Origin: Paraphysomonas bandaiensis
Lineage: Eukaryota > Protista > Chrysophyceae
Direction: 5' to 3'
NCBI GenBank assembly: GCA_965644295.1
Contig: CBFFRP010000297.1
Coordinates: forward strand, 1,007,164 to 1,071,163
DNA: 64,000 nucleotides
Shown: piece after piece, positions 1 to 64,000 of the stretch
How the letters are laid out: each line of letters opens with the position of its first letter
Position numbering within the stretch: the stretch's first letter is position 1
Program-made: the position numbers and the translations under genes
Notes under the pieces: generated by a model
Seen by the model: only the letters and a program-made list of their open reading frames with translations
Database searches by the model: none
Told to the model about the DNA's origin: nothing

Positions 1-440
1 ACAAGTTTCGAAAGTCATTGCTCTCAATTTTGGTTTCCTTTTCAGTGCAAAATCTAGATGCATTTTTATGGTATTCGTCGCGAGCCTATTGTTTTCATTT
101 AGCTTGTTTGGGAAGTTAATCGGGTGTGCTATGCTTGCAAACGCTGCCTTAAATGTGTATGTGATCGTCAAACATCCGACATTCGAGGATGCTCAGCGAC
201 AGAGTGCACAGAAAGACATATCTGACTTTTTAGCAGCTCATCCTGGCCTCGCCAAGCAAGCGATGGCAATGGGTGTTCAAGCTGGTAGCGACTTCGCAAG
301 GGAAAACCCAGGTGTGTGTTGTGTATTGCATGTAACCATTATATAATCTCCAAATTGTTTATATAGAAATGGCTAGACAAGGTGCTGAAACTGTAGTACG
401 TGAGAGCATGAATTCAAAAGGCACATATATCCAGGTTTAG
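1..440 (+). CDS. 3' part of a COPI-associated/TVP15-like Golgi membrane protein (spliced; intron ~312-367)
   Basis: Hydrophobic ORF with NFGFLFSAKSR..F..FV and NALNVYVIVKHP. GT donor at 312, AG at 367, last exon stops at TAG 438-440. The 5' end is outside the window. Confidence 0.6.
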
Positions 441-1945
441 TTATTTTCACTATATTAGAATTCGTGTTTGGCCGCATTAGTTGTGAATATATGAGGTGTC
501 AACTTGTGAGGATAATAAGCAATTAGCATTTCGTATCTGCTTCTTGTTGCATATAGTGCTTTATTTAGACAACTAGCCCACAGATTACCGATGGCTACCC
601 CCTTAATCACGATTCTGTTGAAGTAATTATTCAAGGAAAGTGTGGTACGATGTGGTGTTTATTTTAGTTTTTAAAGCGACAGAGGTCGTCATTCAAGTAT
701 TTTATTATCTAATCATGATTATGCTCGCATGTACTAGTTACGTCTTGAAGAATAATCCCCATATAGTAGATAGCAGAAAGGACTAACGGTCAAAGTAACC
801 AATGGGGCATTCAGCAATTTCGAAAATCGAAATATATGCAGATATACAGACATAGACCTTAAGTTCTCTCAATGCTGACTTTTTATTTCTCAATAATGCT
901 TGCTATGATGTGTATTGATCAAATCCGTTGTGTGAATTGTGAATATACCAGCGTAGGCTGTTTCGTAATAATACTAGCAAGTCACTTCTATAGAAATGTG
1001 GCATTCGTTATGTATGTCTTTTGTTAAAACATATACTGCCCCATTCCTAGAGTGTGCCGTGTTTATTGAACTAAGCAATGAATAGATTTTATTAAAATCC
1101 AGGTGCCAAAGCAAGCTCCAGCTACATCTGCACTATACTTGCATAGTCCATACATAATTACAAAACGTGGATGCTTTCTTTTTCAAAGTTATGATTTACA
1201 TATAGCAACTACGTCAGAGGTGACCGATTCTGTATTAGTATATAGTATATATCATATTCTTTGGTGCGACTGCAATGCAACTTCCCCAACTCGTTTTTTA
1301 ATAAACATCACAATCTCTAGTACTTATTAAATGGAACTCATTCATAGTATTCACAAGGATGGAGGATATATGCAAGATGCATAAGTGACTTCATAGTTCG
1401 ATTATCAGCTTAATATTTTAAGGAAGGGGTGGAATGATATCTGCAGTGATATTGCATGTAGATACCAAAAAAAACAGGCTTTGTCTAGAAAACCAAAGAT
1501 TTTTAAAATTTTACTTCATTTTTGTGTTCCAAAAACAGCAGTATTTTAGATATCTTTTCATAAAACACGAATTTTAAGACAATTATATAGGCCAATGAAA
1601 GTATGATATTAGTATTATGGCTATTTTAATTGGCTCAGTAATTGTCCAACACATCAACAGTGTTGCATAGCAGTGTTAGAGCAGCATTATATGCATATAT
1701 ATATATATATACAGTACATACATGATGATCTCATAGATTATAAGTATTCATCTGCTTTGAATTGATTCCATACTTATATCTATCTTATGTTTCTTGATGA
1801 GATATAATCAGGACATTCATTAAAGTGTTATGGGCTGTATATTAAGCTGTATTGACTGGTTATGTCCATCATCAGAGTATTTACTTATACCTGAAGGTTA
1901 AATACATGATTTCATTACATTTATTGTTTTAATTTCTTTGAACAG

Positions 1946-3295
1946 ATGCATCAGATAGAAAAGACATTGAGGTAGTTACTATAATAATAAGTTATTAGAT
2001 AATCTGCTTTACATATAGGCGTCTATACCCTCGAATGTACCTACTCCTCCTATGAGAAGTATACAATCCATAGTTTATGTTATAGTAGTAACGTGTTTTG
2101 TGCGTATAGAGGGTGGATATTATGATGATTATGTTATGGCCAACAAGCTAGGTGAAGGGTCGTTTTCCGTTGTTAAAATGGCATTCAATAAGGTCTTGTT
2201 GAGCCATTCCCAATGCTTTTTTAATGATAAATCAGCAAACTGGAGAATCTGCAGCAGTAAAGATTATAAATAAACGTCGTCTTGCGAAAGGACCTCAAAC
2301 TACTCTACTCTGGATGGAGATCAATATTCTACGTGACATGAACCATCCTAATATTGTCAAGTGAGCACCATACTTTGCATCATTATAAAGATTTACCGTG
2401 AGTCAACAGACTATATGACGTTTATGAGGAAGGACCGAGCTACCTCATCGTTACAGAACTGGTCCAAGGTGGTGAATTGTTCGATTGTATTGTACGTAGG
2501 ACGTACTACTCCGAGAGTAGTGCCCGGAAAATTATCACCCAAATTTTGGATGCGGTGGACTACCTTCATAACACCGTCGCAATTGTACACAGGTACTCTA
2601 CACATCTATATACTTAGAGATCTAAATTAAAATATTACGTGTGTAGGGATATTAAACCCGAGAACATTCTTATTACAACAGGTAAGGGTGTGGCTCGAAT
2701 GCACTAATCTCTATAGACCAGCTGTACATAACTCTAAATACCAACAGACTGTGAAAACGGTATTATAAAACTTGCGGACTTTGGTTTTGCAAAAAAAATT
2801 TCTGATCTAACAGAGTCGGAAGTAATGCTGGGAACACCAGCATATATTGCACCTGAGATTCTCAACGGCCGCCCGTATGGTCCTGAAGTTGACATATGGA
2901 GCCTAGGAGTAATATGCTACATACTTCTCAGCGGACAGCCACCGTTTCAGGATGAGGATGACATTGGGTTATATCATCAGATCGAATCTGGTGCGTATGA
3001 CTTTACACAGAGTGAGTGGTCAGCTGTATCACCCTCTGCAGTAAATTTTGTCATCTGCATGTTGACTGTAAGTCAGTCTAAACGGTACAAAATAGCTCAG
3101 CTGAAGCAGCACCATTGGATAACACAATCATCTGAGTATGAGTGTAGTTGCCGTGACATATGTCTGGATCACCTCAGGAGATACCATGCTCGCAAAAAGT
3201 TAAAAGGAGCTGTAAACCTAGTAATTGCAACTAACAGGTTGGGTAGGGGTAAAACGTATCAAACTTCTCCTAATACGAACGGTGGTCAGTCGTGA
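1946..3295 (+). CDS. Ca2+/calmodulin-dependent (CAMK1-like) Ser/Thr protein kinase, multi-exon
   Basis: Exons give LGEGSFSVVK, AVKII, HPNIV, ELVQGGELFD, H-R-DIKPEN, LADFGFAK, GTPAYIAPE, DIWSLGVI and a CaM-binding-like tail ARKKLKGAVNLVIA. Start codon uncertain. Confidence 0.9.
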
Positions 3296-3719
3296 GTGAG
3301 GTATAAGTAGGTATGATACTGACGAAGAATTTTATTGAAACTTCTAAACTTTGATTTATATAAATTGATGAAAGTGAATATATACACATCAGTCTTGTAA
3401 TAAATATGTTTTGATTTATACACATAGGAGTATTAAAAATAGGAGCATGTAATATATGATCTTTGTTTCGATTCTATATTCTCAGTCGGACTCTCCTGTA
3501 TATATATATTGAAAGTCTTATTATTAGCAATAGGCGTTAAAAGCCTGCACCGATGCATTTCGTAGCTAGATGAATGCTAGACAAACTAGTTAGACCTCTA
3601 CCTGTAACTAATCAGTACATCAGTACACACTTTTTTTATCCAACTATTTAACGCTACGGATGCTGCTTGTGCGTCGCCGCAAGCACCAAGGTACGACCAT
3701 TTCCGCTCTGAGTTCTTAA

Positions 3720-3970
3720 GGTGAACATCCCGGATGCTTGACTTCAGCAGGTTACCCTTCAGGTGGGCCCTGTCCCGGATGCCCTTGAGGAGGGCTCATT
3801 CCCGGATGCCTGTTTATTCGTCAGGGCCCAAAGACGTCTACACAAGTGACACTTATTGGTGTCCCTTGTTCCATACAAGCATTCGGCTATGAGTGGGCAA
3901 AAGAATATCTGCTGACTATGTTTGCGGCTCACGTTAGTTTCCTAGAGAGAGTCTCTCCGGTACTTATCCC
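3720..3970 (+). repeat. Dispersed repeat, copy 1 (inverted homologue at ~25970-26350)
   Basis: GGTGAACATCCCGGATGCTTGACTTCAGCA and downstream blocks (CAAGACGTCTA, GGCTATGAGTGGGCA, ATATCTGCTGACTA) match the reverse complement of 25970-26350. Confidence 0.75.
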
Positions 3971-4627
3971 CCAGAACACCACGAAATGGTGCGAGACCTA
4001 AAAACCTGATGTTGTCAAGGTGAGAGAAGATGGAAGATGCTATAGTAAATGTACAACTAGTAAATGTTAACTTGATAGCTCGTGTTTAGGTATTTCACTC
4101 CAAGAAATACTCTTGTTGAGTATAGATGGCAAGTCAAAAAGTGCTTTACAGATCAAACACATTTCCTTAAAGTCAAATAGTCCAACAATAATAAAATGAC
4201 ATATGAGATATATACACAACAAACATGTTCTTACCGGATACTCCTTCGCTCATGTCTCTGTTGTCTATAATATGAGTATGAGTGTATTAATGAGTAACTG
4301 ACTCTGACAAAGACAACAAACACTCCATAAGAACATATCATGCATATCAACCATTATAATTCATGCATGATCTTGATCTCTGCTGCATATGATTATTATC
4401 CGTATGGGCAGTCAGCATCTCATTTTTCGGAAATAAATTGAAGTAAATATACTCTATATTACTGCTATACAACTACGTCTAGAATACAGATAATTGTTGC
4501 CTCAATAACAGAGGTATCTTGGAACAAAAATACACAAAGGATGCCGATACGTCAGCCATATCTAGATATGCAGACAGCCACATCAGTGTACACTATAATG
4601 TATGGACATATAAAGTAAATACCGCAG

Positions 4628-4755
4628 TTTATTTCATAAAAAGTCATCGTTTTTTCAGTGAAAAGTGAAAAAAAGTGACTTTTCGATGAAAAAACGATGA
4701 CTTTTCAATAAAATAATAAACAAATCAATAAAATCGACATGCACAACACTTCCTG
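4628..4755 (+). repeat. Short palindromic MITE-like repeat, copy 1
   Basis: AAAAGTCATCG...CGATGACTTTT inverted arms followed by AACAAATCAATAAAATCGAYATGCAC, shared with 16907-17028. Confidence 0.7.
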
Positions 4756-5007
4756 TGTATGTAGCATACAATATGTTAGGCAAAAAATCACCCTTTTTTG
4801 TAGATCAAAAAACAGCATACAACTAAAAATCCTGAAGTTTTTGCATATTCTTACAAATAGAATTCTTAGAAAAAATTATTTCCAGGAATCCTAAAATTGG
4901 ATTCATGTGATGATCATTCTGCATATACACAATGCAGACTTATCCATACATCAGAAGATACATTCCATATCACAAACACAGTGCAGACAAGTTCTAAAAA
5001 CAATATA

Positions 5008-6126
5008 ATGGCCGTCAATATGAAAACTCCTAATGGCAATGACATTGACAAGTATGACGAAGAGCTAAGACACTTTCGAGCGTCTTATCTCTATCCGTAT
5101 ACAGTTGACTATAAGACACTAGGGAGAGAGTCTTTCATTCAGCACGCAGCGATGCAGTCTGGAATAGCAGCTGGAAGTAAAGAATATGCTATTTACAGAG
5201 CACTCTCCTCCTTTGTGACTAAGTTCTGTTCCTGCCTTTTACACGGTGCCACCATGCAAGCAAAGAGTGATGATCCGAATGTAAGAGAGAAAAAATTTAA
5301 TGAGTTATTCACAACTAGTTTTGTGGTTGGTACCGCTCCTACCCTATTTGCCGAGTTGCTTGCCCATTTTGGATTGGAGCACGCGGTTGAGAGTTGTGTT
5401 GCTTATTTCACTTCCGCGTGTGCGAATGGTCCTCATGCTCATATATTCAATATGTCCTGCAAAGTATTTGCTGATACATGTTTAGCTGGCACCGTGGGTG
5501 TTACTACTACTCTCCTCTCCTTTATAATGCAGACACTGGTGCAGTATCTTCGCAAAGAAAGCATTACAATTGGGGACAACATAGTCACTGGATTGCTACT
5601 TGGGGTGTCTGCTGGAATTTGTACCTTTCTAATAAAAGGTTTTTTGGGTGTATTCGTAGGGGGGCTGATGGCTCAGGCGATAACAGATTTGCGATTGCGT
5701 GCTCAAAGATCTGATAAAAGCGTACTTAGTTTTATGGGAAACACCATTTATTATGTAAGAGAATATTGTACATTCTTCCGTATAAAATGAGTCATACTAA
5801 TGATGTAGGCTGTACGTTATTATCCAAACACACTCGTTGGATTATTTTACTCCCCCCTTCCGAACCGGAAATATGACTACGACGGGCCTTTCTCTGATCT
5901 GATGGCGTGTGGTATATGTTTTGAGCTCATGTATGATGCATCTCGTCTCAATGGTCATTGCTACTGTAAGCGCTGTATTTTGCGACGAGTGAGAGATACA
6001 GGTCGCGACTGCAGCAATATTCCCACAACGGAGGACGATATTATTCCAGCAGCGGAATTGAATGCTATCATCAAGACGTTTGCAACGGAGAATAATATCT
6101 CCACTGTTTTGATTGAGGACGTTTAA
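5008..6126 (+). CDS. Membrane-associated protein with C-terminal degenerate RING/U-box-like domain (intron 5755-5808)
   Basis: ATG at 5008 and Gly-rich hydrophobic helices. A GTAAG..TAG intron joins in frame to CGICFELMYDASRLNGHCYCKRCI. Confidence 0.7.
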
Positions 6127-7545
6127 TCGCCCAGCAATGAAACTCTTGAGGACTTAAGCCTGGTCTATGAGAGCGCTTAAATTTGAGTAATTCTAATATT
6201 TAATATTTAATGATGTGATGAAACAAATTATATTTATACTTGCACAAGCTATTTCCATGACTACTCGGCGGGAAATAACTATATAGTAATGTTGACAATT
6301 TATAAGTGTGCTCCATTTCTATTACGTAGCTAGTGTTTGTGTTGAATATTACTTTAGCACACGGTAAGAATTTCTCCCTTCTTTTATCATCATCACATTT
6401 ATGTAGAAAAATCAACACCTCGTCATATGCTATTCCTTCAGCATCCTTCTGTGGTAGGGGTACATTGGTTGTAGCTACTGTATGGAAATTCGGGGATATA
6501 TAGGTTTGAGTTGACCTAACATAAGGGATGTAAGTTTATATTGTTATTCCCTTATGTACGTTGATTTTTATTTTGTTTTACTAGTGTTAATTGTTGAAGA
6601 CTTATTTCCTCTTACAGAAAGCACGATACATATTATAGCTATGCCTGCTAGATATTAGTATTTCAAAATTATGCAGATATAACTAGGTAGTAGTTTTTTT
6701 GCACTCTATACATTCGTATGGTATATGCTCCATGTGTATAAAAGTCATAGTGTCTCCATATAACTTATAACTTATAACTTATATATGACAATATAGAATG
6801 GTAGCAGTAGATATGACATAAATTTTTAAATGACAATGAATGATGACCGATGTTGATCACAATTTAGTAGAGATTATACTTCGGGTGATTGAGCCTCGCC
6901 ATATCATGACTAACATTGACGGTCTTATCATTCCTGTTCATGTGCACAGATGATGTAGAGTAGGAGATAGTCTTTTTACAACACCCAACACTACACTTAA
7001 CTCTTCTTACTCTTAAACTCTCAACTCTTAACTTTGCTACTTCTATCTTCTCAACTTCTGCTATATCTAAAAATCTACCTATATATCTCCGAATATCTAA
7101 TTCTAGAAGCGCCATAAATAGCTAGTTTTCTACTTCCAGAAATAATCATGTAGAATATCCGTACTTCTATATCACCCTACAGAATACCTACGTATACCAT
7201 CAATACTGTACTGTTTACCGTAAGCGTCCGTTACGTACTTATGTACACTCCAACTCTATATCTGACGTTAATACTCGTATCTTCGTATCCTCTAATCTAC
7301 ATCTCATAACTACCATCTAGATCTATCTCTTCTCATAGGACAACCTACATTACTTCTTCCTTATTCTTGTGCCATAACAAACCTCCTAAATCACCCATAC
7401 TTGTCATATTGACAATTGACCATTTTCAGATGATTAAGATCGTTGTAAGAGAAGTTTAATTTAGTCAAACTAGATGGATTACTTTATTAGAATTGTATAC
7501 ACAATTGTGTGTGTTGTCATGTAACACATGTCAACAACATGATAA

Positions 7546-7852
7546 TATTGAACTACAACCAACTCCTACGTGCGTACTTGAAGTTTGGTAAAGTCAATCG
7601 CTAGTAGTTATCCTGTATTCTATGTAGCAATGAAATACAGAATATACATGACTACAGTATAGGAGTAGCTATTACAAGTATACAAAGAAACTGAAAATAT
7701 AGTAGCTGTTAAAGATATGATTTGTAGAACAGAATGTTGATGTTGGTAAATGACGTGGTTCCTAACTCACAGGGCTACAACATCATAAACTTACTATATC
7801 TCCTATAATATCAATCAGTCAATATTGCACTAACTAAAAGCGTAAATTAATA
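7546..7852 (+). repeat. Copia 5' LTR (TATT...AATA termini)
   Basis: No mismatch seen by eye against 12419-12725. Confidence 0.95.
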
Positions 7853-9501
7853 TGGCAGCGGATGGAAATTTCACGAATGTCGCCTCAGGCTCAAAGGTAC
7901 CTCCCTTCGAGGAACTGAACTTCAAGAAATTCAAGAAGTTCTTCACCTCATTCCTCATGAGACACAATCGAGCTCATCTTGTCCTCTCAAAGGATAAACC
8001 AAGGCACATTCATGATCTAGACTCTACAGTCCCAGCGGGAGCTCATATGACTGATGCACAGAAGAAGCGACTACGCAAAGCGAAGAAACTCTGGAACACC
8101 CGGAACGAGACCGCGTACTCCTTCCTGATGGAAGTGTGCAATGCTCACCCAAAAGCAGGCACAACAGCGGCTCTCTACGAAGGAAGTACAGCAAAAGGGT
8201 TACTACAGGCACTGGAAGAGAGATTTCTCAATGTTGAAAAGAATACAGTACAGGCAGAGGTCACAAAGTTCAATTCAATGAAGATTACCTCAAGTCAGTC
8301 AGGAGCAGAGTTCGTCGACAGCGTTGAAGCCCAGGCCAAGATTCTCGAGAATCTAGGTCGTGAAGTCACGGAAGACGACAAGCTCACTCGACTAAAGGAA
8401 GGTCTCACAGACAAGAGATATTCCCAACTAGCACACAGCCTGTATACAGCAAACGATGTGACATACGCAAGAGCAAGCAGCCTAATCAAAGGGTATGAAA
8501 ACACATCATTCGGCAAGCATGCGTTGCAAAATTCAGGGGAAGACAGTGTCAATCAAGCAGTGGATGACAGTAAATGGAAAGAGCACAAGAGAAAGGGCAG
8601 ATGCAATAAGTGCAAGAAACTTGGCCACTTTGCTAGGGAGTGCAAGACTCCAGAGCATGTCATAAAGAGGATGAAGGGGACAAGATCACAGAGAAAAGAT
8701 AGAGATCACAGAAACAGGGGTGATAACAAAACAAAGCTACCTGTGTGTGAGATATGTGACATCCCAGGCCATCAGACTAAAGACTGCTTCCACTTGAAGA
8801 CTGCTAAAGCTGCAGTGGTCAGTTCTAAACGGGGGCGAGACTCTAGAAGGGAAACGGCACCCTACAAGAACAAGAAGAAACCGCGAGTGTCTGTACATGA
8901 TTCAGAAGATGAAGCGGGATACGAATCGATGATATGTGTGGAAGAAGAGGTGAATCTAGCACAGAGCATGTCAGATGTTATTTATTTAGACAGCGGGTGC
9001 AACAAGATGATCCTTACCTCCAAAAACCACATGACCAACCTTCAGCGCGCTGATAGGCAGATGTCCACAGCGAACAAAGGTAAACTGTCAATACACAGTG
9101 TTGGCGATGTAGGAAGCTTTAAAAAGGTGTACTACGCACCTGAAGCAAGTAAGAACCTCGTAGATATGAAGAGCATCACAGATAGGGGTTGTGTTGTGAC
9201 GTTCGATAATGATGAAGTCGTCATTCGAAATAAGACTACGAACAAGACACTCATTAGACAGAGAAGTGTTAATGGATTATATCCAGTTCGACTCGAAGAC
9301 TTACTTCAGCTTGGAGAAGAATCCTCAGCAGCACTTGAGGAGCAGGGGTTTGATGACCAGCGAATTCTATGGCACAAAAGACTTGGCCATGTCAACTATG
9401 ATAAACTGACTGAGTCCGACCGCCGAGGCCTAGTTGATGGAATAAATCTGGACAAGAAATATTTCAGAAAAAAAACACAAAAAAACGATATGCAAATGTA
9501 A
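7852..9501 (+). CDS. gag: Copia gag-protease-(pre-integrase) part of the polyprotein
   Basis: Two zinc knuckles (CNKCKKLGHFAREC, CEICDIPGHQTKDC), protease YLDSGC, LWHKRLGH. Frame breaks in the A runs at ~9468-9485. Confidence 0.93.
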   Translation: MAADGNFTNVASGSKVPPFEELNFKKFKKFFTSFLMRHNRAHLVLSKDKPRHIHDLDSTVPAGAHMTDAQKKRLRKAKKLWNTRNETAYSFLMEVCNAHPKAGTTAALYEGSTAKGLLQALEERFLNVEKNTVQAEVTKFNSMKITSSQSGAEFVDSVEAQAKILENLGREVTEDDKLTRLKEGLTDKRYSQLAHSLYTANDVTYARASSLIKGYENTSFGKHALQNSGEDSVNQAVDDSKWKEHKRKGRCNKCKKLGHFARECKTPEHVIKRMKGTRSQRKDRDHRNRGDNKTKLPVCEICDIPGHQTKDCFHLKTAKAAVVSSKRGRDSRRETAPYKNKKKPRVSVHDSEDEAGYESMICVEEEVNLAQSMSDVIYLDSGCNKMILTSKNHMTNLQRADRQMSTANKGKLSIHSVGDVGSFKKVYYAPEASKNLVDMKSITDRGCVVTFDNDEVVIRNKTTNKTLIRQRSVNGLYPVRLEDLLQLGEESSAALEEQGFDDQRILWHKRLGHVNYDKLTESDRRGLVDGINLDKKYFRKKTQKNDMQM

Positions 9502-9508
9502 TACCTGC

Positions 9509-12370
9509 ATGCGATCGAAACTCACGAGAAAGAACTTCAGGACTCCACGCCAGTTGATGAACTTAGACAACAACCCAAAGGAGAGAGGGGTGCTCAGTGC
9601 AGATACGATGGAAGTCCTAAACACGCCATCGATGGAAGGCTACAAACATGTGTTACTATTCAAGCACAGTGATGCAAAACATGTATGGGCTTATGGGTTG
9701 AAAAACAAGACTGGGAGTGAAGTGTTAAAGTGTATGAAGGACATGGTAGAGACCCAACTTGTCAAAGAAGGATTGCAACTACGACGATATCATGCAGATG
9801 GCGCAGGAGAACTAGTAGGGCAACATGTCAGGCAGTACTTACGTGAAACCACCAGCACAAGGACTGTACAGGTTACTTGGACTCCACGTGACACACCCGA
9901 AATGAATTCGCTATCGGAACGCACTAATCGTACAGTGAAGGAGATGGCCCTTGCTATATTGCTCGATAGTGGCATGCCATCAGTATTTTGGTTCAAAGCA
10001 GTCTTGCATGCTGTATATCTGATCAACAGGTTACCTACGAAGACAACGAAAGGATACATCTCACCTTTTGAGTATATTACTGGAACCGCACCAGATGTGA
10101 GTGACTTGAAGATCTGGGGCTGCAAGGCATGGGCTATTGTGCCGAAGGAGCAGCGCCGCAAAGAGTGGAAAGAAAAGGGAAAACCTGGATACTATATGGG
10201 ACAATGTCAACAACCTGTTGGACACCAAATATATATTCCAGACCTGAATGCTATTATTGTTGCAGTCAATGCACAGTTTGATGAGTCAATTCCAGAGCGT
10301 TCACAGGAGTATTTCGACGAAATAGATAATCTACAAATCGACACCTCAGAAACAGCAGAGAGTGTAAATGACTATCAGTACCTGGTGGGCCTCAGACATC
10401 TTGATGGACACCTGTGTTATGTTACCACCAGAGTGATAGAGAGAAGAGGAGTCATTGTTGCATATAGGAGATTAGATATGAAAGGAAATACTACCGAGGA
10501 GCAAACTCCAATTCATATCAAAGATGTAGTAAAGATGACTCACTCTACAAAGTGTCAGACCGACAAGTTTAATAGTTTGCGAAATGAGTTGGATCAGACT
10601 TGTAATGACAGTGACAATGAACAGAGGACTCCTGACCGCTCAAATCGGGGCGCATCTTCAACAGGTGGGGCAGATCGAAATCCCAGAACTGAAAAACGAC
10701 CTCGAAAAAAACGGCACATTGTTAACGTTGGTGTCCTCGGCGATGTCTCATTGTTTCTTGATTCCTCCAACAGCACAATTAAAGAGCCACAGACGCTGGC
10801 AGAAGCAAAGAAGACTCCACAGAGAACATACTGGATTGAAGCTACCAGGAAGGAGGTGCACAAGCTTGAACGAAGGACATGCTGGAAGATTGTCCGAAGG
10901 CCGAAACACCGAAAAATCATAAAATCTAAATTGGTCTTTAAAGTAAAGCGCGACCATCTTGGAAAAATTAAGAAGTTCAAAGTTCGACTTGTGGCGAAAG
11001 GGTTTACTCAAGAACAAGGAGTCGACTATAATGAGACATTCTCCCCAGTAGCTAAAGGTGTATCATTTAGGCTAGCACTAGCACTGGCTCTGCGATACAA
11101 TCTGCAACTCCGTCAACTCGATGTAGAAACGGCATTTCCGTATGCAGATCTGGACGAAGACGTGTTTATGTCTCCACCTGCAGGAATAGATATTCCACAA
11201 GGCTGTTGTTTGAAGATTCTGAAGAGTTTGTATGGCCTAAAACAAGCGCCTCGAAATTGGCATTCAATGCTGAAGGACAGTATAAAGGCGATGGGGTATA
11301 AACAATGTGTTCTTGACCCATGTTTATTTGTACTCAAGGGTACTGATGATAACCTACATATGATACTTGTGTATGTAGATGATATCATTGTGCTCAGCTC
11401 TGACAGCCGTCATATTGAAGAAGTCATCAGCGCCTTTAAGACTCAATATGCCATGCAAGATATGGGGGACCTTAAGCATTATTTAGGTCTTACCATTGAG
11501 CGTCATAATGGCCAGATTAAGTTACATCAGTCTGCATATGCTAAAGATGTTGTGGCCAGATTCAATCACTTGTTGTCAGAAAAGAAGAGACGGTGCAAGG
11601 CAACCACACCTCTACCACCTGGCCTAAAGTTGTCCAAGGATGCAAAAGAGGAAGAAACTCGAAAACAGAGAGAATACGTTGATGCATTTCCCTATCAATC
11701 TGTTATTGGTGCCTTAATGTATTTGGCAGTGCATACTAGACCAGACATGGCATATACAGTAAATCTTCTCTCCCGGTTCACCACAAGACCCACGTACGCT
11801 GCATGTCAAGCTGCTCTGCATACTTTATTGTATTTAGAAAATACAGTTGATCAAGGTATCATATTTCCTAATTTCACAGATGAAGACCCTCTATGTGTGT
11901 ACTCTGATGCAGATTGGGCCGGAGATCTGGATACATGCAGATCCACTACAGGGTATATCGTATATCTGTGGGGTGCTCCAATTGCATGGCAGTCCAGACT
12001 GCAGCCAACAGTGGCTACGTCGACTATGGAAGCTGAATATATGGCTGCATATGCTGCAATTCAGGAGATTGTATGGATACGAGGGGTGATGACAGAGCTC
12101 GGAATTCGTGGATTTGAGCTCAGTAAGAATGCGTCTCCAACAATCTTGAATATGGACAGCAAGAGTGCGATTGATCTAGCTCAGAACCCGGTAAATCATA
12201 AACGTTCCAAGCATATTCGGATCAAGTATCATTGGATTCGAGAGCAAGTGGGAGGCTGTATCGTCAGGCTGAATCATGTGCCAACGGCAGAGATGACAGC
12301 AGACGTGATGACTAAAGCCTTGTCCGAGAAGCTGCACTATCAGCATGTGCACACTATGGTATCGCACTAA
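9509..12370 (+). CDS. pol: Copia integrase-reverse transcriptase-RNase H
   Basis: SADT/HADGAGE/SERTNR integrase triad, RT motifs QLDVETAF, LYGLKQAP and YVDD, RNase H YSDADWAG and KHIRIKYH. The upstream CKCNTC in this frame completes the IN zinc finger. Confidence 0.96.
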   Translation: MRSKLTRKNFRTPRQLMNLDNNPKERGVLSADTMEVLNTPSMEGYKHVLLFKHSDAKHVWAYGLKNKTGSEVLKCMKDMVETQLVKEGLQLRRYHADGAGELVGQHVRQYLRETTSTRTVQVTWTPRDTPEMNSLSERTNRTVKEMALAILLDSGMPSVFWFKAVLHAVYLINRLPTKTTKGYISPFEYITGTAPDVSDLKIWGCKAWAIVPKEQRRKEWKEKGKPGYYMGQCQQPVGHQIYIPDLNAIIVAVNAQFDESIPERSQEYFDEIDNLQIDTSETAESVNDYQYLVGLRHLDGHLCYVTTRVIERRGVIVAYRRLDMKGNTTEEQTPIHIKDVVKMTHSTKCQTDKFNSLRNELDQTCNDSDNEQRTPDRSNRGASSTGGADRNPRTEKRPRKKRHIVNVGVLGDVSLFLDSSNSTIKEPQTLAEAKKTPQRTYWIEATRKEVHKLERRTCWKIVRRPKHRKIIKSKLVFKVKRDHLGKIKKFKVRLVAKGFTQEQGVDYNETFSPVAKGVSFRLALALALRYNLQLRQLDVETAFPYADLDEDVFMSPPAGIDIPQGCCLKILKSLYGLKQAPRNWHSMLKDSIKAMGYKQCVLDPCLFVLKGTDDNLHMILVYVDDIIVLSSDSRHIEEVISAFKTQYAMQDMGDLKHYLGLTIERHNGQIKLHQSAYAKDVVARFNHLLSEKKRRCKATTPLPPGLKLSKDAKEEETRKQREYVDAFPYQSVIGALMYLAVHTRPDMAYTVNLLSRFTTRPTYAACQAALHTLLYLENTVDQGIIFPNFTDEDPLCVYSDADWAGDLDTCRSTTGYIVYLWGAPIAWQSRLQPTVATSTMEAEYMAAYAAIQEIVWIRGVMTELGIRGFELSKNASPTILNMDSKSAIDLAQNPVNHKRSKHIRIKYHWIREQVGGCIVRLNHVPTAEMTADVMTKALSEKLHYQHVHTMVSH

Positions 12371-12418
12371 GTAGACTTGCTCATCACAGTATATTCTGAT
12401 ATGTTCATTGAGTGGGAG

Positions 12419-12725
12419 TATTGAACTACAACCAACTCCTACGTGCGTACTTGAAGTTTGGTAAAGTCAATCGCTAGTAGTTATCCTGTATTCTATGTAG
12501 CAATGAAATACAGAATATACATGACTACAGTATAGGAGTAGCTATTACAAGTATACAAAGAAACTGAAAATATAGTAGCTGTTAAAGATATGATTTGTAG
12601 AACAGAATGTTGATGTTGGTAAATGACGTGGTTCCTAACTCACAGGGCTACAACATCATAAACTTACTATATCTCCTATAATATCAATCAGTCAATATTG
12701 CACTAACTAAAAGCGTAAATTAATA
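12419..12725 (+). repeat. Copia 3' LTR
   Basis: Copy of 7546-7852, preceded by the PPT and followed by TSD GATAA. Confidence 0.95.
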
Positions 12726-13035
12726 GATAAACTATTTCGTTCATGTCAACCACTGATCAACTTCCGTATCTTGAATCGTCATGATATAATACTTCAGTTT
12801 CACAGTTATAGCTATATAGCACCTTTGACTATTGACTACGTATTACTGTTTTTCACATTGTATTTAACGTATTCTACAGTACTATCTTAGAGAACCATAC
12901 GTATTCCAACATGTCATACCCAATTTTGCTACAAATATGTTCCCTAGCTCTACGTTATATCGAAATCTATATTGTGGTAGATATATACATCGTCGGTATA
13001 TATATTCATATAGAGTTGTTATAAATCATACTTTA

Positions 13036-16000
13036 TTACAGCATTCCACAATCACAACCATTACTAGATATATATCTATTCACAAAGTCTGATAACAATT
13101 TTTTGTGAGATGCTGCATCCAACACATCAGTCTCTTCAGTAAGCTTGGGAATAATTTTCTGCTGAATAATATTCAGGACGGCAATGAAATACTCTTTGCA
13201 GACAGTCGTCATTGCTGGTGCAACAGCACGAAGAAAAATATCCAATAACTTTGCAGTAGGTTGTGGAGGAGCAGAAGTTAACCTTTATATTCATCGTGGG
13301 CACAAAATAGAGTATTAATAATGCCATACCTTAAGCAGAAATTGACCACTCTGGATAGCCATCTCCACCCATCGTCTAGAGAGAGAGGATAGTCACCTGG
13401 CTGTGCCACTACACTAGCATATACCGCCAAGATATTGCTCATTCGTTTCAGCCAACTGTCAGTGGATTCCCACACCTCCGCACCATCGCCGCTCTAAAAA
13501 GTAATTAATGCCAAATTAGTATGAAGGACAGCCTTCTTACTTTCTTTTTTGTGAACCCCATGCTCATTTTGTACTCATCGCCGGACCCGCCATCTGCCAC
13601 CAGTTGTGGAATAGTAAAAGGGCAACTCGCATAAAACTGCATTAAAAATAGTTCTGATGTATTCGGGAACTGTGTGCATATCCCTGATATAACAACGGCC
13701 AATGGCTCCACAGATTTCACAACAAAGCTGGTGGTCTGGCAGTAAACGATGCAATTCTTGGCTATCGTGTAGAGAGTGTACCTCAGCATTGCATCATCAT
13801 CAAGATCTTTAGCTCTAATTATCTTGCCGCATAAGCTGCATGGTTATATCAGTGCGAGCATATTTGCAACTACTTCATACACATACTTATCCACTGCTTT
13901 TTCTTGACTGCTCTTCTCAGTCCCTAGTTGGTTGAGGGCTTTTCTATCTTTAATTCCAATTTGCCTACTAAGAGTGTACATTCTCTCGGACTTGTCATTG
14001 CTTAACCTCTCCGCCTCGGCCTTGAGAGCTGCTAAGGATCTACGCATATGTAAACACCGAGAAACCCAAAATATACTTAGCTATACCTGATGACAACTTT
14101 TGCATGAATACAGTGGGAATCCTGCCCCTTGAACAATGCACAAGGAATTTGATGTGTTCGAACAATATTAGTCAACATATTGCGTAAGTCGGTGGCCTCA
14201 AGGTGCGTAGGATCACTCACCGCCTCTAGCACAGTGCAAGGGAGAGCTTCTACAATGGTGCTCAGCATCTCCACGAACTGCCTTCCAAAAGTCACTACGA
14301 GGGTTTCCCCTGCTATGCGTAAGAAAGCTCGCAGACATCCACACACTTCTCGCAAATATCTCTTATCTGTCGCACTAGATGGGGAATCACTAGACCCCAA
14401 ACGGGAAGCAAATTTCGAAACCAATAACCCACAGCGCAATACCCATGTCCACCCCGCCTTAAGATCCACATACTTCGGTGTTCCGGTGCTACTCATTTGG
14501 CAGGCCAAAAGCATGACCACACGTTTCCTTTCTTGTGGACTCTTAGCGCGTGGTATGTTATTCTTAATCGGGGTGTGCACCGGGAATGGAATGGACCACA
14601 TGCAACTATTGCACACCAATGCATGAAATGTACGACCTGCAACAGTTCCCGCCATTCGGCACACAGCACAAGCAATGTGGCCCAACATAAGCACCGTCTC
14701 CTCATGGTCCGAACGCATTACCTCGCCGACAACGGCACTGAGTATGCCCCGAATAACATTTTGCTGATGACCTGACACGACAGCACTAAGAGTTTTCTCC
14801 ATGAAGCAAATATCATCCACCAAACGTGCGCTCGTTCTTTCTTCGGGGCAAAGAGTAGCTAACGAGCGAATTCTCTCCTGGCACTCTTGAACTGTCTCCA
14901 ATATAGTCTCATCTTCCTTCTCTTCCTCCGGAGCACAGGTAGAGTATAACCATTCTATATGTTCTATTGCCTCGCGCACATACGCTGGAACAGGTTCTTC
15001 AAGAAACTCAAAATCATTAGAGTCGATATTACGGCCTCCTGACACCTTCGTGGCTTTCGCTTTCGAGAGATCTGCACAAACCTTTTCTGCTTCGGTGACA
15101 GCTTGGTCCAACTGCTTTACCCGCTCTTCACCACCATTCCTCAGTCGGCCTAATAAAGAATCATCTTTAACCATTTTGCTGAACGCACACACTTCTGCAA
15201 GGCGGTCGTTGAGTTGTAAATCATCCTGCGCCAATATAATGCGCAACTCCGCGTTTCTCTCTTCTGTGGAAATTAATAGCCGCTCACACTTCTTTAAAAG
15301 CATTTCTGTATGCTCCACTACCGTTCGTTCGTTCTCAGAGAGGGGGCGTCGTTTGTGGTCCTCGAGTACTGTGTTAAGAGTTTCCTTTAGTTTTGGCAAA
15401 GAAATAGGAGAGGTGGAATTGTTTGACACCATGTCGACCAAGAAACGCAGCGATGCCTCGCGGAGCTTATCGCTCTTTCTATGTGCTGCTTCCACCTCTC
15501 CTAACTTCCGCAACCGAGCGCGCTGTGAAATTTCTTCCTGACGCATTCTATCTATACAATCTTCCTCAAACTTTCCCATACTTTCATCAAAATCAGCTGC
15601 CTAATATATACAGTCAAGGGATTCCCGATATATAAACAGACAACGCAGTACCTTCTTGGCGACACTTGAGAGGAAGGCTTTATATTTCGTAAATTCCGGC
15701 CAAGAAGACGTCGTATCCACGCGAGGGGAAGCAAATACAGCGGGGGGAGGAGTCAACGGTGAGCGGGCGCCTATACCTCCGCTAGGTGAAGAAAGTTTCA
15801 ATGGAGTCCTGCGATATAACACAGTAAGTAAGACAGATCGCACGACAGTTTGGGTTCTTGCCGTTGAGGAGACCCGAGAATAGTCGGGTGGGAGTCAAAA
15901 CCATCAGCAGTGTCCGAACTACTATATTCACGCATACTTGCGTTATGGAGAGTTTCATTTTCCATAACAACCCCGTGGACCATCATGCTGCTTATGGCAG

Positions 16001-16403
16001 GAGGGATATAACGCGACACAGAGGATGTAGCTGTATAAGCACCAGACACAGTTGTAGCTGAACTAGAGCTAGACGGGGAACATGCAAATTCATTTATTGC
16101 ATGATTTGTTTCTGGTTGACTTTCTTTTAATCCTGTCTTTCGAGGGGACTCAACAGTATCACTAACAGTATCATGCCACTGCACGGTCTCATCCTCATCA
16201 TCCCCACTATCAGATGTACAATATCCATAACATCCAGGTGATGATAAACGTGATTTCAAATGAATTGATGACTCATTATATCTTTCATTATCTTGTTTAC
16301 AGTCATTAGATACATAATAAGATTTATGTGGAGTGTATTGTCGTCTAAAGCTACTGGGAATACTCACACCTAAAAGACGTGTTGATAGTATGTTATGATC
16401 CAT
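13036..16403 (-). CDS. GLE1: GLE1-like mRNA export factor, multi-exon
   Basis: Low-complexity N-terminus, coiled coil, then a GLE1-type helical domain (FYASCPFTIP, WLKRM, DGWRWLSRVVN, DIFLRAVAP) spread over ORFs 15798-16403, 15601-15843, 14077-15579, 13844-14047, 13505-13789, 13278-13475 and 13036-13245. Confidence 0.7.
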
Positions 16404-16906
16404 CTATATCTTCTTATTTACAGTGAAGAGAGTAGAGAATATCTTGATGAAATGGAAATGGAGATGATGGAGTGTGTGATGAGGTTAATGAGCTTACTAA
16501 TATATGACTCATGTGGTTATATATGTATGTATGTATACTAGAGAGAGAGAGAGAGAGATGTAAAAAAAAATTTATGTTGTAAAAAATATTTTTTTACATT
16601 TGTGTTTATATATGAATATATGGACAAAATATGTAAAAATAAGTTTGGAAAAAATATTTTGAAAGACATTTTGCATATTGCAGTACTAAAATGTGTGATA
16701 GATAAATAAGGATAAAAACATGCTATTTTTTAGGTTGTTTAGTAAGAAAATGCAGGGTTTATAGGATGGGAAATGAAGTAGGTTGTCTGCCAACACAATA
16801 CAATAAAAATCCAGATTTAAAAATATAAAATGTATAGTTTTTCAATAGTTTTTTGATAATATCAAGAGTTTTTACAGCTAAAAAAATAGATGTTCGTTAC
16901 ATTGAA

Positions 16907-17028
16907 TTTATTTCATTGAAAAGTCATCGCTTTTTCATTAAAAAGTCACTTTTTTTTCACTTTTCACTAAAAAAACGATGATTTTTCATGAACAAATCAA
17001 TAAAATCGATATGCACTACCACCCCCTG
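16907..17028 (+). repeat. Short palindromic MITE-like repeat, copy 2
   Basis: Homologous to 4628-4755 with the central segment reversed; ends in CCCCCTG. Confidence 0.7.
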
Positions 17029-17269
17029 TACATAACATACGTATATATGTATATATAGATAAGCAAGCTGTCCACTCTTACCTTAACAGAACATACTCAT
17101 ATATATATACACAGTACTCATCCTCATCTTTACAATCAACTTCGAATCAATCTCTTTATTACTATAAATCCCTCTAAGTAATTCATACTGATCTCTTAAT
17201 ACACACACACACTCAATACACACACTCTCATACACATACACATACATATACATACATACATATCTAATC

Positions 17270-20036
17270 ATGGAATCACAATTAGGAAAATTTGATCGTG
17301 ATCGTGAATTAAATCAAATATTTGATCATAATGATAATCCAAAAATGAAAGCAGTTGATAGAGAATTAAGAAGAAAACAAAAATGGTTATCAGAATTAAT
17401 TAAATTTAAACGTATGGATTTTGAAGGGAATGTACCGAAAGGATGTGAATGGAAAGTTATGAGAAGAAAAGTTAATAAAAGATTTATACAAGATTTAGTT
17501 AATAGATGTCCTATACCATGTACAATTGATTATGTATATGATAATCATGGTGTTGCTCATTGGTTTGATGATTTATTAATGACTGCTCAACCAGAACCTG
17601 CATTTTATGTGATTACACCACAAGTTATTAGAGGCTCTGAAGATATATTGTTGGATCCAACCTATCAGGGACAGACATCTTTTATAATGAAGTATGTTCC
17701 TCTTGTGGCCAAAGACGGGGTTACTCCTGTTACAGCAGATGTACTACGGGAATATCTATTTTTGGCAATATCTGAGGAAGACCCAGTTACCTTAAAAATC
17801 CAAAAAAGTATGGAAGATATACAGAAAGAAATAGCAGACATCACTAAAGTTATCAAGCGCATTCCGAAGCAAGAGATTCGGGATCATGATAACAAGTTGG
17901 TGTCACAAGAGGAGGCCGATGAGGAACGTGAGATCATGTACAAAATGTACGGTCAAGCAAAGTATGAAATTGAGTTGCGGTACAAGAAGCGCGAACAGGA
18001 TTTAAGGGATCATGAAAATTGGCGTAGGAGGATGGGACTTGATGTGGTTCAGAGTGAGGTAGACGCAAACACAGAAACGGCTGTGTGGGAGGTGCGTTTG
18101 TTTGGTACAGAAGACGCCAGTGCAATGGAGGACATGTTAATTGCCAAGGACGACTGGCAGGGTATAAAACTGGCATGCGGAAGTGATGATCCACCACTTC
18201 CACCTTGGGCAGGTATTCTACTAAGTGTATAGTGTCAACTCTTGAACAGTTAGTTATATTCATCATGGACAATTCTCTACACGATTTTTGTATATATGAA
18301 TTGGTCGATGTTGATAGTTACCGCTGTATTCTCACGATTGTATACAGGTCGAGGTGCTGTACCTGATGGTTCTAAGCCCTTCCTTCCCGATTACACGGAG
18401 CTACTGGTAAATATATCTGGCGTGCGTATATTGCGCGTCCCACATGGCGTTGGCACCCACAAGAAGTTGGACAGCCAAACGGCCAGTATACGTGCGGATC
18501 GTTTCGGAGTGTACTACGGAGACTGGAGTTTGGGCAAAAAGACAGGTCATGGGATAGAAATTAACGATTCAGGCGTTTACTGTGGACGATTTGTGGAAGA
18601 CAGACGGGATGGCTATGCTCAATGGGATTTGGCTAACGGCACAACAGTTAAAGCACAAATGAAGGTCGAACAGGCGCTCCCAGCCCCCATCGTTACAGCA
18701 GGATTTGAAAACCCCTACTATGATGGACTTCCAACTGGAGACAACGTGGAAATACTTTTTGCGGGTAAGTACTTACTAAGGTCCATGGATGTCACGCTGC
18801 TATGTGCATTTTTTACATCTGGTGCTTGATACTACTGTGTTAGATGGGGGTATATATCGCGGACAGATGAAGAATGGTCTTATCACTGGAATTGGAGTTT
18901 ATGAAAGTGCCTTTGGCGAAACCTTTGCTGGCGAGTTTAAAGACGGGATTATGGAGTGTGAGATTGGAAAAGTTACTACTCATGCGGGGGAGACGTATAT
19001 TGGACGGTGGAGTAATGGTGAACTCAATGGAAAAGGGGCTTACGAAGACGAGAAAGGGAATCGTTACAAGGGGTATTGGCGGGACTCTCTAAAACACGGT
19101 CGCGGATATGAAACTACCAAAGGGAAAGGGTTGTACAAAGGTTATTTCTTGGCAGGCTTGAAGCATGGAAAAGGTGAACTAGACTTTGTGAAGCGTAAGA
19201 AAGTGAGAAATCCTGTTCAAGATGTGGATCAAGAGGCAAGTGATACAGCTAAATCAGAAGGTGAAAAGAAAATAAGCGAGAAAAAAGATCCCCGTGGTGC
19301 TATTAGTAATCACAAGACAGAGCACGCGGCTGATCAGGCTGCATCACAATTTAAATATCGCTATCAAGGGTATTTCTTCGGAGATTTTATTGCTAATGGT
19401 GGAATTATCATGGACACCATGATACAGACACCATATTGCGTTTCGAAACGTGACACCACACGAACGGATAAACTGAAGGCTTATAAAGATTCTCTTGACA
19501 AGTCTGCCAAGCGAAAGACCCGTATGAATGAGAAATCAAACGACATGGAAAAGCATATACGGCTCGAAATGTTAAAAAAGAAGAATAGAATATTTCGTCA
19601 ACAGAGACACTATCTCAAGAAGACAATGTATTTTGAGGATCAGTATGGACTGGACCCTCAATTACTCGAGGCGCGACAGCGGGTGCGCGAAAATCGTTTG
19701 AAAAAAGTGAGTGAGGATTACCTCAAATCCACTCGAGCTCGCATTCCACGCTTACAGGTGAAGGATGTTGGAAGTATACCCACGAATCACCTTCAGAGAG
19801 CTTTTAACAATATTGTACCCGTTGATGCGGACGACGAACAGGTTCACGCCGAAACTGATGCAAAGTACAAGTACGATGCTGGTTACGTTGACGACATGCT
19901 TGCGAAAATCGTTGTATCTGACTTTGAGGAAACTAAAGAAAGACAGAATATGATGAAGTATGATCGTATTTGGGAGCGGGCTGAAGCGGCATATGTAGAG
20001 AGGAAGAAGAAAAGTAATGCTGCTCGTGGTTTGTAA
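17270..20036 (+). CDS. MORN-repeat protein, 3 exons (introns ~18213-18347 and ~18765-18843)
   Basis: Many YxGxW/FxxGxxxGxG repeats (YYGDWSLGKKTGHG, YIGRWSNGELNGKG, YKGYWRDSLKHGRG); GT-AG junctions link the three ORFs. Confidence 0.85.
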
Positions 20037-20962
20037 ATATATCTAGTAGAATGTTAACTTGTTGTATCGATATTTTGATGTAGTGCTAAAGTATGGTGAA
20101 ATACTTTCTATTCATTGAAGATGTTAACTTCTGTATTTTCTATTTTCAAATGTGGGCTTTTATTATTTTTCCTACCTATTTTTAGTAGATAGCCTATGGA
20201 ACCTAACAAATTAGTACACTGCCTACCTATCAATGAAATGGCACATCATACATCACCTACCTATGTATAAATTAATCATGCCCACCACTCCACACTTAAT
20301 CAGCACTCATCAAGGCTACATCAAAACTAAAAGTATCATCACAGCAGCACAGTTGTACACAGCCAGTAGATATGAACAAGAACAACCATATGCAATAGGC
20401 TACCATACAAGCAGGATGATAGCTGGATATATACTTACTAGTACTCCTTCTCATTGAAATGTGCCCAAGTGAGGAACTGTGAGCAGCGTTTGCACATGAA
20501 ATATTATCGCCGGGATTCTGGAAGGACAACTCCGTCTATATTCACAATGAGGCTATAGTTGTTTTCGTCATGTCGCCACGCATCACAACACAAAAAACTA
20601 AACTGTTAATTTCAACTCAAATGAAATGTGTCACTTCATTTAGCTACTTTGGACAACATTTTCGTCTCGATTCTATATTCTATACTGCTCTAAAGAGCGC
20701 GCATAAAAAGCAATACGACAAGAAAACAACGGCGACATTGATATTAAAAATGGCTTAATTTCTACTTTAGAAAAATACAGCCATTATAAATAAGCAAAGA
20801 TGCAAACAAACTAATAATGTATCCAAATAAAACTTAGCTAAGCTACTGCAGACTAAACTATAATCTTGAAACATCACCTATTTCACATCGTATCGTACGT
20901 GATATGCAGCACGATCTACTCAACCGTTTTAAAAAATCTAGGTATAGCTTTCAGCGTGTATA

Positions 20963-21775
20963 TCATTTTGTTGCCCATGCTGTAAAACTATCGGTTTTGA
21001 GTTCCGAGGTGTTCCATCTGGAGGATGAACCTTTTGGTGTCGGAAATCCATCTCCGAACAACCAAGTCGTGCCTTTCTCCTCGCAAGTTTCCGGCAGGAC
21101 TTTCATAAACCTCCTAAGTTTGTTTCTTTGATGAATGTGTATGTCTGTCGATGCTTCAATAATATTCTCACTGCATACCATGCCTCTATATTTGCCCGGG
21201 ATAGAACGAATTAATTTAATCGCTTCCTTCTTGCACGTAAATATCCGTAGCCGTAGTAGGCTTTTCAACAGAGTTTTAACATGGACTCCATAGTCATCTT
21301 CACGTCTCATTAAAAGTTGAAAACTCTTTCTAAAGGCTTCGTAATCTTCCTCCTTGAACGAGGTATTGTATACTACTCCACGTGCTTTTGATGCTGTTAT
21401 TAAATCTTCTCGTAAACTCTTTGTTTGATATGATTTACAATCTCTTAATCCTCCTCCACGTGGTCTCCAATAACGTCCTTGTTGCATATACATTTTATTA
21501 TAAAATGTTAACGAGGATGGTTCCACAAGATCTCCTTTTGCCCCTCTACGTGTCCGTCCAATAATCGGTTTCATTACTGTAGCTATTGTTCTCATAGATG
21601 AGAGACGTGTACGTTTATTACTATCATCTAATTGTGTGGTTATATGATGAGGTGATATGGGCTGTATAGTCTCTGATTTCTTACTATGAATAGTCTTATG
21701 AGGGGTGTGGGAGGAGGGGGGGGTAGGGTGTATAGAGGGGGAATCACCACTAGGATGAATTCGTTTTGTATTCAT
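20963..21775 (-). CDS. Hypothetical protein with a possible degenerate EF-hand region
   Basis: 270-aa ORF; YEAFRKSFQLL..EDDYGVHVKTLLKSL resembles a helix-loop-helix pseudo-EF-hand. Confidence 0.5.
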   Translation of the reverse strand: MNTKRIHPSGDSPSIHPTPPSSHTPHKTIHSKKSETIQPISPHHITTQLDDSNKRTRLSSMRTIATVMKPIIGRTRRGAKGDLVEPSSLTFYNKMYMQQGRYWRPRGGGLRDCKSYQTKSLREDLITASKARGVVYNTSFKEEDYEAFRKSFQLLMRREDDYGVHVKTLLKSLLRLRIFTCKKEAIKLIRSIPGKYRGMVCSENIIEASTDIHIHQRNKLRRFMKVLPETCEEKGTTWLFGDGFPTPKGSSSRWNTSELKTDSFTAWATK

Positions 21776-21909
21776 TAATATATGAGTTTATGAGGTTATC
21801 TCATAGTGAGTGTAGTTAACATGATGACACATGCGTTAATATACATACACATGAACACACATACATATACATATACATGCGGTTACATCTTCCAGACCAC
21901 ACCGACACT

Positions 21910-22051
21910 CATACATACATACATACATACATACATACATACATACATACATACATACATACATACATACATACATACATACATACATACATACATACAT
22001 ACATACATACATACATACATACATACATACATACATACATACATACATACA

Positions 22052-22085
<34 letters not shown>

Positions 22086-22365
22086 CATACATACATACAT
22101 ACATACATACATACATACATACATACATACATACATACATACATACATACATACATACATACATACATACATACATACATACATACATACATACATACAT
22201 ACATACATACATACATACATACATACATACATACATACATACATACATACATACATACATACATACATACATACATACATACATACATACATACATACAT
22301 ACATACATACATACGTACACACATACCTACCTACCTACCTACCTACCTACATACATACATACATA
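21910..22365. repeat. (CATA)n microsatellite, ~450 bp, with a (CCTA)n tail
   Basis: Directly visible tetranucleotide array. Confidence 0.98.
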
Positions 22366-22783
22366 TACGGTACATACAAACATGTAGACCTTGGAGTTTT
22401 GAGTATAAAAACGTGGTTTTAATATCCAAAAACTGATATTTACGTAAAATTGCTTAGTTTTTCACCAAAGCTGTTTTTTATCAAATAAACCTGGGCTTTA
22501 TCAAATAAAAACCGGTTTTATGTCGTTTACATACTGCTGTATGTGTACAGTCAGCTTGAAACTGCCCGTATATATGTTGCTATATACAGTATGTATGTAT
22601 GTATTCATGCAGGTGTTAGAATTTAAATTCCTGTGAGTCTATTCATGTGTGTATATATACATATAGATAGACAGACAGACAGACAGACAGTGTCTGTGTA
22701 GAGGTTGGTTGTTAGTACTATCATCTCATCTCTTCTCTCCTATCATAACATACATCACTCATTACTAAACAATATCAATCATC

Positions 22784-25516
22784 ATGACAGAAGATACTCA
22801 TACCAATCAACATCCTCTTGATACCCCTGAAGATGCTTATGATACAGAGGAATCAGAGGATGAATTCATTGAAGATCCTGTTGATATTATAAAAGATTTT
22901 AGTGCCCATCCATTAATGGAAAGAGCACAAAAAGCATTAATATCTCAATTAAAAGAATCATATGAACGTGTTTCAAGTGATTTATATGATAAAGAAGAAG
23001 AAATCAAGAGATTAACGTTACATAGAGAGACTATTGGTGTTGATTTGTATAATTTACAACAACAATTAGCTAAATTACAAGTATCATTAGAAAATAATCA
23101 TAATGAATATAATAGTATTATAGATGCTAAATTACAAGAAGAAGAACTTTTACAATCTATTATTGGAAATAATAAAGAACAACAGGCAAGGTATGAAGAA
23201 CATCGTAAACAACAGACGAAATATACCTCTGAACTAGAGGCGTTGAATGAAACACTGCGACAGATTGAAGCGTATAATGAAGAAGTAAAATCTGAAATTG
23301 CGATGACACGGAGGGCAACATACAAGGCCGAACAGAGCATGCAGAGTTTAGAGAAGCACAAAACTATGCAAGATGTGTATGTCGATAAACTGTCAAAGCA
23401 GGTGAAAACTCTGCAAGAACAGATTGCTCTACATGCGGGTCAGATAGAAGCTCAAAGAAGCGAAACTACGGAGGCAAATGGTGTATTTCAAGACACTGTA
23501 CGTGAGCTTGAGTTAATTGCACATGAGAAAAAGCAACTTATGACACAGTGGAAGGCTGCACTGGCCGGCCTGAGTCGGCGTGATGAGGCTCTCGCTCAAG
23601 CATCACAGACTCTTGCAACGGCTGAACGGGCAGTCCACGACTACGACGTTGAACTCGAAACAATGAGACGAAATATTCAGAATGAGCAGGGTAAACATGA
23701 GTCGCTGGTACATGTGAAGGATAGGCTGGAAAGCGAATTGCAGTGGGTGGAGGAGAATCTGGTGAAAATCAGAGCGGAGCGTGAACAGCTACAAGAACGG
23801 TTTGGACTTTTAACTAAGTCACTTGCTCAAACTGATGGCGAGGCAAAGAAACTCAACGCAATCGCTAAAACTCTCTCAACTGACTCGGAGTCGCTGTTGC
23901 AAAATCTTCAGGTAGTTACAAGAGAGAGACAGCGCATGGAGGAGGAAATGCAAGCCGCAAAAAGCACGCATTCCAATGTGAACAAGGCAGTCGATAACTT
24001 ATTACGAAAGCAGGCCAAGATTATGAAAAGCATTCACGACTTGGAGAATGAGGGTATTGATGTGAATAATGATATTGCGAGAACCAAGGTGGATAGTCTG
24101 AATGCTGGGATGCTCAACGATCAACTCAAAGACCAGCTATGTACTCATTCGAAGGAGTTCAGTGAGAAAGAGGCGCTGATTGATAAATATCAGGTGGAGA
24201 TCCGCCAACGACACGATGAAGTCGAAAAAAAGATGTACCGAGTTGACCGACTAAATAAGAAATACGACAAGATGGTTGAAGCTAGTGGTGGTGAAGAGAA
24301 CCTCGGTCCTCTAGAGAATACAGTCAAAAATCTGGAGAAGGAGGTAGAAACTGTATCAAACGAATGCAAAGAGTTTGAGCGTGATTGGCTCAAGAGGCAA
24401 ACGGAAATGGTTGCTATCACTGCACAATCGGAAGAGATATCTGAGGCGAACCATGAGCTGCAGGCACGAGTAACTATACTGACTCAACAACAGTTAAGAC
24501 TTACGAAAGACCTGCGTGTCCTAGCGAGTGAGGTGAAAGCTGCCAGCCACAGTAATACTGATCTCCAGAAAGATGTAGCCAAGCTTAATGTACTCATTAG
24601 CCAGAATCAGGATCAGGAAGGGGCCCTTCAAAATGAGAACTACGTGCTAGAGATGGAGTGTGTAGAGGAGCTTAAGGAGATGGAGAAAGAGAGTGTTGCC
24701 CTACAAGCAACTGTGAATGAGACGAAGAGTGCTAAAGCTGCCTTACTTGATGAAATCATGGATACGGAGAGACAAGCATTATTGTGGGAAAAGAAAATTC
24801 AGCTCGACAAAGAGACAAGAGCAGCTCTGGACCCAACTGTGGGACAAGCGGAAACGCAAAATATGGAGCGTGAGATACACCGAATGGAACTACGCTTGGA
24901 CGCATTAAAGAGGGAGCAGGAGCGTTTGTCTATTGAACTGGAGAGAGCAATAAATAAACGTTCAGCGATTGCTACACGATTCAAGGGAAGCAAAAGTACT
25001 GACACTGACAAACCCGTCGCTGTAGCGAAAAAGCAGGCAACTAAGGAGCTCACTCAGGCTGGGATGAAGAAGCGCATATCAGCCCTAAAGAAAGAGGCTC
25101 GCGCGCTGTCTAATGAAACTTCGCAGTATACAGGAGCTATCGAGGAGAAGAAGGCTCAGTTTTCTGAAATGACATCTGAACTGGAACGAGTCACGACACA
25201 ACATAGCGATATGGAAGAAGAGAACCGACAACGACAAAATGAAATCAACGACCTCCTTTATCAAAAGCAACTTAATCAGGAGAGAATATCTTACCGCCAA
25301 AAGTTTGTTAAGCGTTTGCGCGAATACTCAGCGCAAGGCATTGATATTTCTCTGACTCTTCAAACACAACGCCGCTTATTAGCCGCTTCGCAAGCTCTCG
25401 ATAACGTCAAAGAAATTATAACAGATCTTACGAAATGTAGTCCGCATTTAACTGATGTATTGGATCGAGTAATGGCAATGACTGATCCTGGTATTGACAT
25501 AGGAGGAGAAAGTTAA
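22784..25516 (+). CDS. CCDC40: Coiled-coil domain-containing protein 40 (axonemal 96-nm ruler, FAP172-like)
   Basis: 910-aa coiled-coil protein with family-type segments HPLMERAQKAL..QL, RE.IGV.LY.LQQQLA and LLWEKKIQL.KE...ALDP..G..E...MEREIHRMELR. Confidence 0.85.
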   Translation: MTEDTHTNQHPLDTPEDAYDTEESEDEFIEDPVDIIKDFSAHPLMERAQKALISQLKESYERVSSDLYDKEEEIKRLTLHRETIGVDLYNLQQQLAKLQVSLENNHNEYNSIIDAKLQEEELLQSIIGNNKEQQARYEEHRKQQTKYTSELEALNETLRQIEAYNEEVKSEIAMTRRATYKAEQSMQSLEKHKTMQDVYVDKLSKQVKTLQEQIALHAGQIEAQRSETTEANGVFQDTVRELELIAHEKKQLMTQWKAALAGLSRRDEALAQASQTLATAERAVHDYDVELETMRRNIQNEQGKHESLVHVKDRLESELQWVEENLVKIRAEREQLQERFGLLTKSLAQTDGEAKKLNAIAKTLSTDSESLLQNLQVVTRERQRMEEEMQAAKSTHSNVNKAVDNLLRKQAKIMKSIHDLENEGIDVNNDIARTKVDSLNAGMLNDQLKDQLCTHSKEFSEKEALIDKYQVEIRQRHDEVEKKMYRVDRLNKKYDKMVEASGGEENLGPLENTVKNLEKEVETVSNECKEFERDWLKRQTEMVAITAQSEEISEANHELQARVTILTQQQLRLTKDLRVLASEVKAASHSNTDLQKDVAKLNVLISQNQDQEGALQNENYVLEMECVEELKEMEKESVALQATVNETKSAKAALLDEIMDTERQALLWEKKIQLDKETRAALDPTVGQAETQNMEREIHRMELRLDALKREQERLSIELERAINKRSAIATRFKGSKSTDTDKPVAVAKKQATKELTQAGMKKRISALKKEARALSNETSQYTGAIEEKKAQFSEMTSELERVTTQHSDMEEENRQRQNEINDLLYQKQLNQERISYRQKFVKRLREYSAQGIDISLTLQTQRRLLAASQALDNVKEIITDLTKCSPHLTDVLDRVMAMTDPGIDIGGES

Positions 25517-25969
25517 TATAGAATCTCGATATTTGTGCTCATGTTTTTGTATACATGAGCGACGGGGTTTTGTGCTGAATCCTTCTCAGTAACGGTGTCG
25601 TACTTCGTAAATAATTTTCAATAGACTTTTACATATCTGTTTATTGTGATTTTCATGAGGTAGTTTCTGGGAATCTGAGTTGGAAATACGACTACGTAAA
25701 ACACTTGTGGTGCACTTATATCATCTAATATATATAGTCGCCAGCCTTTACTACAACATAAATAGCAGGATGATATTTTCACTCCCATAATATTGTAGCT
25801 ATACATTGCTTCTGACCATTGCAATCAACAAACAAATGACATTAAACCGTCAGAAATCATAATATATTAAAACACGAAAATAGTCCCTTTTGACGACTGC
25901 TGATTCCATACTGAAAAAAGTGCACCTCATAACGTTGATCTGACACCCTCAACAAAGTCGGACCTTTTC

Positions 25970-26350
25970 TTACCGGATAAACCTCGGAGATATTTCTCCG
26001 GGAAACTAACTTGTGCCGCATATGTAGTCAGCAGATATAGTTCTGCCTACTCATAGCCAAATTCTTGTATAGACGTCTTGGAGCCTTGAAGGATAAACAG
26101 GTATCCGGGAATGAGACCACCTCAAGGGAATCCGGGTGTTGGGCTGCTTGTTGAAGTCAGGCATCCGGGTTGTTCACATTAAGGTATTGTTATGCCCACT
26201 CATAGCCTACTAATGCTTGTGTGATACAAGGGACACTAATAAGTGCCACTTGTATAGTTGTCTTTGGGCCTTGACGTATAAACAGGCATCCGGGAATGGC
26301 ATTCGGGGTATTGGACTGCTTGCTGAAGTCAAGCATCCGGGTTGTTCACC
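25970..26350 (-). repeat. Dispersed repeat, copy 2 (internally duplicated)
   Basis: Reverse complement of 3720-3970; the GCATCCGGGTTGTTCAC block occurs twice (~26160 and ~26335). Confidence 0.7.
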
Positions 26351-27497
26351 TTATGAACACAAAGATTTTGAGGTATGTCAGGTATATCAACACTTTGCTT
26401 GCTCAGTGCGTCCGCTTTGAGTGAGAGAGCAAAAATGGTTACACCTTTGTAAATTGTGATGCTAAATTAGTTTGACACTCACTACTGCAGTTCTGGTAGC
26501 TTTAGTTATGCATTTCACTGATATGTAGCAATACTTACTTAAATTATACTGTCAAACTTATAGAAATGCACTTCGTGTATTGTTTCTAGAATGAAAGAAG
26601 ACTACTTTTGGCTAGCTATATACATTTAATTTCGAAGTGTTTCTGCGCAGTATGTAATCAGTATACTCTAAGCATGAGCTTAATCAGTTGTCTCTTTGTG
26701 TCAAAGGAATGAAAGGCAAAATACAATATGTAGGGTGTGTTCTTTTTTTCTTCTCTCCAGTTATCGACTATTCAGTCGCTTAGTTTCTTACTTCCATTAT
26801 ATTACTATACATGTTCACTTATTATGCATCAATCAGTACTGTGTATACATATTTCATGTACACAGTCGCCACTATACAAGTTCAAAACAGCAATATATTC
26901 ATGCATCTTTCAGTACGTGTTGTTTACATAGTCATCAATTATAAATGTATCCATCACATAATTGCAACGGTATAGAATCACATAGCTTATGTTTTGAGGT
27001 TGTATGATGTGTTTATTTGCACCAACAGTGCTCTGTTTGCAGTAATTGCAACAATCCTCTTAATGGTTAAGGCTCTTTGCATTGGACACACATGGGACAC
27101 CTCTGCTGTATATATACACAGATGACTGTTGTCCGTACTTATGTATTGTGCAGCAGTATATACAGTCGAGTGTATGAGTACACTATTGTACTACTGTATT
27201 ATTATATGCTGTATTATCTACTGGTATATTATAGTGGTATAGAGTCTGCTGCTGCTCCTGTCTACCACTGTATACGTGGAGTGTATTCTAATGTATTATA
27301 GGGCAATACGGTACACAGCAAGGCCAACAGCGCAACACTCTCTATATATACATGTACATACATATACATATATACACACATGCCTGTGTTGGAGCATCTA
27401 AGCAATTATCCATATATACAATTCTAGCAGTTAGACACTGTTTGCTGCACTGCTGAAGACCCTATAATACAATCATCGTATATCATATTGCAAGATA

Positions 27498-28304
27498 ATG
27501 TCTAAAAATCTAACAGAGGGACAAAACTTTTCGCTTGGTGTAACAGCTGCATTTATTGAAGGGGTACTCTTGCAACCAACTCTCTATTGGAAAAATGCAA
27601 GAGCTCAGAAGCTACCCTTCACAATTAACCCTAGGATTATTTATCGGGGAACTGCAGCCTCCTTGTACAATGAGATGCAAATGATGGGTCTGCAGTTTGG
27701 TATCACGGGATTGTTTCAAAGTTTTAGTAAAAATGGGTCCGATGCATCAGAAAAGCCCTCTCGCATGCAAGATTACTTATGTGCATTTTCGGGTGGTGCA
27801 GCAGCAGCTATATTTGCTTCCCCTGTTGAATTAATTATGATTCAGCAGCAACGATATGGGGGTAGTGTCTGGAGTACACTACAGAAAGTTCTTTCTGACC
27901 ATGGCACCAAGAATATGTTCCGAGGTTTGATTCCTGCAATGATGAGAGATTCTCTATATGTTTCAGGATTTCTAGGAGTAACTCCAATTCTTCAAGATTA
28001 TTTAATGGAGCATCAGAATATGTCTCCTATTCAGGCTGGCTTTTGGGCATCTATTGCTGGTGGAACTGCGGCTGCTGTACCATCGCATCCTCTGGACCTT
28101 GTGAAGACATGCATGCAAGGCGATCTGGGGCAGTCGCATTATAAAGGTATGATCCATACTTTTAAGCAACTGTGGCAAGAAGGAAAAGTTGTGAGGTTAT
28201 TTAGTGGGTGCTTCTGGAGATCATTTAATATTGTGGGAACGGTCTATATTGCTAATGAGTGCAGGACGAGACTACCTATTCACATGTTTGGATGTGAGTA
28301 CTGA
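27498..28304 (+). CDS. Mitochondrial carrier (SLC25) protein
   Basis: Three carrier repeats with Px(D/E)xxK-type signatures: QPTLYWKNARAQ, SPVELIMIQQQ, HPLDLVKTCMQ. Confidence 0.92.
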   Translation: MSKNLTEGQNFSLGVTAAFIEGVLLQPTLYWKNARAQKLPFTINPRIIYRGTAASLYNEMQMMGLQFGITGLFQSFSKNGSDASEKPSRMQDYLCAFSGGAAAAIFASPVELIMIQQQRYGGSVWSTLQKVLSDHGTKNMFRGLIPAMMRDSLYVSGFLGVTPILQDYLMEHQNMSPIQAGFWASIAGGTAAAVPSHPLDLVKTCMQGDLGQSHYKGMIHTFKQLWQEGKVVRLFSGCFWRSFNIVGTVYIANECRTRLPIHMFGCEY

Positions 28305-28669
28305 GAAGTTAATTGAATTATACAGTGATGTTGATAAACATCGTCGACTTTGTATGGTTACATATATAAAACTTAGTAAGATTAGATTATCTTCAATGTC
28401 CACTGTTATTGCATTCTAAAGGACGTGAATAAGATGTTGCTTTCATCTATCATATATTATAGAAGTCACTAGCAAGAAAGAATTGACACGGATCTATTAT
28501 AAGTAACTTATGCATAATATTAATGACATCTTCGACAGTCTCTCATATCCGCTGGCCAGTTCACTATGTATGGGGAAAATTAAACGGGCTGCCTTATATG
28601 GTAACTGTATCCGTCTTTCAGTATCGTGTAAACTCGTAAAAACGAAAAGTTATTAATTATTTCACGCCC

Positions 28670-29698
28670 TCAATTGGAGAAGCTCCAACATAATATTCTA
28701 CTTACTTTATTTCCACTCACTATACTAATCACTTTTCTATTCTTCTGTAGTACGCCACATCGCCTTAGTTGGTTATCTAATTTAGGGAGACTGTCTCCAG
28801 CATTAACAAGGGTTGTGAACCAAAGTATCGAGTTGCGAATCTCAGTCAAGCTGCTTTCTTTAATCATCTTCGTTATAAATGCCACCTCTCCTCCAGGGTA
28901 CCATAGCTCTTCATCCACCCCGCATAAATTTTGCGTCACGGATTTATTATTTGAACTTTTCTGTCGATTTAAATTTTTATTTTTTCGCCTATTCTTGGTT
29001 TCTGCTTCCTTTTGAGATTTATAGAAAGGAGGATTACACATCGAAAATGCAAACTTCTCTTGAGACTCAACGATTCCTTTAAATATGGACCCTTTGTCGG
29101 CTTGGTGACGCAAAAGAATACGTTCTTGTCTTTTGTTGGCTTCAACATTTCGCCGCGCATATTTCAGTGCAGTTTTATTAGTATCAGACCCCACCATTGT
29201 CCACGTCGGGTGCATTCCTGTAGCAATAAGAGGATATATACAGGATGCTCCACATCCAATGTCTAAGCCTCGTATTGTAGTGATGCCACTAGGCTCCAAT
29301 AGATTAGACTGTATATTAAGTATATATTCAGCTCTACTTGGTATAGGTGGAGTTAAGTATCCTTCTGGTATATCCCAACTAATAACATTATAATGATATT
29401 TCAATAATGCTTTGTTTAATTCATATACACTCCTTGTATCAAAATAAGATATAGTTAAGTCGTTTGTCTTAGAACATTTATATATATATGATTGTAATGA
29501 TGGAGATATATTACAAAGTTGATTATAATCATATCGTTTACGAAATGGACTATCTTGATGATGATGTTCTTTAATATGTATGTTAGTGTTATAATAGTTA
29601 TGGATAGTATGATGGAGTCCTATATAAGACTTATATGGTGGATGAGACCCTATAGTGGTAATACGGGTATGAAATATACAGTGTATGGATGCTTTCAT
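28670..29698 (-). CDS. RlmF/METTL16-family RNA m6A methyltransferase
   Basis: LNKALLK, YLTPPIPSRAEY, GLDIGCGASCIYPL, CNPPFY, GGEVAFI, WFTTLV. True start may lie downstream of the ORF start. Confidence 0.92.
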   Translation of the reverse strand: MKASIHCIFHTRITTIGSHPPYKSYIGLHHTIHNYYNTNIHIKEHHHQDSPFRKRYDYNQLCNISPSLQSYIYKCSKTNDLTISYFDTRSVYELNKALLKYHYNVISWDIPEGYLTPPIPSRAEYILNIQSNLLEPSGITTIRGLDIGCGASCIYPLIATGMHPTWTMVGSDTNKTALKYARRNVEANKRQERILLRHQADKGSIFKGIVESQEKFAFSMCNPPFYKSQKEAETKNRRKNKNLNRQKSSNNKSVTQNLCGVDEELWYPGGEVAFITKMIKESSLTEIRNSILWFTTLVNAGDSLPKLDNQLRRCGVLQKNRKVISIVSGNKVSRILCWSFSN

Positions 29699-30014
29699 AG
29701 TTTATTTAACTATAGATTCTATTGGATGGATGGATGATGTGTGTGTATTAATGGAGTGAAGTTCATGAAGAAGTAAACTTCATATGGCTGCATGGTGATA
29801 CTGTACATGAAAGGACTGACCTATAAATACCATATTTTCGATTACTAAAGGATTAATATCCCCATTTTATGGATAAAAAGCTGGTATTTATTATGTAAAC
29901 TGTATTTTCTATATCATAAACAGAGTGATCTATCATGCACACAGACCTCTACAGTATCATATATATAATATATACCCAGGCTATGAACGAAGTATTGAAG
30001 TGAGATATATTAAC

Positions 30015-30125
30015 ACTTCCTACTTCATACTTCCTACTTCCTACTTCCTACTTCATACTTCATACTTCCTACTTCCTACTTCCTACTTCCTACTTCATAC
30101 TTCATACTTCATACTTCATACTTCA
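30015..30125. repeat. 7-bp minisatellite (TACTTCC/TACTTCA)n
   Basis: Directly visible. Confidence 0.9.
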
Positions 30126-30198
30126 GTATCTTGAAGTGAATGATTTCATAAGCATTTAACGTATAGTACTATACATATATAGTACTCATATATTATAC

Positions 30199-33100
30199 AT
30201 GAAATCTCATACATTATTCTTCTATCTCTTATGTATTCTACATATATATACATGCTACACATATAGATACATAGTTATATATAAATATAAGATGCTACCC
30301 TCATTAATCCATACATATATCACAGATAATCATACATGTGATAGTATGATCACTTATCAATATTCAAGTTATCTATCTGGTAATATACCAACGGATTATA
30401 GTGTGATTACAGTCAATGAACCTGATGATATATGGTTATCTTGTTTATATACACATGATGCTGTGTTGGGTGTGTATATGGATTCTATGTATGATATTAA
30501 TATGAGGAAGATGCTCAATCATGATAATAACAGAGACGATCCATACGATCCATACATACATACAGCAGGGAGCCCTCATCATACAGCAGAGAGCCTTCAT
30601 CATATACAGAGCCTTCATACAGCAGAGAGCCCTCATAGTGTACAGAGCCCTCATAATGTACTAGACCAAGAGGGTCCTTATCAAAAGGGTTATGAGGCTC
30701 AACAGGATCCACATCAACGGGGCCCTCACCAAGAGGGTCAAGAGGGTAATCCTTTACAAGGCACAGAGGGAAATAGACAACACAGTAATCGTCAACTGGA
30801 CCAAGAAGGTCAACAGGGTCCTTATCAAGGGATTCAAGAGGGTCCTCCTCAAGAGAAGAGGTCATACCAGTCAAAACCAGAGGAGGTCCATCCCTATCAA
30901 ATTGCCAAACATCTTATTGAGAAAGGATATCGCGGACAGGGTATTAAAGTCGCTGTCTTTGATTCTGGGCTTGCAGACAACCACCCTCATTTCACGTCCT
31001 ATCATCGCTTTGATTACACTGATGAGAATACTCTATCTGATCCAGTGGGGCATGGCACTTTCGTAGCTGGAGTTATAGCAGGCTTATCAAACGAATGTCC
31101 TGGTATGGCGCCTGATGTAGATTTATATATATTTCGTGTCTTTACAAAGAATCAACGAACGTATACCTCATGGTTTATGGATGCTTTTAACCTTGCTATG
31201 TACCTTGGAATCGATGTGTTAAATCTAAGTGTGGGTGGCATGGACCACGCTGACATCCCGTTTATGAGTAAGATTGATGAACTAGCAGCTAGTGGTGTCA
31301 TAATCGTCTCAGCCATTGGAAATGATGGACCTTTGTGGGGTACTGCGCATAACCCCGCTGACCAAAGTAGTGTAATTGGGGTGGGAGGGTACCTCCGTGA
31401 TGACAAGGTATCCCACTTTTCCTCTCGTGGTATGACACTGTGGGAGGTACCATATGGTACGGGGAGGGTGAAACCGGATATTTTAGCTCCGTCTAGTCGG
31501 GTAGTTAGTCTTCAGCACGTACCACCGTATGGTTGTCGAACCCTATCCGGAACAAGTGTTGCAAACCCTATTGTCACCGGAGCAATAGCATTGCTTCTTT
31601 CTGCATCTGAAAATAGAGAAGAAGTATCCAATGTTGCAGCTATGAAACAGATTCTAATTTCGTCATCCCGAAGCCTATCAAGCTCATCTATCTTTGAACA
31701 AGGGGCTGGGGTGATTGATATTGGTGCAGCGTACGATGTGATGAGAAAATTTGTTCCTCATGTTACCCTCTGGCCGAACCGAATTAGCAATTATGCGATT
31801 GACTGTCCTGTACTTTGGCCGTACTGTGCACATTCAATGTTCAGTACAGCTCAACCCCTTCTTTTTAATCTTACGATATTGAATTCCCATGGCAACATTG
31901 GGTCAGTTGTCGGACTGAGGTGGGAGGAAAAATCTGGTGCTGGACACGGAGTCGATGAAGTCCACCTGCCGGGATACTCCCGTGGCGATAACGTAATACA
32001 TCGTCGTGTTACTCTACGAGGTCCGGTGTTCATGGTTCGTGTGGAGGCCAGCCGACTAATTTACCCGTGGAGTGGTCATGTTGGTGTCGCGATTAGTGTG
32101 AACCCCTCTGCAAGTACGTTTGAGGGAGATGTGTCGGGTCACTTACACGTGGTTGTATCTACTGGTGACATCCGAGATGAAGCATCTATTGCTGTAGACC
32201 TTCAAGTGATACGCCCACCTGTTAGAGAAAAACGTGTATTGTGGGATATTTTTCACAGCATGTCATACCCCTCCCCTTTTGTGCCCAATGATGACCTCGA
32301 TGACATCAGGTGGGCACAATGTATTCTGAATAATCGTATATATACTACTCAACAAAGCACTTTACTTTGCTATACTTATCACAGTGGATGCAGGTCTAAA
32401 ATGGATTTGTATGGAGATCATCCGTTCACGAACTACAGGGATACTTTGAGCGCACTTCGAGAAATGAATTTCGTCGTCGAGATACTACGCGGCCCGTGGA
32501 CATGCTTTGATGCCAATAACTACGGAATTCTTATTATTGCTGATACTGAAGAAACCATTGCAGAAAAGGAAGCCATCAAACTCGAAAATGATGTGCGCTA
32601 TAAGTCTTTATCGGTGCTGGTAATTGGAGACTGGTACGATGAAGTAAGTCTGATGAGAGGATTTATTTATGATGACAGCACGCATTCAACATGGTATCCC
32701 ATCACAGGAGGGGCTAATATTCCCTCGTTAAATAAGTTTCTAAGGCGATTTGGAATTAGCTTTGGATTGCAGTCGTTCAACGGTTTATTCCGTGTAGGAT
32801 ATCAAAACCACGAAGTCCAATTTAAGTATGGAAATACGATATCACGGTTCCCAGCAGGAGGGTATTTGATTCATTCCGCGGCTGGTGAGCTGTTTCCTCT
32901 TAACGGTGGGGGTCTTCGAGGACCGTTTAGAAATACGCAACCGGTAGTTGGGATGATTCAATTAGGGGAGGATGAAACTGACTCTAGTGGGAGAATTGTG
33001 GTGTATGGTGACTCGAGTATTGTGGACTCATCTGTACCCACTGGTAGTGGGGAGAATTATTTGTTGGAATTAATGGTGTATTTTTTGCGTGATGGAATTA

Positions 33101-33345
33101 TTCCAGTGGAAGCCATTGAAGTAGATGAGCCATATAACGATATGCGTATCATGTTACCTTACTCGTCGCGCGAGGTGGTTGATATGGATGATTTAAATCG
33201 TGACATACTTGCCAGAGACACGGAGCACAAACGGTGCGTTTGTGTTGGGAAATGTTTATTGCTTGACGTGTTCTGCAGATTTTCCAAGTTTGGTGCTCTA
33301 GAAGACAAATATTCATTCGAAGATATGTGCACTTTATTGCTCTGA
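30199..33345 (+). CDS. MBTPS1: Site-1 protease / SKI-1 subtilase
   Basis: Triad VFDSG, GHGTFVAG, LSGTSVA; SYTSWF-like RTYTSWFMDAFN, GNDGPLWGT, FSSRGMT.WE.P.G.GRVKPD, WPYC, GDHPFTN, TGGANIP. Probable read-through introns near 32310-32390 and 33233-33278. Confidence 0.93.
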   Translation: MKSHTLFFYLLCILHIYTCYTYRYIVIYKYKMLPSLIHTYITDNHTCDSMITYQYSSYLSGNIPTDYSVITVNEPDDIWLSCLYTHDAVLGVYMDSMYDINMRKMLNHDNNRDDPYDPYIHTAGSPHHTAESLHHIQSLHTAESPHSVQSPHNVLDQEGPYQKGYEAQQDPHQRGPHQEGQEGNPLQGTEGNRQHSNRQLDQEGQQGPYQGIQEGPPQEKRSYQSKPEEVHPYQIAKHLIEKGYRGQGIKVAVFDSGLADNHPHFTSYHRFDYTDENTLSDPVGHGTFVAGVIAGLSNECPGMAPDVDLYIFRVFTKNQRTYTSWFMDAFNLAMYLGIDVLNLSVGGMDHADIPFMSKIDELAASGVIIVSAIGNDGPLWGTAHNPADQSSVIGVGGYLRDDKVSHFSSRGMTLWEVPYGTGRVKPDILAPSSRVVSLQHVPPYGCRTLSGTSVANPIVTGAIALLLSASENREEVSNVAAMKQILISSSRSLSSSSIFEQGAGVIDIGAAYDVMRKFVPHVTLWPNRISNYAIDCPVLWPYCAHSMFSTAQPLLFNLTILNSHGNIGSVVGLRWEEKSGAGHGVDEVHLPGYSRGDNVIHRRVTLRGPVFMVRVEASRLIYPWSGHVGVAISVNPSASTFEGDVSGHLHVVVSTGDIRDEASIAVDLQVIRPPVREKRVLWDIFHSMSYPSPFVPNDDLDDIRWAQCILNNRIYTTQQSTLLCYTYHSGCRSKMDLYGDHPFTNYRDTLSALREMNFVVEILRGPWTCFDANNYGILIIADTEETIAEKEAIKLENDVRYKSLSVLVIGDWYDEVSLMRGFIYDDSTHSTWYPITGGANIPSLNKFLRRFGISFGLQSFNGLFRVGYQNHEVQFKYGNTISRFPAGGYLIHSAAGELFPLNGGGLRGPFRNTQPVVGMIQLGEDETDSSGRIVVYGDSSIVDSSVPTGSGENYLLELMVYFLRDGIIPVEAIEVDEPYNDMRIMLPYSSREVVDMDDLNRDILARDTEHKRCVCVGKCLLLDVFCRFSKFGALEDKYSFEDMCTLLL

Positions 33346-34138
33346 CTATGTTTGTATTGTTGCTTTGGTTCGATATATTTCTTCAGCGTATTTTTATTAT
33401 TTCGGATAGACAGGTAGTGTTGTATACGGTTTGCTAAAACATTTACTAGAGGTGTGTACAGTGTGTGAATTTCCCAAAAGTTGAGGATGTACAGTGCAAC
33501 TTGATATTTATATATAGGACATAGAGTTGCACCTAACTTTAACAAGTCAAGGGTAACGTGTAGCAGAGTAGAATTGTTCGCGGAAGCGTATAAAGCACTA
33601 TATAAATAGCGGAGTCCTAGGATGGGGCAATTGACAGTGAATGACAAGTGATTTTATTATATGTTACTATAAGTCGATGTGATGACCAAACCTGGTGAAT
33701 TTTTGAAAATGTCAATTTAAGTTGAGTTTTTGATGCGTTTTGCAATAAATTAGGCAGTAGGTGCGAAGAATAATGTTTATAACTTTTAATCTAAGCATAG
33801 AGTGCTTTTACAGTTTAGTCATTTTAAATAAGATTTATTTAATGTTAGTCGTGGTATTTAGTAACCAAGGATACACTTGATATTATTAGAGATAAAGCTT
33901 AATAGTATAACAGCAAGATACGTTTGAGCAGAGCGTTAGCACCTCATACATGTGCGTATCTTATACAGTCGCGTATCATGTATAGTTTTGTAATTATTCA
34001 GTCTATTTGGCGTTTCATTGTATACATGTGTTGTATTCACGCGTTAAGGGATATACGTGAATCAATGACTCTTAATAATTTTCGAACACTGATAATGAAC
34101 AAAAAGTTACCACGAAGTGGCATGAACAATGCACATTG

Positions 34139-34400
34139 TAAGGAGATATAGTAAGTTTTATGATGTTGTAGCACTGTGAGTTAGGAACCACGTCATTCAC
34201 CAACATCAACATTCTGTTCTACAAATCATATCTTTAACAGCTACTATATTTTCAGTTTCTTTGTATACTTGTAATAGCTACTCCTATACTGTAGTCATGT
34301 ATATTCTGTATTTCATTGCTACATAGAATACAGGATAACTACTAGCGATTGGCTTTACCAAAATTCAAGTACGCACGTAGGAGTTGGTTGTAGTTCAATA
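34139..34400 (-). mobile_element. Solo LTR of the same copia family, internally deleted
   Basis: Reverse complement of the LTR with a few substitutions and ~45 bp missing near its 3' end; flanked by CATTG at 34134-34138 and 34401-34405. Confidence 0.9.
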
Positions 34401-34528
34401 CATTGTTCGGGGTATAAAGGAGATACTAGCACTTAATTTTACATATAGAATGACCTGGCAATTATAATGGCATTACCAGTAATGACTATTACCATTACTG
34501 TTCCCCGGTCTTGGTATCTACTCTGTAC

Positions 34529-35721
34529 CAGGGATAGGGAACAATATATTGTATTGCAATATATTGTACAATATATTGTATTGCAATATATTGTACAATA
34601 TATTGCAATATATTGTAAAATATATTGATTGGTGGACTGGTCAAATATTCCATCAATAGTGTTTCTGTTAATAGAGCTCACAATACTATTGCAATATATT
34701 GCAATCAATATTATGATAGTCATATAAGAGAAGATCCTCAACTGTATGGTGCAAAATATACGCCTCTGTATACAAATATCCGGAAAATAAGAAAAAAAGC
34801 CTATTTTTGATGTTATTTTCTATTTTTTATGTATCGCCAGCTCAAACAGCACTCTACACCTCTCCACATGTATGTACAGTACTTCTCTTAATATAGTATA
34901 TATATCCTATAGTGACAAGAAGAGACAACTGAATGATGAGTGCATACAAGAGTAGGGACATTTACCGCTGTTTTTGGAGTCCGGTCGAAGGTGTCCCGAA
35001 CAAACACGAGTGTAAAATCTGCGGACGTAAACGACAACAGAATATTCGGAATGGATACAACAATCTAAAGGATCACACTTTCTCTCATGATGTGTGGGAG
35101 GAGACATTGAAGAGGTATTTACGGGCTGTCTGCACCAATGGTCCCATGGATGCTTTTGTTCTGCAGCCTTCAGACAAGGCGAAAACAATTTATGAGTGGG
35201 TGGAGTGGATTGTCGAGGAAAATCTTCCATTAAATTTCTGTGAGAAAATTCTTTGGGTAAGATAACTACAAAAACACTGAAAAAATATATGAGACTGTTG
35301 GAACTGAAGCTACGTGATATGATTAAAGATATATTACCACCAACATTTGGTCTAGTCATGGACGGTTGGACGTCGGACTCCCACCACTACAGTGCAATAT
35401 TTGCAACCTTTTGCGACCGAACCAATACTCCGAATTTGTTATTGTTGTCTTGTAATGTGCAAGAGGATATTGATGACAACACTGTTTTCGATGAAGATCT
35501 ACCTGATGAAGAGAAATTCTACGGATTCACTGCTGCGGATTGGTTTGATACTATCGTAGAAGTTCTCAATAAATTTGGAGTTGAGGTTAACGCTGACAAT
35601 GTTTGCGACATTGTTGAGTTTTATCTTGGAGATAACTGTGCTACAAACAGAAAATTGGCTACTGATTCTGGTAACACCGTATTACTTGTGTGAAATTGTC
35701 GAATGTTATAATATATATTAG
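34529..35721 (+). mobile_element. hAT DNA transposon, 5' half (TIR, subterminal repeats, BED finger and start of the DDE domain)
   Basis: TIR CAGGGATAGGGAACAATATATTG at 34529 after TSD CTCTGTAC; ATATTGCAAT subterminal repeats; ORFs 34933-35265 (CKIC..NLKDH) and 35253-35693 (MDGWT, GDNCATN). Confidence 0.9.
34933..35693 (+). pseudogene. hAT transposase N-terminal half (frameshift ~35250)
   Basis: BED zinc finger, WIVEENLPLNFCE, DGWT, GDNCATNRKLATDSG. Confidence 0.85.
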
Positions 35722-35973
35722 CGCAGTATTCTTAGTATTTGAGATGTTTGAAGTACACATACATGTACAACGTCATACAAAGTCGTAAAATCTGCATAGT
35801 ATATCGATGGACAATATATAAGCGATCATATTTAAGCAATGACTTTGTCAACGATACTCTATGACTCAGAGAATCGCTTTCGCAAGCTTTTTGGGAAATA
35901 CTATTCAATCGGTTGCATAACGTAGTTAAAGCTCATTGTACTGCAGTATTAATCTGTACTATACGGTACAGAG

Positions 35974-37193
35974 CAGGGATAGGGAACAATATATTGCAAT
36001 ACTATTGTTAGGTAGCGTTCCATCAATAGTATTGATGGATTTTTTGAACCGGCCCTACAATACTATTGCAATATATTGTACAATATATTGCAATATATTA
36101 GTATGACTAATCAGTAAGTAAACACATCCGTAGTTTTCATTTTTAGTACTTGCCATATTTTATAAGGTCTAAGGTCACTTGATAATCAAACCCACTACTC
36201 TTAACTAATTAAAAGTTTCCTCATACTCATCCTCTGAGCCATCATCGGTGACATCATCATCACCATATTCATTCAATATTGATTGAAATATGCTTGCATC
36301 CGGCCACAACTGTCGGTTAGCTTTCAGAAACAACAGCATATTAAGTGTAGTAGGATGCATACGTTTGCGCAACACTGATATAATCAGTTTTGCTGCGCTG
36401 AACAGGCGTTCACACGTATTGGAAGTACATACTACATGACTCGTGCACCTGTACTTAGATATATTTCAACTTTTCGCTTCTTAAGTTTTTGAGCTGATTG
36501 AAGAATTTTTTCCGCATAGCCAACTTCAGCTTCATCATCCTCTGTATTGTTGCAATAATCACTGTCTGAACGGAGATATATTCTAACAGCATCTTTCTCA
36601 GATCTTGTCAAGTCCAATTCTTCGCCTGCTTGGAGTTTTGCAATTCCATTCTCGAAATTCGGATCATTAACAATGGGACTGTTTTTCTGTAAAGCAGATA
36701 GTGGATACTTTGGCCTAAAGTCCCTCAATAAGCCATCAAATATGTTCCGGCATTCATAAAGATTCACTTGACTTGATCCTCCAGTTTGAAGCAATTTCGA
36801 GACGCTTTCAAACTTCCTCAGGTCGTCTACAAGGGCGATTATTTCGGTATTCTGTCGAGGAGTAGGAATCATATCAGTAACTGCAAGCGGTAAGTCTTCA
36901 ATTTTTAATACATGATCTTTTATACGCATCCACTTTACGAGAACCTGAAACATAGAAGACCATCTTGTGACATTTACCCTTTCTGGTAGCAGACTGGTTT
37001 GGCCACGTAGCAATGCAGCATTCTTAATCTGCTTCAACTTCCCCATTAGTAGGTCTACTTTGCGAATAAGAGGCCTAATGCCTTCGTCAGATCTTGTCAC
37101 ATCTCCTTGGTTATTCCTCTTCTCTTTGCTGCCAATGAGTTCATTGACAGCGAGATTTAGTCGGTGAGATGCACATCCAACTAGGGGTACCAC
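35974..37193 (-). mobile_element. hAT DNA transposon, 3' half, inverted
   Basis: Same TIR sequence at 35974, preceded by GTACAGAG (reverse complement of the TSD); transposase C-half lies on the minus strand. Confidence 0.9.
36205..37193 (-). pseudogene. hAT transposase C-terminal half (frame break ~36440)
   Basis: VPLVGCASHRLNLAV, TRWSSM, FENGIAKL, then the hATC domain TSNTCERLFSAAKL..RKRMHP..LNMLLFLKANRQLW; stop at 36205-36207. Confidence 0.88.
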
Positions 37194-37208
37194 TTTGTTG
37201 GTTTCTTA

Positions 37209-38563
37209 CTATATATCACTACGCCCAGGCCCAGTAAGCTTCATCTCTACTAGTAGAACATGACACCTATCGCCAGAACCAGGGATTATCGTCAAGAGAC
37301 TCTCTCCAAATACTTCAGCACCATCATGTCGATCCAGCGTTTCGTTGTCACCGTTTACAGAAATGCAGGCAGATCCCTCTATCATGAGAAGATATCCCTG
37401 CCTTTTTACGATAACATATCAGAGGTTTCACAGCAACTATATATCTCGACAAACACAGTGCGTATTGATGTCGTTATATTTTTCGGATGTACTTACCTTC
37501 CGCTCGAAAGTTGCATTGTTACTTTTTCATCTTTCGATATTTCTGTAACATATATATTTGTATCCTGATTTATTTTGATAGGGGTTTCAGCTGGTGATCC
37601 TACATCGGACACCATATGATGCCTATGAAGTACCTCAAAGATGAGAGTAAATAGGAAAAGAAGCACTGTACCATTTATTAGTTCTCAATGAGGAGTCTCC
37701 CGCAGCAGACCCATAGTTAGGTGTTAACCCTCGCGTGCGAGTGTTGATCCATATCTGGATGAATCGCAAAGGTTGCGTCTCATGCAGATTATGCTCGCTA
37801 TGAACCACGCCTCTGCCAGCAGTCTGTACAATACATTTACAGTCTTAGTTTCACAGTACGACTAATCATGACTGATGAGCTGACTACCATAAACTGTATG
37901 TCCCCACGTGTAAGAGTTTCCTCTGTTCCCATTGAATCCTTGTGCGACAGGAAACCGTCAACAATGTAGGTACAGATCTCAACATCTCGATGAGGATGTT
38001 CTCCTGCAAAGTATACAGTCGAATAAAACAGCAAATAAACAGCATCGAACTTCACGTCATCATATACATATATACTTATAAGGGTATTTACCGAATCCAC
38101 GACACGGCTGTACGAGATCATCATTCATGACTCGTAACACTCCAAATCCCATATTGTTAGGATTCGAATATTCCGCAAATGAGAAATGAAATCTGCTTTT
38201 AAGCCCTACAGAGACATATGGTTATATAGTGCTATGCGTATAGCTCTGTGTATAGTTATATATGTGTGTGTCGTTGTATGTATATAGAGTCATATGTATG
38301 TATAGTTCAGTGTGTAGATATGTATATGTATAGTTATGTATACAGTTATATGTATGTGTGTGTATGTGTGTGTGTGTGTGTGTATGTGTGTGTGTGTGTA
38401 TGTATGCGTACAGTTCTTGTTAGTCCAGTGGGGGTTCGAAGGCTCATTGGGAGGGTTACCAAAATAAGAGGGAGGGGGCTCAGATACACCTGAAAGAGGT
38501 TATGGATGAGGTGATGTAGAGAGGGGAGATACCGAGTATGGTAGATGGGATTTTACGGATCAT
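37209..38563 (-). CDS. Pirin-like (YhhW/quercetinase) cupin protein, multi-exon
   Basis: Spliced translation gives WLKSRFHFSFAEY, FGVLRVMNDDLVQP, GEHPHRDVEICTY, HKDSMG, QFMTAGRGVVHSEHN, LRFIQIWI; stop at 37209-37211. Confidence 0.9.
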
Positions 38564-38759
38564 TTGGATGATGTTATTCTTGTGATGTAATATGACCACC
38601 CCATAGAGACATACCCATATATACATACACATACATATATACACACATATATATACACACACATATATATACACACACATATATATACACACACATATAT
38701 ATATACACACCATACCCTCCTACACACCAGATCCAGGTGAAAATATTCTCAGAAATATC

Positions 38760-38913
38760 ACATACGTACATACATACATACATACATACATACATACATA
38801 CATACATACATACATACATACATACATACATACATACATACATACATACATACATACATACATACATACATACGTACATACATACATACATACATACATA
38901 CATACATACATAC
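38760..38913. repeat. (CATA)n microsatellite
   Basis: Directly visible. Confidence 0.97.
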
Positions 38914-39000
38914 TGTGGCATGAAACTCCTAGTTTTAGGGCTGGGAGTTTCTTTCCTTCGGGAAACGTGGGGTTTCCCTTCAGGATACGGTAGTCTAGTG

Positions 39001-39478
39001 ACACACAAGCAGGGGGAAGGGAAACGGACGCTCTGTGCCGCTTAGGCATCCCTCCTGAGCCGGGAGGCTCTTCGTATAGTTATAAAACATTCGTTTTATA
39101 ACTCTTCCTTTTCACTCTAAGTATATAATTAATACTATACTTTAAATACTATACTTTAAATACTAATATTAATAATCTATACTTTAAACTGTTTTATAAT
39201 ACTATATACTTTAAATAATAATATTTCTAATTTATCCACTTTATACAATGAAAAGTAACACACCTGACAACATGGATAAAATGGATAATATTTTAAAGGA
39301 TAATAAAAAAGTTATAAAAATAGTTTTGAAATTGAAAAATCCACCCAATCTATCCAGCATGAATAAGAAGAGAAGGAAGACAACTTCTAGATCTTCAAAA
39401 GACTAAAGAGTGTGTCGAATGTGAAAAAGTGATAACGATTATAAAGCACACTCACACGCAAAAAACAATATACAAAAT
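39001..39478 (+). repeat. Left terminal inverted repeat (478 bp)
   Basis: Starts ACACACAAGC; reverse complement of 58150-58627 with no mismatch seen by eye. Confidence 0.96.
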
Positions 39479-39490
39479 GGAACAGAGAGT

Positions 39491-39919
39491 TTATATGTCT
39501 ACTTTTACATTCTCTCTATAGACTGTTATAACATTGCTTCTTTCATTGAGAACTTGTTTCTTTAGTTTCTTTGGTTTCTTGTCAGTTTCTTTCTTGATTG
39601 CTTCTTTTACTTTCGTTTTATCATTAAGACAAGGAACAGTGTTTATATAGTGCTTTAACTTTTCAATTGCTTCATCTTTTGATTTAAACTCTTCAATAAT
39701 TACCATGTTACAACGCTTAACACCTTTTAAACTGAATAATTTGAATACTGGATGTGCAAAATCTCCGTTTTTGTCATAACGATGCGTCATATACCTCTTT
39801 TTTAGGTAGAAATAATAAAATTTATAAGATTTTTTTGTTGATACTCCAAAATAGCAGTTTTTTGAGTTTCTATGACCTTGATATTGAATTCTATAGATAA
39901 CATACATATATATATACAT
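39491..39919 (-). CDS. GIY-YIG-like endonuclease (likely start 39907)
   Basis: YVIYRI...CYFGVST...R...H...E...YINTVPCLN pattern. Confidence 0.6.
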   Translation of the reverse strand: MYIYMYVIYRIQYQGHRNSKNCYFGVSTKKSYKFYYFYLKKRYMTHRYDKNGDFAHPVFKLFSLKGVKRCNMVIIEEFKSKDEAIEKLKHYINTVPCLNDKTKVKEAIKKETDKKPKKLKKQVLNERSNVITVYRENVKVDI

Positions 39920-39973
39920 ATGTTAGATAAAAATATTACTCTGTTGTTGAGTCAATCTGATATTAACATGAAA

Positions 39974-40429
39974 TTAATGAATATAAGTTTCACTTAATTT
40001 ATTATTTAGTTTTGCAAATTCAATTCTTTGTTCTTCAACACTTTTAATTTGTGATGGTATACATGTAAATACATCAATAATGTCTAAGAAATACAATCCA
40101 TTTGAATGAAACCATTCCATATTAGCTTTATAAACAGAATGATGACAACGAAATTTATTATACTTTGAATCTTTTGAAACATAATATTTTCCATTGCTTG
40201 CATTATAATTACTTAAATCATCAATTTCAAAAGATTTTTCTTTATACATTGTCATTGAATCAGATAGTGCACAATATACATATTTGTCATATAAACTTTC
40301 ATTATTTAAATAGTCTTCAAGAGGTAATATGTATAAGTAAGAGTTAGAATCAAACATAACATGAGGTGATGTTTTTAAAATTTCTTCATCTTCATTGGAA
40401 TGAATAATTAATTTGATGCATTTAATCAT
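39974..40429 (-). CDS. Viral hypothetical protein (151 aa)
   Basis: ORF preceded by the element's TTATATAAG-ATG motif. Confidence 0.65.
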   Translation of the reverse strand: MIKCIKLIIHSNEDEEILKTSPHVMFDSNSYLYILPLEDYLNNESLYDKYVYCALSDSMTMYKEKSFEIDDLSNYNASNGKYYVSKDSKYNKFRCHHSVYKANMEWFHSNGLYFLDIIDVFTCIPSQIKSVEEQRIEFAKLNNKLSETYIH

Positions 40430-40481
40430 CTTATATAATAATAACTTATATTTTATTTTTAAAAAACTTATTTATAAAATA

Positions 40482-41282
40482 TTACTCTGTTGTTGAGTCG
40501 AGACTCCATGTATCTCCCGTTAATCTGAAATTGATAGTATTGAACATACTATAACCTGCTGATGCGATAACAATCCTTATATATGAATATCTCTTTGTCG
40601 TTGTCACTGATTCAGTAAATAAAGTTGAATCTTGAGTTCCTGGAAATGCGACATCATCTATATAATTCCATGTTGAGCCATCATCAGAGCCCAATATATA
40701 ACAAGCTTTCATTGTTCTCTCTTGTGGTGTGCTTCTCTCTTGAGTTGATATAGATGTTAAACGAATCTTATAAGGTAATTGAACTTGAACCCATTCACCG
40801 TCGATTGTTTGATTAGTGTCGTAGGTTGTTGAAAAGTAATAGTTTGTTCCATTGCTACCAATATAATTACCTGTTGTTCCGTCATAAGCTTCACCAGAAG
40901 GCATGGTATGTAAAACGCCGTCTCTGTAATTGTCTATACCATTCGGACCACTGTTATATCTGTTATTACCCCAGAATGTATCATCACTGTCATCAAATAG
41001 TAAGTTACATGAATTTAAAGGATCGGCTGTTCTATATCTACCATATGAAGAACAAATCAAATTATAATCTCCATTAGCGTAAGCAGTTGAACCACTTCCA
41101 CCAGAATAAGACTTTGTAATGTGAGTGTCAAATACATCTTGACCGTTAAAAGCAGTTGGAAGACCTGTAAACGATGTAGGGAAAGTAACATTTGTTTGAT
41201 ATTGTGTATTTGTGACACCTCCTTCTGTAACTTTGTATTTGTTGATGTGATTAGCAATGTTGATAATAGAAGATAATGACAT
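40482..41282 (-). CDS. Discoidin/F5-8 type C (galactose-binding-like) domain protein
   Basis: LFDDSDDTFW, GEWVQVQLP..IRLTSI, ILGSDDGSTW, YSYIRIVI. Confidence 0.75.
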   Translation of the reverse strand: MSLSSIINIANHINKYKVTEGGVTNTQYQTNVTFPTSFTGLPTAFNGQDVFDTHITKSYSGGSGSTAYANGDYNLICSSYGRYRTADPLNSCNLLFDDSDDTFWGNNRYNSGPNGIDNYRDGVLHTMPSGEAYDGTTGNYIGSNGTNYYFSTTYDTNQTIDGEWVQVQLPYKIRLTSISTQERSTPQERTMKACYILGSDDGSTWNYIDDVAFPGTQDSTLFTESVTTTKRYSYIRIVIASAGYSMFNTINFRLTGDTWSLDSTTE

Positions 41283-41332
41283 TGTATATATATATATATG
41301 TTAGAAATAATTATATAATGTATTATTATATA

Positions 41333-42385
41333 ATGAGTATTTATCCAAAGCCGAAACCTTCAAATGGAGTGTTCAATCCTTCAAATTACACATATATAAA
41401 AGATAGCATTGTTGATATTGACTTAACAGGATACATTCAAAAGAGTGGAGATGTTATGAGTGGAACACTTGTTACACCATCTTTAAACTTATATGGAGAT
41501 GGACAATTGTCATTCAATGATAACTCAATACAAACAACAGCAATGACAGATAGTTTGAAAGCAGATATTGAAACTAGCAAAACAAAGACAACTAATCTAG
41601 CTTATGATGGAACGAATACATCAATCTCTGGAAGTGTAGAAGTATCAAAAATAATATTTCCTGATTCAAGTGAACAAACTGTAGCATTCACAAATGGATT
41701 GAAAACGACATATGATAACTATGAAACAAACAAACAAGATTTAATAACATCAGGAAACAGAATAGATTGTAGTTTGATAGGAAATGGACTAATAACAAAT
41801 AATGAGTTAGATAAACTAAACAATGTTTCATCAAATATTCAAAATCAATTGGATGCTTTAGGACATGGACTAGGAAGTATATCAAAAACTTATGAATTTG
41901 ACAAAGGTGAAATGATAGGTTATAATTCAACGAATATGACTAATGGTAATATATCTGGAATAGTAAGCGTTGGATCTGGTGTTTTATATGCATCACATAA
42001 TCCAACTCACACATCAGAATATAATATATTAGCCCCATATATTCCGCCTGTTGATGATTTCTTTGATTCATTCGGATATATAAAAAAGTTAGGTAGATAT
42101 TTAGTTATTCATCAATGGGAATTAGGAACACTTGAATCTATAAATCATTTCTTTACTCACATTGAATTACATAAAAATGATGTTTTGCATAAGAAGTCTC
42201 GGGTATCGGGTGAACACTGGAATTCTAATCGTGGTTCTATTGAATACATCACTGGTGAAACTACATTTTATATTACAGTGGATGAGTTATCAACATATTC
42301 ACTATTCTTTAAGACTGATTATGATTTTGACGGTGCAAACAGTGATACAGTTTTAAAATCAACTATAGAGATAGTTCAAATATAA
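41333..42385 (+). CDS. Fibre/spike-like virion protein A
   Basis: N-terminal MSIYPKPKPSNGVFNPSNY, tail-fibre-type YIQKSGDVMSGTL, repeated F.D.S.QT.A.T modules, beta-rich C-terminal head. Paralogue of 50888-52336. Confidence 0.65.
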   Translation: MSIYPKPKPSNGVFNPSNYTYIKDSIVDIDLTGYIQKSGDVMSGTLVTPSLNLYGDGQLSFNDNSIQTTAMTDSLKADIETSKTKTTNLAYDGTNTSISGSVEVSKIIFPDSSEQTVAFTNGLKTTYDNYETNKQDLITSGNRIDCSLIGNGLITNNELDKLNNVSSNIQNQLDALGHGLGSISKTYEFDKGEMIGYNSTNMTNGNISGIVSVGSGVLYASHNPTHTSEYNILAPYIPPVDDFFDSFGYIKKLGRYLVIHQWELGTLESINHFFTHIELHKNDVLHKKSRVSGEHWNSNRGSIEYITGETTFYITVDELSTYSLFFKTDYDFDGANSDTVLKSTIEIVQI

Positions 42386-42431
42386 AAGAATCAATATATT
42401 TTTCTAAACAATGTTATATATACAGTATAAG

Positions 42432-43127
42432 ATGGTTGATATAGTAAATTTTTATGAATTAGATGAAGTGAAAGCCTTTCAAACAGAAGCTATCAATCCT
42501 AACTATGGAAAACATGGAATCAAAGTTCCTTTCAGAATGTTAATCGTTGGAGCATCTGGAGCAGGTAAGTCGAATATCGTTTTGAATATGATTCGTGTTA
42601 TGAATAATACTTTTCACAAGATTATATTATACACAAGGAACAAGAAGGAGCCATTATACGAATACTTAGAAAGTAAGTTAGAAGACAATGATGACTTATT
42701 TGAAGTTCACGAAGGTTTAGAGCATTTAAGAAAAGTGAATATTGACAAAGAGTATTTCGGACAAACATTAATAATATTTGATGACTTAGTCAATGAGAAG
42801 AATCAAGATATAATAGGTGAAATGTTCTTAAGAGGTCGTAAAATTGGTGTATCATTGATATATTTGACTCAGAAATACGCACAAGTTCCAACACTAGTTA
42901 GAGAGCAATTAAACTATTTGATAATGAAGAAGATATCAGGCAAAAGAGATATAACATATTTGATGAGAAATCACGCTTTAAGTGGAGATATTAAACAACT
43001 TTTAAATATGTATAAGTATTGTGTAAACAAAGACATAACGAACTTTTTATTAATTGATTTAGAAGCACCAAGTGAGAGAGCATTCAGAAAGAACTTTAAT
43101 GAAATCTTGAATATAGAAGCATTTTAA
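42432..43127 (+). CDS. A32/FtsK-HerA family genome-packaging ATPase
   Basis: PFRMLIVGASGAGKS (Walker A), LIIFDD (Walker B), RGRK arginine finger, LTQ, VP..VREQ. Confidence 0.93.
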   Translation: MVDIVNFYELDEVKAFQTEAINPNYGKHGIKVPFRMLIVGASGAGKSNIVLNMIRVMNNTFHKIILYTRNKKEPLYEYLESKLEDNDDLFEVHEGLEHLRKVNIDKEYFGQTLIIFDDLVNEKNQDIIGEMFLRGRKIGVSLIYLTQKYAQVPTLVREQLNYLIMKKISGKRDITYLMRNHALSGDIKQLLNMYKYCVNKDITNFLLIDLEAPSERAFRKNFNEILNIEAF

Positions 43128-43161
43128 TAAAATATAATGTGTTTGTATTATATATAGAAAC

Positions 43162-44562
43162 ATGTTATCAAGTTATGAAATAAGAAGATTAGGTCCAAAG
43201 GAAAGAGAAAGATATTTCAGACAAAAGGAACTAAACAACTTAAAGATATTATCAGACATCAGCAAGAACATATCAGAAGAGCAACAACACATAGAAGAAG
43301 GCATTATACCAGAAGTGAGAGATAAAAGAACACTAGCAGAGAAAGAAGAAGATAATATATTACAATTACAGACAGCACAAAAGAACGCTTTAAAGTTGTT
43401 TAAAAATGACGGTAATGAAGCACAAGACTTTTTAAATAAATTAAAGAACAGTAGATATAACGATTTTGTTGACTTTAACAAGTATTTTTTAGGCATGTTT
43501 TCTTCTTTATCTAATAAGGTTGGTAAACTGCGAGCACAAGAAATGTATGATTTTGTTTATAGATATCTTGAAAATCAAAAGAACACATCAGGAATACGAA
43601 ATCTTCTATCATCAGAACAAGAAGTTGATGCAATAATACGACATTTAACTAATATAGCAGGTATATCAAGAGAAACTAGAAGTGATTTAAATGATAGATT
43701 AGAAGCATTACAACAAACTTTAGAATCATTGATTCAGAAATATGGAGAAAGCAAAGTGAAACAAGCTTATGAAATGTCAGATTTACCTGTCTTTGATGAA
43801 GAAGTGGATGAAGACACAATAGTTCCAGAAATACAAAAGATAGATAAAAAGTCATTAGAAAGTTTCTCAAGACAATTTCAAAGTTATCCAGTTATTGACG
43901 ATTACGAAGATTCAATATCATCAATAACGAATCAAGATGAAGATTTCAGTATTGAAAATGATGATTATGACTTTAGCTTTGACGATGAAAGAGAAGATGA
44001 TGATGATGATGAAGAGAAAGAAGAGAAAGAGATAAAAGAAGTAAAAGAAGTATATGATGAAAAGACACAACGAGCCATAAATAAAGTAAACTCAATGACA
44101 TTAGAAGAAATGAAAGCAATGTCAGGTAATGTAATAAGATTGATAAGAATATTGAATCAAGGAGGAGATGATTACAGAGATAGTTCAACACGAGTTAATA
44201 AAGATGATTTAAACGCTTACAATGAAGTTGCACCACTCTTTACACCAAGAGGAGGAAAAGCAACTGGAATACAAAAGAAGAGTTTATACAAATTTGTCAA
44301 AGACTCAGGAATCAAAACGATAGATAGAGTATTAAGAGAAAGAATAGCAGAACAAGAAGGAGATGTCGCAGAAGCAAAACAACCGAGAGAACCGAGAAAA
44401 TTAATTACACGAACTATACACGATATAAGAAGAGAAGAAGAAGAGAAGAAAAGAAAAGACGATGAAGATGAAGTAGAAGAAGAACCACAAGAAGGTGTTT
44501 TAAAAGAAGGTAACGGATTGATGATTAGAAAGATAGGAAGTATGAAAGTTAGATTCGGTTAA
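43162..44562 (+). CDS. Viral hypothetical protein, acidic/charged (466 aa)
   Basis: Long ORF with the upstream TATATA motif, within the morphogenesis block. Confidence 0.75.
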   Translation: MLSSYEIRRLGPKERERYFRQKELNNLKILSDISKNISEEQQHIEEGIIPEVRDKRTLAEKEEDNILQLQTAQKNALKLFKNDGNEAQDFLNKLKNSRYNDFVDFNKYFLGMFSSLSNKVGKLRAQEMYDFVYRYLENQKNTSGIRNLLSSEQEVDAIIRHLTNIAGISRETRSDLNDRLEALQQTLESLIQKYGESKVKQAYEMSDLPVFDEEVDEDTIVPEIQKIDKKSLESFSRQFQSYPVIDDYEDSISSITNQDEDFSIENDDYDFSFDDEREDDDDDEEKEEKEIKEVKEVYDEKTQRAINKVNSMTLEEMKAMSGNVIRLIRILNQGGDDYRDSSTRVNKDDLNAYNEVAPLFTPRGGKATGIQKKSLYKFVKDSGIKTIDRVLRERIAEQEGDVAEAKQPREPRKLITRTIHDIRREEEEKKRKDDEDEVEEEPQEGVLKEGNGLMIRKIGSMKVRFG

Positions 44563-44611
44563 TATTCAATAGTATAAAATATAATATAATATAATAGTAT
44601 ATTATAGAATA

Positions 44612-45070
44612 ATGACAATTAAAAAGAACTATAAAAAGTTTTACAAACTACAAATCAATGTAATGAAGCTATTAGACAATAAGTTAATGATATTGTATGA
44701 GACAGGGTCACCTTTCAGCAGATATATAAAGACACGAACAATAAGTCCAGAGTTTGCGAGTGTGTTGTTAAACTTGATAGACACAAATGAACTGAACTAT
44801 GAAACGATAAAACGACTAACAGAAGAAGAGAAGAAGTTATTTAACATCATAATGACACAATCAGGAGCAAAGACAGAATTGAAATACAAAGAACCAGAAC
44901 TAACGGAAGAAGATCTGTTAAAGAGATTTGAACTATTACAAGCTAGTATAAGAGCAGGAAACAATAGCAATGAAGTATTAAAAGAAGGAATAGACATATT
45001 GAAAAGATTAAATAAGTTAGGTAGAATTGATGATGACCAGTTAACAGAAATTTTGGAGAGTTTAGAATAA
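44612..45070 (+). CDS. Conserved Polinton-type small protein
   Basis: C-terminal LLKRFELLQASIRAGNNSNEV resembles, from recall, the RL.LL.AS..AGN motif of Maverick/Polinton accessory proteins. Confidence 0.65.
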   Translation: MTIKKNYKKFYKLQINVMKLLDNKLMILYETGSPFSRYIKTRTISPEFASVLLNLIDTNELNYETIKRLTEEEKKLFNIIMTQSGAKTELKYKEPELTEEDLLKRFELLQASIRAGNNSNEVLKEGIDILKRLNKLGRIDDDQLTEILESLE

Positions 45071-45107
45071 CTATTTGTAAAATTATTATATAAGTAAATA
45101 TTATATA

Positions 45108-45995
45108 ATGTCAGACACAAATTATAACTACAACACAATTATATTAAACAAAAACAATATAGTTCCAGGTTCAAAGAATTCAGTGTTCAAATATACTTTC
45201 AATCAATCATTAAGACTAAACAATTGTTCACTAGCTATTCAAAGTATCAATATGTATTACAGTTGGTTTAACATATCAGACTATTTCAGAAATAACAAGT
45301 TTTCATATGTATGGTTTGACAATGCAGGAGAATTGAACACAACTATAGATATAACAATTCCAGACGGCTATTATACAGTTGAATTATTGAATAAGTTTTT
45401 ACAATCTGAATTAGAGAAAAGAGGTCATTACTTGGTTCAAGAAAGCACGGGAGATTTTGCTTATCACATAGAATTCATTTCAAATGTAAGTTATTATTCA
45501 GTTCAATTGAATGTGTATGCAATGATGACAGAAGCTCAAGCAGGGACAGATTTCGTTAAAGGTTCAGAGACTTGGTCTTATCCTTCAACAGCCACAACAC
45601 CTCAACTAGTTGTTTCAAATTCTTCTTCATTTGGAGACTTAATAGGATATTCTAATGGAACATATCCATCAACAGCGTCAAGCACAAATACAACTTTTCT
45701 GTCAGATAAGACGCCGAATATGACGCCTGTTAGCTCTATAAATGTCGTTTGTTCAATGACAACTCAAAACGGCTTTAGTAATCCTGATGGACTGTTATAT
45801 TCATTTACAAGTGGTAGTGTTGAATTTGGAGGTATGATAGACAGAGAACCAAAAACGGAGTCTTTTGTTAAGGTGAGAGATGGTTTATATTCAAGCTTTA
45901 CAATAGAACTATATGACCAAGACATGAGAAGATTAGATATAAGAGACGCTGAAACGGTTATAATGTTAATTATTAAGAGTCCTGATGAAGATTAA
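45108..45995 (+). CDS. Minor capsid protein (penton, single jelly-roll)
   Basis: F...L.L...SLA..SI.MY.SWFNI, ITIPDGYYTVELLN, FGDLIGY, FTIELYDQD.R.LD pattern; size ~295 aa; lies upstream of the MCP. Confidence 0.82.
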   Translation: MSDTNYNYNTIILNKNNIVPGSKNSVFKYTFNQSLRLNNCSLAIQSINMYYSWFNISDYFRNNKFSYVWFDNAGELNTTIDITIPDGYYTVELLNKFLQSELEKRGHYLVQESTGDFAYHIEFISNVSYYSVQLNVYAMMTEAQAGTDFVKGSETWSYPSTATTPQLVVSNSSSFGDLIGYSNGTYPSTASSTNTTFLSDKTPNMTPVSSINVVCSMTTQNGFSNPDGLLYSFTSGSVEFGGMIDREPKTESFVKVRDGLYSSFTIELYDQDMRRLDIRDAETVIMLIIKSPDED

Positions 45996-46036
45996 AACGA
46001 TATAGTATATTTTTTTATATAATACTATTATATAAG

Positions 46037-46351
46037 ATGTCATATTATAAAATGATTGGTGGAAGAATGAGAAGACAAGTTCTTCCTTCATATGAAGAGT
46101 TAATACAAGAAGCAACCAAGAAAGAAGATAAGATAAAAGAAGACAGAAGTGTTCCCGTGATTGTTGAACATAAACAGAAAGTAGAAAACATAAAGAAACC
46201 TAATATAAGTTTGAGTGATAAACTGATGAGTATCAAAGTAAAACCAAGAACGGAAGGTAAAGGACAAGAGAGAACCAAAGATGAATTATTTGAAAGTGTA
46301 AACAATGTGTCAATGGAAAGATTAAAGAAATTTGCTAATTTAAAAGTATAG
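46037..46351 (+). CDS. Small basic/charged viral protein, candidate core protein
   Basis: ORF between penton and MCP; contains the adenain-type site MIGG|R. Confidence 0.65.
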   Translation: MSYYKMIGGRMRRQVLPSYEELIQEATKKEDKIKEDRSVPVIVEHKQKVENIKKPNISLSDKLMSIKVKPRTEGKGQERTKDELFESVNNVSMERLKKFANLKV

Positions 46352-46399
46352 AATAATTTATTATAAAATATTTTATAATCTAAGTGTATATTATACAAT

Positions 46400-48100
46400 A
46401 TGGACAAGTTAATAGTTGAACAATCTTTTGAAAAAGCAGAAGAGAATGTAAGTGACTTTGTGGAGTGGGATTATTCTAAATTGAGTGATTCACAAACTTC
46501 AGGTAATTATTCAAGCAATCAAACAATATTTGAAACTACTACACTCAGTAACAATGGTAAAATAAGTGATTACACGGATGGATTTATGTCAATGCCAATG
46601 GTTGATGTTGTGACAGGTAAAAATGGTGGGAATGACATTGACTTTACAGCAGCGCACATAAAGGAGAGTGATTTGTTATTATGCAGGAAGAATTCAAGTT
46701 TAAATATGATAGATTCAGTATCTATTCAATATCAAAATCAAGCAGGAATTCAAGAGACAAGAAATATTAATCAATACTTAATCTTTAAACAACATTCAGA
46801 AATGTCATTAGATGATGAATATGTAAACGGACCAACAATAGGATACGCTAAAGACACATCGGATTCTTGGAGTTATGACGAAGCAAATGGTTTAATGAAT
46901 AATAACAACGCTTTAAATCATTTAAATGGTATTGATTACATCAATAAATGCAATAAAGGAATGTATGAAAGACAACAAGTTTTTAGTAAGGTTGTTGATA
47001 CTGCCAATGCATCTAAGAGAGATTCAGTGTTGGGTGATAATGATAAAATTAACAACATGAATCGTAGTCATGTTGTGAATGTATCAGTGAATGGTTCAAA
47101 GTATAAAGCTTACTATTATACTTTGATTATTCGTCTTAAAGATCTTTCAAGTATATTTGAAAAATGCCCTCCTATGAAAGGTGGTCTTTTCAAAATAACA
47201 GTAAATTTTAATCAGTGTATATTTAAAGTAACTAAAACAGATAATGACACACTATCATTTTCTCCAGCAGACTTTAACGGAAGAGGAACAAACCCCTTGA
47301 TGGTTTCAAGTTCTCAATATAAAACTTTGATAGGTGCAGCCAACAACGAATCAACGGCAGGTAATGTAATTTGTGGAGGATACACTATACCAGATGGAAC
47401 AGAACTTACAATTAGTTGTAACATAGCAAAACCTCAATTTTACCCACATAATACACTTAATGTCACACCTTGTAAGGAGCAGAACTGTTTTCTTCACATT
47501 CCTTCTTATGTAATGAAACCTGCACTTCAGAAAAGATATTTAGAGAGTCCACAAAAACAAGTTATATATAACGATGTTGTTTTATTTCAACTTTTCAATA
47601 AGACAGGTCAAATTAATGAACTCATCACAAATGGTTTATCATATGCTAAGAGAATGATTATTTGTCCTTTCATTAGTTCATCAGGCAATGGAACGAATCA
47701 AATTCACCCGTTTCAATCACCTTTTACAACTGAACCCGCAACCTGTAGTCCTTATACCATTCAAAACCTTCAAGTTAAAGTATCATCAACAAATCTATAT
47801 CCCAATCAAATCAATTATTCATATGATATGTTTATGAGAGAGCTTAACGGCAAATATGGTGTAAACTCTAACTTAACGACTGGTTTATGTAGTTCAAGAA
47901 TCAATTTAAAAGACTTCATTAATACATACGGTTATATCGTAGTTGATTTAAAACGCAAACACACTGACGACGAAAGCGTTCCTTTATCTATTCAACTTGA
48001 ATGCAATATAACAAGTCCTAAGCCTCTTGATTTTAATATCTTCATTGAACAGGAGAAATCATTCGGACTTGATGTAGCAACAGGAAGAAGAGTAGATTAA
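46400..48100 (+). CDS. Major capsid protein (predicted double jelly-roll, 566 aa)
   Basis: Largest beta-rich ORF of the morphogenesis block, flanked by penton, ATPase and protease; C-terminal IQNLQVKV...YGYIVVDLKR...IQLE pattern typical of Polinton/PLV capsids. Confidence 0.82.
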   Translation: MDKLIVEQSFEKAEENVSDFVEWDYSKLSDSQTSGNYSSNQTIFETTTLSNNGKISDYTDGFMSMPMVDVVTGKNGGNDIDFTAAHIKESDLLLCRKNSSLNMIDSVSIQYQNQAGIQETRNINQYLIFKQHSEMSLDDEYVNGPTIGYAKDTSDSWSYDEANGLMNNNNALNHLNGIDYINKCNKGMYERQQVFSKVVDTANASKRDSVLGDNDKINNMNRSHVVNVSVNGSKYKAYYYTLIIRLKDLSSIFEKCPPMKGGLFKITVNFNQCIFKVTKTDNDTLSFSPADFNGRGTNPLMVSSSQYKTLIGAANNESTAGNVICGGYTIPDGTELTISCNIAKPQFYPHNTLNVTPCKEQNCFLHIPSYVMKPALQKRYLESPQKQVIYNDVVLFQLFNKTGQINELITNGLSYAKRMIICPFISSSGNGTNQIHPFQSPFTTEPATCSPYTIQNLQVKVSSTNLYPNQINYSYDMFMRELNGKYGVNSNLTTGLCSSRINLKDFINTYGYIVVDLKRKHTDDESVPLSIQLECNITSPKPLDFNIFIEQEKSFGLDVATGRRVD

Positions 48101-48167
48101 ACAAAAGTTTTTTAACATGATAATATTTAATATAAACTAATTATTATCTCAACATAATATATATATA

Positions 48168-48962
48168 ATGCATCAAGTAAAACTCAATCTATCTGAAGCT
48201 CAATTAAGAAAGTTATCAAACAAACACAATATACAAGTTAGACCTGACCAAATCGGCTTCGGCTTTCCAGTTGCTTTATCTGACAAGAACTTAAAAAAAC
48301 TTGAAAACTCTTACAACAAGTCAAAAGGAATGCGATTAACATTAGACGATAATGAAATTGAAGGTGGTAATCTAAAACAAAACATCAAAAAAGCTTTCAA
48401 TAAGACTAAGAAACAAGTTAAAAAGACATTCAAAGACCCAAACTTAGGAAGAAAGATTAAGAACACATCAAGAAAAGTTAAAAACACTGTCAATGATTTT
48501 GCTGTTGTTGGTGATTTAGGTATTCCCGTTGTTAGTGATTCATATAATCTATTGAATACTACAACCCGTTTAGGTGATAAGTTAGTTAGAAGTGGTGTTG
48601 ACCATATTGAAGATAGAAAAGATGATAAGAAAAGAAGTCAATTTGTTGATGATTTCAATGCACTGAGAGAACATGCTAACACTCAATCTTCTGTTCCTCC
48701 TCCTCCTCCTCCAACTGAAGGAAGCGGTAATCCTTATCTTCCATCAAAGCAAGTAAAGAAAGTTAAAAAGAAACTGACTGGTTCATCATTTAGAACATTA
48801 GGTGCTGGAGTAGTAGATTTAGATTACAAAGGAAAGAAACCAATTAAACTTAAAGATGATGGAAGTAATCTAGTCAGAGCAGGACATCCAGGTTTTGACC
48901 CTGTGAGCACTCCTTTACCAAATAAGTGTTGCTATTGTCCTCATTGTGGAAAGAAAAAATAA
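48168..48962 (+). CDS. Lys-rich putative core (pVII-like) protein
   Basis: V.LNLSEAQLRKL N-terminus, highly basic, IEGG|N protease site, poly-Pro run, C-terminal CCYCPHC. Confidence 0.65.
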   Translation: MHQVKLNLSEAQLRKLSNKHNIQVRPDQIGFGFPVALSDKNLKKLENSYNKSKGMRLTLDDNEIEGGNLKQNIKKAFNKTKKQVKKTFKDPNLGRKIKNTSRKVKNTVNDFAVVGDLGIPVVSDSYNLLNTTTRLGDKLVRSGVDHIEDRKDDKKRSQFVDDFNALREHANTQSSVPPPPPPTEGSGNPYLPSKQVKKVKKKLTGSSFRTLGAGVVDLDYKGKKPIKLKDDGSNLVRAGHPGFDPVSTPLPNKCCYCPHCGKKK

Positions 48963-48979
48963 TATTGATATAATATATA

Positions 48980-49489
48980 ATGGATTACACAACAAGCAAT
49001 AATGATTTAATACATTATCTTATGTTGAAAGGTATAAACCTTAATCAAATAACAAGCAAGAATAAGTTATTAGGCAAAGCTAAGAACAATGGAAACTATA
49101 TAATAAACTTGGAAGATAGTGATAAAGGAAATGGAACACATTGGGTAGCTTTAAAGTGTTTTAAGAATGTTTGTTTATACTTTGACTCATATGGAATTGC
49201 ACCTCCTAGAGAAGTTATAAGTTTTTGCAACAAGAAGAAGTTAATATACTCATGTGACGAAATACAACATAGAAAAGATACCTCTTGTGGATTCTATTGT
49301 GTATACTTTCTTTATCATTTCAACAATCTGAAGAGTTACAAAGACAATATAAGAAACTTAGGATATCACTTAAACTTATTCCTTAAACCATTTGACACAA
49401 ACAACACTGAAAAAAATGTGAGAATACTGAAAGAGAGATTCAATAAACTATATGAAAAAGACTTAAAGACTTATTTTAATTCAAGTTAA
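48980..49489 (+). CDS. Adenain/Ulp1-like maturation cysteine protease
   Basis: IINL, GTHWVAL (His), YFDSYG (Asp), IQ.....SCGFYC (Gln and Cys). Confidence 0.92.
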   Translation: MDYTTSNNDLIHYLMLKGINLNQITSKNKLLGKAKNNGNYIINLEDSDKGNGTHWVALKCFKNVCLYFDSYGIAPPREVISFCNKKKLIYSCDEIQHRKDTSCGFYCVYFLYHFNNLKSYKDNIRNLGYHLNLFLKPFDTNNTEKNVRILKERFNKLYEKDLKTYFNSS

Positions 49490-49532
49490 AGATTTATGTA
49501 AATTTTTAATATCATGTTATTATATAATATAG

Positions 49533-50120
49533 ATGAAAAAACTTTCAACTCCCTCGCAACCACCAAGAGAAACAATGCCTGACACTTATAAATCAATTGT
49601 TGAAGTTAATTCAAATCCTTTTGATTCATACAAGGCATCACCTGACATTCAAAGTCAAGAACCAGTAAGACAAGAAACAGTAAGACAAGGAATAAAGAGA
49701 CAAGAATCCGTTAAAGACTTACCACCGAAGACACTTTATAATCATAATCTCAAACGGCTTAAATCATATAGAAACTTAAGAAAGAAGTATAAACTAGATA
49801 ATCAAAAAGCTATCTTCTTAGAGAACTTGAAAGAAACTTTAAAACCTCTTGACCCAAGAAGCAATAAGTATGACAGTGAGTTATTAGTTGCTGTTTTAGA
49901 CATTGCTGAATACTTCTTTATCTATGGAGATAGAGACCAAAGAAACGCTATGAAAATGGAAGCTGTTGTTGAACTAATGAAACCATACTTTAACAATGAT
50001 GAAACATACTTATTACACAGTATAAACAATGTAATGTATAGAGTTAAAAAGAGTAATGTATTTAGAAGATTAGCAACAAGACTAAGAAATTTTTTTTCAA
50101 TGATGATGAAAGCTTCTTAA
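49533..50120 (+). CDS. Viral hypothetical protein (195 aa; -1 frame extends to 50206)
   Basis: ORF with upstream TATATA motif; T8 run at 50090-50097. Confidence 0.7.
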   Translation: MKKLSTPSQPPRETMPDTYKSIVEVNSNPFDSYKASPDIQSQEPVRQETVRQGIKRQESVKDLPPKTLYNHNLKRLKSYRNLRKKYKLDNQKAIFLENLKETLKPLDPRSNKYDSELLVAVLDIAEYFFIYGDRDQRNAMKMEAVVELMKPYFNNDETYLLHSINNVMYRVKKSNVFRRLATRLRNFFSMMMKAS

Positions 50121-50239
50121 GGGGTCTTCTGAAATCGTTGATTGTTGAGATTCTAGTTAAAGTTATCATTCAAAGAATCTTTCCAATTCTATTAATAGCA
50201 TTGTAAAGTTATAAAACATTTTCTTAATCTATTATATAC

Positions 50240-50561
50240 ATGAGTGATTTCGTAATCTGTTTAAAAAACGAATTGTATGCAATACCAAAGACTAAGAAAC
50301 CACAAGTTCAAACTGAAATATCCAACATAGTCAAACAAATTGAAGGATACAAAGCCTTAATCAAAGACTTAGAAATACAAAAAGAAAAAAACAAGTTGAA
50401 CTTCTTAATGAAAGACAACAGATATATTATAAGAATCCAATCAATAGAAATTTACCAAGTGAACAACTTGAAAAAACTAAAGCTTATGAGAAGAGACAAA
50501 AGTTATTAAAAGAATACGATGATTCACACGGAACTTATATAAAACCTGAACAAGGCTATTA
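50240..50561 (+). CDS. Small coiled-coil viral protein (frame break at the A7 run ~50385-50391)
   Basis: ORF 50240-50509; the -1 frame continues KQVELLNERQQIYYKNP...PEQGY to TAG at ~50561. Confidence 0.55.
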
Positions 50562-50634
50562 GTTTGATTGTTACAATGTTACATATACATATGTATATAT
50601 AATACTAACTAACTAATCACAGCAACACTAAAAC

Positions 50635-50820
50635 TTATAAATTATACATCTTCTGATACTTCTCCATAGTAATAATCATCATCTTTATATCTTCAATCTC
50701 TTTATAACATTTCTTATGATACTCTCTAGACTTCCAATCGTTATTTATACTTCTCATAGCTTTGTTGCAGTGTTTACACTTTGTTTTAATCTCTTTAGGT
50801 TTTCCACTATCTTTAGGCAT
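50635..50820 (-). CDS. Small zinc-finger protein
   Basis: CKHC...HKKC; preceded by both conserved upstream motifs. Confidence 0.6.
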   Translation of the reverse strand: MPKDSGKPKEIKTKCKHCNKAMRSINNDWKSREYHKKCYKEIEDIKMMIITMEKYQKMYNL

Positions 50821-50887
50821 GATATATAATATGTATATATAATATTTTTTTAAATTGTTTTATATTAATTTATTAATTTATATATTA

Positions 50888-52336
50888 TTAATAATATGAA
50901 CCTACATTAGATATAACTTTCGTCGGTGCTGTCCCTGAATTGGTATATATTATTGTTATCGTTTGTAGTATTGCTCCTGATGTTGTTACATTTGAAATGT
51001 CTACGTTTGCGAGTCCGCCAGAGACATTTAAAGTTTGTGACACTGTATTAACTTTTAAAGTGTTTATGTGTGCTTTATAACTTGATGTATCTATTATAAC
51101 TGACACTGTGAAAGAAGTGTTTGTTAAGTTACTTGAATTGACATTCGTTATATCAAGTTGAAAGTTTGTGTCTGCTGTCAATCCATTGAAATATACAATT
51201 GCTCCATTGTTATAATCATATGTCAAAACATCTGATGCAAACGAATATGTTGTGCTGAGTGACTCGCTTATTTGTTTAGTTGTTATATTGCCTGTTATTG
51301 TTCCGCCTGTTAAATTCAATTTTGTATTTTCAAGTGTTGTAATATTACCGTCTATTGTATTTAATAAGTTATCAATTGTATCATTAAATGTATAGTCATA
51401 AACTAAAGAAGAATTCAATTTATTATTAACATTAATAATGTCATTTTTAGTTAATATATCATTAGTGTTTGTTGTTATTTGAGTTTGTAAGTTTGTTATA
51501 TCATTGTCATTGTTTGTTATTTGAGTTTGTAATGATGTTATATCATTATCATTGTTTGTTATTTGAGTTTGTAATGATGTTATATCATTAGTGTTTGTTG
51601 TTATTTGAGTTTGTAAATTTGCTATGTCTGTATCATTGGAATTTATTTGATTCTGCAAATTTGTATCTTCTGTTTGTAGTGTTGTCACGTCATTTTGTAA
51701 GTTTGTTATGTCTGTATCGTTATTAGTAATCTGAGTTTGTAAATTTGCTATGTCTGTGTCGTTATTAGTAATCTGAGTTTGTAAATTTGCTATGTCTGTG
51801 TCGTTATTAGTAATCTGAGTTTGTAAATTTGCTATGTCTGTGTCGTTATTAGTAATCTGAGTTTGTAAATTTGCTATGTCTGTATCATTGGAATTTATTT
51901 GATTCTGTAATATTGTATCTTGAGCTTGTAAATCTGCGACATCAGACTGCAAAGCTGGAATATTAATTAAATCTATGTCTTGAAGAGCATCAAGACCGTT
52001 AAAACTTGCTGTCAATGTGTTTAATTGTGATTGTATAGTTTCATTGGTATTTATTCCGTCTAATGTTTGAATTTCATCTTCAGTAAGGTTTAATAATCTT
52101 GTGTTCATATCCAATAACATCGTGTTCTTTGAATCTGTGAAAGCGACTGTTTGAGGTTCATTATTAATGGTTATGTTCTTACCAGAGACGATTTCAACAT
52201 TCTCCGTAAATCTCGCATTGTCTAATCTTGCATATTCTGCCATGTTTAATATAACTCTTGCTGTTTCTCTCTGTTTAAAGTTCTCTGCGTTGAATATGGT
52301 ATTATTACTTGTTTTCGGCTTCGTATATATTGACAT
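50888..52336 (-). CDS. Fibre/spike-like virion protein B with long coiled-coil stalk
   Basis: N-terminal MSIYTKPKTSNNTIFNAENF, 14-aa repeats NNDTDIANLQTQIT, LNLTGGTITGNI neck, beta-rich head. Confidence 0.75.
   Translation of the reverse strand: MSIYTKPKTSNNTIFNAENFKQRETARVILNMAEYARLDNARFTENVEIVSGKNITINNEPQTVAFTDSKNTMLLDMNTRLLNLTEDEIQTLDGINTNETIQSQLNTLTASFNGLDALQDIDLINIPALQSDVADLQAQDTILQNQINSNDTDIANLQTQITNNDTDIANLQTQITNNDTDIANLQTQITNNDTDIANLQTQITNNDTDITNLQNDVTTLQTEDTNLQNQINSNDTDIANLQTQITTNTNDITSLQTQITNNDNDITSLQTQITNNDNDITNLQTQITTNTNDILTKNDIINVNNKLNSSLVYDYTFNDTIDNLLNTIDGNITTLENTKLNLTGGTITGNITTKQISESLSTTYSFASDVLTYDYNNGAIVYFNGLTADTNFQLDITNVNSSNLTNTSFTVSVIIDTSSYKAHINTLKVNTVSQTLNVSGGLANVDISNVTTSGAILQTITIIYTNSGTAPTKVISNVGSYY
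51460..51900 (-). repeat. 42-bp coding tandem repeats in fibre B
   Basis: GTTATTAGTAATCTGAGTTTGTAAATTTGCTATGTCTGTGTC repeated, plus diverged copies. Confidence 0.9.
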
Positions 52337-52383
52337 CTATATATAATATAACAACATTATTATATTCTATAATTAAATTAGGT

Positions 52384-52974
52384 TTACAATTTTGTTTCGT
52401 AGTTTATCTCAATTCTGGTATGAGATGACATTGAAAATTTCTCATAGGCATCGAATGAGGGTATTCTAAGAGTTTTGACGTTAGCATCAAAGTCAAGATT
52501 TTTTACGAAATAAGGAATTTTAACTATTTTTACATCTCCATAGATATACATATCAAGTTTTTCAATTGAATTTGGTAAATTTGTTATATTTTTATTAGCT
52601 TCATCATTTGTGTCATCGACTTTCAAATCTGTAATTGAATTTGGCAAATTGTTCAGAAACATATGATAAGGTAATACACGATTTATCCCAATATTTTTAA
52701 GTTTGTTGCTTAAGTTATTAACGTAATTATCGCATGGGAATATTGATATTTCAAGTGAATGTATGTTTAGTTTATATGATAATTGATAAATTTGTTTTCT
52801 TATAGTTATATCATCTACATAAATGCCAATTTTTAATGTCTCGCAATTTTCTATTTCATTTATCAATTCTATTTTGTTTAGCAATCGTCCAAATGTATTC
52901 GCCACTGGCAAATACATCTCATCAGCTATAACTCGTAATTCTGTTTCAGACAACTTTTTCAATTCAAGGCTCAT
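52384..52974 (-). CDS. FNIP/IP22-like leucine-rich repeat protein
   Basis: LNNLPNSITDL, ITNLPNSIEKL, IVKIPYFVKNL repeats. Confidence 0.65.
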   Translation of the reverse strand: MSLELKKLSETELRVIADEMYLPVANTFGRLLNKIELINEIENCETLKIGIYVDDITIRKQIYQLSYKLNIHSLEISIFPCDNYVNNLSNKLKNIGINRVLPYHMFLNNLPNSITDLKVDDTNDEANKNITNLPNSIEKLDMYIYGDVKIVKIPYFVKNLDFDANVKTLRIPSFDAYEKFSMSSHTRIEINYETKL

Positions 52975-53035
52975 AATACAATATAATATGTTTATATAAT
53001 ATTTCTTTAAAACATTTTAAAACATTTTATAATAA

Positions 53036-53254
53036 TTATTCATTTATTTGATTCTTCCTTTCTTCAATCATCTTCTTCTCTTCTTGTGTTCGTTTACATA
53101 ATGCTGTCTTATAGTGTAACTTGATTCTATTCTTGCAAACTTGTCTGTCACATAACTCACATTTGACCTTTTCACAATTGTAAGCTATAAGTTTATCTCT
53201 GTTCTTCTTGTAGTATTCTTTCTGATATGCAATGTTCTTTTCTGACTTATTCAT
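53036..53254 (-). CDS. Small zinc-finger protein
   Basis: YQKEYYKKNRDKL followed by CELC...HYKTALC. Confidence 0.65.
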   Translation of the reverse strand: MNKSEKNIAYQKEYYKKNRDKLIAYNCEKVKCELCDRQVCKNRIKLHYKTALCKRTQEEKKMIEERKNQINE

Positions 53255-53351
53255 ATTATTAATAATACTATATATTTTTATTTTTTTAAATTACTTTATA
53301 TAAAATTAACGCAAATGTATCTTTCATATTTTATATATACTTATTATATAT

Positions 53352-54368
53352 ATGAACAATAAATCATTCAATGACATAATAAAAAAACTTGATATTGATG
53401 AAACATTTACTAAAGAAGGAAAGAAGCAAAAGAAATTTAATAATATTAGAAAGAATACTGTTCAAAAGGCTAATTACAACATGATGGCAGATTTGTTAGA
53501 ACTTCCTACAACTTCAAAAGGATATAGATACTGTTTTGTTATATGTGACTTATTCACAAGACGATTTGACATTGAACCAATCAAGAATAAAGATTCTCAA
53601 ACAGTTTTAAATGCTATGAAAGAATGCTTTAAACGACCATATATTGATAAACCTTATGCTTCTATTAGAACAGATGATGGAAATGAATTCAAAGGAGTCT
53701 TCTTCAAATACTTATATGACAACTCAATCTTACATAAAGTTGCTCTTCCTAATAGACATAAACAATTGGCGAGTGTTGAAGCATTAAATAAGCAATTAGA
53801 CAGACTATTCAACGGTTATATGAATAAAAAAGAGAAAGAAACAAAGAAAGTATATCGTGAATGGACTGATATAATACCAATAGTCAGAAAAGATTTAAAC
53901 GAATTCAGAGAAAACTTAACAGTTAATGAACCTGGATTCATTGACCATTCTATTAAACAAAAATATAAAGTAGGTGATGTTGTATATGAAAAACTCAACA
54001 CTCCTGAAAATGCTTTAGGACATAAACAAAATACAAAGAACTTTCGTGTTGGTGATTATAGATATTCACAAATACCAAAGAAGATTATAAAAGTTGCTTA
54101 TTTCACTGATAAACCTTATCACAGATATATATTAGAAGGATTACCTAATGTCTCTTACTCTGAATATGAACTCATGAAAGCTAAAGATGAAAAGGAAACG
54201 AAATATGAAGTTAAAAAGATCATCGGAAAGAGAACAAAGAATAAGAAAACTGAATACTTGATATGGTGGAAGAACTATAGAAAGAATGAAAGCACGTGGG
54301 AACCTGAAAAAAACTTAATTGAAGATGGATTAAAAAACTTGATTGATGAATACAATAAAAAGGATTAA
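53352..54368 (+). CDS. Retroviral-type (rve) integrase with C-terminal chromodomain
   Basis: MADL (D), ICDLFTR, RTDDGNEF (D), VEALNK (E); chromodomain YEVKKIIGKR...EYLIWWKNY...STWEPEKNL. Confidence 0.94.
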   Translation: MNNKSFNDIIKKLDIDETFTKEGKKQKKFNNIRKNTVQKANYNMMADLLELPTTSKGYRYCFVICDLFTRRFDIEPIKNKDSQTVLNAMKECFKRPYIDKPYASIRTDDGNEFKGVFFKYLYDNSILHKVALPNRHKQLASVEALNKQLDRLFNGYMNKKEKETKKVYREWTDIIPIVRKDLNEFRENLTVNEPGFIDHSIKQKYKVGDVVYEKLNTPENALGHKQNTKNFRVGDYRYSQIPKKIIKVAYFTDKPYHRYILEGLPNVSYSEYELMKAKDEKETKYEVKKIIGKRTKNKKTEYLIWWKNYRKNESTWEPEKNLIEDGLKNLIDEYNKKD

Positions 54369-55819
54369 CAATCGTGTGTTTCATCCTTACCCATTAACTT
54401 ATTCGTTCTATGTGAATACAAAAAACCGCACTTTTTACACTTATGAAAATAGGTATTTGTGTTTTTCCATAGTATATTGCCTGTTGTTTTTGATTCTTTC
54501 AATGGTTTGTATTTGTCTTTAAATTCGTGTTTTCTGTTTAATACTATACCATCTGTATGAATTCTTATTATCTTATGTAATATACCTTCTCTATCTATCA
54601 TCTTCGCTACAAAACAACGACAATGTGACATAAGAAATGACTTCATTCTTGCTATGTTGTATTTATAAGGTTGGTCTTTGTCGATCAATGTAAAGTCAAT
54701 CTTTATATTATCATCACTGTCTACACTCATCTTCTCTTTCAATACCTTATATTTTGTATTATTCTTATCTGTTATGTCTGAGACATCTTCATCATCAAGT
54801 TTCATAAACTCCTCTTGATTATAATACAGTTTCTTATGTTCACACAAGTAGCCCCAAATACTAGACATTAAATGCTTGATTAACATATTCTTATTCTTAT
54901 CTTTCATACTCTTTAATTTGTCATACCAACTCTCAAATATAACTTTACTTTCTATTAAGTCATCTTCTTCATATATCATGGTATTATAATCTTTAGCTTG
55001 TTCATTTATCTTAAACTCTAATTCAAAGTTGTCTATTTGTGAATATACATATAACAAGTCTATATGAGTATACCAATTATCACTTGAAAATGAAAACTTC
55101 TTATAAAACTGTGAAGTACTTGTTTTATTCTCACATTCTTTTATTGTTATCTTGACATTGTATACTCCATATTTCAACTTACCTTTTGATAACTTCTTCA
55201 TAAACTTATCTTGAGACATCATCTTGTATTCTGGTTGTGAGGTAGCAATCTTAAAATCACTTTTAGACAGAATATAAGGATAGAAAGCTCCATAGTCGTA
55301 TCCATAACACTTTATAACATCATTTTTATATTCCTCATCTAAACAACAAAGACCAGCATTATGACACTTTTCCAAAACATAAGATTCTTTGAAGTTTATG
55401 TTTTCTAATCTAACTTTCCTATTGTTCATATTTACACTGTTCTTTTTCATATTTGAGAATCTTTCAAATGTCATTATTAAAGCACTCTTATGATTATAAT
55501 ACTTCTTATAAAATATACCATCTTTTAACAATACATCGCAACTTTCTTTAAAGTCTTTCATATACTGTCGTATTCCTTCTTTTGAGCCTTCATAACCGTC
55601 AAACAGTTCAAAGTAATTATAACTTCGTTTATTGTTCATTCCGTCATCATATCTCTCTTGTTCTGTTTGACAATTTAGATCATCTTTATCGTGTGACATG
55701 TAATAGACTTTGCCGCTCTCTCTATAGAAGAATCTTAAATAACGGCTTTCGCCTGTTTCTTTGTTATATACTCTCTCTTCACCATTCTTACTTATGAACT
55801 TTCTCTTATTAATACTCAT
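54365..55819 (-). CDS. Short, divergent family B DNA polymerase (pPolB-related)
   Basis: Motif A YGYDYGAFYP, motif B KHLMSSIWG, ARMKSFLMSHCR, motif C RIHTDGI; no clear exonuclease domain. Confidence 0.8.
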   Translation of the reverse strand: MSINKRKFISKNGEERVYNKETGESRYLRFFYRESGKVYYMSHDKDDLNCQTEQERYDDGMNNKRSYNYFELFDGYEGSKEGIRQYMKDFKESCDVLLKDGIFYKKYYNHKSALIMTFERFSNMKKNSVNMNNRKVRLENINFKESYVLEKCHNAGLCCLDEEYKNDVIKCYGYDYGAFYPYILSKSDFKIATSQPEYKMMSQDKFMKKLSKGKLKYGVYNVKITIKECENKTSTSQFYKKFSFSSDNWYTHIDLLYVYSQIDNFELEFKINEQAKDYNTMIYEEDDLIESKVIFESWYDKLKSMKDKNKNMLIKHLMSSIWGYLCEHKKLYYNQEEFMKLDDEDVSDITDKNNTKYKVLKEKMSVDSDDNIKIDFTLIDKDQPYKYNIARMKSFLMSHCRCFVAKMIDREGILHKIIRIHTDGIVLNRKHEFKDKYKPLKESKTTGNILWKNTNTYFHKCKKCGFLYSHRTNKLMGKDETHDC

Positions 55820-55874
55820 TATTATATATTATATATATATAATAATTCTTTATATTATTTTAAATTGTTTTAAT

Positions 55875-56234
55875 TTATTTTATATTTTTTTTAATATTAT
55901 TATTATTATTATTTTTTACATAAAAATCAACATATTCATACTCATAAAACTTTTTGTCATCTTTAACTTTGTTTTTCATATATTCTATGTCATCCCAGTC
56001 TCTTATATCATTATCTGCGAAACTTTTTATTGTTAGATATCTGTTGTCTATTGTTTTTACTAATATACTTATTCTGTTTCTATCTATATCTTTTTTATCT
56101 ATTAAAGCTCTTGTCAAAGTTCTTATGTCATTAATTGTTACCTTCTTACCTTCTTTAGGTAACAATCTTTTGGCACCTATTCTGTATTTTCCTTTTGTTA
56201 TTTCGCCAACATCTTTAACTTCAAAATTCTGCAT
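55875..56234 (-). CDS. Viral hypothetical protein (119 aa from ATG 56234)
   Basis: ATG preceded by TATATA and the AAAACAATTTAAA motif; lies between helicase and PolB. Confidence 0.65.
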   Translation of the reverse strand: MQNFEVKDVGEITKGKYRIGAKRLLPKEGKKVTINDIRTLTRALIDKKDIDRNRISILVKTIDNRYLTIKSFADNDIRDWDDIEYMKNKVKDDKKFYEYEYVDFYVKNNNNNNIKKNIK

Positions 56235-56289
56235 GTATATATATATAATAAATATATATATTAAAATTTTAAATTGTTTTATATTATTT

Positions 56290-58065
56290 TTAAAAAAAAT
56301 CAGGGAAATTTTCAATATCTATGTCAGTCAAATCTGTCTGTTCTGGTAACATTACGAGATTGACATCTTTGTTAACTTTAGTCTCTTTCGTTGTCTTCTC
56401 TTTTGTCTTGTTGACATCTTTGTTAACTTTGGTCTCTTTTGTCGTGATTAGTTTGTTCTTTGCTTTGATTACAGTGTTTACAGTGTTTACACCAAAGTCA
56501 AATGACTTGTTCAAGTCTTCTTCGTTATATTCATGTTCGTCAAGTTCGTCAAGTTCATCAAGTTCATCTAACTCTTTAATAAACTTATCTTCTTTTGTTG
56601 TCTTCTTGTTATCACTCTTCTCAAGTTCTTTTATTCTTTCTTTCAATAGTTTGATTTCATCTTTCAATCTTTTGACTTCTTCGGCTTCTTCATCTTGAAT
56701 ACAGTTAGTTTCATGAGTGTTATCACCATCAAATTCATCATATTTACATATCCACTTCTCTTTTTCTGCTATAGAATGTAACTCTTTCACAGAATAATTA
56801 TATCTGAATCCATTAGACTTTATAGTTGTTATTTTGACTTCTTCTAGTTTTTGATAAAATGTATTTGCCTTTAATTTTCTTACTCCACTACTTGATGCCC
56901 ATTCTGCGTAGTCATCATATAAACTCTTTCTTGGAACTCTCTTAATTGGTAATCTCTTTAAAACAAACATCTCTTTAATGAATCTATAAGCACTGTCTAA
57001 GTTACTTGATATAGCTACTCTCTTATTCTCTGTCTCTGGAAAGTCTCTTTGAGGATAGTATTTTGAACATTCTTCGTCAGTGATTTCAGTTAGTAAGTAT
57101 GAGAAGAACGCTTCGCCACACTTCATATTAAAACATGTGTCTCTTAAGTTGTTAAAATAATCAAAATCTTGCTTTCTTGCTAAAGATATATCTAATTCTG
57201 CTGCTCTACGTCCTGACGAATCTTTCATATGATAGTTGGTAGTTGCTACATAGTTGTTTATATTAGGTGCATCAAATTGCTTTTCGTATTTGTCAGCATA
57301 CAATGTAGTTTTTTCAGTCACATAAGTTTTAATTTTAGATGAGAATCTTTTATAATCATTGTCTGTTAAGTCTTCAATATCTTCTACTATTACGAATACC
57401 TTACCAAGTAGTAGCTTGTTATTTGCTGTGAGGAAAGGTGATAAATCTGTAACTCTTACTGATACACTGTGTCCAAACACAAACTCATAAAAGAAATCTG
57501 GTTCTGTTGATTTTCCAACTCCTTGAGCACTTGTTCTTCTAACTATTATCAATTCAGTCTTTTTACCTCTTGCTATTAAAGCATACCACAATAACAACGC
57601 CTTCAATGTCTTCTCATCATTGTTACATGAGACCTCTCTCATGAAATCAATAAACTTATAGACTGACTCTTTAGTTTTCTTATCATACTCTTTGAAGGAC
57701 TTGTAATTACTATGTAAGAATGAGCCAGACTCATTTATATAGTATTTAGAATTGTTCTTGTATATTCTCGGTTTACCTATTTTACATGCTATCTTGAAAA
57801 TTTTGTTGTTCTTGTTCATTTGTTTCGTTATCTCTTTTTCTTTTTCAAGTTTTACAAGAACTTCGTTTTTGAAATCTTTTTTAGTCTTCATAACAAATTT
57901 GTCTTCTTCAACATCATAAAAGTAGTATAGACCGCCTTGTATTTCGTAGTAATACTTAAACACATACTTTATTACATCTAGATTGTCTTTAAGTTCTCCA
58001 TGTTTCTCTAAGTGTTGCATCTTTGAAATACTGAAGTCTTCCTTTGGTAAAGTTAGAATTTCCAT
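56290..58065 (-). CDS. Superfamily 3 (D5/NrS-1-like) helicase
   Basis: Walker A QGVGKST, Walker B VIVED, motif C ATTN, arginine finger GRR; winged-helix-like LYDDYAEW..; no primase motif evident. Confidence 0.88.
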   Translation of the reverse strand: MEILTLPKEDFSISKMQHLEKHGELKDNLDVIKYVFKYYYEIQGGLYYFYDVEEDKFVMKTKKDFKNEVLVKLEKEKEITKQMNKNNKIFKIACKIGKPRIYKNNSKYYINESGSFLHSNYKSFKEYDKKTKESVYKFIDFMREVSCNNDEKTLKALLLWYALIARGKKTELIIVRRTSAQGVGKSTEPDFFYEFVFGHSVSVRVTDLSPFLTANNKLLLGKVFVIVEDIEDLTDNDYKRFSSKIKTYVTEKTTLYADKYEKQFDAPNINNYVATTNYHMKDSSGRRAAELDISLARKQDFDYFNNLRDTCFNMKCGEAFFSYLLTEITDEECSKYYPQRDFPETENKRVAISSNLDSAYRFIKEMFVLKRLPIKRVPRKSLYDDYAEWASSSGVRKLKANTFYQKLEEVKITTIKSNGFRYNYSVKELHSIAEKEKWICKYDEFDGDNTHETNCIQDEEAEEVKRLKDEIKLLKERIKELEKSDNKKTTKEDKFIKELDELDELDELDEHEYNEEDLNKSFDFGVNTVNTVIKAKNKLITTKETKVNKDVNKTKEKTTKETKVNKDVNLVMLPEQTDLTDIDIENFPDFF

Positions 58066-58149
58066 ATCTATATAATAGTATTATATTTTATTTTTTTAAA
58101 TTGTTTTATATTAATTTAAAATAATTGTTTTATATTATTTAAGAAAAAG

Positions 58150-58627
58150 ATTTTGTATATTGTTTTTTGCGTGTGAGTGTGCTTTATAATCGTTATCACT
58201 TTTTCACATTCGACACACTCTTTAGTCTTTTGAAGATCTAGAAGTTGTCTTCCTTCTCTTCTTATTCATGCTGGATAGATTGGGTGGATTTTTCAATTTC
58301 AAAACTATTTTTATAACTTTTTTATTATCCTTTAAAATATTATCCATTTTATCCATGTTGTCAGGTGTGTTACTTTTCATTGTATAAAGTGGATAAATTA
58401 GAAATATTATTATTTAAAGTATATAGTATTATAAAACAGTTTAAAGTATAGATTATTAATATTAGTATTTAAAGTATAGTATTTAAAGTATAGTATTAAT
58501 TATATACTTAGAGTGAAAAGGAAGAGTTATAAAACGAATGTTTTATAACTATACGAAGAGCCTCCCGGCTCAGGAGGGATGCCTAAGCGGCACAGAGCGT
58601 CCGTTTCCCTTCCCCCTGCTTGTGTGT
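58150..58627 (-). repeat. Right terminal inverted repeat (478 bp)
   Basis: Ends ...GCTTGTGTGT at 58627; mirror of 39001-39478. Confidence 0.96.
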
Positions 58628-60761
58628 GGAGGCCTCTAGAAGGAGCAGAGAGTCTCCCAAAGGGGGGGAGGAGAGGAGTTCCTCCGAGGAATCTGATAGG
58701 TCAGAGAGATCGAGGGAGAGATCTCGCAGTTATTCCGACTCCGGGGGGGAGGAATATGAAGAGCGGGGAAGGTCCCGCAGGCGCTCTGCCTCAAGGAGAG
58801 AGGAGTATTATGAGCGGAGTGGGAGATCGAGAAAGGGACGATCGAGGGATCGAAGTAGTAGATCCTCGGGTAGAAGATCGAAAAGATCTCGTCGCGAAGA
58901 GAGCTCCAGAAGGTTGAGAGCCTCTGAGCTAGAATTGGAAAGTCTGCGGCAAGAGGTGCAGCAGTTAAGGTCGTCGTTGGAGGGACAGCGTTCGACGGGA
59001 GGGGACAGGTCCGGAGGAGCACCTGCCATACCGCAACAAAGCAGTATAGGGAGGGCAGAGGAAGCTAGCTCGTCCAGTAGTACCCTCCTGGTTACGTCTA
59101 ATGACGTTCCTCCATTAGTCGCGCTGACTTATGACGCGGTGGAGGATTATATTGAGAAGTGTCGCCTTTACTTTCACAAGAGTGGTGGGAGAGAGGTAGA
59201 CCGATCGCTAATCTCGGCCAAAATGGCGGCGAAGATAGACTTTATGAGGGGAGACGTTAACGGGAAAGTTGACGACTGGAAGGATCCGAAGGTGTTACCG
59301 TCGGAGGATTTCTATGCGTTCCTTCGTAAGATGGTGAAGGATCAGGGGCATGTGGAGGTAGTGGAACCTTTTCAACATATTCGCGAGTGGGCTCGCGAGG
59401 TTCGCACCTTCCGGAATGTCAAGGATGTTATGGACTGGGGTGCGGACCTCAAGTTAAAATTGGAAAAGGAGGAAGGATCCGGCACATGGGAGGAGAATAA
59501 GGTTTGGATCGAAGATTTCAAACGTTCCCTCCGGATTGATCTTCCGTTCCATGATCAGGCTCGAAGGAACAGATTTCTGACTGAGAAGGTTCAGCCCATT
59601 TTTGAGAGTTTGTCAGAGGACAAGCGAAATTTGTTGGGTTATTTGACGGCCTTGCACAAAGCCGTTACAGCTATTAGGGATGGCTGGGAGGCTGTGGGGC
59701 CTTTTGACTTATTTGTGGCAAGGCAGTGGCCCCGAGGATCGATGGGAGGACGATCCGAGGCTGACCAACGGGATCGGAAGGGGGCCGATCAACGGGAGAG
59801 AAAGCGCACGCATTCACCTGCGAGGAGTTCGCAAGGGGGTTCGACTAGTGCTGGAAAAGCGCCAAAGAGAGCAAAGAGTAGCTCTCAAACGGATGTGTCG
59901 AAAGTGCCAGATTCAGATCGATGCAATGTGTGTGGTCGCCCAAGGGAGTGGCACAAGAGTGCGGAGTGTCCACTTAAGCAAGCTGCGGGGGCGAACTTGG
60001 ATCCAAACGTAAAGTGGAGAGAGTGTGCAGTGGCTAAGGATATTTTGGCCAAGAGGGGCCAACATACTTTGCCTAGAGAGGGATGGGTCTTAAGGCAAAG
60101 CGGTTCATATGGAAAGGGCTCCAAGGGTGAGTCCCATGATGTGTATTCTGATGTTATGGCTATTATGGCCCTTAAGTCTTTTTCTTCATTGCCATTCATA
60201 ACGGTTGTTGTATGCAATGAACAGGGAAGGAAAAGGACATGTAAAGCTCTACTGGATACGGGTGCGTCGGCTAACTTTATTAGTAAGGATGTAGCTGAAT
60301 GGTTAGTAGATAGTGGTTCTATTCCTATTCCCGTAAGTAAGAATATTGCTGGGGGTTTTAAATCAGCAAGTGCTTTGTGTGAGAGGGGTGTGTCCCTCAA
60401 TGTAGAGATCTTTACGGAGGTAAAGGAACCTCCAGTGTTGCAAGCTCGCATAGATGCATGGGAGTTAGATCTAAATTTTGAATTGATTTTAGGGGTACAT
60501 ACTGTACGTAATTTAGATTTAGTAGTGCAGTGCCCTAGTGCTTTCATGAGCTCAGATAAGGCTCGAAGGGTAGCCGACGTAGTGGGAGACAGTGCATTCC
60601 CTCTTGCGAGAGAGAGAGATGATCAGTCCGGGGGAGCAGTGTCTCCGAGCCTTGGCGTGCACGCGTCTTACCCTTGTGGGGGGAACGAGCCAGCGTTCGT
60701 CTTCCATTGCGTAAAAATTATAATCTTGAGGTTCGAGGGAAGTTGGCCCCTCTGGAAGTAG
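58628..60761 (+). CDS. gag: Gypsy gag-protease (N-terminus missing)
   Basis: RS-rich region, knuckle-like CNVCGRPREWHKSAEC, aspartic protease ALLDTGASANF and ILG. Confidence 0.85.
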
Positions 60762-63700
60762 GAATCAGTGACAAAGGGGAGGATTGGTCGTACCCAGCGG
60801 AGGAACAGCTGCTTTCGCTGGGAGAAGATCTTTCAAATTTCTCAAAAAGGTCGGCATGGGACCGAGAGGATATGAAAGAAATTCGCAACGATCAGTTGGA
60901 ATCCATTGACTCTGATTATCTGGACTCGGAGGGTGAGTCTCCTACGATTCCGGAAAAGGTTTATGGGTCACCGGACTTACAAGAAAAGATTCGTGGGGTC
61001 CTGGTGAAGTATAAGGACATCTTTCGATTAGAAATTCGGAAGGGAAAACCCGCGAAGTTAGAACCGTTTGAGCTCGAGGTCCGGAACCCGGAGGAAACGT
61101 GGTTTATACCGGCAAATAAATTGCCTCCTAGGAGGTTGGATAGGAGTCGACAGAGGGAACTCCAGCGTTTAGTGGAAAAGTTAGAGCGGTTGGGAGCGAT
61201 ACAACCTAGCTCGGCCACACATTATAGTCATCCTTTTGTAGTACCTAAGCCGAATAATAAGTGGCGATTGGTGTTGGATTATAAGAATCTCAACAAGGTT
61301 ACTACCTCTGAAAGCTGGCCAATTCCGAACATTAGGGATATGATTTATCGGATTGGTGAGAAACGTCCTAAGTTCTTTGTAGTGATGGATCTCACGTCTG
61401 GGTATCATCAGGCGCCAGTGGGCGAGAAGTCCCGTGCCTGGGTCGCCTTTATTACTCAAAACGGGGTGTACGAGTGGCTCCGGCTCCCCATGGGTTTGAA
61501 AGGTGCCCCATCCTACTTCCAGCGGCAAATGCAAAGTGTTGTACTAGCGGGTTTAGTATATAAGATTTGTGAGATATACCTCGATGATTGTATTATATTT
61601 GCTAGCTCGGAAGAGGAGCTGATTGAGAATTTATCAGCAGTTTTAGAGAGATTTAAGAGGTTTGGCCTTACAGTTAACCCTAAGAAGTGTGTCTTTGGGG
61701 TCTCGGAGGTAGAGGCTGTGGGTCATAAGATCAATGAGTTTGGTCATACCTTTACTAGAGAGCGGATTGATAGTATATTGGCTATCCCGCGTCCTAATAC
61801 CCAGAAACAGTTGAAACAGTTCATGGGTGTAGCAAATTTTGTAAGAGATTGCGTACGCGAATATGCACTGATTGATTGCATGCAATGTTGGGGAATTATA
61901 CTAAGTCGCAGGCTCGACGTAAGGTGTTGCACTGGACAGAGGAGTCCAGTGTTGCCTTTGATGTGCTAAGGGAGCGCATTCATGAGTGTCCCTTGTTATT
62001 TTTTATGGATGATGTTTCCCCCATCTTCCTATATACTGACGCGTCAATAATTGGTATCGGGGCACACTTGGTGCAAGTCGTGGAGGGTCACGAGCGCACA
62101 ATTGGGATGATTAGTAAGGCGTTCGACTCAACGTTAGCTAAGTGGCACACCTGCGAGCAGGAAGGTTTTGCCATCTTTTATGCATTAAATAAGTGGAATA
62201 CTTGTTGAGGGATCGACGTTTTACAGTTCGAACCGATCACGATAATTTACGTCAACTCAAGCAGGAGTATGGCCACATAAAACGAGTGCAGCGCTGGTTT
62301 ATGTGTTTTCAGTCGTTTGATATCGTGTTCGAACACCTTCCAGGGGAGATGAATGTGGTGGCTGATGCTCTTAGTCGAGTTTGTGGGGTGGACGCATCCG
62401 ACGAGGTCGATGACAATCTGTGTTCTTCTCTCGAGCGGTGCCTGGAGGAAGAGTCGCATACTGAGGATCAGCGCATCCCTAATCACTTCTGGAAGGCAAT
62501 TAAGGCTTGTCATAATAGTGTAGTAGGCCACCATGGGGTGGAACGTACAATGGGAAAGTTGCGAAGGAGCAACAATAATTGGAAGAACATGCGTCAGCAT
62601 GTTATACGTTTTATTAAGTGTTGTGTGTGTTGTCAAAAGATGTCAACTATTAAGCCGGCAGTGTGGGTTCGGCCTTTTACTCTATCTAAGTATTCCATGG
62701 GTGAGTGTATCTATATGGATTATATCGAGGGTTTGATTCCCGATGAGTATGGGTATACTAGCATTCTGGTGATGATTGATGCCTTTTCACGGTGGGCTGA
62801 GTTATTTCCTACCAAGGGTATCTCAGCAAAGGACACGGCACGAGCGTTGTTGCATTATTTTGGCCGATTTTCGATGTGTTCGATTTGTAAGCTCACTTCA
62901 GATAAAGGGAGGGCCTTTATGTCCGATATTGTTCGGGAGGTGAGATCTTTGTTAGGGGTGGAGCACTCCTTTACAGTAGAGTATTCAAAGGAGGAGAATG
63001 GTATGGTTGAGAGGGAGAATAAGGAAATTCTCCGTCATCTGAGGAATATTATTTTCGAGAAAGTGGTCTTGAAAAATTGGTCTGATGTGCTGCCAATGGT
63101 GCAGCGGATTTTGAATGCGGCAATCCATGGGTCGACAGGAGTGGCCCCAGCACAATTAGTATATGGAGATGCCATAAACCTAGATGCAGGCTTTATTTTA
63201 GATAGGAAGAATTTGTCTCCAAGGGAGGAGAAGGATCTGTCCGAGTGGGTGGCAGATAGACTCGCAGCTCAGGAGAGGGTGCGAGTGTATGCTCGTCAGA
63301 ATCTGGAGATTCGGGATCAACACCATATCGAGTCCAATATGCCCGAGGGTGTTTCGTCGTACCCGGTGGGGGCATTTGTGCTAGTGGAACACAGGCATAA
63401 CTCGTTACGGACAGGTCCAACGAGCAAGTTGTTGCCCTATTTGAAAGGGCCTATGGAGGTGGTTGGAGTGGAAGGACCAATTTACACCTTGAAAAATTTA
63501 GTGTCGAGAGGACAGGCACGGTATCATATATCTAAGCTGCGGCCTTTTTGTTTTGATCCGAGGGTGGATGATCCCGTACAAGTGGCGTTACGGGATGACG
63601 TTGAGGGTACCAAGTTTGTGATGGAGAAGATTACAAACATGAGGGGCGACCCTAAGGGTTCGCGGTGGGATTTGTTCTTTGAAGTATACTGGTCAAATTA

Positions 63701-63896
63701 CGATGTTCCGACGTGGGAGTCGTGGAAGACAGTACGAGGAACAGATGCGTTATTGAAGTACTTGAAGACGCACTCTAGTTATACAGTACGAGCCCTATTA
63801 CCCAGGAGAGGGAAGAAGCGCTCCAGGTCTCCAGACACGGCGGCAGAGGAAGTCATTTCAAGTGAGGATGAGTCGTCGCAACAGTCAGGAGTTTGA
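60674..63896 (+). pseudogene. pol: Gypsy pol (RT-RNase H-integrase-chromodomain), broken into three frames
   Basis: WRLVLDYKNLN, MDLTSGYHQ, PMGLKGAP, YLDD; LYTDAS, EQE, TDH; HNSVVGHHG..CVCC, DYI, SDKG, NGMVERENK; chromo-like FVMEKI..FEVYW..Y..PTWE. Shifts at ~61875 and ~62195. Confidence 0.92.
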
Positions 63897-64000
63897 TCTA
63901 TGAGTTTTGACGGTTAGAATCCGCTCTGTCCAGGTGATGGACACCTATGAGAAGGTTCTCATACATCACAGTTTAGTTGGAGTGATCAGTAGTGGGATAG

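Follow-up and report, generated by a model that had tools for sequence, protein, structure and literature searches.

The 64,000-nucleotide stretch of Paraphysomonas bandaiensis DNA analyzed here (the window) carries, at positions 39001 to 58627, what we regard with considerable confidence as an integrated Gossevirus with a double jelly-roll (DJR) capsid, which likely entered by means of its own chromodomain integrase and which, if excised, would provide a linear genome that is replicated by protein priming and packaged in icosahedral particles. A preliminary description of this DNA had proposed a Polinton-like provirus with a mavirus-like module of integrase, family B DNA polymerase (PolB) and helicase; this reading held, as the major capsid protein (MCP) is of the DJR type and the top structural match of the PolB is the mavirus pPolB.

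Ends and coding content of the element

The element is bounded by two terminal inverted repeats (TIRs; 39001-39478 and 58150-58627) of 478 nt each, which are 100% complementary, and measures 19,627 bp with both TIRs included; the mismatch-free 478-bp TIRs and the size of 19.6 kb reported initially were both reproduced. No TIR similarity was found outward of 39001 and 58627, and a contig start in run X3 coincides with 39001. The GC content of the element is 29.1% as compared to 39.3% across positions 1-38900 of the window. A terminal hairpin at the element end was considered and rejected (z -1.0, not significant in the TIR), and an Rfam and tRNA search of the window gave no matches. Joints near 40443/39130-39148 are located in AT-rich repeats.

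Listing of open reading frames (ORFs) over positions 38000-59500 gave 33 ATG ORFs of at least 70 aa, 21 of which form a non-overlapping set between the TIRs that spans 92.6% of positions 39479-58149. With the addition of a 61-aa ORF (50635-50820, minus strand) the set comprises 22 ORFs, in keeping with the approximately 23 packed and nearly all undisrupted ORFs noted previously, and 21 of the 22 are open. The sole broken ORF (50240-50509, plus strand) is frameshifted relative to a 105-aa homolog in the related locus L002, with residues 48-104 matching another frame at 50380-50550 (E 3e-14); this frameshift could be genuine or could stem from the assembly. A 120-aa antisense ORF (55987-56349, plus strand) and a 52-aa ORF within the TIRs were put aside as likely spurious. 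Enrichment of the CroV late-promoter motif TCTA upstream of genes was also rejected (7/24 as compared to a shuffle mean of 4.1; p 0.09). The features are as follows:

39001..39478 (+), left TIR; starts with a short AC repeat, outer ~75 nt GC-rich
39491..39919 (-), 142-aa ORF; GIY-YIG-like N-terminus by eye alone, no match in Pfam and PHROG
39974..40429 (-), 151-aa ORF with no assigned role; from the ORF list, Pfam and PHROG searched
40482..41282 (-), 266-aa F5/8 type C (carbohydrate-binding) protein; PF00754 E 8e-11, homolog in L004
41276..42385 (+), predicted fiber-like protein 1, 369 aa; N-terminal segment in common with fiber 2 (E 5e-5)
42411..43127 (+), A32-like packaging ATPase, 238 aa; PF04665 E 2.4e-18, Walker motifs
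43162..44562 (+), 466-aa ORF in the morphogenesis block, conserved at its N-terminal end in L001, L002, L004 and L007
44612..45070 (+), 152-aa ORF in the morphogenesis block; kept in related loci
45108..45995 (+), predicted penton (minor capsid protein), 295 aa; also precedes the MCP in related loci, where it is conserved at 31-48% identity
46037..46351 (+), 104-aa ORF with no assigned role; from the ORF list
46400..48100 (+), MCP, 566 aa, double jelly-roll, GKS1/Gossevirus type; model and sequence comparison
48168..48962 (+), 264-aa basic conserved ORF; homologs downstream of the MCP in L001, L002 and L004
48980..49489 (+), adenain/Ulp1-like cysteine protease, 169 aa; PF00770 E 4e-4 (under cut-off), ASFV S273R E 0.009
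49533..50120 (+), 195-aa conserved ORF following the protease; kept in related loci
50240..50550 (+), frameshifted gene (ORF 50240-50509 and a second frame); 105-aa L002 homolog matching two frames
50635..50820 (-), 61-aa ORF with Cys/His; sequence inspection
50888..52336 (-), predicted fiber-like protein 2, 482 aa; contains a coiled-coil repeat of 42 nt (14 aa) in 10.5 copies
52384..52974 (-), 196-aa ORF with weak FNIP repeat; PF05725 E 0.0015 (under cut-off)
53036..53254 (-), 72-aa zinc-finger-like ORF adjoining the integrase; homologs in L002 and L015
53352..54368 (+), rve integrase with C-terminal chromodomain, 338 aa; PF00665 E 2.7e-8, PF00385 E 3e-13, DDE residues present
54365..55819 (-), short mavirus-type PolB, 484 aa; exonuclease remnant and polymerase domain
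55875..56234 (-), 119-aa conserved gene, candidate stand-alone terminal protein; immediately upstream of PolB
56290..58065 (-), predicted superfamily 3 (SF3) helicase, 591 aa; PF19263 E 9e-11, PHROG primase C-terminal part E 4e-6, Walker motifs
58150..58627 (-), right TIR; repeat comparison
58628..63896 (+), host Ty3/gypsy retrotransposon (gag-protease, RT, RNase H and integrase in several frames), split by the virus in gag

Capsid genes and affiliation with Gosseviruses

The structure model of the MCP (pLDDT 88) has a double jelly-roll fold, and its top PDB structural matches were the mavirus, faustovirus and Sputnik MCPs (8-10% identity), with the mavirus MCP first; the earlier MCP call was thus upheld by the predicted fold. 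Profile or structure likewise confirmed the A32 ATPase, the PolB and the rve integrase with its chromodomain, and the protease and SF3 helicase calls are backed by weak matches together with motifs. In the protease these are His54, Asp69, Gln96 and Cys103, and its position is conserved in related loci. Penton and both fibers are putative assignments from position, conservation and composition; a fiber 1 homolog immediately precedes the ATPase in L002 and L004, and fiber 2 homologs are present in L002, L004 and L007. The F5/8 type C protein is likely to function in receptor binding and the 264-aa basic ORF possibly encodes a core protein. The A32 ATPase would fill a capsid composed of MCP, penton and the two fibers, which the protease would mature, and transcription would likely rely on a co-infecting giant virus, by analogy with virophages and most cultured PLVs. 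PDB sequence searches (with the MCP, an MCP profile, PolB, a penton profile, fiber 1 and the helicase) yielded nothing useful, scans of viral_contigs, whether by individual proteins or by the MCP alignment, yielded no relative, and a phage collection searched with PolB and MCP yielded no match.

By eye, the window MCP is collinear with the sequence listed as "GKS1 Gossevirus MCP type" in Table S2 of PMC10120064 and also with the PC_0014 MCPs (PMC7805220 supplement). One sequence, P0182, is approximately three-quarters identical, by eye, to the published GKS1 representative across the first 130 residues; it was matched by our MCP profile (E 2.8e-140) and aligned with the window MCP itself at 26.5% identity (BLASTP; 563 columns, E 3e-50). 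These comparisons place the MCP in the GKS1/Gossevirus family, with the link to the published representative made by eye and through the one intermediate, P0182. In an MCP tree using 64 of 213 sequences the window MCP and P0182 are separated by a distance of 2.46, which indicates that the window MCP forms a distinct subclade, approx. 26% identical to this close relative of the published representative.

The proposal of an undescribed lineage did not stand, as the MCP is of the type of an already described group. Moreover, the order of the morphogenesis genes is common to L001, L002, L004, L007 and L011, which comes close to the shared gene order that the preliminary description had itself named as removing the novelty. 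The parts of the literature available to us (PMC7805220, PMC10120064 and bioRxiv 10.64898/2026.06.19.733378) describe Gosseviruses that resemble the window element in MCP family, in the combination of MCP, mCP, A32 ATPase and cysteine protease, in size, in TIRs and in protist endogeny. In the available part of PMC7805220, Gosseviruses are reported to be frequently inserted in chrysophytes and oomycetes, some carry pPolB and an rve integrase, and they represent the PLV group in which the cysteine protease is among the core genes. Approximately half of the members in the accounts available carry a phospholipase, whereas none was detected in the window element. As chrysophyte genomes contain 33 to 104 capsid-gene copies each, with retrotransposons alongside (PMC10120064, available part), the provirus as such is ordinary; L001, L002 and L004 do not appear under their contig names among the rows listed in the portion of the PMC10120064 supplements at hand.

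The short polymerase and the gene upstream of it

A structural search with the PolB model placed the mavirus pPolB first (E 3e-21, TMq 0.65), and the closest solved fold is the phi29 polymerase (model residues 25-470; Z 18.4, rmsd 5.0, 363 aligned). Only 174 residues lie ahead of motif A, modelled as an exonuclease remnant and linker, and the modelled protein has no room for terminal-protein (TP) or vOTU domains. The "minimal PolB" of the preliminary description represents a conserved short family rather than a truncation: all 40 homologs found are 303-481 aa in length, and all 37 that were aligned begin with Met and have 113-172 residues ahead of motif A. The PolB of L002, on the other hand, has 701 aa with motif A near residue ~445. 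The short architecture is absent from a 2024 survey of pPolBs, in which TP fusion is the rule in eukaryotes, except for adenoviruses and one coral polinton, and in which mavirus has the sole modelled pPolB reduced to an exonuclease remnant (bioRxiv 10.1101/2024.03.18.585575). The combination of short PolB and upstream small gene is likewise not described for Gosseviruses in the available parts of the three Gossevirus sources cited above.

A small (~110-aa) gene is located directly upstream of the short PolB in all four distinct loci (the window, L013, L014 and L015). One of these, L015, was located via its integrase, and its small gene was recovered (E 4e-7) by a profile from which it had been left out. 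Tyr85 of the 119-aa protein, near its C-terminal part, is invariant in the four proteins. Because the short PolB carries no fused TP and vOTU domains, the 119-aa gene is the likely source of the primer, and we propose that it is likely a split-off TP. Its product would probably prime via Tyr85, the terminal AC repeat would permit slide-back initiation, the short PolB would have lost proofreading and would act together with the separate SF3 helicase, in line with the proposal for mavirus, and the rve integrase would act on the TIR ends. No primase domain was detected in the 591-aa helicase.

A tentative alternative holds that the virus is the same and that its short PolB does not need a TP, initiating by itself or from primers made by the helicase or the host, so that the 119-aa gene would be an accessory, e.g., a helicase loader or DNA-binding protein. 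Consistent with this alternative, comparison of the 119-aa family with the N-terminus of the L002 PolB (pairwise, profile and shuffle) revealed no significant link to the fused TP region (best z 2.0; 47/1000 shuffles equally good), and in another PLV pPolB neither TP nor vOTU could be located (PMC12721341). Conversely, the small gene occupies the position of the fused TP in all four loci, with no counterpart detected next to the long L002 PolB, its product approximates the small alpha/beta domain of PRD1-type TPs in size and has the invariant Tyr, and the phi29 enzyme, the closest solved fold, is protein-primed. PRD1-type TPs consist of a small alpha/beta domain with a four-stranded sheet and two helices, in which the linking Ser/Tyr stands ahead of the last strand with Gly/Pro close by; the 119-aa protein has neither Gly nor Pro adjoining Tyr85, and these residues are not conserved at that place in its family. 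The protein had no usable match in Pfam, PHROG or Atlas, and none of 323 candidates was a longer, fused form of it, which is weak evidence.

In L013 the replication genes lie next to a capsid module whose genes gave no match to the GKS1 profile (best E 0.47), which suggests that the block of helicase, small gene, PolB and integrase acts as an exchangeable cassette. Low depth of a sister family over the PolB-helicase region was observed in run X8, but is not proof of module exchange as sequence less than 85% alike was not aligned. Putting the proposed split-off TP and the exchangeable block together, we see an even prospect that this is a mobile minimal cassette, in which a mavirus-type PolB shed TP, vOTU and proofreading and became an enzyme of ~400-480 aa primed by a separate TP of ~110 aa. 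This would represent an independent return to the split organization known from PRD1 and adenoviruses, with the cassette passing between Gosseviruses and other small DNA viruses whose capsids are unrelated.

The integrated copy and its comparison with known viruses

The flanking genes are those of a eukaryote, many of the datasets that contain the sequence are marine, and the host is likely a marine flagellate; no RNA dataset was among those listed, which has no bearing on expression. The right end of the element sits within the gag of the Ty3/gypsy retrotransposon. No target-site duplication (TSD) was present at the element ends, and the flanks have just 1 nt in common, whereas integrase-made insertions usually leave a TSD (1-9 bp in EMALEs; PMC8547959). 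In three of four runs uninterrupted gypsy copies continue past 58628 in the upstream direction, and the sequence there does not resemble the left flank in the window; no contig joining 39000 directly to 58628 was found. A rearrangement or deletion of the host site, either upon insertion or afterwards, is likely. As to the suggestion that the insertion is recent, identical TIRs and 21/22 open ORFs make it plausible, but the flanks provide no clean insertion site.

The irregular flanks and the frameshifted gene, together with an enclosing gypsy whose pol is split across several frames, would also fit a provirus that is real but dead, i.e., trapped by flank rearrangement or silenced, with its ORFs intact just from youth. 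We consider this possible, though doubtful, given the identical TIRs, the catalytic motifs in ATPase, protease, integrase, PolB and helicase, and near-identical pieces in X3, a marine metagenome of a separate study. That the assembler mis-joined a free or multi-copy viral genome to host DNA would account for the absent TSD and the mismatched flanks, and a related viral sequence is indeed present at very high depth with no contig linking 39000 to 58628. A mis-join is nevertheless improbable, as an X8 contig crosses the right junction with no mismatch (70 viral and 30 host letters, where the bridging rule asks for 31) and as the exact-match viral contigs have a depth akin to that of neighboring host contigs (in X8 ~8 as compared to 9.7 for the gypsy contig).

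The reading as a true virophage related to mavirus and EMALEs, to which the mavirus-like PolB, stand-alone helicase, chromo-integrase, weak FNIP repeat and first-ranked mavirus MCP in the PDB search would point, is largely refuted and very unlikely, since the MCP is no closer to virophages (8-10% identity) than to faustovirus and PBCV-1 and matches GKS1 in sequence, since mavirus and Sputnik chains gave no sequence match to the window MCP protein or profile, and since Gossevirus MCPs are without BLASTP homology to virophage MCPs in the available part of PMC7805220.

The integrated Gossevirus nevertheless shares with mavirus and EMALEs (PMC8547959) an exonuclease-deficient pPolB in which the first Asp of motif C is missing, a separate SF3 helicase and an rve-chromo integrase, and with the Cafeteria EMALEs an AT-rich genome within a GC-richer host and an association with retrotransposons; EMALE02 is itself a chimera of a mavirus-type replication end and PLV capsid genes (PMC8547959). 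It differs from mavirus in its non-virophage MCP and in PolB length (484 aa as compared to 617 aa with fused TP-vOTU in mavirus), from EMALEs in the absent TSD, and from both in that TCTA promoters are not enriched. Like Maverick/Polintons (Polintoviricetes groups 1 and 2), it has pPolB, rve integrase, protease, ATPase and DJR MCP inside TIRs; unlike these, it has a protist host and a GKS1 capsid and has neither a TP-vOTU-EXO-PALM polymerase nor a TSD of 5-6 bp. The GKS1 match makes an MCP of Maverick/Polinton group 1 or 2 unlikely.

The Gossevirus literature, in the parts available to us, contains no cultured Gossevirus, and the complete copy found here, in a genome whose sequencing runs are labelled by organism, could offer a handle on their lifestyle. 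If the split-off TP is real, the element would resemble adenoviruses, PRD1-like tectiviruses and the Stylophora polinton in having a TP apart from the polymerase; adenoviruses keep an inactive vOTU and the coral polinton an active one, whereas the window PolB has an exonuclease remnant and no vOTU (bioRxiv 10.1101/2024.03.18.585575). A two-gene minimal protein-primed replicase of this kind would, if true, represent an extra step in the evolutionary scheme of pPolBs and would be easy to test biochemically.

Affiliation and organization of the endogenous virus

The provirus at 39001-58627 is an almost intact endogenous Gossevirus (i.e., a Polinton-like virus of the GKS1 type, PC_0014). It adds a member to a group that is abundant and already described, while its replication cassette (helicase, small gene, PolB and integrase) looks like an undescribed minimal variant. 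The features of the element discussed here are as follows:

39001-39478 and 58150-58627, terminal inverted repeats (TIRs)
41276-42385, first predicted fibre-like protein
50240-50550, frameshifted gene
50888-52336, second predicted fibre-like protein
54365..55819, minus strand, short PolB
55875..56234, minus strand, small (119-aa) gene upstream of PolB

As proposed in the preliminary description, the TIRs match each other as reverse complements along all 478 nt without a mismatch, and complementarity ends at both outer limits. The element is 19,627 bp long, with a GC content of 29.1% as compared to 39.3% in the preceding window DNA (1-38900). Within the TIRs, 21 non-overlapping ORFs, chosen from 33 ATG ORFs of at least 70 aa across 38000-59500, cover 92.6% of the interior, and addition of a 61-aa ORF brings the total to 22. 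The initial picture of an intact provirus with about 23 packed and nearly all undisrupted ORFs stands; one gene carries a frameshift when compared with its homologue in L002, a related database contig. The 9-mer TATTATATA was found at most 40 nt upstream of 12 of the 24 candidate starts as compared to a shuffle mean of 0.4 (none of 2000 shuffles of single letters gave as many as 12, a control that is lenient where DNA is TA-rich); the plus strand of the element has 10 occurrences, and window 1-38900 has none. Because of this upstream enrichment and its absence from 1-38900, TATTATATA is likely a promoter motif.

Pfam and PDB sequence searches with the 566-aa major capsid protein (MCP) gave no match. 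A first search found 81 relatives, and a profile search found 2,390 representatives at E ≤ 0.001. The structure model built from a 70-sequence alignment (pLDDT 88, pTM 0.88) was closest, among PDB structures, to capsid proteins, namely those of mavirus (E 6e-13), faustovirus and Sputnik, at 8-10% identity, and a viral structure library gave the same picture. The protein is thus a double jelly-roll MCP, though of non-virophage type.

A motif search of the PMC10120064 supplement led to the entry "GKS1 Gossevirus MCP type" (residues 1-400 of 576 compared), in which the motifs follow, by eye, the same order as in the window MCP; the same holds, by eye, for the PC_0014 MCPs in the PMC7805220 supplement. 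P0182, an MCP close to the published GKS1 representative (about three-quarters identical over the first 130 residues of P0182, by eye), matched the MCP profile with E 2.8e-140 and shows 26.5% identity to the window MCP over 563 columns. In an unrooted FastTree phylogeny, into which 64 of 213 sequences were taken, the window MCP clustered with those of L001, L002 and L004 (support 1.0), distant from P0182, as a subclade of a wide family.

L002 and L004 contain the full series ATPase, 466 aa, 152 aa, predicted penton, MCP, 264 aa, protease and 195 aa in this gene order, parts of which are seen in L001, L003, L007, L010 and L011. The ATPase has a clear A32 match; the protease has weak matches, with catalytic motifs present. 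As the MCP is of GKS1/Gossevirus type, this order is common to related contigs and the group is described and abundant, the proposal of an undescribed lineage was abandoned. Gosseviruses with pPolB and rve are already noted in PMC7805220. The two predicted fibre-like proteins have in common a short N-terminal segment with a Phe-Asn motif, and the first likely starts at its Met20. This segment is reminiscent of the penton-binding tail of the adenovirus fibre.

The short polymerase and its upstream gene

The model of the 484-aa PolB (pLDDT 90) had mavirus pPolB (617 aa) as best viral structural match (E 3e-21, TMq 0.65) and phi29 polymerase as best solved match (Z 18.4, rmsd 5.0, 363 residues aligned within 25-470 of the model). 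Its first approx. 105 residues matched RNase H-like exonucleases weakly (Z about 3), and in the model this region fits an exonuclease remnant. Motif C reads HTDG; for pPolBs without this first Asp, retained activity is predicted in 10.1101/2024.03.18.585575.

All 40 PolB homologues found were 303-481 aa long, in a search that allowed up to 847, and all 37 aligned homologues start with Met, 113-172 residues ahead of motif A (174 in the window PolB). Conversely, the PolB of the Gossevirus relative L002 has 701 aa, and its motif A lies near residue 445; the short-PolB profile covers only its C-terminal half, and Cys/His motifs in its extension can be read as a putative vOTU. Given the homologue lengths and the Met starts close to motif A, the short PolB represents a conserved family with no room for a terminal protein (TP) or vOTU.

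Four distinct loci combine a short PolB with upstream DNA, i.e., the window, L013 (identical with contig L016), L014 (truncated) and L015. All four have, directly upstream of PolB and in the same orientation, a gene of approx. 110 aa and of one family, with the integrase convergent to PolB on its other side. Pairwise z-scores within the small-gene family were 5.6-16.8, and the member from L015, a contig found via its integrase, was matched (E 4e-7) by a profile from which it had been left out. Six columns are invariant, Tyr85 among them, and a helicase-like gene precedes the small gene in the window, L013 and L015 (the last two by eye). No test run found similarity between the small-gene family and the L002 PolB extension, which speaks against its being a TP. 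We consider the 119-aa gene a candidate split-off TP, a reading that we judge evenly balanced or slightly favoured. A literature search, with subscription papers and bioRxiv supplements outside its scope, gave no report of a mavirus-type PolB that is devoid of TP as well as vOTU and accompanied by a separate upstream gene; such short enzymes may sit unremarked in published genome sets.

Apparent exchange of the replication cassette

In L013 (197-5445 and 6194-14325, IMG/VR contig), the same cassette adjoins capsid-module genes without a match to the GKS1 profile, while in L015 (3235-9283) it occurs with a protease and an ATPase not matching that of the window. Because of these mismatches, the cassette appears to travel between capsid types. 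The L015 contig is filed in a giant-virus MAG but resembles a fragment of a virophage or PLV that was placed in the same bin as a giant virus. Replication-module exchange among capsid lineages is described as common, with pPolB linked to DDE integrases, in 10.64898/2026.10.13.758929, and PMC8547959 presents EMALE02 as a chimera that joins replication genes of mavirus type to PLV capsid genes.

L002 (14734-21707), a close capsid relative, carries another replication set, with the 701-aa PolB and its long N-terminal extension, a divergent integrase, a helicase-like gene unlike that of the window and, by eye, a lipase-like ORF.

Insertion site, sister sequences and host repeats

At its right end, the virus directly borders the gag frame of a Ty3/gypsy element, and an (ACAT)n microsatellite precedes the left flank. 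The two flanks have only one base in common, and thus no target site duplication is present. One contig from sequencing run X8 spans the right junction exactly (70 letters on one side, 30 on the other). In three of four runs, gypsy contigs extend upstream beyond 58628, where their 11-nt end differs from the left flank, and no contig in the runs examined joins 39000 to 58628; loss or rearrangement of host DNA at this position is thus likely. In the Ty3/gypsy element (58628-63896), pol is distributed over several frames, and the 3' LTR falls outside the window. In run X6, the depth of the gypsy contigs is about fourfold that of a diverged neighbour contig. The 87-base segment adjoining the virus on the left (38914-39000) starts with TG immediately after the microsatellite and may be the start of the gypsy 5' LTR.

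In runs X1, X6, X8 and X3, exact pieces of the element have a modest depth, and sister contigs of roughly 90% identity are much deeper (49 vs. 1,117 in X6, 8 vs. 112-198 in X8 and 9-15 vs. 40-50 in X3); in all four, the deeper sequence covers window 40200-52200. Although depth does not equal copy number, and X1 may be the run from which the window itself derives, this pattern suggests either a multi-copy sister family (many endogenous copies) or a free or replicating virus. The flanking genes are eukaryotic, and many sequence sets containing window sequence are marine; in PMC7805220, all 11 Gossevirus host links reported are to stramenopiles.

Elsewhere in the window, a Ty1/copia retrotransposon (7546-12725) has identical 307-bp LTRs (7546-7852 and 12419-12725) and gag/pol in two frames, with an inverted LTR-like copy (98% identical) at 34141-34401. 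Small dispersed inverted-repeat families in host DNA (4628-4756 and 16907-17029; 3706-3959 and 25985-26364; 34529-36100) are possibly miniature transposons, and 36432-37205 (minus strand) resembles, by eye, a transposase fragment.

Follow-up and report, generated by a model that had tools for sequence, protein, structure and literature searches.

The 64,000-nt window (the whole stretch of Paraphysomonas bandaiensis DNA analyzed here) carries an integrated virus bounded by terminal inverted repeats (TIRs), whose replicase is a shortened mavirus-type family B DNA polymerase (PolB) likely to initiate on ORF119, a predicted stand-alone terminal protein (TP). The 484-aa enzyme is a PolB by both family and fold, has lost the TP and vOTU domains, keeps an exonuclease remnant and a short C-terminus, lies in a conserved gene order and evolves under purifying selection.

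Integrated element and its boundaries

The element occupies positions 39001-58627 and is flanked by perfect 478-nt inverted repeats (Table 1), the left one starting with an (AC)n run (39001-39007) and the right one finishing with a (GT)n run (58621-58627). Its GC content is about 28-30%, compared with 35-48% in the flanks. The window outside it contains microsatellites and LTR retrotransposons, with RVT_1 and rve domains (Pfam) in the right flank, and the resemblance of one host gene points to a host that is probably a flagellated protist. Part of the 64,000-nt stretch was found in 18 of the 22 runs listed, marine metagenomes among them. The 58627/58628 boundary is supported by contigs from three runs in which a different sequence joins the right flank at 58628. 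In one contig of run X3 the repeat end runs into the mirror of the 58628 site, which implies a 5-nt target duplication. The right-hand insertion site sits inside the Ty3/gypsy element. The flanks at 38990-39001 and 58628-58640 do not fit one insertion site; since the left flank mismatches the right-hand site, the assembled element may be a chimera of two insertions, produced by assembly or recombination. A variant element end in run X8 has a different TIR sequence and likewise finishes in a (GT)n run.

Besides the replication genes, the element encodes putative packaging, capsid and protease proteins. The 295-aa ORF is presumably a minor capsid protein, a label that we base on resemblance and position. 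No virophage MCP family matched in the element, and a viral-contig scan with its putative major capsid protein (MCP) matched no relative; one relative was present in metagenomic locus L050 (E 1.9e-14). The adenain-like protease has its His, Asp and Cys motifs all present, the 482-aa coiled-coil protein is fibre-like with a 14-aa repeat period, and the helicase contains Walker A (GVGKS at 182) and Walker B-like (EDI near 228) motifs. No primase gene was recognized in the element by Pfam.

Table 1. Features of the integrated element (window coordinates)
Feature	Position	Strand	Remarks
Left TIR	39001..39478	.	478 nt, 100% complementary to 58150-58627
F5/8 type C ORF	40482-41282	-	
A32-like packaging ATPase, 238 aa	42411..43127	+	Pox_A32 E 2.4e-18
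Presumed minor capsid protein, 295 aa	45108..45995	+	no Pfam match
Likely MCP, 566 aa	46400..48100	+	label inferred; no Pfam match
Adenain-like cysteine protease, 169 aa	48980..49489	+	Peptidase_C5 E 4e-4, just under cut-off
61-aa ORF with CxxC and HxxC	50635-50820	-	14-nt upstream motif as in replication genes
14-nt motif copy (61-aa ORF)	begins 50861	-	identical copy
Coiled-coil repeat protein, 482 aa	50888-52336	-	
ORF with weak FNIP repeat	52384-52974	-	
72-aa zinc-finger-like ORF	53036-53254	-	homologues near module in several loci, including L082-L084
RVE integrase with chromodomain, 338 aa	53352..54368	+	rve E 2.7e-8, Chromo E 3.1e-13
Minimal mavirus-type pPolB, 484 aa	54365..55819	-	exonuclease remnant, palm, fingers; no TP, no vOTU
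Motif-C D423 codon	54551-54553	-	polymerase
14-nt AT-rich motif	55858..55871	-	upstream of polymerase start
Candidate stand-alone PRD1-like TP, 119 aa (ORF119)	55875..56234	-	candidate linking Tyr85, codon 55980-55982
14-nt motif copy (ORF119)	begins 56280	-	identical copy
Superfamily 3 helicase (S3H), 591 aa	56290..58065	-	DUF5906 E 9e-11
14-nt motif copy (helicase)	begins 58107	-	identical copy
Right TIR	58150..58627	.	ends in (GT)n run; Ty3/gypsy-type retrotransposon beyond

A minimal polymerase with an exonuclease remnant and no TP or vOTU domain

The initial annotation had described the ORF as a minimal PolB with HTD in motif C and no evident proofreading or TP domain, and this description holds. 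A PolB palm fold with motifs A (YDYGAFYP), B (KHLMSSIWG) and C (IHTDG) is present. Among 89 family proteins with about 25-45% identity, the metal-binding residues D175 and D423 and the motif-B Lys are invariant (89/89), and the motif-B Asn is replaced by Ser in 85. The best fold match is the mavirus pPolB, and phage protein-primed enzymes are also among the closest; no piPolB was among the named matches, which is a weak test. The fold alignment with phi29 polymerase spans 363 residues, versus 172-280 for RNA-primed PolBs, which is compatible with the TPR1 and TPR2 insertions of pPolBs, and beta-rich insertions at about 190-290 and 326-385 are candidates for the two by their position. Second among the fold matches is BFVD A0A3G5A8K3 (target TM 0.77), a 'DNA polymerase' of 339 aa that is listed for Harvfovirus sp. 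but may belong to a small virus associated with it and be a member of the family.

The exonuclease is reduced to a remnant without the conserved catalytic set. At the positions of motifs I-III, inferred from the range of the phi29 alignment, the first strand has no conserved acid, D74 occurs in 4 of the 89 proteins and only D89 is largely kept. A fused TP and vOTU are absent as well: the family has a median of 139 aa ahead of motif A, and its profile aligns only to residues 260-578 of protein P0042. The P0042 N-terminus (GWRS, a Cys motif at 115 and GHY at 189) can be read as TP plus vOTU from the description in PMC11071308; it gave only scores <= 0.80 in the ESM Atlas, and P0042 had no match among phage records. 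The first motif-C Asp is likewise absent from P0042. At the other end, the short C-terminus leaves little or no thumb. Its CKKC tail was dropped as a core feature, as a Cys/His tail is optional in the family and CKKC occurs in 16 of the 89 proteins.

Replicase genes of this type evolve with a dN/dS of about 0.1; the check on selection proposed earlier thus revealed purifying selection instead of the relaxation of a decaying gene. At E <= 1e-30 the family numbers 975 representatives, and the median length among the best 150 is 426 aa. N-terminal extensions occur in 17 of these 150, none of them ORF119-like. In ten of the 17 (P0061, P0074, P0090, P0126, P0132, P0137, P0163, P0166, P0171 and P0178), NUMOD4 and/or HNH_3 domains stand ahead of the polymerase, a homing-endonuclease-derived DNA-binding addition. 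The polymerase has no match in Pfam, or among PDB sequences as a single sequence or a profile. Viral-contig scans with the polymerase, family alignments A2 and A4 and P0042 gave no relative, and the scan with the RVE alignment gave four.

The motif changes and exonuclease loss had also been called atypical, which overstates the case, as the missing first motif-C Asp and the exonuclease remnant are already published for mavirus (PMC11071308); HTD was therefore dropped as a novelty. Polinton pPolBs and piPolBs, against which the enzyme had been measured, are the wrong yardstick. The proper one is the mavirus pPolB, the best fold match.

Conserved gene order and a candidate terminal protein

We compared the best 80 of 84 metagenomic loci together with four viral contigs, 83 of which contain the polymerase. 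The order helicase > ORF119 > polymerase < integrase is kept, with the RVE integrase convergent with the polymerase gene as in the window. An ORF119 homologue lies on the polymerase strand in 45 of the 48 loci having at least 450 nt upstream, within 200 nt in 35 of them. The ORF119 profile had no match in the other three (L035, L044 and L085), although L085 has a 147-aa ORF in this place. The profile was iterated on these ORFs, from 22 found with the window protein alone to 51 at convergence; homologues in L082 and L083, outside the profile training, were detected at E 2e-21 and 1e-20. A convergent RVE follows the polymerase in 50 of 56 loci with at least 500 nt downstream. The suggested pairing with the adjacent helicase was borne out by a large P-loop ORF upstream in all 23 loci with at least 1500 nt (16 by profile and seven by Walker A, four of the seven with DUF5906 or D5_N). 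Helicases long enough for comparison form four clusters. A second cluster replaces the window-type S3H before the same TP-polymerase pair in L007, L022, L033, L048, L063 and L080, with D5_N or weak DUF5906 in three of these six loci. Two further loci deviate: L043:60-3848 is rearranged, with helicase and ORF119 homologue downstream on the opposite strand and converging on the polymerase, and in L009:1946-3189 (one of 83) the polymerase is broken into two ORFs by assembly error or decay.

Gaps between ORF119 and the polymerase measure 42-140 nt in all three phases and are longer in 10 of 45 loci, some containing inserted ORFs. The 14-nt motif (repeat family D4) occurs four times in the element, always on the minus strand, and is absent from window positions 1-38000. 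Its presence before the helicase, ORF119, the polymerase and the 61-aa ORF and nowhere else in the element, along with the varied phases and long gaps, argues for separate, co-regulated genes.

The proposal that the 119-aa ORF is a primer protein gained support, and we regard it as a likely, predicted TP. Tyr85 lies within an acidic patch and is kept in 53 of 54 homologues. The PRD1-like TP fold has a four-stranded sheet and two helices with an optional b0 (the little-finger fold) and is recognized by a Ser or Tyr between a2 and b4; Tyr85 is modelled inside the short helix a2. ORF119 distances track polymerase distances (rho 0.66), whereas the equally adjacent integrase gave only 0.24 with ORF119 and 0.31 with the polymerase (28 loci; descriptive values). 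PDB structure matches of ORF119 are Y-family little fingers. By sequence, it had no Pfam match, its profile gave only chance matches to PDB sequences, BLAST and HHalign against P0042 and the PRD1 TP found nothing significant, and residues 1-110 had no usable match in the ESM Atlas. A natural ORF119-polymerase fusion was found neither in a longer-protein search nor among the 17 N-extended representatives.

The complete module is present in L082 and L083, where the neighbouring ATPases and proteases have relatives in L084, a locus with a Sputnik-type MCP; a capsid gene like that of the window occurs in L050 and another type in L031 and L049. Genomes of virophage type and of PLV type thus both carry the module. 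This spread agrees with the replicase mosaicism and pPolB-DDE association described in 10.64898/2026.10.13.758929 and 10.64898/2026.07.28.741278. We see roughly even chances that a widespread module exists in which a pPolB of roughly 400 aa, without exonuclease activity, vOTU and thumb, is primed on Tyr85 of a separate 105-aa TP that also acts as a little-finger-like clamp. Its SF3 helicase would be interchangeable, and virophages and PLVs would exchange the module as a whole.

Proposed mechanism and alternative explanations

In the most likely scenario, the polymerase would bind ORF119 at an end of the excised genome and attach the first nucleotide to its Tyr85, using D175 and D423. The (AC)n end would permit a slide-back step, as known from phi29-type systems. 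S3H would unwind ahead of the polymerase, compensating for the lost exonuclease and thumb, and the RVE integrase would insert the linear product with a 5-nt duplication. Historically, a mavirus-like TP-vOTU-palm protein may have been split by fission, which would have made the vOTU protease needless and led to its deletion; the direction of this split is inferred from shared losses.

With a low probability, ORF119 could instead be a non-covalent, little-finger-like DNA-binding or processivity subunit replacing the thumb, the primer coming from elsewhere, such as a host primase, a terminal fold-back or an integrase-made 3' end. Its little-finger matches, the polymerase's missing C-terminal region and the helical position of Tyr85 would suit such a subunit, and co-divergence suits any partner. 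However, PRD1-like TPs give little-finger matches as well, ORF119 takes the position of the fused TP within the gene order, its nearly invariant Tyr lies in acidic surroundings that would suit a linking residue, and the element has no recognized primase gene. The accessory-subunit and primer roles are in any case compatible with each other. It is very unlikely that the polymerase is self-priming, with ORF119 serving another role. piPolBs too miss the first motif-C Asp (PMC11071308) and the enzyme has no TP domain, but its nearest folds are protein-primed, the TP-bearing mavirus enzyme and P0042 show the same Asp loss, and the element is linear with perfect TIRs.

An equally slim chance is given to a catalytically dead PolB derivative that scaffolds the helicase and leaves genome copying to a polymerase of the host or of a giant virus: the Asp pair and motif-B Lys are invariant, and the inactivation view was reversed in 2024 (PMC11071308). 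That ORF119 and the polymerase are pieces of one decaying or frameshifted Polinton pPolB is extremely improbable. Although this copy is endogenous, within a retrotransposon and without flanks from one insertion site, the identical split recurs in 45 loci with gaps in all phases and inserted ORFs, the 55 nt between the two genes are too few for a vOTU, and the low dN/dS and the large family of short enzymes also argue against decay. A shortened pPolB paired with a predicted separate TP remains the preferred reading.

Significance

The motif-C Asp loss, the exonuclease remnant and the separate S3H are already known from mavirus (PMC11071308). Our literature search, which covered article text and included PMC12721341, PMC8547959 and PMC5499653, returned no account of a pPolB that has its TP split off and lacks both vOTU and exonuclease. 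Published trees may already contain such enzymes without naming them: according to the accessible part of PMC12220804, 41 Ochromonas danica pDNAPs flank mavirus polymerases, and Pfam misses many. Because Pfam misses this large family, many virophage and PLV genomes may hold an unannotated polymerase and TP. TP priming is hard to test where a single chain contains TP, protease and polymerase and cleaves itself. Here the TP would be a protein of 13 kDa carrying a single candidate linking Tyr, and the polymerase a separate enzyme of 50 kDa, so that protein priming, catalysis in the absence of the first motif-C Asp and the proposed exonuclease-helicase trade-off become testable in vitro. The arrangement recurs in dozens of related viruses and would offer a two-protein system for studying how such viruses likely begin DNA copying; if the reading is true, the enzyme is among the smallest protein-primed replicases.

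Comparison with known systems

Krupovic et al. 2024 (PMC11071308) describe the mavirus pPolB as a TP-vOTU-palm protein in which the exonuclease is a remnant and the first motif-C Asp is missing, the S3H being encoded separately. Our element shares these losses and the separate S3H, RVE and TIRs. However, mavirus has a 617-aa chain with TP and vOTU, whereas the enzyme here is about 200 aa shorter and lacks both, the candidate TP has its own gene, the motif-B Asn is Ser, and the element has an A32-like packaging ATPase and no match to a virophage MCP family. TP-domain priming in polinton and virophage polymerases is itself a structure-based prediction, and eukaryotic pPolBs are stated to have a fused TP throughout, apart from those of adenovirids and one coral polinton, both of which keep vOTU (PMC11071308). 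The adenovirid polymerase with pTP and the Stylophora pistillata polinton thus resemble our system in their separate TP but keep an inactive or active vOTU on the polymerase; relative to the inactive vOTU of adenoviruses, deletion is one step further. Adenovirid enzymes also keep the exonuclease, and our TP candidate (about 105-120 aa) has none of the helical extensions reported for stand-alone TPs. It would join the few split TPs recorded for eukaryotic viruses, as the only one seen here with vOTU deleted.

Tlr1-like pPolB-S1H proteins of PLVs and transpovirons have similarly lost the exonuclease and first motif-C Asp and gained a helicase, but combine TP-like, vOTU and SF1 helicase parts in a single polypeptide, in contrast to three genes and an SF3 helicase here. 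In piPolBs of pipolins, the first motif-C Asp is replaced as well; these enzymes keep the exonuclease and need no TP. With Gossevirus (GKS1) PLVs, as described in 10.64898/2026.06.19.733378, PMC7805220 and PMC10120064, the element shares a protist-type integrated virus that encodes RVE and pPolB together with a cysteine protease. This likeness concerns gene content, and our replication module is also found beside virophage-type genes. In PRD1, the gene of P8 (TP, 259 aa) lies directly upstream of that of the vOTU-free polymerase P1 (553 aa), as the candidate TP gene does here. P8 and P1 gave no significant sequence match to ORF119 or our polymerase, and PRD1 differs in its DTD and the 123 aa past motif C. 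Its linking residue is also a Tyr (Y190), a further likeness if Tyr85 is right. If the proposed reading is true, these viruses have returned independently to a tectivirus-like TP-polymerase gene pair.
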